Source: Alistipes sp.
Lineage (GTDB): Bacteria > Bacteroidota > Bacteroidia > Bacteroidales > Rikenellaceae
Direction: 5' to 3'
Length of the DNA stretch: 64,000 nucleotides
Assembly: GCA_045543935.1 (NCBI GenBank)
Contig: JAZPYA010000039.1
Coordinates: 102,292 to 166,291 of the forward strand
Position 1 is the first letter of the stretch. Each line of letters opens with the position of its first letter. Under the pieces are notes generated by a model that made no database searches, was not told the origin of the DNA, and worked only from the letters and a program-made list of their open reading frames with translations. This document shows, piece after piece, positions 1 through 64,000 of the stretch. The translations under genes and the position numbers were made by a program.

Positions 1-1237
1 CGAGGCGTTACACTCGACCGTTATGGGTCCTGACGGACATTGGGTAGAGGTGCAGATTCGCACCCAGCGTATGGAGGATATCGCCGAGCGAGGTTTTGCT
101 GCCCATTGGAAGTATAAGAAGGCTACGCTTTCGCAAAATGATGACGCCTTCGACACTTGGCTCAAGAAGATTCGCGATGCGTTGAATAGCCCTACCGAGA
201 GTGCCGTGGAGTTCCTCGACAACTTCAAACTATCTCTCTATACCTCTGAAATTACGGTATTTACACCAAAGGGCGAACAGCGACAGTTGCCAAATGGCGC
301 AACTGCGCTCGACTTTGCATACGATATTCACACCAAGGTTGGCGATCACGCCATTGGAGCAAAGATAAACCACAAAATCGAAGCTATAACCAAGCCGTTG
401 AAGTGGGGTGACCAGATTGAGATTATCACAGCCGACAACGCCAAACCAAAGGCGGAGTGGCTCGAAATTGTAACTACCACAAAGGCGAAACAGAAGATTA
501 CAGCCTTCCTGAAGCGCGAACAGCAAAACAATATAGAAAATGGCATTGCGCTGTTTGAGAGCAAGTTGGCCGAACACGATGTCGCCATGAGTGGTAGCGT
601 GCTACGCAAAGCGATGCAGGCGTATGGTTGCAAGTACAAAGACGAATTTTACAGCCATATCGGAGCCGGCATCATCTCGTTGGATAACATCGAAAAGGTG
701 CTAAAATCCTCTTCTACGAGCAAATTATTGAAGTTTTGGAAACTTCGTCAGGATAACGACAATGAGCCTATTGACGATAATCCTAATGCTGTGGCAGATG
801 ATAGTTTCGTTATAGCCCCTTGTTGCAGTCCGCTTCCGGGGGATAATGTAGTAGGTCTCCGCGACCCTGTAACCGAGAAGATAGTTGTGCATAAAGCCAC
901 CTGCGATGAGCTTAATCGCCTCGCATCTCAATACGGCAAGAACATCATCAAAGATAAGATAAAGTGGTCGCAACACAAGGCTACAGCCTATCTTTCGACC
1001 ATAGAACTGCGCGGAATTGACCGAATGTGTATGCTGTCGGACATCACACACATTGTTTCGGACGATTTCAGCATCAATATGCGCGAGATTCACTTGCGTA
1101 GCCACGATGGCATTTTCGAGGGCAGAGTGAGTCTCTATGTACAGAGCGCAGATGCACTATACTCCTTGATGGATAAATTCCGCCAAATAAAAGGTCTCGA
1201 AAGTGTAAAGCGTATCGAGAACAACGAAATAGGGTAG
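1..1237 (+). CDS. relA: RelA/SpoT (p)ppGpp synthetase/hydrolase, C-terminal part (5' truncated by window)
   Basis: Frame open from position 2 (EALHSTVMGPDG); EVQIRT..M...AE.G.AAHWKYK synthetase motif, TGS domain (TPKGE..LP.GAT.LDFAY.IHT), CC-x-P-x-PGD zinc motif, C-terminal ACT. Confidence 0.95.
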   Translation, partial: EALHSTVMGPDGHWVEVQIRTQRMEDIAERGFAAHWKYKKATLSQNDDAFDTWLKKIRDALNSPTESAVEFLDNFKLSLYTSEITVFTPKGEQRQLPNGATALDFAYDIHTKVGDHAIGAKINHKIEAITKPLKWGDQIEIITADNAKPKAEWLEIVTTTKAKQKITAFLKREQQNNIENGIALFESKLAEHDVAMSGSVLRKAMQAYGCKYKDEFYSHIGAGIISLDNIEKVLKSSSTSKLLKFWKLRQDNDNEPIDDNPNAVADDSFVIAPCCSPLPGDNVVGLRDPVTEKIVVHKATCDELNRLASQYGKNIIKDKIKWSQHKATAYLSTIELRGIDRMCMLSDITHIVSDDFSINMREIHLRSHDGIFEGRVSLYVQSADALYSLMDKFRQIKGLESVKRIENNEIG

Positions 1238-1319
1238 AGGTTATATCAGATGCCTCAATCGCAAAATGCGACAAATCGAACATTTGAGTAAGGATATTAC
1301 ACAAACAAATAATTGATAT

Positions 1320-1706
1320 ATGGCTACAATTTTTTCAAAGATTATCTCGGGCGATATACCGAGCTATAGGGTAGGGGAGGACGAGCATTACTACGCATTC
1401 CTCGACATCAACCCACTCGCCAAAGGACACACTTTGGTTGTTTCCAAGCAGGAGGTCGATTATCTATACGACCTCGATGATGAGACTTTGCAGGGTATGA
1501 TTCTATTCGCAAAGCAAATTGCACAAAAAATCAAGGCGTTTAGCGGTTGCAAGAGGGTTGCAACGGTGGTTTTAGGACTCGAAGTACCCCACGCACACAT
1601 ACATTTAATCCCTATGAATAGCGAAAAAGATGTAGATTTCAGCCGTGAGAAGCTCGTTTTAACTCCAGAAGAGTTCTCAGAAATAGCATCGTCACTGAGA
1701 GAGTAG
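1320..1706 (+). CDS. HIT family nucleotide hydrolase
   Basis: TIFSKII, FLDINP..KGHTLV and HAHIHLIP histidine triad. Confidence 0.95.
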   Translation: MATIFSKIISGDIPSYRVGEDEHYYAFLDINPLAKGHTLVVSKQEVDYLYDLDDETLQGMILFAKQIAQKIKAFSGCKRVATVVLGLEVPHAHIHLIPMNSEKDVDFSREKLVLTPEEFSEIASSLRE

Positions 1707-1736
1707 AGGAGTTGTTAACAACTTTATAACTACCTA

Positions 1737-1772
1737 AAATGCAGGACAATACATTGTGTATATCCTGCATTT
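1737..1772 (+). terminator. Hairpin downstream of HIT gene
   Basis: AAATGCAGGA / TCCTGCATTT inverted repeat. Confidence 0.55.
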
Positions 1773-1890
1773 ATCGTATCTATATTTAACATAATATAGT
1801 CGGATTTCCTCGAACAAAGCAGGGTAGGGTAGCAGACATTCCGCCACATCTTCAAAAAACCATAATTTTCACTTTTTTTACACTATCTAT

Positions 1891-2360
1891 TTACATATGT
1901 AAAGTAAGATACGGTAAATAATATAGGCATTATTAACATATGTAATGTACAAGGATTGTTAATAATGCTAATTTTAATTACATCTGTAAAGAATACAAGA
2001 GATAGAGTTATCACCCATTTCGCGCCTAATTTGAGGCTGTTCATATATTGAATTATTATAATCTTTTACGCTCATTATCAGCAATTTATCAATTTTATAT
2101 AAACTTAATTACACCATATAAAGCATGGTCAATTACTATTTATCTGCGCAGACACATAATTAAACATATAATCATATGCAACATAGTTATTAATCAGCAT
2201 TTTAACATCTAATATATAAAGTAAAATATAATATGAACGATACTCGGACATTTAACCATTTCTAAACTATTAACAATTGTAACAGTTATTAACACTTATT
2301 AACATTTTACATTTGTAAGATTTAATTTGTTGATATTGTAAATTTTTATTACCTTTGTAA
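1891..2360. promoter_or_regulatory. AT-rich regulatory region with TTACAnnTGTAA palindromes, TTATTAACA (DnaA-box-like) motifs and the TACCTTTG promoter of the XRE gene
   Basis: Palindrome copies at 1891, 1934 (1 mismatch), 1978, 2307, 2349 (1 mismatch, overlaps -7 box); TTATTAACA or its reverse complement at 1930, 1957, 2286, 2296. Confidence 0.6.
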
Positions 2361-2372
2361 AAACTTACGAAA

Positions 2373-2792
2373 ATGAACGAAAAATTGCGTATTTTGATGC
2401 AAAATGAGAATTTAACAGCAAGCAGGCTTGCTGAAATTCTCGAAGTAAAGCCGGCAGCGATATCTCATATTTTGAGTGGGCGCAACAAACCAAGCTTTGA
2501 ATTGTTGTGTAAAATTGTCAATCGCTTTCCGCAGATCAACCCTTACTGGTTACTCGGTGATGCGGAGGAGATGCGCAATATGAATGTTCCTATTTCGACA
2601 TCAGAGAGTCAAGCTCCGGCATCGGGAACTCTCTTCGATTTATCGAATGGCTCGCCAGACAAAAGCGACAATTCGGATATTGGACAAAACTCTCAAATCA
2701 CCTCAATCGCGCAACTCGGTCGCTCCGATATCGAAAAAATTATTATAGTCTATCACGACCAGACCTTCGAGGAGTTGCGACCAAAGAGATAG
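2373..2792 (+). CDS. XRE-family HTH regulator conserved in Bacteroidota
   Basis: LTASRLAEILEVKPAAISHILSGRNKPS HTH; C-terminal IEKIIIVYHDQTFEEL motif. Confidence 0.9.
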   Translation: MNEKLRILMQNENLTASRLAEILEVKPAAISHILSGRNKPSFELLCKIVNRFPQINPYWLLGDAEEMRNMNVPISTSESQAPASGTLFDLSNGSPDKSDNSDIGQNSQITSIAQLGRSDIEKIIIVYHDQTFEELRPKR

Positions 2793-3085
2793 CAAAGACC
2801 TGCAACGATATCGACAAAAAATATGGGAGGGGGTAACAAGTTTTTAGACATTCCCATTATACATAAGGTAAATTTAGCCCTATTTTTGACAAAATTTACG
2901 GACAATCTACCGCTTTTTCTAAAATATGCGATTCTCGAGAGGTTAAACTATCCTCAAAATACAGCGTAACTCACTGTATTTCAATCGAAAGTAATCATAC
3001 TATCCTAATACGCGCAACTTTTTCAAATAAGTATAAAGCGAGATATTGCACCAATCTTTTCAAATTATTTTTATCTTTGTAGCAG

Positions 3086-3171
3086 AAAAGAGGAGGTTAA
3101 GTCGGGAGCCCCCATATTGCAACATAGAAATGAGCAATTGATAGTGTATCTCCCCCACACCACCCTCTTTT
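3086..3171 (+). ncRNA. Candidate small rod-like RNA or structured leader upstream of znuA
   Basis: TATCTTTG promoter at 3072; nested pairings AAAAGAGG/CCTCTTTT, GGGAG/CTCCC, ATTGC/GCAAT. Confidence 0.3.
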
Positions 3172-3177
3172 ACGCTT

Positions 3178-3205
3178 GTTGTGTAATATGTATATTATGT
3201 TAAAT
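3178..3205 (+). other. dif: Chromosomal dif site (XerC/XerD recombination site)
   Basis: GTTGTGTAATA-TGTATA-TTATGTTAAAT; central region and XerD arm are identical (17/17) to E. coli dif GGTGCGCATAA-TGTATA-TTATGTTAAAT. Confidence 0.85.
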
Positions 3206-3226
3206 TATATTTATAAATAATTGTGT

Positions 3227-4096
3227 ATGAATAAGTTAAGGGCGATTACAGCTATTTTTGCTATATTTTTATTTATCGGGTGCGCCGAACGAAAAGTTGT
3301 TGTTGAAAATCGTGCTATCGTTTCGATTGCGCCACTTAAACCTCTGGTGGAGAATATTTTAGGTGACGACTTCGATATTACCGTGCTTGTTCCGCAAGGA
3401 GCCTCACCCGAAACATTTGAGCCTACGCCAAAGCAACTGCGCGAGGTCGAAACTGCTCGCTTTGTTTTCGGTACAGGTCTGCTCGAATTTGAACAGGAGT
3501 TACTCCACCGTATTGCCCGTAACGAGCAGATTATTAACCTATCACACGGCATAGAACTTCTCGCCGGCACTTGTTCGCATGCACATCATGTACACCACGA
3601 CCACTCATGCGGACACGCTCACGGTATAGACCCGCATATTTGGTGTTCGCCAAAGGCTCTCGGCAAGATGGCAGAGAATACATACAACGCCATTGCTCGC
3701 GAAATGCCCGATTCGACAAAGTATGGAGAGCGCTATACCGCCTTATGTATCAAGTTGTTAGAACTTGACGAGGAAGTTACGGAGTTGTGTCGTCAGTCGC
3801 CTCATTCAACCTTTTTCATCTACCACCCTGCCCTGACCTATCTCGCTCGCGACTACGGTCTTACTCAGGTCGCTGTAGAACACGAAGGCAAAGAGCCCAG
3901 CGCAAAACATCTCTCTCGTATCATCGAGCAGGCACGCGCAGAGGGGGTAAAACACATCTTCTATCAGTCGGAATTTCCGGCATCATCAGTTGAGGTAATC
4001 TGCAATGATATTGGTGCTACCGCAGTGGAAATCAACCCATTAGAGGAAGATATTTTCGAGAATATCCGTCATATTGTAACCCTAATTACCGAATAA
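3227..4096 (+). CDS. znuA: Zn/Mn ABC transporter substrate-binding lipoprotein
   Basis: Lipobox FIGC, ASPETFEP, His-rich loop, DPHIW, YHPA, EHEGKEPS. Confidence 0.9.
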   Translation: MNKLRAITAIFAIFLFIGCAERKVVVENRAIVSIAPLKPLVENILGDDFDITVLVPQGASPETFEPTPKQLREVETARFVFGTGLLEFEQELLHRIARNEQIINLSHGIELLAGTCSHAHHVHHDHSCGHAHGIDPHIWCSPKALGKMAENTYNAIAREMPDSTKYGERYTALCIKLLELDEEVTELCRQSPHSTFFIYHPALTYLARDYGLTQVAVEHEGKEPSAKHLSRIIEQARAEGVKHIFYQSEFPASSVEVICNDIGATAVEINPLEEDIFENIRHIVTLITE

Positions 4097-4098
4097 CG

Positions 4099-4848
4099 AT
4101 GGAGTCGCTTGTTTCGCTGAAAAATGTATCGGTGCAGTACGATGAAACGACTGCATTGGAGGGGGTATCGCTGAATATCTATCCCGATGATTTTCTGGGA
4201 ATTATAGGTCCAAATGGCGGAGGTAAAACCACCCTCGTAAAGGCTATTTTAGGCACGATTCCGCACAGTGGAGAGATTTCGTACTCCCCTACCCTTTCGG
4301 AGCGCGGACATCGTCTTATCGGCTATCTGCCACAGCAAGCGGAGTTTGATCGTTCCTTTCCGATCTCGGTAATCGAGGTTGTAATGTCGGGCTTGCAAGC
4401 CGAAAAAGGGCTTATCAAACGCTACACCACCACCGACCGTAAGCGCGCTATGGAGTTGCTCGAAATAGCTGGCATTGAGTCAATTGCAGAGCGACAGATA
4501 AGCGAGATTTCGGGCGGTCAGATGCAACGCGCATTGCTCTGTCGTGCTGTGATTTTAGAGCCAAATTTGCTTATTCTTGACGAGCCAACCAACTTTGTGG
4601 ATAATCAATTCGAGAACGAACTCTACACCCTACTCCATCGCTTAAACGAGCGTATGGCGATAGTTATGGTATCGCACGACCTTGGAACAATCACAAGCGT
4701 TGTAAAGAGTATTGTTTGCGTAAATCGCACCGTGCATCGCCACGATTCAAATATCATAACTGCCGAACAATTAGAGAATTACCACTGCCCTATTCAGATA
4801 ATTTCGCACGGGCATATACCTCATACAGTCTTGGAACACCATCACTAA
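4099..4848 (+). CDS. znuC: Metal ABC transporter ATP-binding protein
   Basis: GPNGGGKT, ISGGQMQR, LDEPT; His-rich C-terminus. Confidence 0.92.
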   Translation: MESLVSLKNVSVQYDETTALEGVSLNIYPDDFLGIIGPNGGGKTTLVKAILGTIPHSGEISYSPTLSERGHRLIGYLPQQAEFDRSFPISVIEVVMSGLQAEKGLIKRYTTTDRKRAMELLEIAGIESIAERQISEISGGQMQRALLCRAVILEPNLLILDEPTNFVDNQFENELYTLLHRLNERMAIVMVSHDLGTITSVVKSIVCVNRTVHRHDSNIITAEQLENYHCPIQIISHGHIPHTVLEHHH

Positions 4849-4868
4849 AAGGGAACTTATGAAACAAA

Positions 4869-4896
4869 AAAGCAGCACGAGAAATCGTGCTGCTTT
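4869..4896. terminator. Bidirectional intrinsic terminator between znuC and tsf
   Basis: AAAGCAGCACGA-GAAA-TCGTGCTGCTTT perfect hairpin between convergent genes. Confidence 0.85.
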
Positions 4897-4916
4897 CGTA
4901 TTGGGATTTGCCCTGA

Positions 4917-5918
4917 TTAGTCAGAAAGCGATACTCGCTTGAATACGAGAACCTTAGCCTCTGCGTCAGTTGCCTTGATAATATCCTTAACAGGAGTCTT
5001 GCCATCGCCCATCTGATAGCCCTGCTCCTCGAGAGTATTCTCCTTGAGGAACTTCTGAACACGACCCTTAGCGATGTTCTCAATCATCTGCATATTGAGG
5101 TTTGCAGCCTTAGCCTCGCCTACGGTCTTGATAATCTCGCGAGCCTGAGCTGCCTGCTCTGCAGTAATCCAGCCCTTCGACTGATTCGACTCGATGTGAT
5201 CCTCGCTATCAACGTGTGCAGGGTTGATACCAGCCTTTGTGAGAGCTGCGTTGATATCCTTCTGGATAAGCTCTGCCTTGGTCTTCTCAACAGCAGTCTT
5301 GAACTCTGCATCGAGAACGCTCTGCTCAACATTTGCAGCCGATACAGCTACAGGGTTCATCGAAGCAACCTGCATTGCTACACCCTTAGCTACCTGTGCA
5401 TCAAGCTCCTTATTGAAGCCTACAACAGCAGCAAGTTTGCCGGTGATTACGTGCATATAAGCCGAAATGAATGGAGCCTCGATAGCCTCATAACCTGCAA
5501 CTACGTGCTTCTCACCAGTCTGACCTGTCAACTCTGTAACAGCAGCCTCAACGGTGCGACCATCTGCGAGTGTGCAAGCCATAAGAGCCTCCTTATCAGC
5601 AGGGAAGTGAGTGATAGCCGCCTCAGCGATAGCCTGTGCAAGTGCCTGGAAGTCAGCATTCTTAGCAACGAAGTCAGTCTCACAACCAAGACCTACGATG
5701 ATAGCCTTTCCATCCTGAATCTTTGCAACAACAGCACCCTCAGAGGTCTCGCGGTCAGCACGCTTTGCTGCTACGAGCTTACCCTTCTCCTTGATGATCT
5801 CCTTTGCACGATCAAAATCGCCCTCCGACTCAACAAGAGCCTTCTTGCAATCCATCATACCGGCACCGGTCATCTTACGCAACTTCATTACATCAGCTGC
5901 CTTAATCTCTATTGCCAT
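4917..5918 (-). CDS. tsf: Elongation factor Ts (long Bacteroidales form)
   Basis: LRKMTGAGMMDCKKAL, CETDFVAKN. Confidence 0.97.
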   Translation of the reverse strand: MAIEIKAADVMKLRKMTGAGMMDCKKALVESEGDFDRAKEIIKEKGKLVAAKRADRETSEGAVVAKIQDGKAIIVGLGCETDFVAKNADFQALAQAIAEAAITHFPADKEALMACTLADGRTVEAAVTELTGQTGEKHVVAGYEAIEAPFISAYMHVITGKLAAVVGFNKELDAQVAKGVAMQVASMNPVAVSAANVEQSVLDAEFKTAVEKTKAELIQKDINAALTKAGINPAHVDSEDHIESNQSKGWITAEQAAQAREIIKTVGEAKAANLNMQMIENIAKGRVQKFLKENTLEEQGYQMGDGKTPVKDIIKATDAEAKVLVFKRVSLSD

Positions 5919-5945
5919 AGTTTTTTCTCTTTTCTTGGTTAATAA

Positions 5946-6797
5946 TTACTCTGCCTTTGCCTCTTCAACAGCTGCAACAACCTCTGCTGCAACAGCCTCC
6001 TCTGCATCAACCGAAGCCTTTACGCTCTTCTTGATACGAGTCTTGGCAGGTTTCTTTGCAGGAGCCTCTGTATTAGCCTCAGCCTCAACAGCCTCCTTCT
6101 CCTTCTCGAGCTTGCGCTCCTCGATACCCTCAGCGATAGCACCACATACAGTGTCGAGAATCAAAGCGATTGACTTTGTAGCATCGTCATTTGCAGGGAT
6201 TACATAATCGATGTCGGTTGGATCACAACAAGTATCTACCATTGCAAATACCGGAATATTCAAACGCTTTGCCTCCTTAACAGCATTCTGCTCTTTCTGC
6301 ACATCGATTACGAACAATGCAGCCGGAAGGCGAGTAAGGTCAGCGATAGAACCAAGGTTCTTCTCCAATTTAGCACGCTGACGCGAAATCTGTAACTTCT
6401 CACGCTTCGAGAAGTTCTCGAAAAGGCCGTCTGCCATCTGCTTGTCGATGGTAGCCATCTTCTTGACAGCACGGCGTATAGTTGGGAAGTTTGTAAGCAT
6501 ACCGCCAGCCCAACGCTCTGTAACATAAGGCATTCCTACGGTAGCTACTTTCTCGGCAACAACCTCCTTTGCTTGTTTCTTGGTTGCAACGAACAACACA
6601 CGGCGACCGCTCTTTGCGATGTTCTTGAGTGCTGCTGCTGCCTCATCCAACTTCACTACTGTCTTGTGAAGGTCGATGATATGGATGCCGTTCTTCTCCA
6701 TAAAGATATATGGAGCCATTTTAGGATTCCACTTGCGCTTCAAGTGACCGAAATGAACGCCAGCCTCCAATAATGTATTAAAATCTGTTCTAGACAT
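5946..6797 (-). CDS. rpsB: 30S ribosomal protein S2
   Basis: [35 protein letters not shown]. Confidence 0.98.
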
Positions 6798-6912
6798 TTT
6801 AGTTTCTTTTTTTTGTAATTTTAATTTCTCTTTTCTTCAACTCTCGCGGTAGTGACCTTGTCAATCCGAAGAGTTTTCCGCGACAGGGCAAGTAGCAAAG
6901 TAGCACTTTTTT

Positions 6913-6947
6913 CTAACCATTAGCTATTAGCCATTGGCCATTAGCTC
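6913..6947. repeat. Heptamer array, TTAGCCA/TTAGCTA family
   Basis: ctaacca ttagcta ttagcca ttggcca ttagctc in the rpsI-rpsB spacer. Confidence 0.85.
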
Positions 6948-7038
6948 TATATAATAATATAAGTATAAGTGGTCTTGCTGACTTTCGTAAACCCTTGTCG
7001 TGCTTTGCCGATTTGTTAGTCTGCTTGCGAAATAAAAA

Positions 7039-7425
7039 TTAACGCTTGCTGAACTGGAACTTACGACGTGCACCAGGCTGTCCCGGCTTCTTACGCTCAA
7101 CCTCACGGGCATCACGAGTAAGGAATCCGTTCTTTTTCAAAACAGGACGATACTCTGCGTTAATCTCGCACAATGCGCGAGCGATACCCATACGAGCGGC
7201 CTCTGCCTGACCCTTGATACCACCACCTACGAGGTTTACAACAACATCGTAAGCCTCAGCAGTCTCGGTTACGAGCAATGGCTGCTTAACCTCGTACTGC
7301 AAGATGTTCAATGGGAAATAGACATCGAGAGCCTTGTGGTTGATTGTAATGTTACCAGTTCCCGGCTTCACGAATACGCGAGCTACAGCTGCCTTACGGC
7401 GACCAACTGTGTTTACAACTTCCAT
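7039..7425 (-). CDS. rpsI: 30S ribosomal protein S9
   Basis: [10 protein letters not shown] ... [18 protein letters not shown]. Confidence 0.98.
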
Positions 7426-7430
7426 AATTC

Positions 7431-7886
7431 TTACTTAATCTCGTTTAACTTAATTTGCTTTGGGTTCTGAGCTGCGTGCGGATGCTCTGCACCAGCATAA
7501 ACCTTCAAGTTTTTGATAATAGCCTCTCCAAGACGAGTCTTTGGCAACATACCGCGAACTGCCTCTTCGATTACGAACTCAGGTTTCTTTGCCAAATATA
7601 AGGCAGGAGTAGCGAAACGCTGACCACCCGGATAACCGGTGTGGCGGACATAGACCTTGTCGGTCAACTTCTTACCAGTGAGCTTCACCTTCTCGGCGTT
7701 CACAACGATAACATAGTCACCGCAGTCAACGTGAGGGGTGTAGCCCGGCTTGTTCTTACCGCAGAGAATCTTAGCGACCTGCGAAGCCAAGCGACCCAAT
7801 ACCTCGTTGGTAGCGTCAATGACAACCCACTCCTTGTTGACTGTTTCAGCATTCAACGAGATAGTTTTGTAACTTAATGAATCCAT
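7431..7886 (-). CDS. rplM: 50S ribosomal protein L13
   Basis: W.VIDA...[28 protein letters not shown]. Confidence 0.98.
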
Positions 7887-7938
7887 CTAATACTTGTTAA
7901 AAAATTTATGTAATCCAACCTCGCACTTTGCGAGTGCG

Positions 7939-7946
7939 CAAAGGTA
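7939..7946 (-). promoter_or_regulatory. Bacteroidota -7 promoter box of the rplM operon
   Basis: TACCTTTG on minus strand followed by the GCACTCGCAAAGTGC leader hairpin. Confidence 0.75.
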
Positions 7947-8007
7947 CGAAGATTTTTTGAATTACACAACTTTTTTAATAATTAAAAAAACATAAAGTTT
8001 TTATCTG

Positions 8008-8028
8008 TTAGCCATTAGCTATTAGCAG
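8008..8028. repeat. Heptamer array, TTAGCCA/TTAGCTA family
   Basis: ttagcca ttagcta ttagcag. Confidence 0.75.
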
Positions 8029-8077
8029 TTTTTTTGTGCCGTGCTTGATCGCATTACACAGATACTCCCCCCACAAA

Positions 8078-8257
8078 CACGGGTATCGAAAACGATACCC
8101 GGCACAAAAGGGGACACACACCATACGCCCAATCAAGCCCACACCTAAAAAAAACACGGGTATCGAAAACAATACCCGGCACAAAAGGGGACACACGCCA
8201 CACGCCCAATCAAGCCCACACCTAAAAAAATACGGGTATCGAAAACGATACCCGGCA
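8078..8257. repeat. About 76-77 bp tandem repeat carrying three GGGTATCG-AAAA-CGATACCC hairpins (REP-like)
   Basis: Hairpins start at 8081, 8158 (1 mismatch), 8234; the two linkers are nearly identical. Confidence 0.9.
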
Positions 8258-8271
8258 ATAATATAGAAGCG

Positions 8272-8316
8272 TTCTTAATTCTTAATTCTTAATTCTTAAT
8301 TTTTAATTCTCAATTC
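8272..8316. repeat. Heptamer array, TTCTTAA/TTTTTAA/TTCTCAA family
   Basis: Six tandem units directly after the stop codon of the 8319-8831 gene. Confidence 0.9.
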
Positions 8317-8318
8317 CC

Positions 8319-8831
8319 CTACAAGTATCCCTTCATCTTGTCTGGTTCGGCACAGGCGATAACGATATTTTTATCGTTCCACTTGCGGATAAGGAAGAGA
8401 TTTTCCGAGCCGGTGGCATAGAGCGAAAACGAGCCGATACTGCGAGTGTAGTACTTACCATAGTAGCCGAACAAGCCACCTACCCCACAAGTACGAATTG
8501 CGCCACGCATAGCATTTGCGGGCAGTTGCTCCACGCTCTTTATCTCCTCTCGATTTATCACAACACTCTGATAGCGGCGCAAGATAACAATCTGATTCTC
8601 TCCTATCTCCAGACGCTGCGGAGCCAGCCCCTCGCACGCCAACATCGTGGGCAACATTATGAGATTGAAGACGATAAGCCCTACCAACGACTCTGTATTT
8701 CCTGCTTGTGTAAATATCTCATAGAGCATAAACGCAGATACGCCCACCCAAAGGATAAAGAAGGAGAAGGTTATCACCCACACACTCTTGCTCCACACAA
8801 ACGGCACGGTATAGAACTGCTTTTTACTCAT
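8319..8831 (-). CDS. Membrane protein with bacterial PH-like domain
   Basis: Two N-terminal TM segments; RTCGVGGLFGYYGKY motif. Confidence 0.75.
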   Translation of the reverse strand: MSKKQFYTVPFVWSKSVWVITFSFFILWVGVSAFMLYEIFTQAGNTESLVGLIVFNLIMLPTMLACEGLAPQRLEIGENQIVILRRYQSVVINREEIKSVEQLPANAMRGAIRTCGVGGLFGYYGKYYTRSIGSFSLYATGSENLFLIRKWNDKNIVIACAEPDKMKGYL

Positions 8832-8845
8832 AATTTTTTTGGCTT

Positions 8846-8925
8846 TTAGCCATTAGCCATTAGCTATTATTTTTAATTTTTAATTTTTAATCCTCAATTC
8901 TCAATCCTCAATCCTCAATTTAATG
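8846..8925. repeat. Compound heptamer array (TTAGCCA x3, then TTTTTAA/CTCAATC units)
   Basis: ttagcca ttagcca ttagcta ... ttttaat ttttaat cctcaat tctcaat cctcaat cctcaat. Confidence 0.9.
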
Positions 8926-8932
8926 CTCCGCA

Positions 8933-10714
8933 TTAGAACTGCACCTTCACACCCACCGTAAACGATGCGCCCAACTCGCGATAGAATGCCCAACGATATG
9001 TAGGCATCACATCGCCAAGCAGGTTTTTACCCTCGGCATATATGGTGCAAGTCTTATTCACGCGATAATCGGCATAGAGACTCAAATCGAGCGACACTGG
9101 AGCATAAAAAGTTCCCGTCTGTGCCGGCATAGCCAAACCGAAAAGCGAATAGTCCTGCACATAGGTCCATCTTGTCGAGCCATACAACTCTGCCGACAAT
9201 CCAAGCGTAAATTTCTTGTGAGTATATCGCGCCTTCAACAACGCCTCGACATCAGGCAAGGCGTCTTGTACGCTTGCAAAGTTGGTATAGAGCGAGCCTT
9301 TCACCTCGGCCGTAAGCAACAACTGCGAGATAGGCTTGTAATCTACCGCACCGCACAATGACCAGATATTGCGTTTTGCGCTCTCCACACCGAAGAAAAT
9401 CTGGTTTATATTGTACCAATAGAGGGCATTTTTCATAAACGACATATTGGCATAGAAGCGGTATGCAAACTTACTGCTTGCCGAGTGTCCCGACACTCCG
9501 AAACGCACATTCCACAGCTCAGTGTTCGGCAATACGGTATTTGCCGTTAGAGAGCCATCGGCACCACCCAAAATTGCAACATACGGATTACGGCGCACCA
9601 ACGAGTAATAGCTATTATTCTGCAACTCGCCATCAACCTCCACATACGGCACAAACGAGCCTTTATCGTTGATATTCAGCGACATTGTCACATACGGAAA
9701 GGCGTGCCATCTGTTCTGCTTTTGAGTGTCGGCAGGGTTGTAGTCATACAGCACTTTGGCTCCTATGGTCAAATCTAACAGACCTCCTGAGCGATAGCGG
9801 TACAACAGTTTTCCGCCAACAATAGAGTTGTTATACACCTTCAGCGAACGCAAGCCATAGTAGCCTTTATAGTCGATATCGAAAGACAAAGCACTGCGTT
9901 TGGTAATCTCGCGCGCCAACGCCAAGCCTCCCGTAACATTCATCTGCTGATAGCGTTCGTTTTCTATGAAACGCTCCGACTTATCGTTATAGAAATCGGC
10001 CGAGGCATAGACCTTGAAATTGAGGTGTCCGTAATCGGCAAACGAATCGCCAAACGACAACGACAAATTCACATCCTCGAAGTCGATTTTTCGGCGTTTA
10101 TACTCCAATAGAGGTACTTTCGTCCCATCTGCGTCATACTCGTACTCGTTGTGCAGAGGATAGCGATGATAGGTATCCATACGATAGAACAAGTCGCCCG
10201 CCAAGGTGTAGCGACCAAAGTACTTACCACCCATAACACCGAACTTATTGTTCATCTGCATTGAGCGATTATCCTTGTACGATTTTCCATCGAAGGTATT
10301 TTCATAACGCAACTTCGAGTATTGTGCGTAGTGCTGGGCATAACCTGTCAAATATCCCACATCTGCACGATGCGTTGTGGCATACAAGTCACCCACCGTA
10401 TTTGGATATCCTGCACCCAACTTCAAATAGAAAGGATAGTTGCGATTATACTCCCAATAGGTCACCGTTGCAGGCTTGAAGCGATGCGTGCCGAGAGCCG
10501 ATGCAAACGAGCGTGGCGTAATCGTATAGTCAATTTCGGGGCGCAAAGTGATTGTATCGACCATATTCGGAGCGATATCCATCTTGTGCGCCGTTCCTAT
10601 TTCGGGGGCGTAATCCTTTGTTACCTCGACCTGTTTTGCTACTTGCGCCGATGCCGAGAGCGACACCATACATAGCGCAATAAGTGTTGTTATATATCGT
10701 TTCATAATAGCCAC
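8933..10714 (-). CDS. Outer-membrane beta-barrel (TonB-dependent-receptor-like) partner of the TPR protein
   Basis: Signal peptide, EVTKDYAPEI N-terminal motif, amphipathic strands, terminal Phe (GVKVQF). Confidence 0.75.
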   Translation of the reverse strand: MAIMKRYITTLIALCMVSLSASAQVAKQVEVTKDYAPEIGTAHKMDIAPNMVDTITLRPEIDYTITPRSFASALGTHRFKPATVTYWEYNRNYPFYLKLGAGYPNTVGDLYATTHRADVGYLTGYAQHYAQYSKLRYENTFDGKSYKDNRSMQMNNKFGVMGGKYFGRYTLAGDLFYRMDTYHRYPLHNEYEYDADGTKVPLLEYKRRKIDFEDVNLSLSFGDSFADYGHLNFKVYASADFYNDKSERFIENERYQQMNVTGGLALAREITKRSALSFDIDYKGYYGLRSLKVYNNSIVGGKLLYRYRSGGLLDLTIGAKVLYDYNPADTQKQNRWHAFPYVTMSLNINDKGSFVPYVEVDGELQNNSYYSLVRRNPYVAILGGADGSLTANTVLPNTELWNVRFGVSGHSASSKFAYRFYANMSFMKNALYWYNINQIFFGVESAKRNIWSLCGAVDYKPISQLLLTAEVKGSLYTNFASVQDALPDVEALLKARYTHKKFTLGLSAELYGSTRWTYVQDYSLFGLAMPAQTGTFYAPVSLDLSLYADYRVNKTCTIYAEGKNLLGDVMPTYRWAFYRELGASFTVGVKVQF

Positions 10715-13704
10715 TAATTCAATTTCTCGAGTTTCGACTGTGCCTCTGATACAATGCCGTCATCGGCAGGGGTATAACCATCTACCACACTGCGGTATGT
10801 AGCCTTCGCTTGGAAGAGGTCGTTGCGTTGTACATATATATCGCCCAACAAGATAAATGCCTTACCCAACCAATACGAATGAGCTGTTTTGCTATCCGCC
10901 AAAGCGTATATTTTCTGCTCGCACTCATCGAGTTTCGCTTCACCAAAGAGAGCCTCTATAACACGATATGCCGACTCTGCTCCCTCCGCATTCGACACAT
11001 CGCCAGACAACAACTCATATATCTTGCGAGCCTCTGCGCTTTCGCCTCGCGAAGTATGCACCTTTGCCTTGGCAAAACGCACTCGGCGCAACATCGTAGC
11101 ATCGACATCTGCCAAGGTATCCAAATCATTTGCCATAACAATCAGAGCATCATCATCTCTACGCAAAAGCACCGATTCGGCATATCCATTCGCCGACTCC
11201 ATACGCGATGTCGGATTCTCTGCCAATTCGTACATACGGCGGAATGCCGAAGCCGACTCATCGTAGATGCGATTATCAAAGGTCACGCGCGCCAACTTCT
11301 CAACCACAGGTATTGTATATTGGTTTTGAGGCTGTTCTGCCAACAATTTCATACTCTCAACTGCTCTATCAAGACTATCACTCTTGAGGTAGCAATCACT
11401 CAAGCAAAACAACGCATCGTTGGTATAGTAGCCCTTCGGAAAGTTCTGCAAATACTCCTTCAGGTGCGATATCGCATCGGCAGTTCTATCGGCAAGATAG
11501 ATATTCTGCGCCGCACGGAACGACAACGAGTCACGAGCCATAATGCTCAAATCGCACTCCACTCCCGTGCGCTCGGCATAAGCGAAGTAGTCGTTAATAT
11601 TGCCCTTTGCCACATATATCTCGCGTACACTCTGCATTGCATCTCGCGCCGCCGAAGATTGCGGAGCAGATGAAATAACGCGATCGTAATAGTGGAGCGA
11701 CTTGTCATTATCACCCAAGTTGAAATGTACCAATCCCAAATCGAGCAGCGCCGGCGTATAGTATGGCGATTGCGGATATTTCTCAACAAAACCCTCCAAC
11801 ACCGAGGCTCCGTCAGCATAACGACCAAGCGACACATAGGTACGACCAAGTTCGTATGCCGCATCGTCATTGTAATCGCCACAATTCTCGCCCTGCATCT
11901 GGCGCAAAGCTCCAATTTTTGCAGTAGTCTTACCCGCCAAACCGAGCGAAATAGCTCGCTGATATTTAGCATAATCCTGTTCTGCGGTTCCGAGGGCAAC
12001 CGCGCCCTCATAACTCTTTACGGCATCGGCGTATTTGCGTTGCGAGTACTGCGCATCGCCCAAGCGATTGAAGGCATCGGCGCGATAGCGATCGGCTGTT
12101 TTATAGAGCCACACAAAGCCCTCAAAAGCCTTTTGACTCTTTGCCATACTCTTCTGCGTAAAGTGGGCGTAGCCGAGGTTATATAGTGCCATCTTGTACT
12201 CACGCTCCGACTTTGGTGCGCGCTTGAGGTAATAGTCGTAGTACTTTATCGCTAACGGATAATTTTCGGTCTGGTACTCTATCTCTCCCAACCAGAATAG
12301 ACATAAAGCATTATATTTCGGGCTTACACCTATCTTCTGCGCCTCATTCAGTGCAGACTTTGCCTTTTCGTAGTCGCCCACCATAAACGCCTCCAAGCCG
12401 TTGAAGTAGGCGATCTTCTGCAATGCTGCACGCTGTGTTCCATCAGGATTAGGGAACGCCTTAATCGCCTTGTATGCCATTTTGTAGTCGTGCGAGTTGT
12501 AGTATGCTGCAATCAACAATTCTCGCGCATCATCGGCACGCTCCGAATTTGGATATTTCGTGACATAGCGCGTCAAGACATTGATAGACTCGTTGAATGT
12601 TCCACCTCCTGTCTCAAAGAGCAACTTGCCGTAGTTAAAGAGTGCATCTTCCGAAATCTCGTTATTGAATTTCTCGTCAGCCGCCATCGCAAAGGCGTGA
12701 ATAGCCTGTCGCTTATCCTCACGGCGTAAGTAACAGTCTGCCAAGTGATATGAGGCATTTTGTGCCAACTCGTCACTACCCTCTGCGACCTTGCGCAGAG
12801 CCTCAATCGCCGTAGCATAATCTGTTGAGCGATATGCCGAGTAACCGAGAATATAGTTCTCCTCGCGTCCCATCTTGCCACCCGAGCGCTGATACATCGA
12901 CATATAGAGGAACGATTTATTGTAGCCCTGCAAGCGATACCAAGCCTCTGCTATCACACGCATCAACTCGGTGCGTTCCACCTCTACCGATTGCTTCAGC
13001 AGTTCATCGCCACTCTTTACGACATATTGGTAGTTGCCACGCGCAAACTCTATCTGGAAAAGGTAGTAAGGGATAACCTTTGCGTAGTTATCGCTCTTGC
13101 GCAACGACTCGAAACCCTTGTATGCCTCCTTATACTCCTCGCGAAAGTAGTGAATGTAGGCTTTGTAGTATGTTGCGTGATCGGCATAGTTGCCCGTAGG
13201 CGAGAGAGTCGAGAAGAGTTCATAAGCCTTATCGTGATTACCCGAAGTAAATTCGATATAACCCATTCGCATATTATACTTCTCGCGATCACTCTCCTTG
13301 AGTGCCTTATACGAAACCTTCGCCAAATAGGTGCGAGCCTTGCTATACTCCTCGCGCTCGCAGTAGTACATCGCCAACATAAAGCGCACATCGTTCACAT
13401 GCACCGACTCGGGGTAACGGCGCAAGAAGGCGAGCAAGATATCCTCCACCTCGTTATCGTGCAACTCGGCAGCACAGAGAGCGAGTTCAAAATCGATATG
13501 GCGCACCAACACCTCATCATCAAGCGGTATCCTCTCGCGCAAAAGCGTAAGAGAATGGCGCGCTTCGGCAAATCTTCTCTGCTCGATAAGCGATGTTGCA
13601 CGCTCGGTTTCGCGTTTGATATCCACCGAGATAACAGCATCTGCAATCCCTATATTCATCACTGCCAACAGCAGTAGCAACAGACTTTTCTTCAACATAG
13701 CCAC
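10714..13704 (-). CDS. Large secreted tetratricopeptide-repeat protein
   Basis: 996 aa, signal peptide, many TPR units (A.Y.LG, YP.S...DA). Confidence 0.9.
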   Translation of the reverse strand: MAMLKKSLLLLLLAVMNIGIADAVISVDIKRETERATSLIEQRRFAEARHSLTLLRERIPLDDEVLVRHIDFELALCAAELHDNEVEDILLAFLRRYPESVHVNDVRFMLAMYYCEREEYSKARTYLAKVSYKALKESDREKYNMRMGYIEFTSGNHDKAYELFSTLSPTGNYADHATYYKAYIHYFREEYKEAYKGFESLRKSDNYAKVIPYYLFQIEFARGNYQYVVKSGDELLKQSVEVERTELMRVIAEAWYRLQGYNKSFLYMSMYQRSGGKMGREENYILGYSAYRSTDYATAIEALRKVAEGSDELAQNASYHLADCYLRREDKRQAIHAFAMAADEKFNNEISEDALFNYGKLLFETGGGTFNESINVLTRYVTKYPNSERADDARELLIAAYYNSHDYKMAYKAIKAFPNPDGTQRAALQKIAYFNGLEAFMVGDYEKAKSALNEAQKIGVSPKYNALCLFWLGEIEYQTENYPLAIKYYDYYLKRAPKSEREYKMALYNLGYAHFTQKSMAKSQKAFEGFVWLYKTADRYRADAFNRLGDAQYSQRKYADAVKSYEGAVALGTAEQDYAKYQRAISLGLAGKTTAKIGALRQMQGENCGDYNDDAAYELGRTYVSLGRYADGASVLEGFVEKYPQSPYYTPALLDLGLVHFNLGDNDKSLHYYDRVISSAPQSSAARDAMQSVREIYVAKGNINDYFAYAERTGVECDLSIMARDSLSFRAAQNIYLADRTADAISHLKEYLQNFPKGYYTNDALFCLSDCYLKSDSLDRAVESMKLLAEQPQNQYTIPVVEKLARVTFDNRIYDESASAFRRMYELAENPTSRMESANGYAESVLLRRDDDALIVMANDLDTLADVDATMLRRVRFAKAKVHTSRGESAEARKIYELLSGDVSNAEGAESAYRVIEALFGEAKLDECEQKIYALADSKTAHSYWLGKAFILLGDIYVQRNDLFQAKATYRSVVDGYTPADDGIVSEAQSKLEKLN

Positions 13705-13740
13705 ACTATATTTCTTAATTTAGGCAAAAATACAAAAAAT

Positions 13741-13773
13741 AATTGACAATTGACGAATTGACAATTGATAATT
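13741..13773. repeat. Heptamer array, AATTGAC/AATTGAT family
   Basis: aattgac aattgac g aattgac aattgat aattaaa. Confidence 0.85.
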
Positions 13774-13916
13774 AAAGGTATTTTTTATTTTTATAACTTT
13801 TGGCTCTGCACTTTCAACTTTAAACTCGCTCTCTGCGCTTTAACAACGGAAGGAGTCTTCAAAACAAAAAAGAGCGGAGAAAATCTCCACTCTCAACCCT
13901 AAAATGTTGGTCAGGA

Positions 13917-14261
13917 TTAGTTCTGTGCCGGAGTCTCGGCAGGAAGCTCTGCCTGTGGCATCTCTACAGTTTGCTCGGTAGCAGGAGCCGAAAGCATCTC
14001 GATATCGCTCGATACGCCCGACTTACCAGCCTCGTTCAACTTGCTGCTAATGAAGATTGTCGAAAGAAGCGACAACACCAAAATTACAGTTGCAGCTCCC
14101 CAAGTAAACTTCTCCAAGAAGTCGGCTGTCTGACGAACACCCATAACCTGATTCGATGCGCCAAAGTTAGCGGCCATACCACTCTTTGGGTTCTGAACCA
14201 ATACTGCAAGTACCAACAAAATACTTGCGATAATAACCAATACAATCAAAAATGTGTACAT
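13917..14261 (-). CDS. secG: Preprotein translocase subunit SecG
   Basis: VLVQNPKSGMAANFG ... DFLEKFTW; start placed at MYTFL. Confidence 0.92.
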   Translation of the reverse strand: MYTFLIVLVIIASILLVLAVLVQNPKSGMAANFGASNQVMGVRQTADFLEKFTWGAATVILVLSLLSTIFISSKLNEAGKSGVSSDIEMLSAPATEQTVEMPQAELPAETPAQN

Positions 14262-14277
14262 AACTCTATTCTGTTTT

Positions 14278-14664
14278 TTAATTATTTTTCTCGATATTTT
14301 CGATTTTCTCGGCAAAGTAAGCACTTTTTTCTGAATTTAGCAAACTTAATTTGCGATATATTTCAATTGCTTCGCATTTTAGCCCCTGAGCAAGGTAAAT
14401 TTCCGCCAACTCCTCACTCACCAAATCGTCCTCTTCATCAATCTCTGCCTCGGTGCGAATTTCACTATCCACCTCACCCTCTTCGGCAACAATACGGTAG
14501 TCGGTTTTACGCAAGAAACGAGATATTATCTCGCCCTCGCTCTCCTCGGCAAGTCTCTCTACATCAACCTCATATCGGCACACACCCTCACCCGACTGCG
14601 CTACTCGCGCAGCCTCGTACCAAGGGTACTTTTCGAGAAGTTGTGTTATATGCTCTTCGGTCAT
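14278..14664 (-). CDS. Conserved hypothetical protein between lptE and secG (TPR-like C-terminus)
   Basis: SEELAEIYLAQG....AIEIYRKLSL.N.EKS.YFA..I motif; the ORF-track extension to 14700 is translated repeat DNA. Confidence 0.8.
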   Translation of the reverse strand: MTEEHITQLLEKYPWYEAARVAQSGEGVCRYEVDVERLAEESEGEIISRFLRKTDYRIVAEEGEVDSEIRTEAEIDEEDDLVSEELAEIYLAQGLKCEAIEIYRKLSLLNSEKSAYFAEKIENIEKNN

Positions 14665-14672
14665 AGGGAGAG

Positions 14673-14749
14673 AATTCAAAATGCAAAATGCAGAATGCAA
14701 AATTCAAAATTCAAAATTCAAAATGCAGAATGCAAAATTAAGAATCAAA
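14673..14749. repeat. Heptamer array, AATGCAA/AATGCAG/AATTCAA family
   Basis: About 10 tandem units between lptE stop and the next start codon. Confidence 0.92.
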
Positions 14750-14803
14750 AGCCAAATAAATAAAAAATACCATTAATTGTCAATTTGGAAACTCCGTTTT
14801 CCG

Positions 14804-15313
14804 TTACCAATTCGATGCTGCGGCCATAAATATATCGGTCACAAGTTGCTCCACAATCTCCGGAATCAAAGTACTCTCGACCTCGGTCAGCAACTTTGTT
14901 GAGTCGTAGTCTGCATAAGCCGAGAATGAACGCGCCTTAAATGAAGCCTTATCATCGATAACATTCGTAAAATTGACCTTTACCGTAATTGTCAATCGGT
15001 TTTGCAGGGCATAGTCGCCACTCGACACCGAAGATGTTGTCGAGGTATAACCCACAATCTCGCCCTCGAAAGCGAAATCGCCACCTTCAGGCACTTGCAC
15101 AAGGCGTGTTCGTGTAGCAAAACGCTGGGTGAGTTCATCGGTCAGCGTTGCACTCAAAATAGGAGCAACCATCGGAGCGTTATTCGGAAAATATGCCACC
15201 GAGAAGGTCTTTGCATCGGGCGGAATCGAAGCACCCGACAATGTATATTTAACCGTACAACTGCTTGTAGCCAAAAGCATTAAGGCGCACAATGCAAAAA
15301 GTAACTTTTTCAA
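14804..15313 (-). CDS. lptE: LptE-family lipoprotein
   Basis: Lipobox TSSC, SGASI, TITVKVNF; TTG start abutting a heptamer array. Confidence 0.85.
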   Translation of the reverse strand: MKKLLFALCALMLLATSSCTVKYTLSGASIPPDAKTFSVAYFPNNAPMVAPILSATLTDELTQRFATRTRLVQVPEGGDFAFEGEIVGYTSTTSSVSSGDYALQNRLTITVKVNFTNVIDDKASFKARSFSAYADYDSTKLLTEVESTLIPEIVEQLVTDIFMAAASNW

Positions 15314-15347
15314 ATTAAAAATTAAGAATTAAAAATTAAAAATTAAA
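15313..15347. repeat. Heptamer array, AATTAAA/AATTAAG family
   Basis: Five tandem units. Confidence 0.85.
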
Positions 15348-15381
15348 CTACTCTCTACTCGCTAATTAAAAGTTTTCCGTT

Positions 15382-16587
15382 CTACTCCTCAATCCCCAAC
15401 TCTTTAATTTTGCGGTAGAGTGTGCGTTCCGACATAAACAACTCGGAGGCAGCAGCTCGGCGACTACCGCCATTTCGGCGCAGGGCCTTAATAATCTGCT
15501 CGCGTTGCATATCCGACTTCGTCATTTCGCGTGGCATATCCTCCACAACTTCACTCTCGGCAAACTCCTCTACTATAGGTGCAGGGTGTGGCAACAGGGC
15601 CTTCACCTCGCTTGCACTACTCTGTTGCGGAGTTGCAGTTTGATACGAAGAGTAACCACTATGCAGGTCTGACATCATACGCTTCAAGTCGTTGATATCG
15701 CTACGCATATCGAAGAGTATCTTGTAGAGCAACTCGCGCTCGGAGTTCATATCCTCCACCTTTGCCGACTGTGTAATGCTCGGCGATGTAGCCGAGGTTT
15801 CGTCTGTAAGATACTTTGCAAGAATCTGCGGAGTGATATCGCGCGACTCCTCGATAGCCGAAATCTGCTCCGCCACATTCTTGAGTTGGCGGATATTACC
15901 ACGCCAATAGTAGTTTTCGAGCATCGTGCGAGCCTCCTCATTCAGAGCAATGGCAGGCATCTTATATTGTACCGACACATCGGTTGCGAAACGACGGAAC
16001 AGAAGATATATATCCTCTGGTCGCTCACGCAACGCCGGCACAACAATCGGCACAGTGTTGAGTCGATAGTACAAATCCTCGCGGAAACGACCATCAGCAA
16101 TAGCCTTCATCAGGTTGGAGTTGGTCGCCGCCACAACTCGCACATTTGTCTTCTGCACCTTCGCAGAGCCTACACGCATAAACTCGCCCGTCTGCAACAC
16201 TCGCAATAAGCGCACCTGCGTAGCAAGTGGAAGTTCGCCTACCTCATCGAGGAAGATTGTACCTCCGTCAGCCTCCTCAAAGTAGCCTTTACGAGCCTCG
16301 ATAGCACCCGTAAATGAGCCCTTTTCGTGACCAAACAACTCCGAATCAATCGTTCCTTCGGGTATTGCTCCGCAGTTTACAGCAACATACTTGTTGTGTT
16401 TACGAGCCGAGTTGGCGTGGATAACCTGCGGAAAGAACTCCTTACCCACACCGCTTTCGCCCGTTACAAGCACCGTCAAATCGGTGGTCGCAACACGCAA
16501 AGCAACCTCTAACGCTCTATTCAGAAGCGGAGAGTTGCCAATAATGCCAAAGCGTTGTTTTACCGAGAGTAAAGTGCTATTATCCAT
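15382..16587 (-). CDS. Sigma-54-interaction AAA+ domain protein with Fis-type HTH
   Basis: GESGVGKE, SELFGHEKGSFTGA, FLDEVGE, FREDLYYRL, WRGNIRQL, SERTLYRK. Confidence 0.95.
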   Translation of the reverse strand: MDNSTLLSVKQRFGIIGNSPLLNRALEVALRVATTDLTVLVTGESGVGKEFFPQVIHANSARKHNKYVAVNCGAIPEGTIDSELFGHEKGSFTGAIEARKGYFEEADGGTIFLDEVGELPLATQVRLLRVLQTGEFMRVGSAKVQKTNVRVVAATNSNLMKAIADGRFREDLYYRLNTVPIVVPALRERPEDIYLLFRRFATDVSVQYKMPAIALNEEARTMLENYYWRGNIRQLKNVAEQISAIEESRDITPQILAKYLTDETSATSPSITQSAKVEDMNSERELLYKILFDMRSDINDLKRMMSDLHSGYSSYQTATPQQSSASEVKALLPHPAPIVEEFAESEVVEDMPREMTKSDMQREQIIKALRRNGGSRRAAASELFMSERTLYRKIKELGIEE

Positions 16588-16598
16588 TTTAGTTCATT

Positions 16599-17261
16599 CT
16601 ATTCATTTATAACTTGTCCGGGTATCACGCGCAAAGCGTCCATTGTCGCATCATCATCTGCCACGCCGAGATTAGAGACATACCAACCATAGCCGATACC
16701 CACCAATGCCAACAAAAGTATCACTATCGCCACCACCATCACAACATCAACCTTCTTACGAGGTTTGGTAGGGGCTTTAGGGGCATTAGAGGCATTAGAG
16801 GCATTAGAGGCGTTAGAGGCGTTAGGGGTTTCCTTTTCACTACCTACGCTCTTGCTCTTCTCGTTTTCAGTTTTCCGTTCTCCGTTTTCCGTTTCCGAAA
16901 CTTGTTTCGGAATGTACGGTGTCTGCTTTGGCAGTTCAACCTGCTCAACGGGTGGATAGAGTCGCAGCACCTTTGTCGAAGGCTCTATGCGGAGTGTTCC
17001 AATCTCTCCCAAACGGCAATATCCGTACTGCTCCAATTCGTGACGCACCTCAAACAGAAATCTATCCAAAGTGACCGCCACCTCCATCTCATTAAGCCCT
17101 CTGTCGCGCAACAATGAGGTTAGTACGCCATCATCGGTATTCAACAAGTCGGAGAAGATACGCTCGCCCGACTCCTTGACCATAAACGCGCCAAAGTTCG
17201 GAACTACCAATCTGCGATTTGTTTGCAGATACCCTGCTATTACCTCAACAACAATGCTCAT
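16599..17261 (-). CDS. HU-like (CCDC81-type) domain protein with C-terminal TM segment
   Basis: LVVPNFGAF and LGEIGTL HU-like motifs; linker built from 7-mer and 9-mer DNA repeats. Confidence 0.65.
   Translation of the reverse strand: MSIVVEVIAGYLQTNRRLVVPNFGAFMVKESGERIFSDLLNTDDGVLTSLLRDRGLNEMEVAVTLDRFLFEVRHELEQYGYCRLGEIGTLRIEPSTKVLRLYPPVEQVELPKQTPYIPKQVSETENGERKTENEKSKSVGSEKETPNASNASNASNASNAPKAPTKPRKKVDVVMVVAIVILLLALVGIGYGWYVSNLGVADDDATMDALRVIPGQVINE
16768..16897. repeat. In-frame 9-mer (TTAGAGGCR) and 7-mer (AACGGAR) arrays inside a CDS
   Basis: Encode NASNASNASNAP and ENGERKTENE. Confidence 0.85.
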
Positions 17262-17291
17262 ACAGTTAAAACGACAATAGTTGTCCTTTTA

Positions 17292-17690
17292 TTACTTGCG
17301 CTTTGCCTCAATTACCGAGTCGATATATGCCTTAATCTTCGGCTTTGGATCCTCCCAACCCTCAGGCTTGATAACTTTGTTATCCTTTGGATTGTAGTGA
17401 GGTTTTCCGTCTGGCCACAACTTCGCCATATTAGCCTTCTGCACAATATCGAACAACTCGTCAGCCTCCAAGCCCATCTCGACCATTGTTCCGAGAGCAA
17501 AGTACATCAAGTCGATCATCGCATCGGCCTGCTCGTAGATATCATCTGCAATCAGGAACTCGGCAACCTCCTCGTTCATCCACTTTGCACGGCTCAAAGC
17601 GCGCTTCTTGGCAATCATCACGGGTTGCTCTGCAACAGGGTGTCCAAATTTCTCGTGAAATTCTCGAACATCATTCCACTCTTTTTTCAT
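17292..17690 (-). CDS. MazG/dUTPase-like all-alpha NTP pyrophosphohydrolase
   Basis: VREFHEKFG, NEEVAEF ... ADAMIDLMYF.LG, ANMAK, GK..KP.GW..P. Confidence 0.8.
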   Translation of the reverse strand: MKKEWNDVREFHEKFGHPVAEQPVMIAKKRALSRAKWMNEEVAEFLIADDIYEQADAMIDLMYFALGTMVEMGLEADELFDIVQKANMAKLWPDGKPHYNPKDNKVIKPEGWEDPKPKIKAYIDSVIEAKRK

Positions 17691-17809
17691 AATTTTCTGA
17701 TATATTTACGTTGTTACTTATTCCAACTCTAATATTTCAAACTACCGTCCTGCGAAATGGAGGAATTATGAAAAAAGACAAATCTTTACATTCCCTCCAA
17801 ACCTCCCTT

Positions 17810-18090
17810 TGGAAAAGGGCGGCTTAATCCTGCTTTGCAGGCTTTTCTATGTTTTGTTGTTTGCGCCTATTTTTTATGGCATTTAATGGCATTCGGGCTT
17901 GCAGCCCTGAATGGCATTGAATGGCAACGCACTCCAAAGGAGTGCTTAATGACAGGCGCATTTGCCATTCAGCGAGTGCAATGAGCGATTGTCATTTTGC
18001 CGCGGCCAATTCTCCATTTTGCATTTTGCATTCTGCATTTTGCATTTCCCTCCGCTTTCCGTTTCCCGTTTTCCGCTCTCCGTTTTTCGC
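17810..18090. repeat. Cluster of REP-like hairpins followed by CATTTTG and CCGTTTT heptamer arrays
   Basis: CCCTTT/AAAGGG, GGGCT/AGCCC and GCACTCC/GGAGTGC hairpins; AATGGCA repeats; arrays at about 18014-18045 and 18050-18090. Confidence 0.65.
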
Positions 18091-18206
18091 CTATTAGTCC
18101 ATTTTAATTCAAGGTGCAAAGATACAAAAAAGTTTTACTTTTTACACTTTGTTTCGGACTTTTTATTATCTTTGCGGAAAATATACTAATTACAGCCCTT
18201 TTTTCT

Positions 18207-20441
18207 ATGAAAAAAACGCTACTTATCATTGGTACAGTGCTTATGGCGCTATCCGCCCAAGCAAAAGATTATGCAATTTCAACCCCTAACACAACTCTTA
18301 TCATCTCTGCCAAAGAGGGTGACACTCCCTACTTCAGATATTATGGCTCGCGTGCTGAGGTAGACGATGTGAAGGCTTCGGGTAGAGCACTTGTCAAGCA
18401 GGAGGCATACCCTGCGTACGGCACATATTGCCACAAACCGTTTGCCTCTCTTGTGAAGCAGTCCGATGGCGATAATGCTGTAAAACTCGTTGTTGAGCAG
18501 ATATCGGAAAGCACTAACGATAATTTTACCACCCTTTCGATTCTGTTGCGCGATATTGCGCACCCGACACTTGCTGTACGATTAAACTACTCGGCATACT
18601 CCGATTGCGATATCGTGAAGATAAATACCGAATATATCAACGAGGGCAAAAAACCTGTTATCTTACAAAAGTATATGTCGGCAGTACTGCCTATTCAATC
18701 CGACAATTGCGTGTTACTTCATCTTGAAGGTTCGGCACAGAATGAGTGTAACGAGATTGTCGAACCTCTCACAGATGGCGTTCGTGTAATATCGGCTCAA
18801 TCGGTGTCGCACATCTCGCAATATAGCAACGCATCGTTTATGCTCGGTCTTGATGGTCGTATTGACGAAACAAATTGCCCGGTAGTTGCAGGTACGCTTT
18901 TGTGGATGGGTAACTATCACTTTGAGTTCTATAATACTCTGTTGAATAAAGCAAGTACTCTCTTTATGGGAGGAATAAACCCAGCTGCAAGCGACTATAC
19001 TTTGGCGGGTAAAAAATCACTCGTAACACCTGAAATGGTATTTACATATACCACGAATGGTAAGGGTGAGGCTTCGCGCACACTTCATCGTTGGGCTCGC
19101 AAATACCAATTGCTTGACGGTACAAAGGAGCGTGAAATTCTGCTTAACTCATGGGAGGGTGTTAGATTCGATACCACCGAGGCTAATTTGAATCCGATGA
19201 TTACCGATTTTGCCGCCCTTGGAGGAGAGATGTTTGTTGTAGATGATGGTTGGTTTGGCGCAAAATATCCGCGTGATAACGACAAATCATCACTCGGAGA
19301 TTGGGATATTGCAACCTCAAAGTTGCCAAATGGTATTCGTCCTCTTATCGACCTTACTCATAGGAGTGGTATGAAGTTCGGTATTTGGATTGAGCCAGAG
19401 ATGGTTAATGTAAAGAGTGAACTCTACGAAAAGCACCCCGATTGGGTGGTGCGACACCCCGACTTCGAGCCAACCGCAGGTCGCGGAGGCGGACAGTTAT
19501 TGCTCGATTTAACCAACCCGAAAGTTCAGGACTTTGTCTTTGGCGTGGTTGATAAACTTTTGACCGAAAATCCCGATATAGAGTATATCAAGTGGGATAA
19601 CAATATGAGCATGCGCAATGCGCAATCTCTCTACTTGCCAAAAGGGTTGCAATCCAATTTGCAGGTCGATTATATACTCGGTCTTGAAAGTGTGTTGAAG
19701 CGAATTCGCGCCAAGTATCCTGATGTTATAATTCAGTTGTGTGCAGGTGGAGGCTCCCGATTGAATTATGGTTTTATGCCATATTTCCAGGAGATGTGGA
19801 CCAGCGATCAGACCGATGCTTATCATCGTATCCTAATCCAGTGGGGAGCAATGAACTTCTATCCTTCTAATATGTTGGCGGCACATGTGAGTTCTGCTCT
19901 CAATAAACATACTCAGCGACTTATCCCTATAAAATTCCGTTTTGATGTCGCTTCGATGTGCCGACTTGGAATGGAGATGGTGCCTTCACACTTAAACAGC
20001 GCAGAACGCGATTATGCGAAACGAGCAATTGCTGAGTATAAGAGCATTCGCCCGGTGGTACAACAAGGCGACCTTTACCGTTTGGTCTCGCCTTACGAGG
20101 GAGGTCGTAACTTCACATCTTTGATGTATGTTAATGAGGCAAAAGATAGAGCTGTACTATTCGCTTATCGTTTCCATTTCAGACGCGATATGTCAAATGT
20201 TAGACTTCGCCTACAAGGATTGAAAGAAGATGCGAAGTATCGTATTCGCGAGGTTACACCCGAATATGCAGATTTGCCGGCAGCGATTGACGGAAATATC
20301 ATAAGTGGTCGTATGCTTATGAATGAGGGTATTATATTGCCGGAACTTACAAGCAAACACAAGTTTAATCTTCAAGATAATGGTGTTCGAGCTATAAATG
20401 ATTACCGCAGTATTGTACTCGAACTTACCGAGGTTAAATAG
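18207..20441 (+). CDS. Alpha-galactosidase, glycoside hydrolase family 36
   Basis: Signal peptide MKKTLL; LLNSWEG, FVVDDGWFG, FGIWIEPEM, YIKWDNN, CAGGGSR, WTSDQTD. Confidence 0.93.
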   Translation: MKKTLLIIGTVLMALSAQAKDYAISTPNTTLIISAKEGDTPYFRYYGSRAEVDDVKASGRALVKQEAYPAYGTYCHKPFASLVKQSDGDNAVKLVVEQISESTNDNFTTLSILLRDIAHPTLAVRLNYSAYSDCDIVKINTEYINEGKKPVILQKYMSAVLPIQSDNCVLLHLEGSAQNECNEIVEPLTDGVRVISAQSVSHISQYSNASFMLGLDGRIDETNCPVVAGTLLWMGNYHFEFYNTLLNKASTLFMGGINPAASDYTLAGKKSLVTPEMVFTYTTNGKGEASRTLHRWARKYQLLDGTKEREILLNSWEGVRFDTTEANLNPMITDFAALGGEMFVVDDGWFGAKYPRDNDKSSLGDWDIATSKLPNGIRPLIDLTHRSGMKFGIWIEPEMVNVKSELYEKHPDWVVRHPDFEPTAGRGGGQLLLDLTNPKVQDFVFGVVDKLLTENPDIEYIKWDNNMSMRNAQSLYLPKGLQSNLQVDYILGLESVLKRIRAKYPDVIIQLCAGGGSRLNYGFMPYFQEMWTSDQTDAYHRILIQWGAMNFYPSNMLAAHVSSALNKHTQRLIPIKFRFDVASMCRLGMEMVPSHLNSAERDYAKRAIAEYKSIRPVVQQGDLYRLVSPYEGGRNFTSLMYVNEAKDRAVLFAYRFHFRRDMSNVRLRLQGLKEDAKYRIREVTPEYADLPAAIDGNIISGRMLMNEGIILPELTSKHKFNLQDNGVRAINDYRSIVLELTEVK

Positions 20442-20474
20442 TTAGAGGCGTTAGGGGCGTTAGAGGCGTTAGAG
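20441..20474. repeat. 9-mer array TTAGRGGCG
   Basis: gttagaggcg ttaggggcg ttagaggcg ttagag directly after the GH36 stop. Confidence 0.85.
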
Positions 20475-20496
20475 AAAAAACTACTCACTGAAAAAA

Positions 20497-21096
20497 ATGA
20501 TTACAAAGGCAGAGTTCAAATGCTCCTCGGAGCGCATATCGCAAGTGCCGAAAGACTCGTTGAAGGATATCGCCTTCATCGGTCGAAGCAATGTGGGCAA
20601 GTCATCGCTTATCAATATGTTGACGCGCCACAAGGGGCTTGCAAAGGTATCGGCGACACCCGGAAAGACCAAACTGATAAATCACTTTCTCATAAACAAA
20701 GAGTGGTATCTGGTCGATTTGCCGGGTTATGGTTACGCCCGCACCTCGAAGCGTGAGCGCGGTGCTTTTGCAAAAATCATTTTGGACTATGTCTTTAAGT
20801 GCGAGAAGATGCACTTTCTGTTCGTGCTTGTAGATTCGCGCTTGGAGCCACAAAAGATAGATTTGGAGTTTATAGAGATGTTGGGCGAGGGGGGTATTCC
20901 GTTTGCTCTCATCTTCACCAAGTGCGACAAACAGTCTGCTACACAGACACAACGCGCTGTTACAGCGTATAAAAAACGCTTATCGGAGCAGTGGGAGGAG
21001 TTGCCTCCGATGCTACTCTCTTCGAGCGAAAACGGACAAGGAAGAGAGGATATATTAACTTTTGTTAATAAAATTTTGGCAGAAAGCAGTGAATAA
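20497..21096 (+). CDS. engB: Ribosome-biogenesis GTPase YihA/YsxC
   Basis: GRSNVGKSSLIN, PGKT, VDLPGYG, TKCDK. Confidence 0.96.
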   Translation: MITKAEFKCSSERISQVPKDSLKDIAFIGRSNVGKSSLINMLTRHKGLAKVSATPGKTKLINHFLINKEWYLVDLPGYGYARTSKRERGAFAKIILDYVFKCEKMHFLFVLVDSRLEPQKIDLEFIEMLGEGGIPFALIFTKCDKQSATQTQRAVTAYKKRLSEQWEELPPMLLSSSENGQGREDILTFVNKILAESSE

Positions 21097-21128
21097 GCGC
21101 AAAAAACACTATTTTTGCGCTACCAATC

Positions 21129-21199
21129 AATTGATAATTGACAATTGATAATTGATAATTAAGGTAACTCTTAATTTTTAATTCTTAATTTTTAATTTT
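21129..21199. repeat. Two opposed heptamer arrays (AATTGAY, then YTTAATT)
   Basis: aattgat aattgac aattgat aattgat aattaag ... cttaatt tttaatt cttaatt tttaatt. Confidence 0.85.
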
Positions 21200-21241
21200 C
21201 GGTTGATAGCTAAATTGACACTTACTTAAATAAAAAATAGT

Positions 21242-22183
21242 ATGGCTATCCACAAAATCAAATTCTTCACAGGTCGCGCATCGCGTTACTTGGCGGAAAA
21301 AATCGTTGCTGCATACGGCACTACTCTCGGCGAGTGTGAGGTTATAGAGTTCAGTGACGGCGAGTTCCAACCGCACTTTATCGAGTCGATTCGTGGTTGT
21401 ACGGTATTCATTATTCAATCAACATTCCCTAAATCGGATAATCTGATGGAGCTGTTGATGATGATTGATGCTGCAAAGCGTGCTTCGGCTTACAAGGTTG
21501 TAGCGGTAATTCCTTACTTTGGCTGGGCTCGTCAGGACCGCAAAGACCGTCCGCGCGTACCTATCACCTCCGCACTTGTGGCAAATATGCTCACAGTGGC
21601 TGGTGCAGACCGCGTGATGACGCTCGACTTGCACGCAGACCAGATTCAGGGCTTCTTCGATGTTCCCGTTGATGCTCTCTACGCAAGTGGTATATTTGTC
21701 CCTTACATCAAGAGCCTTGGTATCGAAAACCTCTCAATCGCTTCGCCTGATATGGGCGGTGCTAAACGCGCCAGCACATACGCGAAGTTGCTCGAAACTC
21801 CTATCATCATCTCGCACAAAGAGCGCGCAAAGGCTAATGTAGTTGGCTCGATGACCGCTATTGGCGATGTTGAAGGTCGCAACATCCTTATCGTTGATGA
21901 TATGATTGACACAGCAGGTACTATCTGTATGGCTGCAAATATGTTGATGGAGCGTGGCGCAAAGAGTGTGCGTGCAGCAATTACCCACCCTCTATTGTCG
22001 GGTTCAGCCTACGAGCGCATCAACGAGAGCGCATTGCAGGAGGTTATTGTAACTGATACCATTCCTCTCAACCCTGAGAAGGATTTACACAAATTTACCG
22101 TACTCTCGTGTGCCGACATTATCGCCGAGTGCATCGAGCGCGTACACAACTATCAGTCGATTTCATCTTTGTTTTACAAATAA
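21242..22183 (+). CDS. prs: Ribose-phosphate pyrophosphokinase
   Basis: FSDGE, PYFGWARQDRK, DLHADQIQGFF, SPDMGG, IVDDMIDTAGT. Confidence 0.97.
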   Translation: MAIHKIKFFTGRASRYLAEKIVAAYGTTLGECEVIEFSDGEFQPHFIESIRGCTVFIIQSTFPKSDNLMELLMMIDAAKRASAYKVVAVIPYFGWARQDRKDRPRVPITSALVANMLTVAGADRVMTLDLHADQIQGFFDVPVDALYASGIFVPYIKSLGIENLSIASPDMGGAKRASTYAKLLETPIIISHKERAKANVVGSMTAIGDVEGRNILIVDDMIDTAGTICMAANMLMERGAKSVRAAITHPLLSGSAYERINESALQEVIVTDTIPLNPEKDLHKFTVLSCADIIAECIERVHNYQSISSLFYK

Positions 22184-22230
22184 CAGAGAAAACATATCTA
22201 CAAAACAGATAAATTAAACTTTTAAGAATT

Positions 22231-22923
22231 ATGATTTATTCACACGAAGTGCAGCAGATGTGCTGCGTTAAGAAGGGTGCAAATCACGAGTCAGCTCCAA
22301 TTCCGGAGGAGGGCAAGTGGGTGCGCGCTAAGGAGATTAAGGATATCTCCGGTCTTACTCACGGTATTGGTTGGTGCGCTCCACAGCAGGGTGCGTGCAA
22401 ACTTACTCTCAATGTTAAGGAGGGTATCATTCAGGAGGCTTTGGTCGAGACTATCGGTTGCTCGGGTATGACTCACTCGGCAGCGATGGCTTCGGAGATT
22501 CTCCCCGGCAAGACTATCTTGGAGGCTCTCAACACCGACCTCGTTTGCGATGCTATCAACACCGCTATGCGCGAGTTGTTCAAGCAGATCGTTTATGGTC
22601 GTACACAGTCGGCTTTCTCGGAGGGTGGTCTCGTTATCGGTGCTTCGCTCGAAGACCTCGGTAAGGGCTTGCGTTCGCAGGTAGGTACAATGTTCGGTAC
22701 TTTGGCTAAGGGTACTCGTTACCTCGAGATGGCTGAGGGTTATTGTACTCGCATGGGACTTGACGCTAACGACGAGGTTATCGGCTACGAGTTTGTACAC
22801 CTCGGCAAGTTTATGGACTTCGTAAAGAAGGGCGTAGAGCCTGTTGAGGCATTGGAGAAGGCAAAGGGCTCTTACGGTCGTTTCAAGGACGCAGTGAAGT
22901 ATATTGACCCACGTCACGAGTAG
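22231..22923 (+). CDS. NifU/IscU-N-like protein partnered with GGGtGRT
   Basis: Cys motifs GWCAPQQGAC, TIGCSGMTHS, LVCDAIN. Confidence 0.8.
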   Translation: MIYSHEVQQMCCVKKGANHESAPIPEEGKWVRAKEIKDISGLTHGIGWCAPQQGACKLTLNVKEGIIQEALVETIGCSGMTHSAAMASEILPGKTILEALNTDLVCDAINTAMRELFKQIVYGRTQSAFSEGGLVIGASLEDLGKGLRSQVGTMFGTLAKGTRYLEMAEGYCTRMGLDANDEVIGYEFVHLGKFMDFVKKGVEPVEALEKAKGSYGRFKDAVKYIDPRHE

Positions 22924-22962
22924 TAAACCATATTGTTAAACCTTAAAAAATAAGAGAAGATT

Positions 22963-23961
22963 ATGGCATTATTTGAGAGCTATGAGCGCAGAATTGATAA
23001 GATTAACGCTGTGCTTGCACAATATGGTATTAAGAGCATCGAGGAGGCAAAGGCGATTTGCGATGAGAAGGGATTGGATCCATACAAGATGTGTGAGGAG
23101 ACACAGCCAATCTGCTTCGAGAACGCAAAGTGGGCTTATGTAGTAGGTGCTGCTATCGCAATTAAGAAGGGTTGCACCGCTGCTGCTGATGCAGCCGAGG
23201 CTATCGGTGAGGGTTTGCAGGCATTCTGTATTAACGGCTCGGTAGCAGAGGACCGTAAGGTAGGTATCGGACACGGCAACTTGGCAGCACGTCTGCTCCG
23301 TGAGGAGACACAGTGCTTCGCATTCTTGGCAGGTCACGAGTCGTTCGCTGCTGCTGAGGGTGCAATCAAGATTGCAGAGATGGCAAACAAAGTTCGTAAG
23401 AACCCACTCCGCGTTATCTTGAATGGTTTGGGTAAGGACGCTGCGAAGATTATTTCGCGTATCAACGGCTTTACCTATGTTCAGACACAGTTCGACTACT
23501 ACACAGGCGAGGTACACGAGGTTTCGGCAACTCCATACTCGGACGGTCTTCGTGCAAAGGTGCGTTGCTATGGTGTAGATGACGTTCGCGAGGGCGTAGC
23601 AGTGATGTGGCGTGAGGATGTTGATGTATCGATTACCGGTAACTCTACAAACCCAACCCGTTTCCAGCACCCTGTTGCAGGAACATACAAGAAGGAGCGT
23701 GTATTGGCAGGTAAGAAGTACTTCTCGGTAGCATCGGGAGGTGGTACAGGTCGTACCTTGCACCCAGATAACATGGGCGCAGGTCCTGCATCGTACGGTA
23801 TGACCGATACCCTTGGTCGTATGCACTCTGACGCACAGTTCGCAGGTTCGTCTTCGGTACCTGCTCATGTTGAGATGATGGGCTTCCTCGGTATGGGTAA
23901 CAACCCAATGGTAGGTGCTACCGTGGCAGTAGCTGTTGCTGTCGAGCAGGCGATGAAATAA
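22963..23961 (+). CDS. GGGtGRT family protein (uncharacterised)
   Basis: SVASGGGTGRTLHPDN signature; AGHESFAAAEGA. Confidence 0.92.
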   Translation: MALFESYERRIDKINAVLAQYGIKSIEEAKAICDEKGLDPYKMCEETQPICFENAKWAYVVGAAIAIKKGCTAAADAAEAIGEGLQAFCINGSVAEDRKVGIGHGNLAARLLREETQCFAFLAGHESFAAAEGAIKIAEMANKVRKNPLRVILNGLGKDAAKIISRINGFTYVQTQFDYYTGEVHEVSATPYSDGLRAKVRCYGVDDVREGVAVMWREDVDVSITGNSTNPTRFQHPVAGTYKKERVLAGKKYFSVASGGGTGRTLHPDNMGAGPASYGMTDTLGRMHSDAQFAGSSSVPAHVEMMGFLGMGNNPMVGATVAVAVAVEQAMK

Positions 23962-24083
23962 AAACGATTTTAAGCAGCGTTTGCTGCGTTACGCTCAATC
24001 CCCGAGACAGGGAAATACGCCAAGTATTCCCCAGCCTCGGGGATTTTCGCAAGCCTTGCAACCATCTACTTAAAATCGTTTTT
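23961..24083. repeat. Dispersed structured palindromic element, copy A
   Basis: Outer IR AAAACGATTTTAAG/CTTAAAATCGTTTT; inner ATCCCCGAG/CTCGGGGAT; shares CTGCGTTACGCT, ATACG..AGTAT and GCAAGCCTTG with copy B. Confidence 0.7.
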
Positions 24084-24251
24084 TAGCCTTTTGAGGAAGC
24101 TTTGTCTTACATCTGCTCGCCTAAAACGATTTTTGAGTATATTCACTATATTATTTCGACTTTTTTGCAGTTGTTTTGGTACTATATGCGATGAATTGCA
24201 AAAAATAGTGTACCTTTGCACGCAGAAAATAAAGAATAATAAGATATTACT

Positions 24252-25346
24252 ATGAAAAATTTTAACAGCGACTCTTCATCGGCGCTCTCGCGCTTTGCGA
24301 AAGACAAGCGTCTGCGTACAACAAAGACTAAAGACGAGAGACGAGAGACGAGAGAGGGTTTCAAGAGCGAGCGACCAAAGCGAGCATCATTTAACCCCAA
24401 TTTTACAGATGACAATCGCCCAAAGCGAGGAGTCGAGAACAGAAAACGGAAAACGGAAAACGGAAAACCGTTTAGACAAGAGCCTTCTTTCAAGACGAGA
24501 GACGAGAGACGAGAGACAAGAGAGGGTTTCAAAGGTGGTCGCAAGCCATTTGGCAAGAGCGAGGGTTACAAAGGCAAGGGCAAGCCAACTGCCGAGCGTA
24601 GTTATCCAAAATACAACCCTAACAAAGTTACGGGTGAAATCCGCTTAAACCGCTTTGTAGCGCAGTCAGGACTCTGTTCGCGCCGTGAGGCAGATGACTT
24701 TATCGCAGCAGGTTTGGTTAGCGTAAATGGCGCTATCGTAACCGAACTCGGCACAAAGGTTAAGCCTACCGATGTTGTAAAGTTTAACGATGAGCGTTTG
24801 CAGGGCGAGAAGAATGTATATCTCGTGCTGAACAAGCCGAAAGGCTATGTCACAACCCTCGAAGATGACCACGCCGAAAAGACCGTTATGGAGTTGGTAC
24901 AGAATGCTTGCAAGGAGCGTATCTATCCTGTTGGTCGTCTCGACAAGAACTCGTTGGGATTGTTGCTCTTTACCAACGATGGCGATATTACCCGCCAGCT
25001 GACTCACCCATCGTTGCGCAAGAAGAAGATTTACGAGGTTACACTCGACAAGGCGCTCACTCGTGCTGACTTCGAGCAACTTGCCGAGGGTATCACTCTC
25101 GAAGATGGCGATATCTACTTCGATGAAATCTCCTATATCAAAGACGATAAGAAGTCGGTGGGCGTAGAGATTCACTCAGGTCGCAACCGCATCGTGCGCC
25201 GTATGTTTGAGCATCTCGGCTACAAGGTTACAAAACTCGACCGTGTCTATTATGCAGGCTTGACAAAGAAGAACTTGAAGCGTGGTGCTTGGCGATTCCT
25301 CACCTCTGACGAGGTTGCACGCCTCAAAGCAGGACGCTACGAATAG
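24252..25346 (+). CDS. rluB: 23S rRNA pseudouridine synthase (RluB/RsuA family) with low-complexity N-terminal extension
   Basis: S4 domain RLNRFVAQSGLCSRREAD; YPVGRLD; GRNRIVRR. Confidence 0.9.
   Translation: MKNFNSDSSSALSRFAKDKRLRTTKTKDERRETREGFKSERPKRASFNPNFTDDNRPKRGVENRKRKTENGKPFRQEPSFKTRDERRETREGFKGGRKPFGKSEGYKGKGKPTAERSYPKYNPNKVTGEIRLNRFVAQSGLCSRREADDFIAAGLVSVNGAIVTELGTKVKPTDVVKFNDERLQGEKNVYLVLNKPKGYVTTLEDDHAEKTVMELVQNACKERIYPVGRLDKNSLGLLLFTNDGDITRQLTHPSLRKKKIYEVTLDKALTRADFEQLAEGITLEDGDIYFDEISYIKDDKKSVGVEIHSGRNRIVRRMFEHLGYKVTKLDRVYYAGLTKKNLKRGAWRFLTSDEVARLKAGRYE
24328..24522. repeat. Three in-frame heptamer arrays (GACGAGA twice, AACGGAA once) inside the rluB 5' region
   Basis: Encode DERRETRE twice and ENRKRKTENGK. 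Confidence 0.88.
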
Positions 25347-25375
25347 AGTTGAGAGTGGAGAGTTGAGAGTGGAGA
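25347..25375. repeat. Heptamer array AGTTGAG/AGTGGAG
   Basis: Four units starting at the base after the rluB stop codon. Confidence 0.85.
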
Positions 25376-25404
25376 GATTTCGATTTCTCCGCTCTTTTGT
25401 TTGA

Positions 25405-26466
25405 TTATAGCTCCTTGTGGTATGCCTCGCGGAAGGCTCCGCTGGTAAGGGTTATACGACCGCAATGCGTATAGCCCATCTTTTTAAGGAGTGAACGCAT
25501 CGCCAAATTATCGCGATGGGTATCTATGCGAATATCTCGAACACCTCGCTCGACACACAACTCCTCTGTATAGTGCAAAATCTCGCGTGCTATACCCTTT
25601 CGGCGACAGGCGTCAGCCACGGCAATTCGATGGACAACGGCATAAGGATTTTCGTTCAGCCACCCCTTACCTTTTATCTCGGAGTAGGTTGGCTCGCCGT
25701 CAAAAGAGGCAACAAATGTAGCAGATATGACTCCATTCAACTCAACAATATAATTGTTGCTATATGATATATCACTTAATATAATATCCTGCGTAGGATA
25801 GCCATCTTGCCATTGGTCTATACCCTGCCCCCGAAACCACCTTTGAGCATCAGCAACAAGCTCCATAATACGCTCCAAATCATCTGCACCGCCCTTGCGA
25901 AATCTGAGATTTTTGCGAATGCCTTTCAGTTGGCGATTTAATTCCTTCTCGCGCCCACCTGTAACGCGATTAAGCAGAGCGTGGAACTCTGCCGAATGGT
26001 TGTGATGGAGTGTATGGCACAACTCGTGCAGCACCACAAACTCCTGCAAGTGTGTCGGCAAAGTCATCAAAAAGAGCGATAACGACAGATTATTTTGCGA
26101 GGTGCAACAGCCCCATTTCGAGCGCGTTGCACGAATAGTTACACGACCATATGAAAAACCATATTGTCGAGCCAATCTTTCGACCATTGCGGGTAAAGTT
26201 CTCTTTGCCTCACGGCGTAACTCCTCAATTTGTGCAGGCGAATAATCCAAGCCCTGCATTGCTCGTTCTGCAACCTTTTCCCGCATCTGCAACACCCACT
26301 CCACCTTCTCCTCCAAAAAGCGCAACGCCTTTGCGGTCGAAACAAGGCGCGGATAGGACAATCGCACCTCGCCCGTAGGTTTTACCGAGAGCGAAATGCG
26401 ACTTGTACTCCAGCGCTGTCGCAATACGACATCGCCAAGACGAGTATGTTTATAGATTCTATCCAA
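25405..26466 (-). CDS. YgjP/DUF45 zinc-dependent hydrolase fused to a GNAT acetyltransferase
   Basis: SKWGCC, VVLHELCH, HNHS.EF; then QW.DGYP, HRIAV....RRKGIA, IDTH.DN..M. Confidence 0.8.
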   Translation of the reverse strand: MDRIYKHTRLGDVVLRQRWSTSRISLSVKPTGEVRLSYPRLVSTAKALRFLEEKVEWVLQMREKVAERAMQGLDYSPAQIEELRREAKRTLPAMVERLARQYGFSYGRVTIRATRSKWGCCTSQNNLSLSLFLMTLPTHLQEFVVLHELCHTLHHNHSAEFHALLNRVTGGREKELNRQLKGIRKNLRFRKGGADDLERIMELVADAQRWFRGQGIDQWQDGYPTQDIILSDISYSNNYIVELNGVISATFVASFDGEPTYSEIKGKGWLNENPYAVVHRIAVADACRRKGIAREILHYTEELCVERGVRDIRIDTHRDNLAMRSLLKKMGYTHCGRITLTSGAFREAYHKEL

Positions 26467-26467
26467 C

Positions 26468-27208
26468 TTATTCTACCAATCCACCAATGCGTTGGCGTAC
26501 AACTTCAAACAACATAATTGCCGCTGCTGCCGAGACATTCAACGACTCGATTGCGCCAATCATTGGGATAGCTAACTGCTCATCGCACAACTTCAAAACC
26601 TCCTTCGAGATACCGTTCTCCTCCGAACCCATAACGATAACAGTAGGCTTGGTCAAGTCGGCATCGTACATCAACTTTCGGCTATGCTCCGTAGCGGCAA
26701 CAATCTGGAAGCCCTCCGCCTGCAACGACTTCAAGGTGTTGCGGATAGAGCCGACACGCGCCACCGGAATACGGGTTAAAGCGCCTGCCGAAGAGCGAAT
26801 AGAGTCGGCATTTACAGGAGCCGAATTTTTCAGCGAGGAGATAATGCCGTGCGCTCCGGCGCACTCTGCCGAACGGGCGATACCGCCAAAGTTACGCACA
26901 TCTGTAACATTGTCAAACACCACGATAAGTGGAGTTTCGTCATCGGGAACACGCTCCAAGATATCGGCAACCTCGACATAATCAATCGCTGCAATGATAG
27001 CCACAACGCCCTGATGGTTTCCGCGAGTCATTCGGTTGAGTTTCTCGACAGGAACCTCCTGATAGTGACGGCGATGGCGATAGCAGAGGTCTTTGAGGTC
27101 GGTCATCAACTGCCCCTCTGCACCTTTGCGGATATAGATTTTCTCAATCTGCTTGCCCGACTCGATAGCCTCGGCTACGGGGCGAATACCAAAAACGATG
27201 TTCTCCAT
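26468..27208 (-). CDS. rlmB: 23S rRNA (Gm2251) 2'-O-methyltransferase
   Basis: NHQGVVA, VTDVRNFGGIARSAE, GSEENG, IESLNVSAA. Confidence 0.93.
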   Translation of the reverse strand: MENIVFGIRPVAEAIESGKQIEKIYIRKGAEGQLMTDLKDLCYRHRRHYQEVPVEKLNRMTRGNHQGVVAIIAAIDYVEVADILERVPDDETPLIVVFDNVTDVRNFGGIARSAECAGAHGIISSLKNSAPVNADSIRSSAGALTRIPVARVGSIRNTLKSLQAEGFQIVAATEHSRKLMYDADLTKPTVIVMGSEENGISKEVLKLCDEQLAIPMIGAIESLNVSAAAAIMLFEVVRQRIGGLVE

Positions 27209-27209
27209 A

Positions 27210-29135
27210 TTATTGTTCAGTTATTTCCAATTCATAAGAGGCCTTCTCCCATTCGTGCATCAAGTGGTCGTAGCGCCCCTTCAAATCATCATACGCCTTG
27301 TAATCCTCGGCGTTATACTCTGTTGCCGTAGCAAATCGTGCATCATACTCGGCAATTTGCTTTTCAACATCTGCCAACTCCGTTTCTATTTGTTCCACAT
27401 TTTTGCGCAGTTTGCGGAGTAACTTCTCCTGCTCTTTTTTCTGTTCGTAGGAGAGTTTGCCCTGCGACTGCTCCTGCTTAACCGCAGTTACCACAGGTGT
27501 TTTGCGCTCAATCTCGTGCAGATTTTCGAGCTTGCGTTTTTCGAGGAAGTAGTAGATACCACCAAGGTACTCGCGCACTCCCCCATCTCTAAATTCGTAA
27601 ACTTTATCGACTATGCCGTCAAGAAATTCGCGGTCGTGCGACACAACCACCACCGTTCCGTCAAACTTCTGCAAAGCCGTTTTGAGAATATCCTTCGAAC
27701 GCATATCCATATGGTTGGTAGGCTCATCGAGGATAAGCAGGTTGTGTGGCTCGAGCATCATTCTCGCCATTGCCAAGCGCGAACGCTCGCCACCCGACAA
27801 CACCTTAACCTTCTTCTCTATGTCCTCGCCTCGAAACAGAAATGCACCGAGAATATCACGCAGACGAGTACGAATATCGCCCACGGCTACCCTATCGAGC
27901 GTATCATAGACCGTGAAGTCGCCATTCATCAAGTCGTCTTGATTCTGGGCATAGTAGCCGATGCTGACATTTGCACCAATTTTTATCTCGCCCTCCGACT
28001 GCTCCAACTCGCCAATCAACATACGCGCAAAGGTAGTCTTGCCCTCGCCATTGCGACCAACGAGCGCGATTTTATCGCCCTTGTGAATGGTAAACTCCGC
28101 CCCCGAAAATACTCTGTGCGAGCCGAAAGTCTTACCTACGCCCTTGATATCCGCCACAATCTGACCGGAACGCGGAGCTGGCGGAAACTTTATATTGAGC
28201 GTTGCCAAATCCTCCTCTTCGACCTCGATGCGCTCCAACTTGTCGAGTTGTTTGATGCGCGACTGCACCTGATTTGACTTTGTCGGCTTGTAACGGAATT
28301 TTTCAATAAACTCCTCGCTCTTTTCGATAAGTCGCTGCTGATTTTGGTATGCCGCCAACTGTTGCGCTCGGCGCTCGGCACGAAGCGTAACAAATTGAGA
28401 GTAAGGCACTTTATAGTCATAGATTTTACCTAACGACAACTCTATTGTGCGAGTTGTAACATTGTCCAAAAATGCCCTATCGTGCGAAATCAAAAGCACT
28501 GCACCGTTGTAGTTCTTCAGATACTCCTCCAGCCACTGAATTGACTCGATATCGAGGTGGTTTGTCGGCTCATCGAGCAGAAAAATCGAAGGTCGGCGCA
28601 AAAGCAGTTTCGCCAACTCGATACGCATACGCCAACCGCCCGAGAACTCGCAGGTCGGTTTATCGAACTCCTCACGGCGGAAGCCCAGACCAAGCAGAGT
28701 CTTTTCGATATCGGCATCGCGCGTATCGCCACCGAGTATGTGGTAGCGGTCGTTGGCATCGTTCAGGCGATGCAACAACTTCTCGTACTCCTCACTCTCG
28801 TAGTCGGTGCGCACCGCTATCTCGGCAGTCAATCGCTCAATCTCCGCCTCCAAAGCCAAAACCTCCTCGAAAGCCTTTGCCGTTTCGGCTATCAGCGTAG
28901 TGGTATCTGCCACCTGCATCTGCTGCGGAAGGTAGCCGATTGTGCAGTCGGCATTTTTGGTCACAGCACCCGAAGTGGGTTGCTGTAAGCCCGCTATAAG
29001 TTTGAGTATTGTGGTTTTTCCTGCACCGTTGCGACCAACCAAGCCGATGCGCTCCTTCGGATTAACGAGGAAGGAAATACCATCAAACAAGGTCCAACCG
29101 CCAAAACTTACAGTGAGGTTATCTATAGAAATCAT
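27210..29135 (-). CDS. ABC-F family ATPase
   Basis: Two NBDs (GRNGAGKTT/FSGGWRMR; GRNGEGKTT/LSGGERSR), no TM segments, C-terminal coiled coil. Confidence 0.95.
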   Translation of the reverse strand: MISIDNLTVSFGGWTLFDGISFLVNPKERIGLVGRNGAGKTTILKLIAGLQQPTSGAVTKNADCTIGYLPQQMQVADTTTLIAETAKAFEEVLALEAEIERLTAEIAVRTDYESEEYEKLLHRLNDANDRYHILGGDTRDADIEKTLLGLGFRREEFDKPTCEFSGGWRMRIELAKLLLRRPSIFLLDEPTNHLDIESIQWLEEYLKNYNGAVLLISHDRAFLDNVTTRTIELSLGKIYDYKVPYSQFVTLRAERRAQQLAAYQNQQRLIEKSEEFIEKFRYKPTKSNQVQSRIKQLDKLERIEVEEEDLATLNIKFPPAPRSGQIVADIKGVGKTFGSHRVFSGAEFTIHKGDKIALVGRNGEGKTTFARMLIGELEQSEGEIKIGANVSIGYYAQNQDDLMNGDFTVYDTLDRVAVGDIRTRLRDILGAFLFRGEDIEKKVKVLSGGERSRLAMARMMLEPHNLLILDEPTNHMDMRSKDILKTALQKFDGTVVVVSHDREFLDGIVDKVYEFRDGGVREYLGGIYYFLEKRKLENLHEIERKTPVVTAVKQEQSQGKLSYEQKKEQEKLLRKLRKNVEQIETELADVEKQIAEYDARFATATEYNAEDYKAYDDLKGRYDHLMHEWEKASYELEITEQ

Positions 29136-29144
29136 CGTGCGTTA

Positions 29145-29792
29145 CTATGCGTTCAAAATATCAACTATCGCCTGCTCCTGATTCTCTGCATCAAAGACCG
29201 AGGAGCCTGCAACAATAACATCTACCCCTGCATCATAGACCTCTTTGGCGTTCTTTGCCGAGATACCTCCATCAATTTCAATCAGACAGTTATAGCCCTT
29301 TTCGTCAATCTCCTTGCGCAAAGCACGCACCTTGTCGAGCGAATCAGGCATAAATGACTGACCTCCAAAGCCCGGCTCTACGCTCATCACAAGCACCATG
29401 TCCACCTCCGACAAGTAGTCAAAAATCGCCTCGGCAGGGGTTGCCGGCTTTATGCTTACGCCCGCCTTTGCTCCTGCTGCGTGAATCTCGGCAATGGCAG
29501 CACGAGGATTGGCACACGCCTCGTGGTGGAAGGTTACATAATCAGCACCTGCCTCCACAAAACGCTTTACATATCTTTCAGGCTCGACAATCATCAAATG
29601 CACATCAAGTATCTTGTCGGTCGCCTTACGCACAGGCTTCATAACAGGAAATCCAAACGATATATTCGGTACAAACACACCGTCCATAACATCGATATGT
29701 ACCCACTCCGCAGCGGAGCGATCTACCATCTTTATATCGCGTTCAAGATTGCCAAAATCGGCAGAAAGTATCGAAGGCGCTACTATTCTCAT
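29145..29792 (-). CDS. rpe: Ribulose-phosphate 3-epimerase
   Basis: APSILSADF, HIDVMDG.FVPN, MSVEPGFGGQ, IDGGI. Confidence 0.97.
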   Translation of the reverse strand: MRIVAPSILSADFGNLERDIKMVDRSAAEWVHIDVMDGVFVPNISFGFPVMKPVRKATDKILDVHLMIVEPERYVKRFVEAGADYVTFHHEACANPRAAIAEIHAAGAKAGVSIKPATPAEAIFDYLSEVDMVLVMSVEPGFGGQSFMPDSLDKVRALRKEIDEKGYNCLIEIDGGISAKNAKEVYDAGVDVIVAGSSVFDAENQEQAIVDILNA

Positions 29793-29886
29793 ATTGTTTC
29801 TCTATTTTTTTTGCAAAGATAATAAAAAGAGCAGAGACCACGCAGTTCGACAAGATATTTTTTCTTTTTTGAAAAGACAAAGGTCG

Positions 29887-30426
29887 CTACTCTTGGAAGA
29901 GTCTCTGTTGAGGGTTGTTGTAGATATTGATAATAGAGGAGAGATTCTTGACTGCCCGATGTACCGTATATGCCGTGCCACCCTTTTCGCCCGTAAAGTA
30001 GGCAATTACAGCCGAGGAGTTATCGACAAGAAAATTATTGCGCACAGAGTATGCCATAACCGAGTATTTCGATGCAAGGCATACAACCTCTTCTGCCTCT
30101 GCCACAACTCGTTCAAAGAGTGAGCGTTGCGATTGCAAAAAGCGATTTTGCACTCCCTCGAATGGTACGACTGCCACTAATTGCAACCCCTTTAACTCAT
30201 CGCGCAACGATAGTACACACTCCGCAGCTGCGAGGTCAAATCCCACAGCCATACCACACAAGAAGATGCGATAGCCCCGAGCATATAACCCTCGCACGGC
30301 AACCGCCAACTCCTCGTTGCGACTACCATCGTAGGTGCGATGCCCCGTAAAACAAGCCGTTATTTCTCTATCGTATGCGATACCTATATATATTATAGAT
30401 TCTCCAAAAAATGGCGTGTCTAACAA
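29887..30426 (-). CDS. SLOG (YspA/DUF1273-like) protein; start uncertain
   Basis: CFTGHR, GMAVGFDL.AAE, VVPF, RNNFLVDNSS, GGTAYTV. Confidence 0.8.
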   Translation of the reverse strand: MLDTPFFGESIIYIGIAYDREITACFTGHRTYDGSRNEELAVAVRGLYARGYRIFLCGMAVGFDLAAAECVLSLRDELKGLQLVAVVPFEGVQNRFLQSQRSLFERVVAEAEEVVCLASKYSVMAYSVRNNFLVDNSSAVIAYFTGEKGGTAYTVHRAVKNLSSIINIYNNPQQRLFQE

Positions 30427-30473
30427 GTTTTCACATTGAAGACACGCCCTTTTCTACTCAAAGCATCTTTCGC

Positions 30474-30926
30474 CTATTTATTCTTGAGAATATCGCGAAT
30501 CTCTGTCAGCAATACCTCCTCCTTCGATGGAGCAGGAGGTGCAGGCGGAGTTGCAGGCTTCTCCTCTTCCTTCTTCTTCATGTTAGAAAGACGGGTTACG
30601 AACTTCACCAACAAGAATACGCAGAACGCAAGAATTGTGAAATCTACAACCTGCTGAATAAATGCTCCATAGTTCCAATATACAGGTTCCGATGGCACTA
30701 CGCCCTCATTCACAACCGATGCAGCAGCATCTTTGAGCGCAGCCAAATTAACCTTCAAATCCTTGAAATCGACATTGCCGAGCAACATTCCGATAGGAGG
30801 CATCAAGATATCATTCACAAGCGATGTAACAATCTTGCCGAAAGCGCCACCGATGATAACACCGACTGCCATATCCATCACATTGCCCTTAAGAGCGAAT
30901 GCCTTAAATTCCTTCAAAAATCCCAT
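30474..30926 (-). CDS. mscL: Large-conductance mechanosensitive channel
   Basis: [24 protein letters not shown] ... LLTEIRDIL. Confidence 0.97.
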
Positions 30927-30947
30927 AAGTCTAAGTTTTTATTAAAA

Positions 30948-30979
30948 AATTGACAATTGACAATTGACAATTGATAATT
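30948..30979. repeat. Heptamer array AATTGAC
   Basis: aattgac x3, aattgat, aattag. Confidence 0.88.
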
Positions 30980-31001
30980 AGAATCTATTTTTATTCAACA
31001 A

Positions 31002-31128
31002 TCTAAAAGTTGTATAACAAGAGGGATTTCAAGGCTTGCAAGGCGTTGAGTGCGCAGCATACTAAAGCGTATGTGAGCAACTCAACGACCGAAGCGTAAC
31101 GCAGAAATCACCTTGTTAGACGGCTTTT
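31002..31128. repeat. Dispersed structured palindromic element, copy B
   Basis: CAAGGCTTGC ... CGTTGAGT/ACTCAACG stem with ATACT..CGTAT ... AGCGTAACGCAG; outer IR ACAAG.G.GATTTC/GAAATC.C.CTTGT. Confidence 0.65.
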
Positions 31129-33247
31129 ATCCTACGATAAGCAACACCGCATCAGTGGCAACATTATCGCCCTCGGCAACAAGCACCTGCTGAACAGTAC
31201 CGTCATAGTCCGAAGTGATGGAGTTCTCCATCTTCATTGCCTCCAATACTGCAACCTCATCGCCAGCCTTAACAGCATCACCTGCCTTAACCTTCAACGA
31301 GATAACACGGCCCGGAAGTGGAGCAACTACCTTATTGCCAGCAACAGCCTTTGGTGCGGCTGCCTCTGCCTTCGGTGCAACAGGAGCATCGCCCAACTCG
31401 ATAAGCACAGCATCGGTAGCAACATTCTCGCCAGCAACAACCAAAATCTGCTTAACATAGCCTGCAGCGTCCGAAGTGATAGAGTTCTCCATCTTCATCG
31501 CCTCCAAAACTGCAACCTCCTGACCTACTGCCACTGCATCACCAACCTTCACCTTGAACTCGATAACCTTGCCCGGAAGTGGAGCAACGATAGTGTGTCC
31601 GGTGATTGGTTGCGACTTTGGCTCTGCAACTGCTACGGTTTCCTCCTTTGCAGGAGCCTCGGCGGCAACCTTTGCTTGATAAGCCTTTGTCTTAACACCT
31701 GTGAGGTATGGTTTCGCAACGAGTGGGAATAACTCGAGCAACAACTCCTCCTTCTCATTCTCTGCCAACTTCACACCACCTGCCTCTGGCAACTCTGGAT
31801 TTGGCTGATGCTGATACTTAGAGATATCGTAGTTGCTCTCCTCGCGAACACCGCAAATCTTGAAGCGGAATTCAGGGTCAATCTTCACAGGAGTCTCGCC
31901 GTACTCGCCCTTAACGAGGTTTACGAACTGATTGTTCTTGGTTGTGTACATCTCACGACCTGCCTTCAAGTCGAGTGCGCAGTTTACAGCCTGTGCGCCC
32001 ACAATCTGCGATGTAGGGGTTACAAGCGGTGGAAGACCAGCCGAAAGACGCACCTCCGGAATCAACTCCATAGCCTTTGGCAAGATATCCTCTGCCTTCA
32101 ATGCCTGCAACTGTGCAACCATATTCGAGTACATACCGCCAGGGATTTCAGCCTCCTGAACGAGTTTGTTAGGAGCAGGGAAGCCGAAATATGCCTCAAT
32201 CTTCTGTGCTGCATCGAGCAAAGTTGCGAAGTCCTCCTTCTCGGCAGCCTTCACTGCACGATTGAGTTGCTCCTCAACCTCAGCAGGTGTAGCGTCTGTG
32301 AGTGGGTTGAATGGCTTTGGTGCAGGCTTATCCTTACCAAATACCGAAACATTCAACTCGGTGCGGATATCCTTCAACTGCTCGTTAATCTTGGCTACAG
32401 CCTCCATATTTACGCCCATATCGATACCGAGCTTCTGGCAGAAGAGATATACCAACTCCAATGCAGGAGCGCCTGTACCACCACCAAACCACCAGCAGTT
32501 GGTATCAACCACATCAACACCTGCCGCGATAGCCGCATATACCGATGCAAGACCGTAGCCAGGAGTACAGTGTGTGTGGAAGTCGATAGGAACATTTACT
32601 GCAGCCTTCAACTTCTTGACAAGTGCGCTGACACGCTGTGGAGGAATCAAACCCGACATATCCTTAATGGTAATCATATCTGCACCCAACTCTGCCAACA
32701 CCTTCGCCTTCGACACGAAGTACTCATCGGTAAATACAGGAGCAGGATTCTTCTTACCCATCAATTTCTGCCAGAACGACAACTTTGGATATTTTGGATC
32801 TACGGTGTAGCAGACTGCGCAGTCGGCAATACCGCCATATTTCTTTACATACTTGATTGTCGATTTTACATTCTCAACATCATTCAAGCAGTCGAAGATA
32901 CGCATAATACCCAAACCGCTTTCGATAGAGTTGCGACAGAAGCCCTCGATAATCTCATCGGTATAAGGGGCATATCCGAAGAGGTTACGACCACGCGAAA
33001 GAGCGGTGAGTTTAGAGACATCGCCGACCTCCTTCTTGATACTCTCCAAACGATACCAAGGATTCTCGCCGAGGTAACGCATTACCGAGTCAGGTACTGC
33101 ACCACCCCACACCTCCATAGCATAGAAGTGCGCATCTTTGTAGTAAGGCAACACACGCTCAATTTCCGCCTGTGTCATACGAGTTGCGAAAGACGATTGC
33201 TGACCGTCACGCAAAGTCAAATCTCTGATTTTAAGTGTTTTAGCCAT
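31127..33247 (-). CDS. Pyruvate carboxylase B / oxaloacetate decarboxylase alpha-like carboxyltransferase with two biotinyl domains
   Basis: DLTLRDGQQS, EVWGGA, IKDMSG, HTHCT, IPGGMYSN, LVTPTSQIVG; EAMKMEN twice. Confidence 0.9.
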   Translation of the reverse strand: MAKTLKIRDLTLRDGQQSSFATRMTQAEIERVLPYYKDAHFYAMEVWGGAVPDSVMRYLGENPWYRLESIKKEVGDVSKLTALSRGRNLFGYAPYTDEIIEGFCRNSIESGLGIMRIFDCLNDVENVKSTIKYVKKYGGIADCAVCYTVDPKYPKLSFWQKLMGKKNPAPVFTDEYFVSKAKVLAELGADMITIKDMSGLIPPQRVSALVKKLKAAVNVPIDFHTHCTPGYGLASVYAAIAAGVDVVDTNCWWFGGGTGAPALELVYLFCQKLGIDMGVNMEAVAKINEQLKDIRTELNVSVFGKDKPAPKPFNPLTDATPAEVEEQLNRAVKAAEKEDFATLLDAAQKIEAYFGFPAPNKLVQEAEIPGGMYSNMVAQLQALKAEDILPKAMELIPEVRLSAGLPPLVTPTSQIVGAQAVNCALDLKAGREMYTTKNNQFVNLVKGEYGETPVKIDPEFRFKICGVREESNYDISKYQHQPNPELPEAGGVKLAENEKEELLLELFPLVAKPYLTGVKTKAYQAKVAAEAPAKEETVAVAEPKSQPITGHTIVAPLPGKVIEFKVKVGDAVAVGQEVAVLEAMKMENSITSDAAGYVKQILVVAGENVATDAVLIELGDAPVAPKAEAAAPKAVAGNKVVAPLPGRVISLKVKAGDAVKAGDEVAVLEAMKMENSITSDYDGTVQQVLVAEGDNVATDAVLLIVG

Positions 33248-33397
33248 AATCTTTTAATTATTTATTGATAAAATTCCAATTATTCCGTTATTTGTAATAA
33301 CAAATATAATAATTTTCAGTGAAAAAAACACAAAAAAGCGAAAAAAGTTACAAAACTTTACGCTTAAACAGACGAAATGAATGGAGAGATTTCTATT

Positions 33398-33463
33398 AGT
33401 GAGGAGTGAGGAGTGAGGTGAGAGGAGTGAGGTGAGAGGAGCGAGGAGTGAGGAGCGAGGAGG
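33398..33463. repeat. Heptamer array AGTGAGG/AGCGAGG with GGTGAGA variants
   Basis: About 9 units adjacent to the att hairpin; last array before the prophage. Confidence 0.88.
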
Positions 33464-33486
33464 TTTGGGGGATAGGTAACACACGG

Positions 33487-33561
33487 TCTCTCCCGCTACA
33501 AAAAAATAGGAGTGATAAAATCACTCCTAACCATTTTTTTTGTAGCGGGAGAGAGATTTGA
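33487..33561 (-). other. Prophage att site: displaced tRNA-Met-like 3' fragment with its downstream hairpin
   Basis: Minus strand TCAAAT-CTCTC-TCCCGCT-ACA matches a T-loop/T-stem/acceptor 3' strand; pairs with TCTCTCCCGCTACA at 33487; nested TAGGAGTGAT/ATCACTCCTA hairpin. Confidence 0.7.
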
Positions 33562-33651
33562 GTATTGCTCATTATTGGAGAATTGTCAAATCTCATTTTT
33601 CTGATATTCAGTATAATACAATTTTGCGATTTTCTCATATTAAATATCTTT

Positions 33652-33669
33652 TGTCCCGAATCTGTCCCG
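33652..33669. promoter_or_regulatory. Putative integrase arm-type sites
   Basis: TGTCCCG direct repeat with 11-bp period about 90 bp inside the att core. Confidence 0.4.
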
Positions 33670-33718
33670 GTAAGGCGTCAGTATTTAGGTAATACATAAC
33701 GCCTTCCGGCAAAATGTA

Positions 33719-34093
33719 TTACATGGCATCGGCACTGACGGCATCTTCTTCCACTCGGACAGTGCCCCCTTTATTATTCTCTATAACTCTTTGCTGGGAC
33801 TCTATTGTTCGTTGTTGAGAACTAATAGTATCGACTAACTGTTGGATAGAATTAAAGACCTCTCTACTCATAGTAACAGTATCTGATGGGAGTTCGTCTG
33901 CACTCGCCTCTATAATCATAGAGGTATCATATTCTCCGGCATTTAAGAGAAACTCTATTTTCTCGGAAGATAAATGCGACTTACCTTTAATTATCTGTGA
34001 AATGAAAGGTTGTCCTACGCCAAGAATCTTTGCTAACCCTTTTTGAGTTAATTTATTTTTCTTAATAAAAGCCTGTAAATCAATCTTATACAT
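33719..34093 (-). CDS. Phage XRE repressor (CI-like, no S24 peptidase domain visible)
   Basis: LTQKGLAKILGVGQPFISQII.GK HTH; divergent from Cro-like gene. Confidence 0.85.
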   Translation of the reverse strand: MYKIDLQAFIKKNKLTQKGLAKILGVGQPFISQIIKGKSHLSSEKIEFLLNAGEYDTSMIIEASADELPSDTVTMSREVFNSIQQLVDTISSQQRTIESQQRVIENNKGGTVRVEEDAVSADAM

Positions 34094-34153
34094 AATACAA
34101 TAAAAAATTAGATACAAAATATCACTAAATTATGTGCATATATTAGCAATAAT

Positions 34154-34211
34154 TTACTATATTTGCATCGGTACTCACAAAGTCCGCACAAGTGCGGAAC
34201 AAATATAGTAA
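34154..34211. promoter_or_regulatory. Face-to-face lytic/lysogenic promoter pair
   Basis: Perfect 12-bp IR TTACTATATTTG ... CAAATATAGTAA, each arm a TAnnTTTG -7 box; central TCCGCAC/GTGCGGA hairpin. Confidence 0.7.
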
Positions 34212-34235
34212 AAATTTATCATAAAATACGCCAAA

Positions 34236-34442
34236 ATGGAAGAGATTAAATTTACTGAGTTCTGGAAGAAACTTGATTTCATTCAGAAAAATGAGTTGAG
34301 ACGACTTCTTAGTCAAAAAGCGGAGTGTTCTCCTTCAACTGTTGATAGGTGGGGAACTGGATACAGAACACCCAACCCATATAAGAAGGTGAAGATATGT
34401 AACTTGGTCAAGAAGAACTACAATATAAGTGTTACCTTCTAA
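34236..34442 (+). CDS. Cro-like HTH protein
   Basis: 68 aa, LSQKAECSPSTVDRWGTGYRTP. Confidence 0.7.
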   Translation: MEEIKFTEFWKKLDFIQKNELRRLLSQKAECSPSTVDRWGTGYRTPNPYKKVKICNLVKKNYNISVTF

Positions 34443-34453
34443 TACCTATATAT

Positions 34454-34651
34454 ATGTATGTAGATAAAGATGGTCGAGGGCTCTACTCGATAATGGAGTT
34501 GGCACCAGACGAAATAGAAACTATTCGTAGGGCAATAAAGGCGTTTCGTGCAGGAATGATAATGAGCAATTCGGATTCCAAAGAGAACGAGTGCCACAGA
34601 CAATATGTCCGAGCAACAAAGATACTAAACACACTCTCTGAACTTCCATAA
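34454..34651 (+). CDS. Phage hypothetical protein
   Basis: Co-oriented early gene, A-rich start context. Confidence 0.65.
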   Translation: MYVDKDGRGLYSIMELAPDEIETIRRAIKAFRAGMIMSNSDSKENECHRQYVRATKILNTLSELP

Positions 34652-34681
34652 ATTTCGGGGGGGGGATTTTCCCTTATAGAT

Positions 34682-44082: not shown

Positions 44083-44774
44083 TGGGTAAGCAGAATCCGA
44101 AGACTGCTGCGGTAGAGGAGACTACCTCTGCCGCAGTTCAGCCGGAGACTATCTCCGCAGATAACACCCCACAATCCGAGTCGGAACAGTCTGCACCAAG
44201 CAGCCCGACATATCGAATAGTGGTTTGTGCTCACGAAGGAACCGAGGATCTTATTGCAAAGGCGTGGGCGAAAATGTGTGACGAGCCTATTCTTATCATT
44301 CCGATTGCGGAGGGTGACGATGACGCTCGTGCAATCCTTACCACGATAATCGCAAATTCTGATGTTTGCGATGACTTTGTGCTCGTTAAGGCAAACACGA
44401 TTCCTTGCTCTCGTGTTACGATGGCCGACCTCTCTGTGCCGGTAGTCTATCTCGACAAGGCTAACAATGAGCATTATTCGCACCGCTTGCCAATGCCTTT
44501 CAATAAGGCTTTGCTAGTCGAGGCGTTTGGTGCAGAGGATTACCCAGATACCGATGAGGACGATGAGAAGTTCTTGCGTTCTTACGCCGAGAAAAATCTC
44601 TCTCGACCAATTCAGGTGTCGCATTACTTTGGTAATTACCTTACCGTTGTTCTGCGAGGTAATCCTTGCCCAGCTGTTATCGCCGAAGGTATCAAACGCA
44701 GGAAGTTCCTCTGTGCTAATGCCGTTGGCTTCAAGGCTGTCGAACCTTTTGTTGAAGCATTATTGTCTAAATGA
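44082..44774 (+). CDS. Phage hypothetical protein, possible degenerate glycosyltransferase-like fold
   Basis: Low-complexity N-terminus; DDFVLV and SHRLP motifs resemble GT-A/Stealth-like proteins but the acidic motif is absent. Confidence 0.5.
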   Translation: MGKQNPKTAAVEETTSAAVQPETISADNTPQSESEQSAPSSPTYRIVVCAHEGTEDLIAKAWAKMCDEPILIIPIAEGDDDARAILTTIIANSDVCDDFVLVKANTIPCSRVTMADLSVPVVYLDKANNEHYSHRLPMPFNKALLVEAFGAEDYPDTDEDDEKFLRSYAEKNLSRPIQVSHYFGNYLTVVLRGNPCPAVIAEGIKRRKFLCANAVGFKAVEPFVEALLSK

Positions 44775-45457
44775 TAGGTGTAATCCAAAAGTGGTTGATG
44801 TCGGGAGCCGAGGTTCAGGAAGGACTTCGGCTCCTTAACCAATATGCACCAAACAAACATCTTCATCGTCTTGTCTCGCTTCGCCCAGACAAGTTCCGCC
44901 CACTTCTCATACAGACTTTGTCTGCTTTAATACCAACAGCATCGGCTAATCTCATACAGCCGGTCATACACAAAATTACTTTTCGAGAGCAATGGTCGTT
45001 CCTTGATGACAACGACTGCCCAAATGAATTAAAGATCCTTGCTGCCGATAAAATCTCCGCATATAGAAATTATACCTCCGCACATCAACAGCTTTTTGAG
45101 TGTGTAACGGAGGAAGATTGCTTTTCGGTAGCGAAAAAGGTGGTAGAAAATTTCATCGAAAATCGGAAAATTCATTCCGAGTTAGCATATTACAAAGAAC
45201 ACCATGTCGTTCTTGGCAAGCACCCTATTTTTGAAGAGGTCAAGCGTATTGCGGAATTGAGACAACTACCTGTTGCGGAATTGTTCCGGCGTAAGACGAA
45301 CCTTGAAGAAGCGATATGGAGAGTTCAAAGCGAAATACGAAAGGGCAACAAGCCACATCTGTTATCTGAACGAGAACAACGCCTCTCTGCTAAACGAAGA
45401 GAACTTGCCGAAGTAGAACGAATAATATCGGGATATGGGACTATTCAACATCAGTGA
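44771..45457 (+). CDS. Conserved phage hypothetical protein
   Basis: Overlapping ORF in the head operon; FREQWSFL..DCP.ELKIL..DK. Confidence 0.75.
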   Translation: MIGVIQKWLMSGAEVQEGLRLLNQYAPNKHLHRLVSLRPDKFRPLLIQTLSALIPTASANLIQPVIHKITFREQWSFLDDNDCPNELKILAADKISAYRNYTSAHQQLFECVTEEDCFSVAKKVVENFIENRKIHSELAYYKEHHVVLGKHPIFEEVKRIAELRQLPVAELFRRKTNLEEAIWRVQSEIRKGNKPHLLSEREQRLSAKRRELAEVERIISGYGTIQHQ

Positions 45458-46040
45458 AATGCTCAATGGTAATGATGTCGCTTCTCCATCAGAACACACC
45501 ACTCGCTCTACCTCTACTTGCGAGAGGTTTGAAAATATGCATCTCGAAAAAGTAAATAGCTTGAAGCAACTATTAGGTCGAGTTCCCGGTCAGGGTGAGA
45601 TATTTTTCCTCTGGACTCTCAACTCCTTCAATGCTTTTACCTTTATCACATATGTCATCAAGCATTTCGGTAAAATCAAGCAGCTTACTTTTTCAACTTA
45701 CTCCATCAACGAAAGAATCCTGACATCGTTGGTGAAATGGTACGACAAAGGCTGCATCGAGCGTATCTACATATGTATTTCTGACTCGATACGCAGTCGA
45801 GTACCGAAAGTAAACGACCAGCTTCAAGCGTTTGCTTCAACAAGGAATATCGATATCGGGTATGCTTGGAACCATTCCAAGGTTACACTCATACAGACCG
45901 CCGAGCATCATTTTGTTGTTGCTGGCTCTGGAAATTTTAGTGAAAACGCATTAAACGAACAATATATCTTTTTGAACGATGAACAAATCTTCAACTTCTT
46001 CGATGACTGTATCAGAAATCGGTCTGACCGCCGAGAATAG
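45435..46040 (+). CDS. Phospholipase-D-like (HxK) domain protein
   Basis: STYSIN, NHSKVTLI ... VVAGSGNFS.N...EQ. Confidence 0.75.
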   Translation: MGLFNISEMLNGNDVASPSEHTTRSTSTCERFENMHLEKVNSLKQLLGRVPGQGEIFFLWTLNSFNAFTFITYVIKHFGKIKQLTFSTYSINERILTSLVKWYDKGCIERIYICISDSIRSRVPKVNDQLQAFASTRNIDIGYAWNHSKVTLIQTAEHHFVVAGSGNFSENALNEQYIFLNDEQIFNFFDDCIRNRSDRRE

Positions 46041-46929
46041 AGAAGAACTGCTCTCTTTGGGAGCTCTCGGTTGGAGTGATGATGAAATAGCCGTGTATTT
46101 CGGTTGGGATAAGTCTGCATTGCGGAGGGAGCGTTCCAATCCTGACAGCGAAATCTCGCTTCTGTTACTGCGTGGCAAACTCCAAAAAAGAGCAGCGATA
46201 GAATGCCGCCTCTTAAAGGAGGCTGAAGGTGGAAATCTCACGGCAGCCAAACAGTTCTCGGAAGTTATGCGAGATAAGAGTTTTCAACTCTCAAAACTCG
46301 ATTTGTTTGGAGGGCCCGCCGATGAGGGTGCGATGGAACGCATACAAAATTATATCGATGGTGGTTGTAAAACCGATTTGTCTCCGGGCGAACAAATATA
46401 TATCGACCTCCTCGTGATGATATACTCTCTCGATGGCCAACACGGAAAGCGTAATACCATTCGCTTTCTTACTCGTAAGCCATTCGGTTTTTCCTACGCT
46501 CGTGCAAGCGAGTTATATGCCGAAGCGGTTGAAATGTTTTTTGCTAATCGCCAAGTTTCCAAAGATGCGATGAGAGCAAAGGTCGCCGACCAATTTGATA
46601 CGCTTCACGCTGCCGCTGTCGCCTCTGCCAGGACTACTCGTGACTATGAGGTTGCTGCGAACATCTTGGCGCAGAAAGCAAAGATCCTTCGCCTCGACCA
46701 AGAAGACCCTGAGGTGCTGCCACCATCTCAATATCAAAAACAATTCCGTGTGCTATCCTTAACGCCTGAGTCGATAGGTCTTCCTTCTGCGAACCGCGAT
46801 ATTCTGGCTGCCCAAATAGACTCACTCAACCTTGATAGCAGTGTACGAAAGCGTCTGCGTATGGAAGCAGGTATCGAGGATGTTGAAATTATAGAATACT
46901 TGGAACATGTCGTACAGGAAGAAGGTTAA
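45979..46929 (+). CDS. terS: Probable terminase small subunit
   Basis: N-terminal HTH-like segment; overlaps terL start; position-based call. Confidence 0.55.
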   Translation: MNKSSTSSMTVSEIGLTAENREELLSLGALGWSDDEIAVYFGWDKSALRRERSNPDSEISLLLLRGKLQKRAAIECRLLKEAEGGNLTAAKQFSEVMRDKSFQLSKLDLFGGPADEGAMERIQNYIDGGCKTDLSPGEQIYIDLLVMIYSLDGQHGKRNTIRFLTRKPFGFSYARASELYAEAVEMFFANRQVSKDAMRAKVADQFDTLHAAAVASARTTRDYEVAANILAQKAKILRLDQEDPEVLPPSQYQKQFRVLSLTPESIGLPSANRDILAAQIDSLNLDSSVRKRLRMEAGIEDVEIIEYLEHVVQEEG

Positions 46930-48688
46930 AGAAGAGGTTTCCGATATTGTAGATATCCAATATCAGAATAAATTTGCTCAAATCGTATCTTTGGTCGCAC
47001 CATGTCGTCTATTCGGCATACTCGGCCGAGGCTCTGCGAAGACCACCGATATACAGGTTGAGAGGCTTATCGATATAATGTATGATATGCCCGGTGCTCC
47101 TTGCGCTTGGGTGGCAGACACATTTAGCAACCTTACTGCCAATGTGCTGCCAGCTGTGCTCGAAGGTCTTGAACGCAAAGGCTTCCGAGAAGGCGTTCAT
47201 TATGTTATCGAAAAGGAACCTCCAACTTTTACCGACAAAGAAAAGGAGGCTCTACCTGATTGGCTTCGCCCACACTTCTGGAAACCGTTTAACAAACTCG
47301 TTTCCTACAAGCGTACTATCGTTTTCTTTACCGGTATGAATGTTCGCTTCGGCTCCTTGGATAGACCTTCTTCGCTTGCCGGAGCATCAGTAGTCCACCT
47401 CTTTGGCGATGAGGCAAAGTATTTCAAAGAAGAGAAGATTGCCAACCAATTAAAAGCAGTTCGTGGCTATCGTACCCAATACGGACACTCTGTGTTCTAT
47501 CGAGGTGTAACCTTTACCTCGGATATCGCCGACCCTTCTCACATCGGAGAGTATGATTGGATGCAGAAAGAAATCAAGAACATGAATGTCGATAAGGTGT
47601 TGCTCATTATGAAAGTCGGGTTGGTCTATAATGAGGCATTGCAAGAGTTTGTTGCCGCCAAAGAACAATGGCGTAAAACACCTAATCGTGAGACTGCCAC
47701 CATTTGCAAAAATAAGCTCAAAGTCGCAAATCTTTGGAAAGCAAGATGGACCGAGTTGCGCAAGATGGACGATGCTCGCACCTTCTTTTTGAGAGCATCG
47801 AGTTATGTCAATGTCGATATTCTAACCGAGGGTTGGTTTGCCGATGCAATAGCCGCAGACTTTAACGATCTGCGAACAGCGATACTCTCTTGTAAGCCTT
47901 CACTTAAAAGTGGTGATAGATTCTATGCAGCACTCGGTGAGCAGCATTTCTACAAAGATGGTATTGACGAAGAAGCCTATGACCGAGTTGGCTTGTTGGA
48001 AAAAGAGGATTGCAGGGTGCTGAAATACCTCAATTTACACAAGCCTCTACAACTCGGTATAGATTTCGGCAATATGTGTTCTCTGTCCATCGCACAAGAC
48101 GATTCGATACACGGCCGAGATTGTCTGCGTGTCGTCAAGTTCCTCTATACGCTGGCTCCGGAATATCTTATTGACCTTGGTGAGAAATTTAGAGAATACT
48201 TCGCTCCGATGGCTAATAAGACCGTACATCTTTATTATGACCGAGCCGGTAATAACTATAAGATGGTACAAAAAGACCAGGCTACCGAATTTAAGAAAGC
48301 CATTGAGCGAGACCGTGATGGTCGTAGAACAGGCTGGGTTGTAATTATGGAGTCTCTCGGTCAGGGCAATATCGGTCAACCGGAAGAGTACCATTTTATG
48401 CAGACAATTCTTTCGGATGTAAACCCTCATCTCCCTCGTGTACTGATAGACTATTACGCTGCCAAGCATCTTCGTCTCTCATTACAAGGGGCTCGTACCA
48501 AAGTCAAATCGGGAGTTGTGTTCAAGGATAAGAGTAGCGAGCATCTCCCTATCGAGCAACTCCCTTCTCACTCAACAAATCCTTCGGATTCGTTCAAGTA
48601 TTTAGTTATGACTAAACAGCGGCGCCGAATAGCCAAGGGAAGAGTTCCTGTTCCTTCGGCCATTGGCGATCCGCAGTTTGGCAAATAG
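46907..48688 (+). CDS. terL: Terminase large subunit
   Basis: GRGSAKTT Walker A, FGDEAK Walker B, LGIDFG RNase-H motif, NPSDSFKY. Confidence 0.9.
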   Translation: MSYRKKVKEEVSDIVDIQYQNKFAQIVSLVAPCRLFGILGRGSAKTTDIQVERLIDIMYDMPGAPCAWVADTFSNLTANVLPAVLEGLERKGFREGVHYVIEKEPPTFTDKEKEALPDWLRPHFWKPFNKLVSYKRTIVFFTGMNVRFGSLDRPSSLAGASVVHLFGDEAKYFKEEKIANQLKAVRGYRTQYGHSVFYRGVTFTSDIADPSHIGEYDWMQKEIKNMNVDKVLLIMKVGLVYNEALQEFVAAKEQWRKTPNRETATICKNKLKVANLWKARWTELRKMDDARTFFLRASSYVNVDILTEGWFADAIAADFNDLRTAILSCKPSLKSGDRFYAALGEQHFYKDGIDEEAYDRVGLLEKEDCRVLKYLNLHKPLQLGIDFGNMCSLSIAQDDSIHGRDCLRVVKFLYTLAPEYLIDLGEKFREYFAPMANKTVHLYYDRAGNNYKMVQKDQATEFKKAIERDRDGRRTGWVVIMESLGQGNIGQPEEYHFMQTILSDVNPHLPRVLIDYYAAKHLRLSLQGARTKVKSGVVFKDKSSEHLPIEQLPSHSTNPSDSFKYLVMTKQRRRIAKGRVPVPSAIGDPQFGK

Positions 48689-49210
48689 GTATTTTGTTCC
48701 ACAAAATGTATTCACCCTGCAAAGATGGTTTGCAGGGTTTTTCGATATATACTCATTTCGGAGTCTCTTCTCCTTTGGTTGGAATTGTGTGTCTGTACAC
48801 GCACCATTCTATATCCACCCTCGGTTCTTGCCCTATTCAGATACAAAGGAACAACGCCGCTTTTCACCTGTTCAATGAACCTCGACAATTTTTTCAAGTC
48901 TGTCGATGAAGAAATTTACCTGACGGCACTCTGAAGAAATTTCATCAAAAAAATTTCGAGAACCCTTGCAAGCAGGTCTATTGGTGCTTCGCATTTATGC
49001 TTACTGTGTAAAGGCGGTGTCGAATTCCTGTATCAGAAAGGTTCACGAAACGAGGCTGGACGATAGTTCAATGGTTCTTTGACATACTGACAAACAATTC
49101 ATCGAAGCCCGATGAATAGACTCCGAAACAAATATCGAAAATAGATATAAAGGTTACTCACTCGGCAGTCCGATAGAGCCGAGAAATTCAAACTCTAAAA
49201 TTCAAAAGTT

Positions 49211-49591
49211 ATGTATTCAATCGAAGAGATTAACTCAATCGTGGCAACTATCCACGAGCAACTGAAAGCCACCACGCCAATCGCAGTGCGTTGGTCGTGG
49301 GGCATTAGCAAACAACAGGCGACACTCTACGAGGATAAGCCCACTCTTGCCCTGCGTGTAAGCGGAGCATTGCATAAGGGGTGGGTTTTCATTTCCTACG
49401 ATAGAGCCTCCGACCTCTACGACATTAGTATCGTATCGCTGAAAGGCGAATGCAAGCACAAAGTCGAGGGGGTTTATTTCGATGATATGGGCAAAGTTAT
49501 AGACGGCATTATCGAGCGAGACCCCTGCGCCACCGATGAAGAATATATCAAAATCGCAAAGGCTGATACAATTCGCAAATTGTCAGCCTAA
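49211..49591 (+). CDS. Hypothetical protein, first gene of inserted cassette
   Basis: Preceded by CTCGGC/GCCGAG hairpin and A-rich leader. Confidence 0.8.
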   Translation: MYSIEEINSIVATIHEQLKATTPIAVRWSWGISKQQATLYEDKPTLALRVSGALHKGWVFISYDRASDLYDISIVSLKGECKHKVEGVYFDDMGKVIDGIIERDPCATDEEYIKIAKADTIRKLSA

Positions 49592-49658
49592 CAACACACC
49601 CCAAGCCGATGGGGGCAGACATCGGCACAATTTTCTAAATCTTAAAAACTAAATCGTT

Positions 49659-50222
49659 ATGAAAAAGACTGAAAAGACAATCGCTACAACCGTAGCAAAG
49701 GGAGCAAACATCGAGAACATTGCACCAAAGACCGCAACCACAGCGGAGCAGACACCAACCACCGCAGAACAGCCGACACCACAAGCCGAGCCAACTGCAC
49801 CAAAGCAGACACCCCCTGCAACCCCCGACAAAGAGAAGACTTTGAACGAGGCAAAGCAGGTGCTTGAACTCTCAAAGCGTATCGAGGAGTTAGAGGCACA
49901 ACTCCGCAAAGAGCCTCAAAGCATTGAGGAGCGTATCGAGTATTACGAGCGCAAGCAGGCTCTTACCGAGCGATACAAGAAATTGCAGGATAAAATCGCA
50001 GAACTTGATGACCTCCGAGCAAATGTTATCGCCTCTAACCTCGAAGCAGGTGATTTCGAGGATAGAAAAGATTTCTATCGCTTGCAGTTAATCGTGCCAG
50101 GATATAGAAACGACACGGCTTTCTCTATCGGCAACCAGGCACTCATCGACTATGTGCTGGAACTCCTCCAAAATCGAATGCACGAAACGGCTGACAAGTT
50201 GCAAATTGAAATTGCAGCCTAA
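49659..50222 (+). CDS. Hypothetical coiled-coil protein of inserted cassette
   Basis: Preceded by GCCGATG/CATCGGC hairpin; T/P/Q-rich N-terminus. Confidence 0.8.
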   Translation: MKKTEKTIATTVAKGANIENIAPKTATTAEQTPTTAEQPTPQAEPTAPKQTPPATPDKEKTLNEAKQVLELSKRIEELEAQLRKEPQSIEERIEYYERKQALTERYKKLQDKIAELDDLRANVIASNLEAGDFEDRKDFYRLQLIVPGYRNDTAFSIGNQALIDYVLELLQNRMHETADKLQIEIAA

Positions 50223-50284
50223 CACCAAGCAGGGGCGGATATCCGCCCCTCTTTCAAATGTTTAATATCTAAAAATATAGCACT

Positions 50285-50800
50285 ATGACACCGAACAACA
50301 CAACACCAAACAACCAAGCACCGACCAAGTTACAGGAAAAGAGAGCAATTCTTGTTGCTCTATCCCAACAGGCAAAGCAACTGCGACAGGATAAAATCAA
50401 CAACGCACAAACCACCGAAGAGGCTGCTTTTTGGTCTTCTCGCACTATAAACTATATGCTCCTCAATCACATATACAAGAGCGAGAGCGTAAGGTTTGAA
50501 ACCTTCAAAGAGTGGAAAGCACAGGGGGCAACAATCAAGAAAGGTGCAAAGGCTACTATCATATGGGGGCAACCTCGACAGGGCGTTGCAACCATTGAGC
50601 AGAAATTGCAGAAAGACCCACACTCCGTGCCGGTTGATGATATCGCAGTCGAGGAATATGAGTTCTTCCCTTTGTGCTACCTCTTTTCCGAAGATGATGT
50701 ATATTTCACAAATGCCGAGCAGGACAACGCACACGAGGCAGAGCCGACCTCTGCTCCTGTTGAGCCTGTGATAAGCGATGACACCTTCGATATTATATAG
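50285..50800 (+). CDS. ArdC-like N-terminal ssDNA-binding domain protein (antirestriction)
   Basis: FETFKEWKAQGATIKKGAKATIIWG ... FFPLCYLFSEDDV; preceded by AGGGGCGG/CCGCCCCT hairpin. Confidence 0.75.
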   Translation: MTPNNTTPNNQAPTKLQEKRAILVALSQQAKQLRQDKINNAQTTEEAAFWSSRTINYMLLNHIYKSESVRFETFKEWKAQGATIKKGAKATIIWGQPRQGVATIEQKLQKDPHSVPVDDIAVEEYEFFPLCYLFSEDDVYFTNAEQDNAHEAEPTSAPVEPVISDDTFDII

Positions 50801-50804
50801 TGAT

Positions 50805-50876
50805 ATGGGCGGTTTTGCTCTCTTATTCCTCATTATCTTATTGGGTGCTGCATCGGCTAACGCAAGCGACAAATAA
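50805..50876 (+). CDS. Possible 23-aa hydrophobic peptide
   Basis: MGGFALLFLIILLGAASANASDK; below ORF-track cutoff. Confidence 0.3.
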   Translation: MGGFALLFLIILLGAASANASDK

Positions 50877-51446
50877 GACACGGAGCGCATCGGGCATCGG
50901 TAGAAACCCACCGAAAATCGGTGGGCGCCGGCAAGCGGTATCTCCATTAACTCGACAGTCTTTGACTGCCGAGTTTTTTGTTTTGCCTTGGTGTGTAATA
51001 TAAGGCAAGCCCAAAACCATTCCGATATCTGTTGTTTACTTTGAAGCCTCCATTTCGTTGGACTCTTTGAGCCTCTACATTGCGACAAATCAAAGGGTTA
51101 CAATAGGTGTTGCGATGCAACAATTATGTTTATGGTGGGATTTTGCACTGCGTGCGTTTTCAAAATAGGAGTCGCAGGGCGACACTCGTGTCTATGGTGG
51201 CATTTCGCCATATATCACCTTTTCGGCTGTTTGCGACCGCAAGTGTTCGAGAGGGCGGGGCGGGCTTAAATTTGAGTGCGTCTCGGCGTTTTTGTCAAAA
51301 CGCCGAGACAACAGCCACAAATTCAAATACTTAATGAATTTATGGGGTAAAAAAAGTGTAAAAAATCCGCCTTTTTCTTGGAAAAATCGGCTTTTTTGGC
51401 TCGTGTAGCCAAAAAAGGTCAGCGGTATCTTCGCCCTTCGTACCCT

Positions 51447-51480
51447 GTCCTTTGTTACGGAGTTCTTCGATGTAATTTTG
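51447..51480 (+). promoter_or_regulatory. Putative late promoter 2 (GTCCTTT-N19-TAATTTTG)
   Basis: Directly upstream of the portal operon. Confidence 0.6.
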
Positions 51481-51484
51481 TACT

Positions 51485-51757
51485 ATGAAAGTGTTCGAAG
51501 CCATAAAGGAAATGAGACGACTCTCTGCCGAAAATAAATCTTTCGGGTTTTCCTTTATGTCGTGTAACCTAACCAACCAGAGTAGTGAAGGAGTGATAAC
51601 TGTTCGCAAAGCGAGACTGTTGAAGCGAGAGAGTATCAAACATCATAAAAACGCTGAGATAGTGGAAGCCTACATTGACCTTGATACAATGGAGAGCAGA
51701 CGGTTTTACCAACCTTTACTGATGTCTTTCAATGGTGAAAAAGTTGTTTTACAATGA
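51485..51757 (+). CDS. Conserved small phage protein upstream of portal
   Basis: Overlaps the portal start (ATGA). Confidence 0.75.
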   Translation: MKVFEAIKEMRRLSAENKSFGFSFMSCNLTNQSSEGVITVRKARLLKRESIKHHKNAEIVEAYIDLDTMESRRFYQPLLMSFNGEKVVLQ

Positions 51758-53115
51758 GTGAAGTAAAAAAAATATCAGACAATTCTTTTGCGTTACATCT
51801 TGACGATGGTCGAGTGTACACCTTGTCCAACCGTAGGAGTGATGATATAAACTCAGTTCTATGGAGTGTTGGTCGTTCTTACAATTGGGAGACTGTTCCT
51901 CAATTTGTTGGTGATTATCGGATCGTACCATACGGACCGAATAATCTATTGCCAAGCGAATTGCGTTCTACTGTTGATGACAACAATCTTGCTCCGGGCA
52001 TTATCGAAAGACAGTTGGGACTCCTCTTCGGTCAGGGAGTGTTCTTGTATCAACTTGCTTTCGAGGATGGAGAGATTAAGCATTTGTGGCAGCAAGATAA
52101 CGAGATAGAGTCGTGGCTTGCAGATTGGGACTTTATGTCTTACATCAAAGGCATTACGACAGATTACCTCTATCTCAAAGGCTTCTTCAATGCCATATAT
52201 CTGACACGAGGACACCGCATCGGCTCTGCTCCTCAGATTTCGCACTTGGAGCATATTCCGGCAAAGAACGCTCGTCTTGAATGGGCGGATAGCCGTAAGT
52301 TATCCGATGTGAAGCATATTCTTGTCGGCAACTTTGAGCAGAACTGCTTTGATACGGGCGTACAAGCCTTTCCTGTCTATGACCGTAGAAACCCTGCTCG
52401 ATACCCTGTGTCTGCGGCATATAATAGTACCTATTCGTTCTCACGAGACTTCTACTCTGTACCGCCTTATTGGGGTGCTCTCCGATGGATTGTGCGAGGT
52501 AGCGAGATACCTACAATCTTCAAATATGTTACCGACAATGGTCTGAACTTGGCGTACCATATCCATTCGCCAAATGAGTATTGGGATAACAAGCGAGACC
52601 TTCTCAAAATTATGCACGCTGATTGGGACGAGTCCAGAGTTGAGAAAGAGATTGCTAAACTTTCAGAGCAGCTGCTCGTCAGTCTGACTGAGGTGTTGTC
52701 GGGCAAAGAGAATGCCGGCAAATTCTTCCACACAGTAGATATCAACGATGAGACAGGTACTTCCCACGCTTGGAAGATTGAGGCAATAGACCAGAAAATT
52801 AAGGACTTTGTCGATAGTCAGTTGAAGATTGCAGAGGCTTCTTCCTCCGCTATTACTTCGGGTATGGGTTTGCACCCTTCGTTGTCAAATGTTATGGTAA
52901 ACGGTAAATTGGCAAGTGGCTCGGAAATGCTATATGCGTTCCGATTGCACCTTCTGTCGAATGTGGCCATTGCAGAACAGGCTATCCTTGAACAGATAAA
53001 TCAAGCCATAGCCTTCAACTTTCCAAAGAAGAACCTTCGTCTGGGCTTCTACCACCAATCGCTTAAAGCAGAAGAGGCGTTATCATCTTCTGACCGTATT
53101 AAAAACCAAGAGTAA
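51754..53115 (+). CDS. Phage portal protein
   Basis: 453 aa; VPYGPNN.LP, QLGLL.GQG, HIHSP..YW, L.G.ENAGK, MG.HPSL. Confidence 0.8.
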   Translation: MSEVKKISDNSFALHLDDGRVYTLSNRRSDDINSVLWSVGRSYNWETVPQFVGDYRIVPYGPNNLLPSELRSTVDDNNLAPGIIERQLGLLFGQGVFLYQLAFEDGEIKHLWQQDNEIESWLADWDFMSYIKGITTDYLYLKGFFNAIYLTRGHRIGSAPQISHLEHIPAKNARLEWADSRKLSDVKHILVGNFEQNCFDTGVQAFPVYDRRNPARYPVSAAYNSTYSFSRDFYSVPPYWGALRWIVRGSEIPTIFKYVTDNGLNLAYHIHSPNEYWDNKRDLLKIMHADWDESRVEKEIAKLSEQLLVSLTEVLSGKENAGKFFHTVDINDETGTSHAWKIEAIDQKIKDFVDSQLKIAEASSSAITSGMGLHPSLSNVMVNGKLASGSEMLYAFRLHLLSNVAIAEQAILEQINQAIAFNFPKKNLRLGFYHQSLKAEEALSSSDRIKNQE

Positions 53116-53117
53116 CT

Positions 53118-54047
53118 ATGTTGTTCAATAGAGAGGATAAAGGTGCAGTTGAGCTGTACGATTTGACAGGCATATATTGTGCAGGAAACGACTTTACAGC
53201 CATATCGGGAGAGTTATATGATGCTACTCGTGAGGTTGCAAATATCGTAGGTGTCGATGTGGTAAAAGAGGCGGAAGAGGCGTATGCGAATGGCTCTGAT
53301 GAAGAACTCGTTGAGTGTGTCCAACGCCCTATCGCTTGCCTTGCGATGTTGCGATACTTTCGACAGACAGTTGTCTCTCACGATGACGCTGGCCGAAAGG
53401 TTAAAGCAGGAGACGATGAGAAAATTCCGTTTGAGTGGATGCTTGACCGTGATGACCGAGCAATTCAAGAGAAGTATTACCGTTCTCTCGATGCGTTGTT
53501 CGCTTATCTTGAAAAGTCGAAATCAAGCAGCTGGCAAAATTCTTTGATATGGCGAAATGTGAAGGAGTCCATTGTTAAGGATATCCATACATTTGAGTCG
53601 GTATATCCTATCGAGCAAAGTAGATATACCTTCTTTATGCTCCTACCTTTGATAGTCGAGGTACAGCACACCAAGTTGAAGAAGGCTATGGGCGAGACTT
53701 GGGAGCGTATCATCGGGGAGACTGTCGCCGATGGCGACTCCTCTCTGCTCTACTATGCTCGTAGAGTGGCTATTCTCAATGCGGTTGTTATTGCCGTTGA
53801 ACGATGGTCTATTGAGGTGTTCCCTCAATCGGTTGCTCGTAGATTTATGCCTACTTATCAAGGCAATAGAGCCAATACATCTGCCTCTATCGAGGAGATG
53901 GAATGGTATCTCAACAAGTTGAAGGAGCAAGCAGCAGATGCTATGCAAGACCTTCTGTCAGAGGTTGCAGGGAAAAATCAGTACGAGGACTATCCTCTTA
54001 TGCCTGAAAACAACCGAGAAAACAAATTCTTTAATGCAGGACAGTAA
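53118..54047 (+). CDS. DUF6712-like head-tail connector candidate
   Basis: MLFN start, SHDDAGRKV, PFEW...RDD; position after portal. Confidence 0.65.
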   Translation: MLFNREDKGAVELYDLTGIYCAGNDFTAISGELYDATREVANIVGVDVVKEAEEAYANGSDEELVECVQRPIACLAMLRYFRQTVVSHDDAGRKVKAGDDEKIPFEWMLDRDDRAIQEKYYRSLDALFAYLEKSKSSSWQNSLIWRNVKESIVKDIHTFESVYPIEQSRYTFFMLLPLIVEVQHTKLKKAMGETWERIIGETVADGDSSLLYYARRVAILNAVVIAVERWSIEVFPQSVARRFMPTYQGNRANTSASIEEMEWYLNKLKEQAADAMQDLLSEVAGKNQYEDYPLMPENNRENKFFNAGQ

Positions 54048-54946
54048 TGACCACTATTGAGATTTCACAAACAGGAGGCTTCTGTGCGATACCTTCCTCT
54101 TGGGACGAACTGTCGCCAAAGCAGGTGCAGCATATTGTCAAACTATATGACCAAACTCTGCGAGGAGGTAAATCACTACTCGAATTTAATGTGAGAGTGC
54201 TTTACTACCTTATGGGAATGAAATACGACTCTCGCAGTATTCGTTGGGAACGATTGGCATCGAAAGAGGCTATCGATGAGCGTAACTCAAATATCTATAT
54301 GCTCTGCGATAAATGCTTGGCATTTCTGCTGAAAGAGGTTGGCGAGAAAGATGTGATATTGTCTTACGACTCGATTATCAACTCGCTCCCTTCTGTCCGG
54401 GCAAACATCTTTTGTAGAAGATTGTGTGGCCCAGCCGATGGACTTCAAGACCTCTCTTTCGGAGAGTTCCGACACGCTGCCACCGCTTTGAATACATATT
54501 TCAATACTCAAAACGAAGATGATTTGAACGAGTGTATTGCGCATCTGTATCGAGTTCGCTCCAAGCACCCTAATCGAGCAGGGCGATATGTCGAGGAGGT
54601 AAACAACGGAAATATCGGTGTCGCTTGTAGGCGTGTTGCTCGATTGGCTCATTGGCAAAAAGTCCTCATTATGCTATGGTTTGCCTCGTGTATCAACTTC
54701 TTGCAAAATGGTACGGTGTCGCTCGATGGCGAAGAGGTTGATATGTCAAAGCTCTTTACAGGCGGAACGAGCGAAGACAATGTGTTGTCGTGTGGCTGGC
54801 AAGACCTCGCTATTGAGATTGCCAAAGAAGGCACTGTCGGCAATATGGATAATGTCGATGCAGAACCTCTGTACTCGATAATTGGAATAATGTGGCACAA
54901 TCATAAAGAGAATAAACGCAATGAAAAGGCTTCAAAATCTCACTAA
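54047..54946 (+). CDS. Phage structural/assembly protein (possible tail assembly chaperone)
   Basis: IPSSWDEL start; coupled to neighbours. Confidence 0.55.
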   Translation: MTTIEISQTGGFCAIPSSWDELSPKQVQHIVKLYDQTLRGGKSLLEFNVRVLYYLMGMKYDSRSIRWERLASKEAIDERNSNIYMLCDKCLAFLLKEVGEKDVILSYDSIINSLPSVRANIFCRRLCGPADGLQDLSFGEFRHAATALNTYFNTQNEDDLNECIAHLYRVRSKHPNRAGRYVEEVNNGNIGVACRRVARLAHWQKVLIMLWFASCINFLQNGTVSLDGEEVDMSKLFTGGTSEDNVLSCGWQDLAIEIAKEGTVGNMDNVDAEPLYSIIGIMWHNHKENKRNEKASKSH

Positions 54947-55364
54947 CTTAACAAATTACCTTACGGCATTACGAGTGCCTGGTCTTGACGATCTGAAACC
55001 TCTTCGAGTTGTCGATGAGGCACAGGCGACTTCTCGTCTTGCCAGACGGGGCGGAACGCAGATAGTTATTGCACGCCCGGAACTGAAACAAGAAGGCACC
55101 TCGGACTCCTATGTGGCCGAGTATAGTACTGCCGTGTTTGTGCTGGATAAGAATTTGAGTTCGGCGAGTACCGAGGAACGAGAGGACTCCCAATTCAATA
55201 GCCTCGTAAACATTGCGTGCGACATCTTGACAAAGATTGAGCAAGACATCTCCTCCGGAACATCAGAACTCCGAGGGCTTGACCTCGTTGGCACAGAACT
55301 GTTCCCTGTCTCGTCTATCTTCGGTGGCTGGAATGGCTACTCAATGATATTGGCTTTTCGATAA
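54921..55364 (+). CDS. Probable tail terminator/completion protein
   Basis: 147 aa beta-rich; P...IFGGWNGYS end. Confidence 0.5.
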   Translation: MKRLQNLTNLTNYLTALRVPGLDDLKPLRVVDEAQATSRLARRGGTQIVIARPELKQEGTSDSYVAEYSTAVFVLDKNLSSASTEEREDSQFNSLVNIACDILTKIEQDISSGTSELRGLDLVGTELFPVSSIFGGWNGYSMILAFR

Positions 55365-55427
55365 GCACTTCATACGATTTAGGAATTTAGTAGGTCAAAA
55401 TTACTGCCGTGAGGCAGAGATTAGACC

Positions 55428-55458
55428 GGGCGAGTCGATGAAAGTCGGCTCGTTTTTT
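55428..55458 (+). terminator. Intrinsic terminator of the portal operon
   Basis: CGAGTCGA/TCGGCTCG stem plus T run; preceded by CTGCC-GTGA-GGCAG hairpin. Confidence 0.7.
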
Positions 55459-55645
55459 ATGTAAAGCAAATGGCACTTTTCTTTACATATCGATAGCCTT
55501 ATGCTCAAAATTTGCGATTTTTTGAGCATATAATCTGTTTAGGAAGCTATCTTCCCGATGAAAGGGCTTATTCTATATTATACTACGAAGCGTGACAAAA
55601 CTTTGGAAAATTTTATATCTTTGTACTAACTTTTTTCCTAAACAT

Positions 55646-56521
55646 ATGAAAAATATAGTCTACCTCAATGTGAGATACACCGACTATAATCCTGAATTGG
55701 TGTATCTTATCGAGATGCTTATCGTATCCGATAATGAGATGAAATTGTATCACACCTTTGTCAATCCCGAAGAGGAAGTCTTTGACTATGGTCTGATATA
55801 TGAATTTGGTGGTACCTCTGATGTATTGGCGTCTGCTCCAACTTTTCCAGATGTACATTGTGAAGTTTTTAGAAATTTAGCCAATAAGACGGTATTATAC
55901 CATATGTCAAGCAATATGCTTGCTTTGCAATCGGTGTGCCATCGCTACGGCTTGCCTATGCCTGAATCAAACTATGTGAATACCGAGCGTATAGTTCGCC
56001 GTGTTTGGAGAGAACATTCTCGTAGTGGTTATGGACTTGGTAGTATGAGAGCATCTCTCGATATCCCCTCCGGCTTATCAAGTGCGGAGGCAACATATGA
56101 GATTGTTCAGCGAGCCATTATACATACAGGTTCCTCGCTTGAAGATTTGATTGAGTTAGCAAATAAACCTCGAATACGACTGCGAGAGAATAGCCATATA
56201 GAGAGTATGGCGGGTAATCCTGATGGTCCGTTGTATGGCGAAACAATAGTCTTTACGGGGAGTCTTGACCGCCCACGCAAAGAGCTGCGAGATGTGGTCG
56301 TTGCTTTGGGTTGTAACTTTGCAGACTCATTGACACGAGAAACAACGATGCTTGTCGTTGGCAACTATAACAATCCTACGGTGCTGACCACAGGTAAGAG
56401 TGGTAAACTTGCAAAGGCAGAAAAACTTAATAAAGACGGTAAAGCCTTTATCGAGATTATGTCGTCAGATAGTTTTTATATGATGATGGCGGAGTTTACC
56501 GATGCTTTTGAGGGTGCTTAA
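55646..56521 (+). CDS. DEDDh exonuclease-like domain (catalytic residues lost) fused to BRCT
   Basis: HTFVNPE, APTFPDV, GYGL scaffold motifs; GETIVFTGSL...R BRCT; own TATCTTTG promoter at 55616. Confidence 0.8.
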   Translation: MKNIVYLNVRYTDYNPELVYLIEMLIVSDNEMKLYHTFVNPEEEVFDYGLIYEFGGTSDVLASAPTFPDVHCEVFRNLANKTVLYHMSSNMLALQSVCHRYGLPMPESNYVNTERIVRRVWREHSRSGYGLGSMRASLDIPSGLSSAEATYEIVQRAIIHTGSSLEDLIELANKPRIRLRENSHIESMAGNPDGPLYGETIVFTGSLDRPRKELRDVVVALGCNFADSLTRETTMLVVGNYNNPTVLTTGKSGKLAKAEKLNKDGKAFIEIMSSDSFYMMMAEFTDAFEGA

Positions 56522-56544
56522 AGTTTAGAAATATATGATTATTT

Positions 56545-56575
56545 AGAGCAAAGTGTAAAAAACTTTGCTCTTTTT
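56545..56575 (+). terminator. Intrinsic terminator
   Basis: AGAGCAAAGT/ACTTTGCTCT plus T run. Confidence 0.8.
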
Positions 56576-56599
56576 TATTGCAAATTCAAAAACAAGTCG

Positions 56600-56775
56600 T
56601 ATATTTGCAATGCTAAATCATACCATTGGTGCATAGGTCGCACCGAAAACAAGGTGCTTTTTTTGTGCCTACATATATTAAATTCAGCGGTATTACACCC
56701 CGTGCCATTGCCGTAATAGCGTGGCGATCACCAGTGGTAGATTTAGCAGCGGGTAAGAGGAGTACCGCTGTTTTT
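56600..56775 (+). ncRNA. Structured c4/CI-like regulatory RNA leader
   Basis: TATATTTG promoter; GCTAAATC-TACCA-TGGTG pairs with CACCA-TGGTA-GATTTAGC; CAGCGGTA/TACCGCTG; internal GCACC/GGTGC-T7 terminator. Confidence 0.6.
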
Positions 56776-56805
56776 TATTCCTCAAATAAAAGCTAAATTA
56801 CCACT

Positions 56806-57075
56806 ATGAGTAACAAATCAGAAGAGCGTAAAACCTTACGCACCGATTGGAACGAACTACCAATCGACAAAGAACTCTCGCAAATTCTTTTGCAGATTGC
56901 CAATGCCAGAGCTGCATTGCTCAACTATCTCGAAGCAATCCCGGACAGAGCCACTTACGACTCGTACAAAGATTGTGTCGGCTCGGCAACAGATCATCTT
57001 CTCAATGCGATGATGGAGATGGGTGGCGACCTTATGGCTCAGCAAATCGTAGGTAAACTTATCGAAGAGAAGTAG
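56806..57075 (+). CDS. Hypothetical protein downstream of the RNA leader
   Basis: A-rich start context; no recognisable ANT/BRO domain. Confidence 0.7.
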   Translation: MSNKSEERKTLRTDWNELPIDKELSQILLQIANARAALLNYLEAIPDRATYDSYKDCVGSATDHLLNAMMEMGGDLMAQQIVGKLIEEK

Positions 57076-57079
57076 CCCT

Positions 57080-57310
57080 ATGAAACGCAGATTAAAGTAT
57101 TGGGCGATACGCACGCTCGGACGCAAATTTATGTTGCTGAATTGGAAGGACAAGTTGTCGCTTATTTGGCTTGCGGTCTCTTTTCTTGCGACCATCGTTG
57201 TTGCAGAGGCGGAGGACGAGAGAATTTTGTACACCGCCACTGTTAGTCTTGTACTCTCGGCTATCAGGTCTTATCGAGTAATGGAGGACTTGGACAACCC
57301 TGTAATATAA
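57080..57310 (+). CDS. Small membrane protein
   Basis: Two hydrophobic segments, basic N-terminus. Confidence 0.65.
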   Translation: MKRRLKYWAIRTLGRKFMLLNWKDKLSLIWLAVSFLATIVVAEAEDERILYTATVSLVLSAIRSYRVMEDLDNPVI

Positions 57311-57352
57311 GTTTAGTTACATTTCACTTTAATTCCTAATCAAGAAAACGCT

Positions 57353-57475
57353 ATGAAACAGATTTTAGTTTACGAAATTTCGGTAGAGACCGAAGAACAC
57401 AAGGAGAGAATGATTGCCGAAATTGAGTCGGTACTCGGTATGCGACCTACAAGAATTGAGGAGCGTAACGAATAA
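57353..57475 (+). CDS. 40-aa hypothetical protein
   Basis: MKQILVYEISVETEEHKERMIAEIESVLGMRPTRIEERNE; not in ORF track. Confidence 0.55.
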   Translation: MKQILVYEISVETEEHKERMIAEIESVLGMRPTRIEERNE

Positions 57476-57518
57476 TTGAATAATTTTTGTTAAATTTGTA
57501 CTCACAAAGTCAACTGCT

Positions 57519-57677
57519 ATGGAGATATTAGTTTGGATAGGTTATCTGTTGATGTTCCTTATAGGCATCGCTATTTGTATAATTATCGTTTGTGGTATAC
57601 TGTTTTTTGGCTCTGCTATTATCGGTGGAGTTTTAACACTAATTGACAAATTTAAGTCAGACACGGACAGCCTATAA
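57519..57677 (+). CDS. 52-aa hydrophobic membrane peptide
   Basis: MEILVWIGYLLMFLIGIAICIIIVCGILFFGSAIIGGVLTLIDKFKSDTDSL; TAAATTTG -7 box upstream. Confidence 0.6.
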   Translation: MEILVWIGYLLMFLIGIAICIIIVCGILFFGSAIIGGVLTLIDKFKSDTDSL

Positions 57678-57691
57678 GCACTATATTCTCT

Positions 57692-57726
57692 GTCCTTTTA
57701 TAGCCACCTTCGGGTGGCTATTTTTG
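57692..57726 (+). promoter_or_regulatory. Putative late promoter 3 (GTCCTTT-N20-TATTTTTG) overlapping a terminator hairpin
   Basis: TAGCCACC-TTCG-GGTGGCTA hairpin forms the spacer; upstream of the tail operon. Confidence 0.6.
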
Positions 57727-57746
57727 TTGCATAATAGCAACAAGTA

Positions 57747-58112
57747 ATGCCAATTAAGCAAAGATTTGTGAAATCAATCCTTGAAGACGAGAGCAAACGC
57801 CTTATGAGAAATCAAGGGCTTGCCCTCGGTCGCAAGTTGTCGATGCGTACTGGCCGACTCTTTAATACTCGCCAAACAAGTGTTACAGGAGGAGCCGATA
57901 TGGACGGACAGCTCTCTTTTTCACACACAATATATCAGCGTTTCCTCGATATGAAGCGACTGCAATATAAGTCGAAGGAGGTACATCGTAATCGCAGAAT
58001 ACACAATCGCTTTGTGTTCGGCCACTACTCGTCTATCGCAGGTCGCTTGATGTACGACCTCACGGACGAGGTTGTTGCGACAATCAAAGAAGAATTAAAA
58101 TCCGCAGAATAA
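57747..58112 (+). CDS. Conserved phage tail-completion-like protein
   Basis: Basic 121 aa; RTGRL, RFLDMK, IHNRFVFG; directly before tape measure. Confidence 0.6.
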   Translation: MPIKQRFVKSILEDESKRLMRNQGLALGRKLSMRTGRLFNTRQTSVTGGADMDGQLSFSHTIYQRFLDMKRLQYKSKEVHRNRRIHNRFVFGHYSSIAGRLMYDLTDEVVATIKEELKSAE

Positions 58113-58113
58113 T

Positions 58114-61100
58114 ATGGCAAAGACAATTCGTGATGAAGACTTACGCTTAAACATTATTATCAACGGTGATGATGGGCGCAAGCAAATCGGAGAACTGGAA
58201 CGAGCTCTCCACGACACCAATGCAAAACTCGAAACCCTACACGAGAAACGCAAGAAGCTGGAGAGGCAGGGTAAACAAGATACTCAGGCGTATCGCAGTC
58301 TATCTGCTCAAATTGGTAAGGCTGAAAAGGCCGCTAATGGCTATCGGGAGAAACTCGCTGCGCTCCATCGTCAGCAGTCCATCAACACGATGACTCTGTC
58401 GGAGCTAACCTCTCACATCAACCGTGTTCGAACACAGTTGTCAAAGGTAGATCCTGGAACTCCGTTATGGAAACAACTCAACGCAGAGTTGAAAAAGTCA
58501 AGTGCTCGACTTGCGGAACTGCGTGCACAGGCGAAGGTAACAGGTGGCACGATCTGCACAATGGCAGAGCGTGCTAATCGATATATCGGACTCATTACTG
58601 CTGGCTTTGCTTCGTTGACGGCAGTGTTCTCTGGTGTGTCTCGTGCAAAACGATCGTTCCAAGAGTGGGACGAGGCTATTGCTAACGCAATGAAGACGAC
58701 TCAACTCTCTCGTGAGGAGATGTTGCAATTGAATGAGGCTCTGAAAAAGATGGACACTCGCACCTCGCAAAATAGTCTGCTGGGACTTGCTCGTACAGCC
58801 GGCAAACTCGGTATCGAGGGGCAGGATAACATCTTGCAGTTTGTTAGTGCCGCCGATAAAATCAACATTGCGTTGAGCGAAGACCTTGGGGATAATGCAG
58901 AAGACGCTTTGCGAGAGATTGGTAAGTTGGTCGATATATTCAGCCTTGAAACAGAATTTGGTCTTGAACAGGCGATGTTAAAGACAGGCTCCGCCATCAA
59001 CTCTCTCGGTATGGCTTCCACTGCAAACGAGGGCTATATCGTGGAGTTCACAAAGCGTGTGGCTGGTATCGCCCCGAATGCCGATATCTCTATCGACAAG
59101 ATTTTAGGACTTGCTGCTACGCTCGATAAATATGGTCAAATGAGCGAGACCTCTGCAACTGCTATTGGACAAACCATTATGGGTATGTTCCGCCGTACAG
59201 ACGAGTTTGCACGAGTAGCCGGAATGAGCGTGGCCGAGTTCAAAGATTTGTTGGTCAACGATGCGAATGAGGCTCTTTTGACCGTATTGGAGGGTATGAA
59301 CAGAGGCGGAGATGGTATGATTACCGTAGTGAAGGCTCTGGACTCTCTACATTTGCAGGGACAGAGAGCATCGACTGTTCTCGGCTCATTGGCGAAACAT
59401 TCTGACGAGTTGCGCCATCAGCAGTCGCTGGCTAATCAAGCATTCACTGAGGGTACTTCTATCATCGAGGAGGCGAACATCAAGAATACCACTGCTACGG
59501 CTATTATGGAAAAGCGAAAGAAGGCGATTGTCGATGAGGCTGTGGCATTAGGTCAAACGCTTACCCCTGCAATAAATGTTTCGCTGTCGGCTGGCACTTG
59601 GTTACTTAAAGGGTTGAGTGCCCTCGTAACTGTTGGTATTAAGTATAGATCGATATTGTTGGCTTTGGCTGCTGCTTATGCCACAAATATTACTTTGAAA
59701 AAGGCGAAAGTGGCTTGGACAAAGTTAGAAGTTTTTTGGTCTGCTGCCAATAGGGCTGCATTGGTAAAAGAGACTACGCTTCTCGCTGATGCAACAAGCG
59801 GAACGATGCTTTTGTGTGCCGCCAAAAACTTGCTTGCTGGCAATGTCATGGCTGCGAGTGCAGCGTTTAAGTCGTTTTGGGCTTCTATTGGTCCTATTGG
59901 CTGGGCAACATTGGCTGTCGGAGCGTTGGTTGGTGTGATATCAGCGTTGCGAGGACGAGCAAAAGAAACAGCGACCTCTATTAACGCAGTAGAAAGGGCT
60001 TCGAAAGAACTCGATGAAACACTAAAAGACAACGACTATGGATTAGGTCAGAATATACTCACGATTAAAAGATTAAGTCAGGAATGGACGGCTCTCGGAA
60101 ATAACCTTGAAGCAAAGAAGAAATTTATCAAAGACAATGAGTCTGCCTTTGATGATTTAGGCATAGAAATTTCAAGTGTTTTGGGAGCAGAACAATTGTT
60201 GGTGAAGAACACTCCGAAGTTTATAGAAGCAATGAAACTTCGAGCCCAAGCATCGGCGGCGAAAAAACTTGCTGAAGAATACTATTCCAAGGCAGCACAG
60301 GCTTCTATTTCCAGAGAAACCGCCCAGAAGGAGTATGATGATATTCCAGTTGAACAGAAATATACTCCAACAAGAAATTGGGTTGGCAGTGATGGTCGAG
60401 AACACACCTCAGGCGGTAATCTATCCCCTATTGCATCGAAGAAGCAGAACGAGATATCACGCCTTAAAGAAGAGGAAAAAACGGCGAATGATACAGCGGA
60501 TGCGTTTTTTAATCTGGCGGCAGCAAAAGACCTTGCAGCAAGTGCCATTATTAAAGAAATATCACCCAAACCTAATAGTGGCGGTAATGGGAAAAACAAT
60601 GGAGGAGGCGGTGGGGGAGACTACGGACAAAAATGGTCTCTAAACTCTGATGAAGAGTTCTTGCAGAAGCGTCTTGCATTGAAAAAGGAGTATCAGACCT
60701 CCGAAACTATGACAGAGGAGGAGTATAATGCAAAATTACTCCAATTGGAAATTGACGCATTGACGGCTCGTTTGAAAACAAATGCAGACTCTGGTGCAGA
60801 TCGAGTTGCTCTCGAAGAAGACCTTGCCGACAAACTTATTCAGCAGAAAGAGCAAATGAATAAGGGTGTTGAGCAAGCCGAAAAAGAGATTGAACGACTC
60901 GAAGAAGAGTGGACAAAATCCATTGAAGATGAAGCCCGCAAGAGAGAGAAGATTGAGATGGATATTGCCGAGATGAGTGGAGACCGCATCGCCATCGAGA
61001 AGGCAAAGTACGAGAAGTTGAAGCGAGAGTATGCAGGGAACGCACGAGCGTTGGAGGCTCTCGAAAGGGCTCATAAGGCTCGATTGGCAAAAATACAACT

Positions 61101-62442
61101 CGAAGAGGCTGACAAGGAGGTCGAGACTCGACAGAATGCTTACAAGATTGCTCGAATGCAAATGGTGGAGCGTCAACGCCAAGAGATGGATACCTTCTCT
61201 GGCAGTGAGCGTGAACGCCGAGAGAAACGCAAAAAACATTGGGCTGAACTGAACGCTCTCGATGAGAAGTATCTCAACGAGATGATCGCTACTTTATCAA
61301 CTCTTGTCAGCGATGCAAAAATAGGCGATATTGAAATAGGAGTTACTCTTTCTGATGATGATAAGACAAAACTATTAGAGCAGATTGCCGACCTGCGCCA
61401 ACAACTTAATAAACTCAAAGATACCTCGGAAGGAACACAAAATGATAAAAATTTCTTTGCAGAGTTCTTGGGTATTAGTGGTGAGCGATGGGATGAAATT
61501 CTCAAAGACGGATTCAACACCGAAGACATCATTACAATGACTGAAGCCCTTGCCGATTCAGTTATGTCAATATGGGGTAAAGTCAATGACTTTATGGCAA
61601 AGTCTGAGGAAGCAGAATTGAAGAAGTACAAAAAAAGTAATGACGAGAAGAAAAAAACTCTCGAAAAACGCCTTGATGCTGGCTTGATAACCGAAGCACA
61701 ATACAATGCGGAGGTTGAAGCTATGGACGCCGAGTATGAGGCATATCAGGAGGAGTTGGCATTAAAGCAAGCTAAACGCCAAAAGGCAATGAGCATTACC
61801 GAGTCTGTAATAAACACGGCTCTCGGAGTAACAAAGTCGCTAACGGGTATGCCTTGGCCGATTAACTTGATTGCAGCTGCGGCTACTCTTGCTATGGGTG
61901 TAGCACAAACTGCCCTAATCGCAGCGACACCTATTACCACCGGAGCAGAGGAAGGTGGTCCGATTGGTAGCGGGCTTATCGATGTGCGTAGAGAACAGGA
62001 CGGCAAACCATTCCGGGCAAGGCTTAACCCGAATAAGAGAGGTTTCGTGAGTTCGCCTACGGTGCTGGTGGCGGAGAACGGAACAGAGTATGTTCTGCCG
62101 AATGAGGTGGTGCAGAATCCAACTGCATATCCTCTGTTGTCAGCAGTGGAGACAGCACGACAACACGGAACGCTCAGTTCTCTGGACTTCTCGGCCATAT
62201 ATTCTCCTTATACCGTTGCTGGACGAGCGGCAGGAGGATATATCGGAGATACGCCAAGAACAACTCTGTCGTCAAGTCAAACCACCGATGATAGTGGCGA
62301 GGTAAAGGCTTTGTTACTGCGAGTCTTAACAGTTCTTTCCAAGCCTCTCGATGCAAGAGTAGTAATGCTCGGCAGAAATGGTATCGTTGAGAATCTTGAA
62401 AAATACAACAAACAAAAGAGTAGAGGAAAAATAGGAGGTTAG
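58114..62442 (+). CDS. Tail tape measure protein
   Basis: 1442 aa helical; TMP core (AGKLGI, FVSAADKI.IAL), TM segments, coiled coils. Confidence 0.92.
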   Translation: MAKTIRDEDLRLNIIINGDDGRKQIGELERALHDTNAKLETLHEKRKKLERQGKQDTQAYRSLSAQIGKAEKAANGYREKLAALHRQQSINTMTLSELTSHINRVRTQLSKVDPGTPLWKQLNAELKKSSARLAELRAQAKVTGGTICTMAERANRYIGLITAGFASLTAVFSGVSRAKRSFQEWDEAIANAMKTTQLSREEMLQLNEALKKMDTRTSQNSLLGLARTAGKLGIEGQDNILQFVSAADKINIALSEDLGDNAEDALREIGKLVDIFSLETEFGLEQAMLKTGSAINSLGMASTANEGYIVEFTKRVAGIAPNADISIDKILGLAATLDKYGQMSETSATAIGQTIMGMFRRTDEFARVAGMSVAEFKDLLVNDANEALLTVLEGMNRGGDGMITVVKALDSLHLQGQRASTVLGSLAKHSDELRHQQSLANQAFTEGTSIIEEANIKNTTATAIMEKRKKAIVDEAVALGQTLTPAINVSLSAGTWLLKGLSALVTVGIKYRSILLALAAAYATNITLKKAKVAWTKLEVFWSAANRAALVKETTLLADATSGTMLLCAAKNLLAGNVMAASAAFKSFWASIGPIGWATLAVGALVGVISALRGRAKETATSINAVERASKELDETLKDNDYGLGQNILTIKRLSQEWTALGNNLEAKKKFIKDNESAFDDLGIEISSVLGAEQLLVKNTPKFIEAMKLRAQASAAKKLAEEYYSKAAQASISRETAQKEYDDIPVEQKYTPTRNWVGSDGREHTSGGNLSPIASKKQNEISRLKEEEKTANDTADAFFNLAAAKDLAASAIIKEISPKPNSGGNGKNNGGGGGGDYGQKWSLNSDEEFLQKRLALKKEYQTSETMTEEEYNAKLLQLEIDALTARLKTNADSGADRVALEEDLADKLIQQKEQMNKGVEQAEKEIERLEEEWTKSIEDEARKREKIEMDIAEMSGDRIAIEKAKYEKLKREYAGNARALEALERAHKARLAKIQLEEADKEVETRQNAYKIARMQMVERQRQEMDTFSGSERERREKRKKHWAELNALDEKYLNEMIATLSTLVSDAKIGDIEIGVTLSDDDKTKLLEQIADLRQQLNKLKDTSEGTQNDKNFFAEFLGISGERWDEILKDGFNTEDIITMTEALADSVMSIWGKVNDFMAKSEEAELKKYKKSNDEKKKTLEKRLDAGLITEAQYNAEVEAMDAEYEAYQEELALKQAKRQKAMSITESVINTALGVTKSLTGMPWPINLIAAAATLAMGVAQTALIAATPITTGAEEGGPIGSGLIDVRREQDGKPFRARLNPNKRGFVSSPTVLVAENGTEYVLPNEVVQNPTAYPLLSAVETARQHGTLSSLDFSAIYSPYTVAGRAAGGYIGDTPRTTLSSSQTTDDSGEVKALLLRVLTVLSKPLDARVVMLGRNGIVENLEKYNKQKSRGKIGG

Positions 62443-62443
62443 T

Positions 62444-64000
62444 ATGATAGAAATTATAACTGCATCAGGAGTGTCGTTGGACTTGGACCCATCGGCAGAG
62501 TTTGAAATTGAAATTGAGAATCCGATGTTGAGTGACTCTCATATACCTGTCGCATTCTCAACTAGTATATCCTTTTTGCCAACACCCAAAAATAAAATTG
62601 CTTTTGGGTATATAGCAGCGATGCTACAAGAGCCAGCGGAAAAAAAGATAAGCGTTGTAGTATATGCCAATGCTATACCTCTCTTTTATGGCGTACTCGA
62701 ATATGAAGGGATTGAAGAGGAAGTTATTAACTATAATTTCGTGGGCAAAGACCTGGAAAGCGAATGGGGAGGGTATATTCACCAATTAAAACATCTGACC
62801 AAATGGCAATATGCTCGAAGCAATGATATGATTCGACAGATGCAAGGAATGTTCGATGTTGTTCAAAAAGGCGGATACGACACAAATGGCGATGGCGCAA
62901 TAGATGAGAAAGAGTCTTATGATTATGGTATTCCAATGCTGCTTAACAGTGAGAGTATCACAGAAATTGAATACACAGCAAACAGTCTTGGGAAGACAGC
63001 CGTAACGCCTGATGTTAAATATCATAATTACTATTGGAACCCTATAATTTCCCCGATTACTCCTGCTGTAAAAGTTAGCGCAATACTGAAAGAGGCACTG
63101 AAAAATGTGTCAATAGATGAGTCGTTTATTTACGAAGGCTTGGCGATACTTGGATTACATCGTAGCAGACAGTATTGTCAAGGCATAGGGTTGCAAACAG
63201 GCAACACAGAAGGAACTATGCAACTTGATGTTGCTGATACATTACCTCAATGTACCGTGTTTGACCTTGTTAGCAATCTGCTAAAAATGAACTGTGCTAC
63301 TCTTTTTCGAGATGGCCAACATTTCGTCATTAAAAGCAACAAGAATATTTTGTATGATACTAATGTTGTTGTTTGGGATGAAAAAATTAGTGGCTCGATA
63401 TCTTATTCCAACGAGTTGCCTTATTTGTACACATTTGGATTTGGCAATGATGAGGATAATACCCCAACAATTAAGCCAGAAGATGACTCTATGGAGAATG
63501 CAGAAGGCTGTATTTTCGAAGCAGCTACTATGGGAGAGTTACTGACTAACACAGAAAAAGCCGGTGATTATATCGCAATTAGAGATAATAGAACTGGTGA
63601 TATGTTTTCGGGGAAAGGAGTTAGTATTACTGTACAGGGCTCCCACAATTCAATTCCATATATCGATATGTTATCGCATAAGTTGTTTAAGGCAGAGGCT
63701 GATAGCGACTCAGAGTCTAATATATTTGACATGTCTTTGTCGTTAAAGTGTGTTAGATGTATGCCTGTTGGCGTAGTTGAGTATACGGGCTATTACTCAA
63801 AAGAGAAGCAATACTTGATGTGTCCGATTGTAAAAACTAATGTAGCAGAAGATAACCGTTCTTCAGATGTTTGGATTGGTTGTTTGCACAACAATCAACT
63901 AATAGATAAGGGCTTCTATTTCTCGAAAGGTGCAACGGAAAACTCTTACGCTTACGGTGGCTGCATAGACCCTGCGATATTGTATAGAAAATATCATTCT
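62444..64000 (+). CDS. Tail/baseplate-hub protein, 3' truncated by window
   Basis: Starts MIEIITASGVSLDLDPSAEFEIEIENPML directly after the TMP stop; absent from ORF track; typical post-TMP position. Confidence 0.75.
   Translation, partial: MIEIITASGVSLDLDPSAEFEIEIENPMLSDSHIPVAFSTSISFLPTPKNKIAFGYIAAMLQEPAEKKISVVVYANAIPLFYGVLEYEGIEEEVINYNFVGKDLESEWGGYIHQLKHLTKWQYARSNDMIRQMQGMFDVVQKGGYDTNGDGAIDEKESYDYGIPMLLNSESITEIEYTANSLGKTAVTPDVKYHNYYWNPIISPITPAVKVSAILKEALKNVSIDESFIYEGLAILGLHRSRQYCQGIGLQTGNTEGTMQLDVADTLPQCTVFDLVSNLLKMNCATLFRDGQHFVIKSNKNILYDTNVVVWDEKISGSISYSNELPYLYTFGFGNDEDNTPTIKPEDDSMENAEGCIFEAATMGELLTNTEKAGDYIAIRDNRTGDMFSGKGVSITVQGSHNSIPYIDMLSHKLFKAEADSDSESNIFDMSLSLKCVRCMPVGVVEYTGYYSKEKQYLMCPIVKTNVAEDNRSSDVWIGCLHNNQLIDKGFYFSKGATENSYAYGGCIDPAILYRKYHS

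Follow-up and report, generated by a model that had tools for sequence, protein, structure and literature searches.

Intergenic heptamer arrays at extreme density in a gut Rikenellaceae genome

Do the many heptamer arrays found at gene junctions in this stretch of DNA belong to one system or to unrelated episodes of local slippage, and, if to one system, is it of a kind already described? The question was raised by a sequence-only reading of the window, i.e., the whole stretch of 64,000 nucleotides analysed here, which proposed a common generating or mobilising process and an undescribed system. The host is a gut Rikenellaceae, Alistipes-like, in which a sigma-54 activator and LptE are present, and is not a heterocystous cyanobacterium; the genome analysed comprises 1.985 Mb and is 97.7% complete.

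Arrays in the window

Between 6917 and 33462, Tandem Repeats Finder recovered about 22 period-7 arrays and two of 9-mers, among which all the unit families named in that reading are present; from there to the window end it gave no period-7 array. An AATGGCT/AATAGCT array of 4.1 copies lies 3' of rpsI (6917-6945, minus strand), followed by an AATGGCT array of 2.7 copies (8008-8026, minus) and an AATTAAG array of 6.4 copies (8272-8316, minus), the end of which is 2 nt from the stop codon of a PH-domain gene (8319-8831). The compound array at 8846-8919 (minus; starts at 8846, 8869 and 8889) joins AATGGCT (3.4 copies), AATTAAA (3.3) and GAGGATT/GAGAATT (4.4) in 11 successive heptads of a single phase. 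On the plus strand are found an AATTGAC array of 4.6 copies (13741-13773) followed by AATTAAAGGTATTTTT, the 3' flank conserved in that family, an AATGCAA/AATTCAA array of 9.4 copies (14673-14738), and an AATTAAA array of 5.1 copies (15312-15347) which reaches into the LptE gene at its TTG start; the 68-nt spacer there (15314-15381) consists entirely of heptamer units of three families. The called ORF 16599-17261 contains both a 9-mer array of TAGAGGCAT/TAGGGGCAT (16769-16825, plus, 6.3 copies) and an AACGGAA array (16862-16894, minus, 4.7 copies).

A fragment of the mobile element E95, its 5' hairpin AATCCTGCTTTGCAGG, is located at 17826-17847 (plus), and 10-mer repeats AATGGCATTT/AATGGCATTG surround small hairpins at 17872-17926 (plus). 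In the divergent spacer 5' of a GH36 gene, AATGCAA (4.7 copies) is followed by AACGGAA/AGCGGAA (5.7 copies) in a compound array (18015-18090, minus; starts at 18015 and 18051) with both sub-arrays directed away from the gene, while at its other end the first base of a 9-mer array of GTTAGAGGC (20441-20474, plus, 3.8 copies) is the last base of the GH36 stop codon. A purine-rich to pyrimidine-rich pair occupies 21129-21199, with AATTGAT (4.6 copies, plus), the linker AAGGTAACTC and, from 21171, AATTAAA (4.1 copies, minus). Three arrays, GACGAGA (3.4 copies), AACGGAA (4.4) and GACGAGA (4.4), lie within a coding region (24332-24523, plus; starts at 24332, 24438 and 24493), inside the N-terminal extension, open and rich in K/R/E, of an RluB-like pseudouridine synthase with its S4 domain from residue 131. 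The AGAGTTG/AGAGTGG array (25345-25396, plus, 4.6 copies) starts within a stop codon, and its last units supply the 5' arm to a hairpin that resembles a terminator (25365-25396) and is followed by a T-rich tail; a hairpin of this type occurs at two loci only. An AATTGAC array of 4.6 copies (30948-30979, plus) and an AGTGAGG/AGCGAGG array of 9.3 copies (33398-33462, plus) complete the series, the latter being the final array ahead of the prophage. The stop-codon examples at 8316, 20441 and 25347 and the abutment of different families at 8846-8919 and 18015-18090 were as the sequence-only reading had described them.

Census and repertoire of units

Period 7 dominates the tandem repeats of the genome. 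The census found 627 period-7 arrays (at least 3 copies) in comparison to 5, 38, 5, 78 and 53 for periods 5, 6, 8, 9 and 10, respectively, and no single unit predominates among the period-6 arrays; an order-3 Markov copy of the genome yielded 5 period-7 arrays. The arrays are short (median 4.6 copies), occupy 8% of spacer DNA, and are far from randomly placed: 529 of the 627 (about 85%) are at most 20% coding, while the intergenic share of the genome is 13%. A stop codon lies within 3 nt of 86 arrays, against 38.5 expected (2.2-fold, z = 9), and the same genome-wide test gave no excess of arrays abutting start codons; the gene positions came from a crude ORF and codon-usage caller, by which stop codons are exact and start codons approximate.

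The repertoire comprises 44 canonical units, 12 of which account for about 90% of arrays, and the top 15 units are connected by 11 single-mutation links in comparison to 3.5 expected (maximum of 10 in 300 trials). This one-mutation network describes the units better than the proposed grammar of RRY followed by G or T, which is obeyed by 35 of 43 families and 613 of 625 arrays, and is nevertheless a weak descriptor because 50% of composition-matched random heptamers obey it as well. Half of the arrays (428/853) sit in chains, which are recurrent mosaic modules of the fixed order [GTTAGGGGC]n-GCGCC-T7-AGTGAGT-[AGTTAGG/AGATAGG]n-[AATTCTC]n-[AACTCTC]n-A7-[TTTTCCG]n, with chain arms identical at six or more loci, some of these arms being 33 nt in length, and several unit families have conserved flanks.

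Some families are biased in strand relative to transcription, AAAACGG being in sense at 40:13 and AATTTTT read in sense at 38:13; this bias, along with the terminator arm formed by the array at 25345, leaves room for function.

Polarity

A single polarity is common to all families: the purine-rich strand runs 5' to 3' away from the nearest gene, and therefore two arrays in one spacer face each other, purine-rich and then pyrimidine-rich. Orientation switches are purine-to-pyrimidine in 123 cases and the reverse in 6, and arrays pointing away from the nearest gene outnumber the others by 222:89 at stop codons and 210:108 at start codons. The polarity is seen for lone arrays and in tandem, convergent and divergent spacers alike (77:39 away from the gene in divergent spacers, with switches 14:1). 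Spacer DNA outside the arrays has the reverse bias at start codons, and the trend recurs in other genomes at 16:5. Purine-to-pyrimidine pairs fold at -13.0 kcal/mol in comparison to -9.0 kcal/mol for composition-matched shuffles, and the true pairs of arms gain nothing in complementarity over random re-pairings (-13.0 vs -13.6).

Turnover, the prophage and nested elements

Comparison of orthologous junctions, as the sequence-only reading had suggested, gave spacers that were array-free, held other families or differed in copy number. The GH36 3' spacer (the 20441 site) is 19 nt in relative L001 and 9 nt in L003, both array-free, and 162-188 nt in L002 and L005, with families unlike those of the window. 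The 8846-8919 site has the same families at different copy numbers in L001 and L002, and none in L005; the 21129-21199 pair is near-identical in L001 and replaced by AATGGCT units in L002, L003 and L006; and the 10-mer composite of 17872-17926 has an inverted copy in a different spacer of L005. At further orthologous junctions families are shared and copy numbers differ, and the relatives carry the same families at non-orthologous junctions as well. Array content turns over between close relatives. On a wider scale, a pattern restricted to ARTKRAN-type units matched 201 of 301 Bacteroidota genomes, with the study genome as the maximum; density across the close clade is graded, from 55 to 618 matches to the pattern, and the distribution within genera is patchy and bimodal. 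Other genera retain period 7 with different units.

The prophage (33719-64000, plus), with a repressor-like gene, primase, head protease and tape measure, the last three of which provide the matches that back its identity, contains zero arrays of the window's families in 30 kb, as had been noted, where 6.7 would be expected when scaled to non-ORF bases (P about 0.001). It lies in the longest array-free stretch of the genome, a gap with a Poisson expectation of 0.007.

E95 is a structured mobile element of 81 nt; elsewhere in the genome about 19 copies are full-length, and about 25 more are partial or variant. The full-length copies are nested within arrays, of five families in all, in every case following TT and with the array phase preserved, and such nesting also occurs in other genera. 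Its structure has 16 base pairs, 6 of them with compensatory changes, and 97% pairing in comparison to 84% in shuffles, and it is present in at least 21 genera of Rikenellaceae.

Origin and maintenance of the arrays

The arrays are supported as one system rather than the product of independent local slippage, because units are few and linked by single mutations, modules recur, polarity is shared, the same families occur in relatives, and new DNA has none. Separate microsatellite slippage at each locus, with no spread and with unit likeness arising from A+T-rich spacer composition alone, would fit the shortness of the arrays and the variation in copy number at the same locus between close relatives; the restricted repertoire already contradicts it, as do the recurrent multi-family modules with their conserved flanks, and given also the lack of enrichment for periods 5, 6 and 8, a unit network above the composition-matched null, the 123:6 polarity and the bimodality among congeners, we regard it as very improbable. 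Of the common process that had been proposed in its place, the single system stands, while no generating enzyme was found among the candidates sought in 18 array-rich and 22 array-poor genomes: Y1 transposase/RAYT was found in 0/18 array-rich genomes, Rpn nuclease and Ku each in 0/40, and reverse transcriptase in 8/18 array-rich and 6/22 array-poor genomes, with no link to arrays. XisH also gave 0/40, in a search whose control likewise gave no match.

The best explanation, at a probability of about 0.55, is that the arrays are a Bacteroidota form of the intergenic heptamer class, being largely selfish or neutral spacer filler which acts as a mosaic repeat family. A limited number of unit families linked by single mutations would be maintained and laid down with one polarity, purine-rich strand away from the nearest gene and often starting in or beside the stop codon; the arrays would spread between spacers as pieces of recurrent composite modules, and sub-arrays would then gain or lose units through replication slippage, with entire spacers replaced within the time separating sister species. 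They would further serve as landing sites for E95, which would insert after TT and leave the array phase intact, and recently arrived DNA such as the prophage would still be without arrays. The data show the enrichment, placement, polarity and turnover of the arrays, the recurrence of modules, and the nested insertion and structure of E95; we infer that modules are copied and do not arise anew each time, that copy number is governed by slippage, and that most arrays lack a gene-specific function. Slippage and module copying alone leave the polarity tied to gene ends in every spacer class unexplained.

That polarity is what a dedicated period-7 writing activity would predict, in which a templated or slippage-prone polymerase, or a nickase-polymerase pair, adds purine-rich heptamers to 3' ends at spacer breaks or nicks; with both break ends extended and then joined, purine-rich strands would leave both flanking genes and meet in mid-spacer, giving in all spacer classes the polarity seen overall at 123:6. 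The same activity would predict replacement of entire spacers from stop to start and a sharp boundary where genes end, and it is favoured by a constant period with units that drift between genera, by one rule across three phyla, and by presence or absence at genome level within genera. We nevertheless consider it quite unlikely, since there is no candidate gene (reverse transcriptase is uncorrelated and Ku absent), identical composite modules at many loci suggest that finished sequence was copied and not synthesised anew, and the homogeneity gradient along arrays is weak (0.46 vs 0.65 mismatches per unit, p = 0.02). Selection for functional cis elements at gene ends, acting through RNA or DNA binding or structure (e.g., 3'-end hairpins or terminators, translation leaders for ribosomal protein S1 in a phylum that makes no use of Shine-Dalgarno sequences, or insulators), could also keep unit grammar and polarity. 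Abutment on stop codons, the sense bias of particular families, the folding of pairs beyond shuffles and the terminator arm at 25345 agree with this, as do the binding of S1, Csp or CsrA proposed for TAACTGA by MacGregor (PMC4679880) and the finding of Rehm et al. that transcript starts and stops are commoner at repeats than at controls (PMC4692102). On the other hand, sister species have other families or none at housekeeping junctions, real arms are no more complementary than re-paired ones, divergent spacers that need no terminator keep the polarity, the specific hairpin is limited to two loci, and most members of the host's family do well without arrays, so that we hold such a role to be unlikely. 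The suggestion that arrays mark the chromosome against foreign DNA, or act as recombination joints for gene cassettes, seems hardly credible. Self-marking draws on the longest array-free stretch being the prophage and the remaining ones being low in G+C; many host stretches of 13-28 kb are array-free too, and short residence time accounts more simply for the empty prophage. We know of no reader or effector for such marking, and none was found. The one site at which the cassette idea could be examined, the PH-domain gene 8319-8831 bracketed by like arrays, spoke against it, the gene being syntenic in L001, L002 and L005.

Comparison with known repeat systems

The short tandemly repeated repetitive (STRR) heptamers of heterocystous cyanobacteria, reportedly described by Mazel et al. 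in 1990, are like the present arrays in that several intergenic heptamer families occur per genome by an unexplained mechanism, and differ in phylum and units, with no heterocyst or cyanobacterial context here. Elhai et al. are said to have found in 2008 small dispersed repeats (SDR) nested in the tandem heptamers of Nostoc punctiforme; E95 resembles these in being very small, multi-copy, embedded in heptamer arrays and of a secondary structure backed by compensatory changes, but has 81 nt rather than 21-27 nt, no sequence likeness, and a range of at least 21 Rikenellaceae genera.

Other intergenic repeats are similar in part. BIME/REP/REPIN elements of enterobacteria and Pseudomonas (PMC3116915) are likewise short modules of fixed order with foldable inverted pairs, in hundreds of copies and targeted by other insertions, whereas the blocks here are tandem heptamer arrays rather than single palindromic units, and the RAYT/Y1 transposase which defines REPINs is absent from the 18 array-rich genomes. 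The BrickBuilt MITE of Porphyromonas gingivalis (PMC4596501) shares the order Bacteroidales, an intergenic location (strictly so for BrickBuilt) and a tandem array inside a small non-autonomous element, but has a 23-nt minisatellite unit, 19 copies, a defined leader and tail, and inverted ends; such fixed ends were not found around most arrays here. The TAACTGA direct repeats reported by MacGregor in 2015 from Beggiatoaceae, cyanobacteria and five Bacteroidetes, with other heptamers mixed in for Gramella, Aequorivita, Elizabethkingia and Microcystis, are also intergenic and phylogenetically patchy, with shorter, repeat-free spacers in relatives (PMC4679880). TAACTGA is however absent from the units here, and in the Guaymas Beggiatoa it lies in sense just 5' of starts (PMC4679880), whereas the purine-rich strand of start-proximal arrays here is mostly antisense.

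The closest precedent bears on the claim of an undescribed system, which does not hold, since the polarity and the stop-codon rule were already published for the G-rich heptamer repeats GGGAATC of Xanthomonas and GGGGA(C/T)T of Nostoc PCC 7120 by Rehm et al. in 2015 (PMC4692102). Those repeats lie near ORFs with the 5' side toward the ORF whatever its orientation: after stops, with which they may overlap, they are found on the coding strand, and ahead of starts on the non-coding one. They share with ours the period, intergenic location, preference for about 4 units and convergent inverted pairs, and in Nostoc they are absent from plasmids (PMC4692102). The differences are that each of those genomes has one G-rich, quadruplex-forming unit at about 90-190 loci, whereas here a dozen mostly A+T-rich units incapable of quadruplexes form multi-family mosaics, and that in a comparison of two Xanthomonas species the repeat-bearing spacers exceeded controls in conservation (PMC4692102), whereas turnover here is fast. 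With the polarity and stop-codon rules and nested elements all published, the arrays are therefore a new and extreme case of a known class, with 627 arrays in 2 Mb.

Array content and organization of the genome

Tandem Repeats Finder identified about 22 arrays of period 7, plus two built of 9-mers, in the window from position 6917 to 33462, including every unit type named by the sequence-only reading, which had counted about 20 heptamer arrays and none in the prophage; likewise, no period-7 array was found by the program at 33463-64000. Across the genome assembly (1.985 Mb, 44 contigs, 97.7% complete), 627 arrays of at least three copies were found at period 7, in comparison to 5, 38, 5, 78 and 53 at periods 5, 6, 8, 9 and 10, respectively, and the period-6 arrays were without a recurrent unit. 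An order-3 Markov copy of the genome gave 5 arrays at period 7, and period 7 is thus over-represented relative to periods 5, 6 and 8. The median array length was 4.6 units (maximum 28.6), and the arrays sum to 21 kb, or 8% of the intergenic DNA.

Forty-four canonical units were found genome-wide, 12 of which account for about 90% of the arrays. The rule that units begin with RRY followed by G or T, as initially proposed, was obeyed by 613 of 625 arrays, but half of random heptamers obey it too, and the mutational network among units is therefore a better descriptor: among the top 15 units, 11 pairs differ by a single mutation, in comparison to 3.5 for random heptamers of equal composition (300 trials, maximum 10). 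The dominant units, AACGGAA, AATTGAC, AATTAAA, AGTTGAG and others, are without G-tracts, and G-rich units are confined to the 9- and 10-mer families.

For periods 7, 9 and 10 together, 428 of 853 arrays have a second array no more than 25 nt away, and certain partners are preferred. A multi-family module of the AGTTAGG family recurs at a dozen loci in the genome in the order 9-mer array, GCGCC-T7, AGTGAGT, AGTTAGG/AGATAGG, AATTCTC and AACTCTC arrays, A7 and TTTTCCG array; its 33-nt left arm is identical at at least six loci, and copy numbers alone vary. Conserved flanks were found in several families, such as the AATTGAC arrays, which end in AATTAAAGGTATTTTT, and non-array dispersed repeats are common to 315 of 910 spacers. 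The arrays are one system and not the product of independent slippage; the common process that had been suspected behind them is borne out by the restricted repertoire, the mutational network, the recurrent modules and the conserved flanks.

Placement and polarity relative to genes

Genes were called with a purpose-built ORF and codon-usage caller, which is crude (1516 genes, 87% coding). The results showed that coding sequence takes up no more than 20% of each of 529 of the 627 arrays, with 13% of the genome being intergenic, and that every spacer class bears arrays, with densities of 2.8, 2.0 and 1.7 per kb for tandem, convergent and divergent spacers, respectively. Within 3 nt of a stop codon, 86 arrays were found in comparison to 38.5 expected from random placement within the spacer (z = 9), and three window examples of arrays starting from stop codons, singled out beforehand, also checked out; at start codons the same null gave 36.8 expected arrays, and 32 were found.

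A minority of arrays genome-wide lie inside open frames. The RluB-like pseudouridine synthase carries an N-terminal extension of 125 residues rich in K, R, E and G (window 24252-24640) with three heptamer arrays in frame; three heptamer units encode seven residues, the segment KDERRETREGFK occurs twice in the extension, and the coding sequence seems to have taken up repeats of the intergenic type. A 9-mer array and an AACGGAA array (window 16769-16894) fall within a called ORF at 16599-17261; the C-terminal part of this ORF may stem from arrays, or else the gene may stop sooner. The ORF has a weak HU-like match and the lowest conservation in the syntenic block (36-69% identity to relatives). 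At the LptE gene, an AATTAAA array reaches the start codon, which is an apparent TTG (window 15311-15316) in comparison to ATG in relatives.

Orientation switches between neighbouring arrays run from purine-rich to pyrimidine-rich in 123 cases and in reverse in 6, and this order is kept in over 80 combinations of families, among them pairs of periods 7/9 and 7/10. The purine-rich strand points 5' to 3' away from the nearest gene in ratios of 222:89 for arrays beside stop codons and 210:108 for those beside start codons, a polarity also shown by single arrays and kept in tandem, convergent and divergent spacers (divergent 77:39, switches 14:1). The purine bias of non-array spacer DNA at start codons is opposite to that of the arrays, and loci of other genomes showed the polarity 16:5 in the same direction. 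In Xanthomonas (GGGAATC) and Nostoc (GGGGA(C/T)T), heptamers lie near an ORF by their 5' side in either ORF orientation, on the coding strand after stop codons, overlaps included, and on the non-coding strand before start codons, and convergent pairs occur (PMC4692102). The polarity rule is therefore real here but not new, since Rehm et al. (2015) describes it.

Purine-to-pyrimidine pairs of arrays folded at -13.0 kcal/mol in comparison to -9.0 kcal/mol for shuffles, but randomly re-paired arms and pairs with a reversed arm both gave -13.6 kcal/mol. Any purine-rich array can therefore pair loosely with any pyrimidine-rich partner, and the idea that arrays form the arms of particular hairpins in co-evolution was rejected. 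The idea that a dispersed terminator hairpin had seeded the AGAGTGG and AACGGAA families was likewise dropped, as the hairpin was found at just two loci genome-wide. Unit homogeneity was slightly higher at the gene-proximal 5' end of the purine strand (0.46 versus 0.65 mismatches per unit, p = 0.02), a weak effect.

Turnover between relatives and array-free stretches

Orthologous spacers were compared in a syntenic block common to the window and its relatives L001, L002, L003 and L005, whose proteins are 62-98% identical. Across the block, genes and spacers diverge strongly in behaviour. The spacer 3' of the GH36 gene is 9 nt in L003 and 19 nt in L001, both without an array; it bears a 9-mer array in the window, measures 162 nt with AAAACGG, AATGCAG and 10-mer arrays in L002, and measures 188 nt in L005, with AAAACGG arrays interrupted by E95, a structured multi-copy element. 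At 8832-8932 the flanks of the spacer are preserved in all four genomes; between them lie three families, in differing copy numbers, in the window and in L001 and L002, whereas L005 has none. The 21097-21241 spacer is near-identical in L001, and AATGGCT units are found there in L002, L003 and a further relative, L006.

Two other features were observed in window spacers. A 77-nt tandem repeat at 8075-8257 consists of a perfect hairpin, GGGTATCG-TTTT-CGATACCC, and a GT-rich spacer, and is present 2.4 times in the window and 10 times or more on contig C17 (C17:16063-16700); each unit scores as terminator-like, and the repeat is not a CRISPR array because its spacers resemble each other. A conserved 70-nt piece at 17757-17830, GCGAAATGGAGGAATTATGAAAAAAGACAAATCTTTACATTCCCTCCAAACCTCCCTTTGGAAAAGGGCGGCTT, is found at the same junction in L005 and contains a GGAGGAAT/ATTCCCTCC hairpin enclosing what may be an ORF of 19 codons (MKKDKSLHSLQTSLWKRAA); lying next to hisE, it could be a leader peptide or a small RNA.

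The prophage in the right half of the window has matches to primase, head maturation protease and tape measure. It belongs to the longest stretch of the genome without arrays, a gap with a Poisson expectation of 0.007. Its 2.8 kb outside ORFs would be expected to hold 6.7 arrays and holds none, and for its 13 gaps of at least 40 nt the probability of finding none was 0.0015. The simplest reading is that arrays build up with residence time, hence the empty prophage. The second largest array-free stretch, C15:71443-99987 (28.5 kb, G+C 0.415), contains 22 same-strand genes of 350-430 residues, one of them flippase-like, and we take it to be a putative polysaccharide locus, probably horizontally exchanged. 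At C39:176173-176349, about 10 kb past the window end and within the array-free stretch of the prophage, lies the only reverse-transcriptase-like match of the genome, a weak one (36 bits with its neighbours), which may be a diversity-generating retroelement of the phage.

Host and distribution of arrays

The window encodes S9, L13, a TPR protein, SecG, LptE, a sigma-54 activator, a GH36 enzyme, EngB, Prs, the RluB-like synthase, an ABC-F protein and a carboxylase subunit. Sigma-54 activators and LptE are at odds with a cyanobacterial host, and the best matches of the sigma-54 activator gene were Rikenellaceae/Alistipes genomes from animal-gut metagenomes, at up to 92% identity, marking the host as an Alistipes-like gut bacterium.

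The survey of metagenome assemblies used three consecutive ARTKRAN units as its pattern, which covers part of the unit families and would turn up by chance less than 0.1 times per genome; in these searches the control column is uninformative because several units are near-palindromic under reversal. The 151 Rikenellaceae genomes were bimodal within genera, about 18 genomes from four genera having tens to hundreds of matches and their congeners none. The closest relatives showed graded numbers, 55 to 298 in comparison to 618 in this genome, and all of them bear arrays, so that no array-free close relative was found for gene-content subtraction. Among Bacteroidota genomes at least 90% complete, 201 of 301 had at least one match and a dozen had 90 to 240, this genome being the maximum. 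In four sampled genomes of other genera period 7 was again dominant with partly different units (AAAATTG, AAAGTTG, AACCACT), and one of the four was rich in 9-mers.

The nested element E95

E95 is 81 nt long (AAYCCTGC...GCGTCGGTT), and the genome has about 19 complete copies of it, e.g., at C33:11088-11168, and about 25 that are partial or variant; the window holds a 22-nt fragment only (17826-17847). The arrays that enclose full copies belong to at least five families; insertion is in every case after TT, with the array in phase on the far side, and copies of other genera are nested in those genera's own heptamer arrays. An alignment of 15 copies from eight genomes (six of the survey and those behind L001 and L005) gave 16 consensus pairs, 6 with compensatory changes, in two covarying hairpins; 97.1% of the cells were paired in comparison to 83.8% in shuffles (0 of 500 reached this value) and 26-46% with slid partners. 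Rfam 15 gave no match at E <= 0.1 in window positions 1-34000 or in the E95 carriers L001, L002 and L005. A sense-strand RNA element was rejected, as orientation relative to flanking genes was 11:11.

By BLAST, E95 was found in 13 of 18 array-rich genomes, in comparison to 4 of 22 array-poor ones. By covariance model, every one of the 18 array-rich genomes has it, but so do others; the model detected it in 84 of 151 Rikenellaceae genomes and 21 of 31 genera, in some in tandem with a period of about 85 nt (survey genomes G073 and G138), and many of these carriers are without ARTKRAN arrays, which excludes a strict tie to array-rich genomes. MITEs are marked by terminal inverted repeats, a target-site duplication and a related autonomous element; in E95 the ends, AAYC...GGTT, are inverted over 4 nt, and the TT found on either side could be a duplication of 2 nt or belong to E95 itself. 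Among the partial matches, no autonomous or longer partner with the same ends was seen. E95 is a candidate for a new small mobile element or RNA.

Possible origin of the arrays

Gene families which might make the arrays were searched in 18 array-rich and 22 array-poor genomes. The Y1 transposase/RAYT (PF01797) as mobiliser was found in 0 of the 18 array-rich genomes while the positive controls matched; reverse transcriptase (RVT_1) was found in 8 of 18 array-rich versus 6 of 22 array-poor genomes, without correlation; and the Rpn (Transposase_31) nuclease, Ku/NHEJ and XisH were each found in 0 of 40, the XisH control being silent. No maker candidate survives among these five families in the 40 genomes.

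The most likely working model, to which we assign a probability of about 0.55, is that modules would be copied between spacers and combined with slippage and a constraint from gene ends. A functional role of the arrays at gene ends, where the excess at stop codons is found, appears unlikely. Array 25345-25376 is the 5' arm of a terminator-like hairpin, but termination is not the general cause because divergent spacers show the same polarity. That a dedicated, oriented writer makes the arrays agrees in direction with their uniform polarity and is set against the lack of a surviving family in the search; we regard it as improbable. In the same vein, the arrays share a rule of period 7, a purine-rich strand directed away from the closest gene and a start within the stop codon, and this rule could, at long odds, have been left by a single undescribed process that writes oriented repeats where spacers are broken or nicked beside genes. 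If that were so, the Rikenellaceae clade would be where comparative genomics could identify the process, since array density is graded among its sister species and gut metagenomes have yielded hundreds of its genomes.

Array density is a quantitative trait mappable onto gene content, because sister species span almost none to more than 600 matches, and such mapping could make the question of what writes the repeats directly testable. To our knowledge, heptamer repeats of bacteria have been known since 1990 without any mechanism. Arrays and E95 alter spacers and even protein tails, and will affect gene-end annotation, assembly and the typing of strains in Alistipes-like gut bacteria.

Comparison with known repeat systems

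REP/REPIN elements are defined by a RAYT (Y1 transposase) gene, which was found in none of the 18 array-rich genomes. Palindrome-associated elements derived from IS200/IS605 go with a Y1 transposase, subterminal hairpins and insertion 3' of a short target that is not duplicated; E95 shows hairpins and insertion after TT, but the Y1 transposase is lacking in those 18 genomes. Retroelement-made repeats do not fit either, as reverse transcriptase does not track the repeats and the single match of this genome is weak and in the prophage. Cyanobacterial STRR in the strict sense require a (heterocystous) cyanobacterium, in contrast to the sigma-54 activator, LptE and Rikenellaceae/Alistipes relatives found here. 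As Elhai is said to have described in 2008, small dispersed repeats are nested in the heptamers of Nostoc, and E95 within arrays parallels them.

The arrays agree with the Rehm-type/STRR class in the excess of period 7 over neighbouring periods, in their location between genes, in the purine/G-rich strand pointing away from the adjacent ORF with overlap of the stop codon, and in the few units per genome, although their families outnumber published cases; the G-quadruplex-forming unit, a feature of the Rehm subtype only, is absent from the dominant units. The shared rule is now observed in Bacteroidota besides Xanthomonas and Nostoc; the class is phylum-wide in Bacteroidota with the same polarity rule as in two other phyla, and it is able to occupy 8% of the spacer DNA in a streamlined 2-Mb gut genome. 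The suggestion of an undescribed kind of system thus fails: the arrays are a new and extreme member of the intergenic heptamer-repeat class, organized as a multi-family mosaic and carrying a nested structured element.
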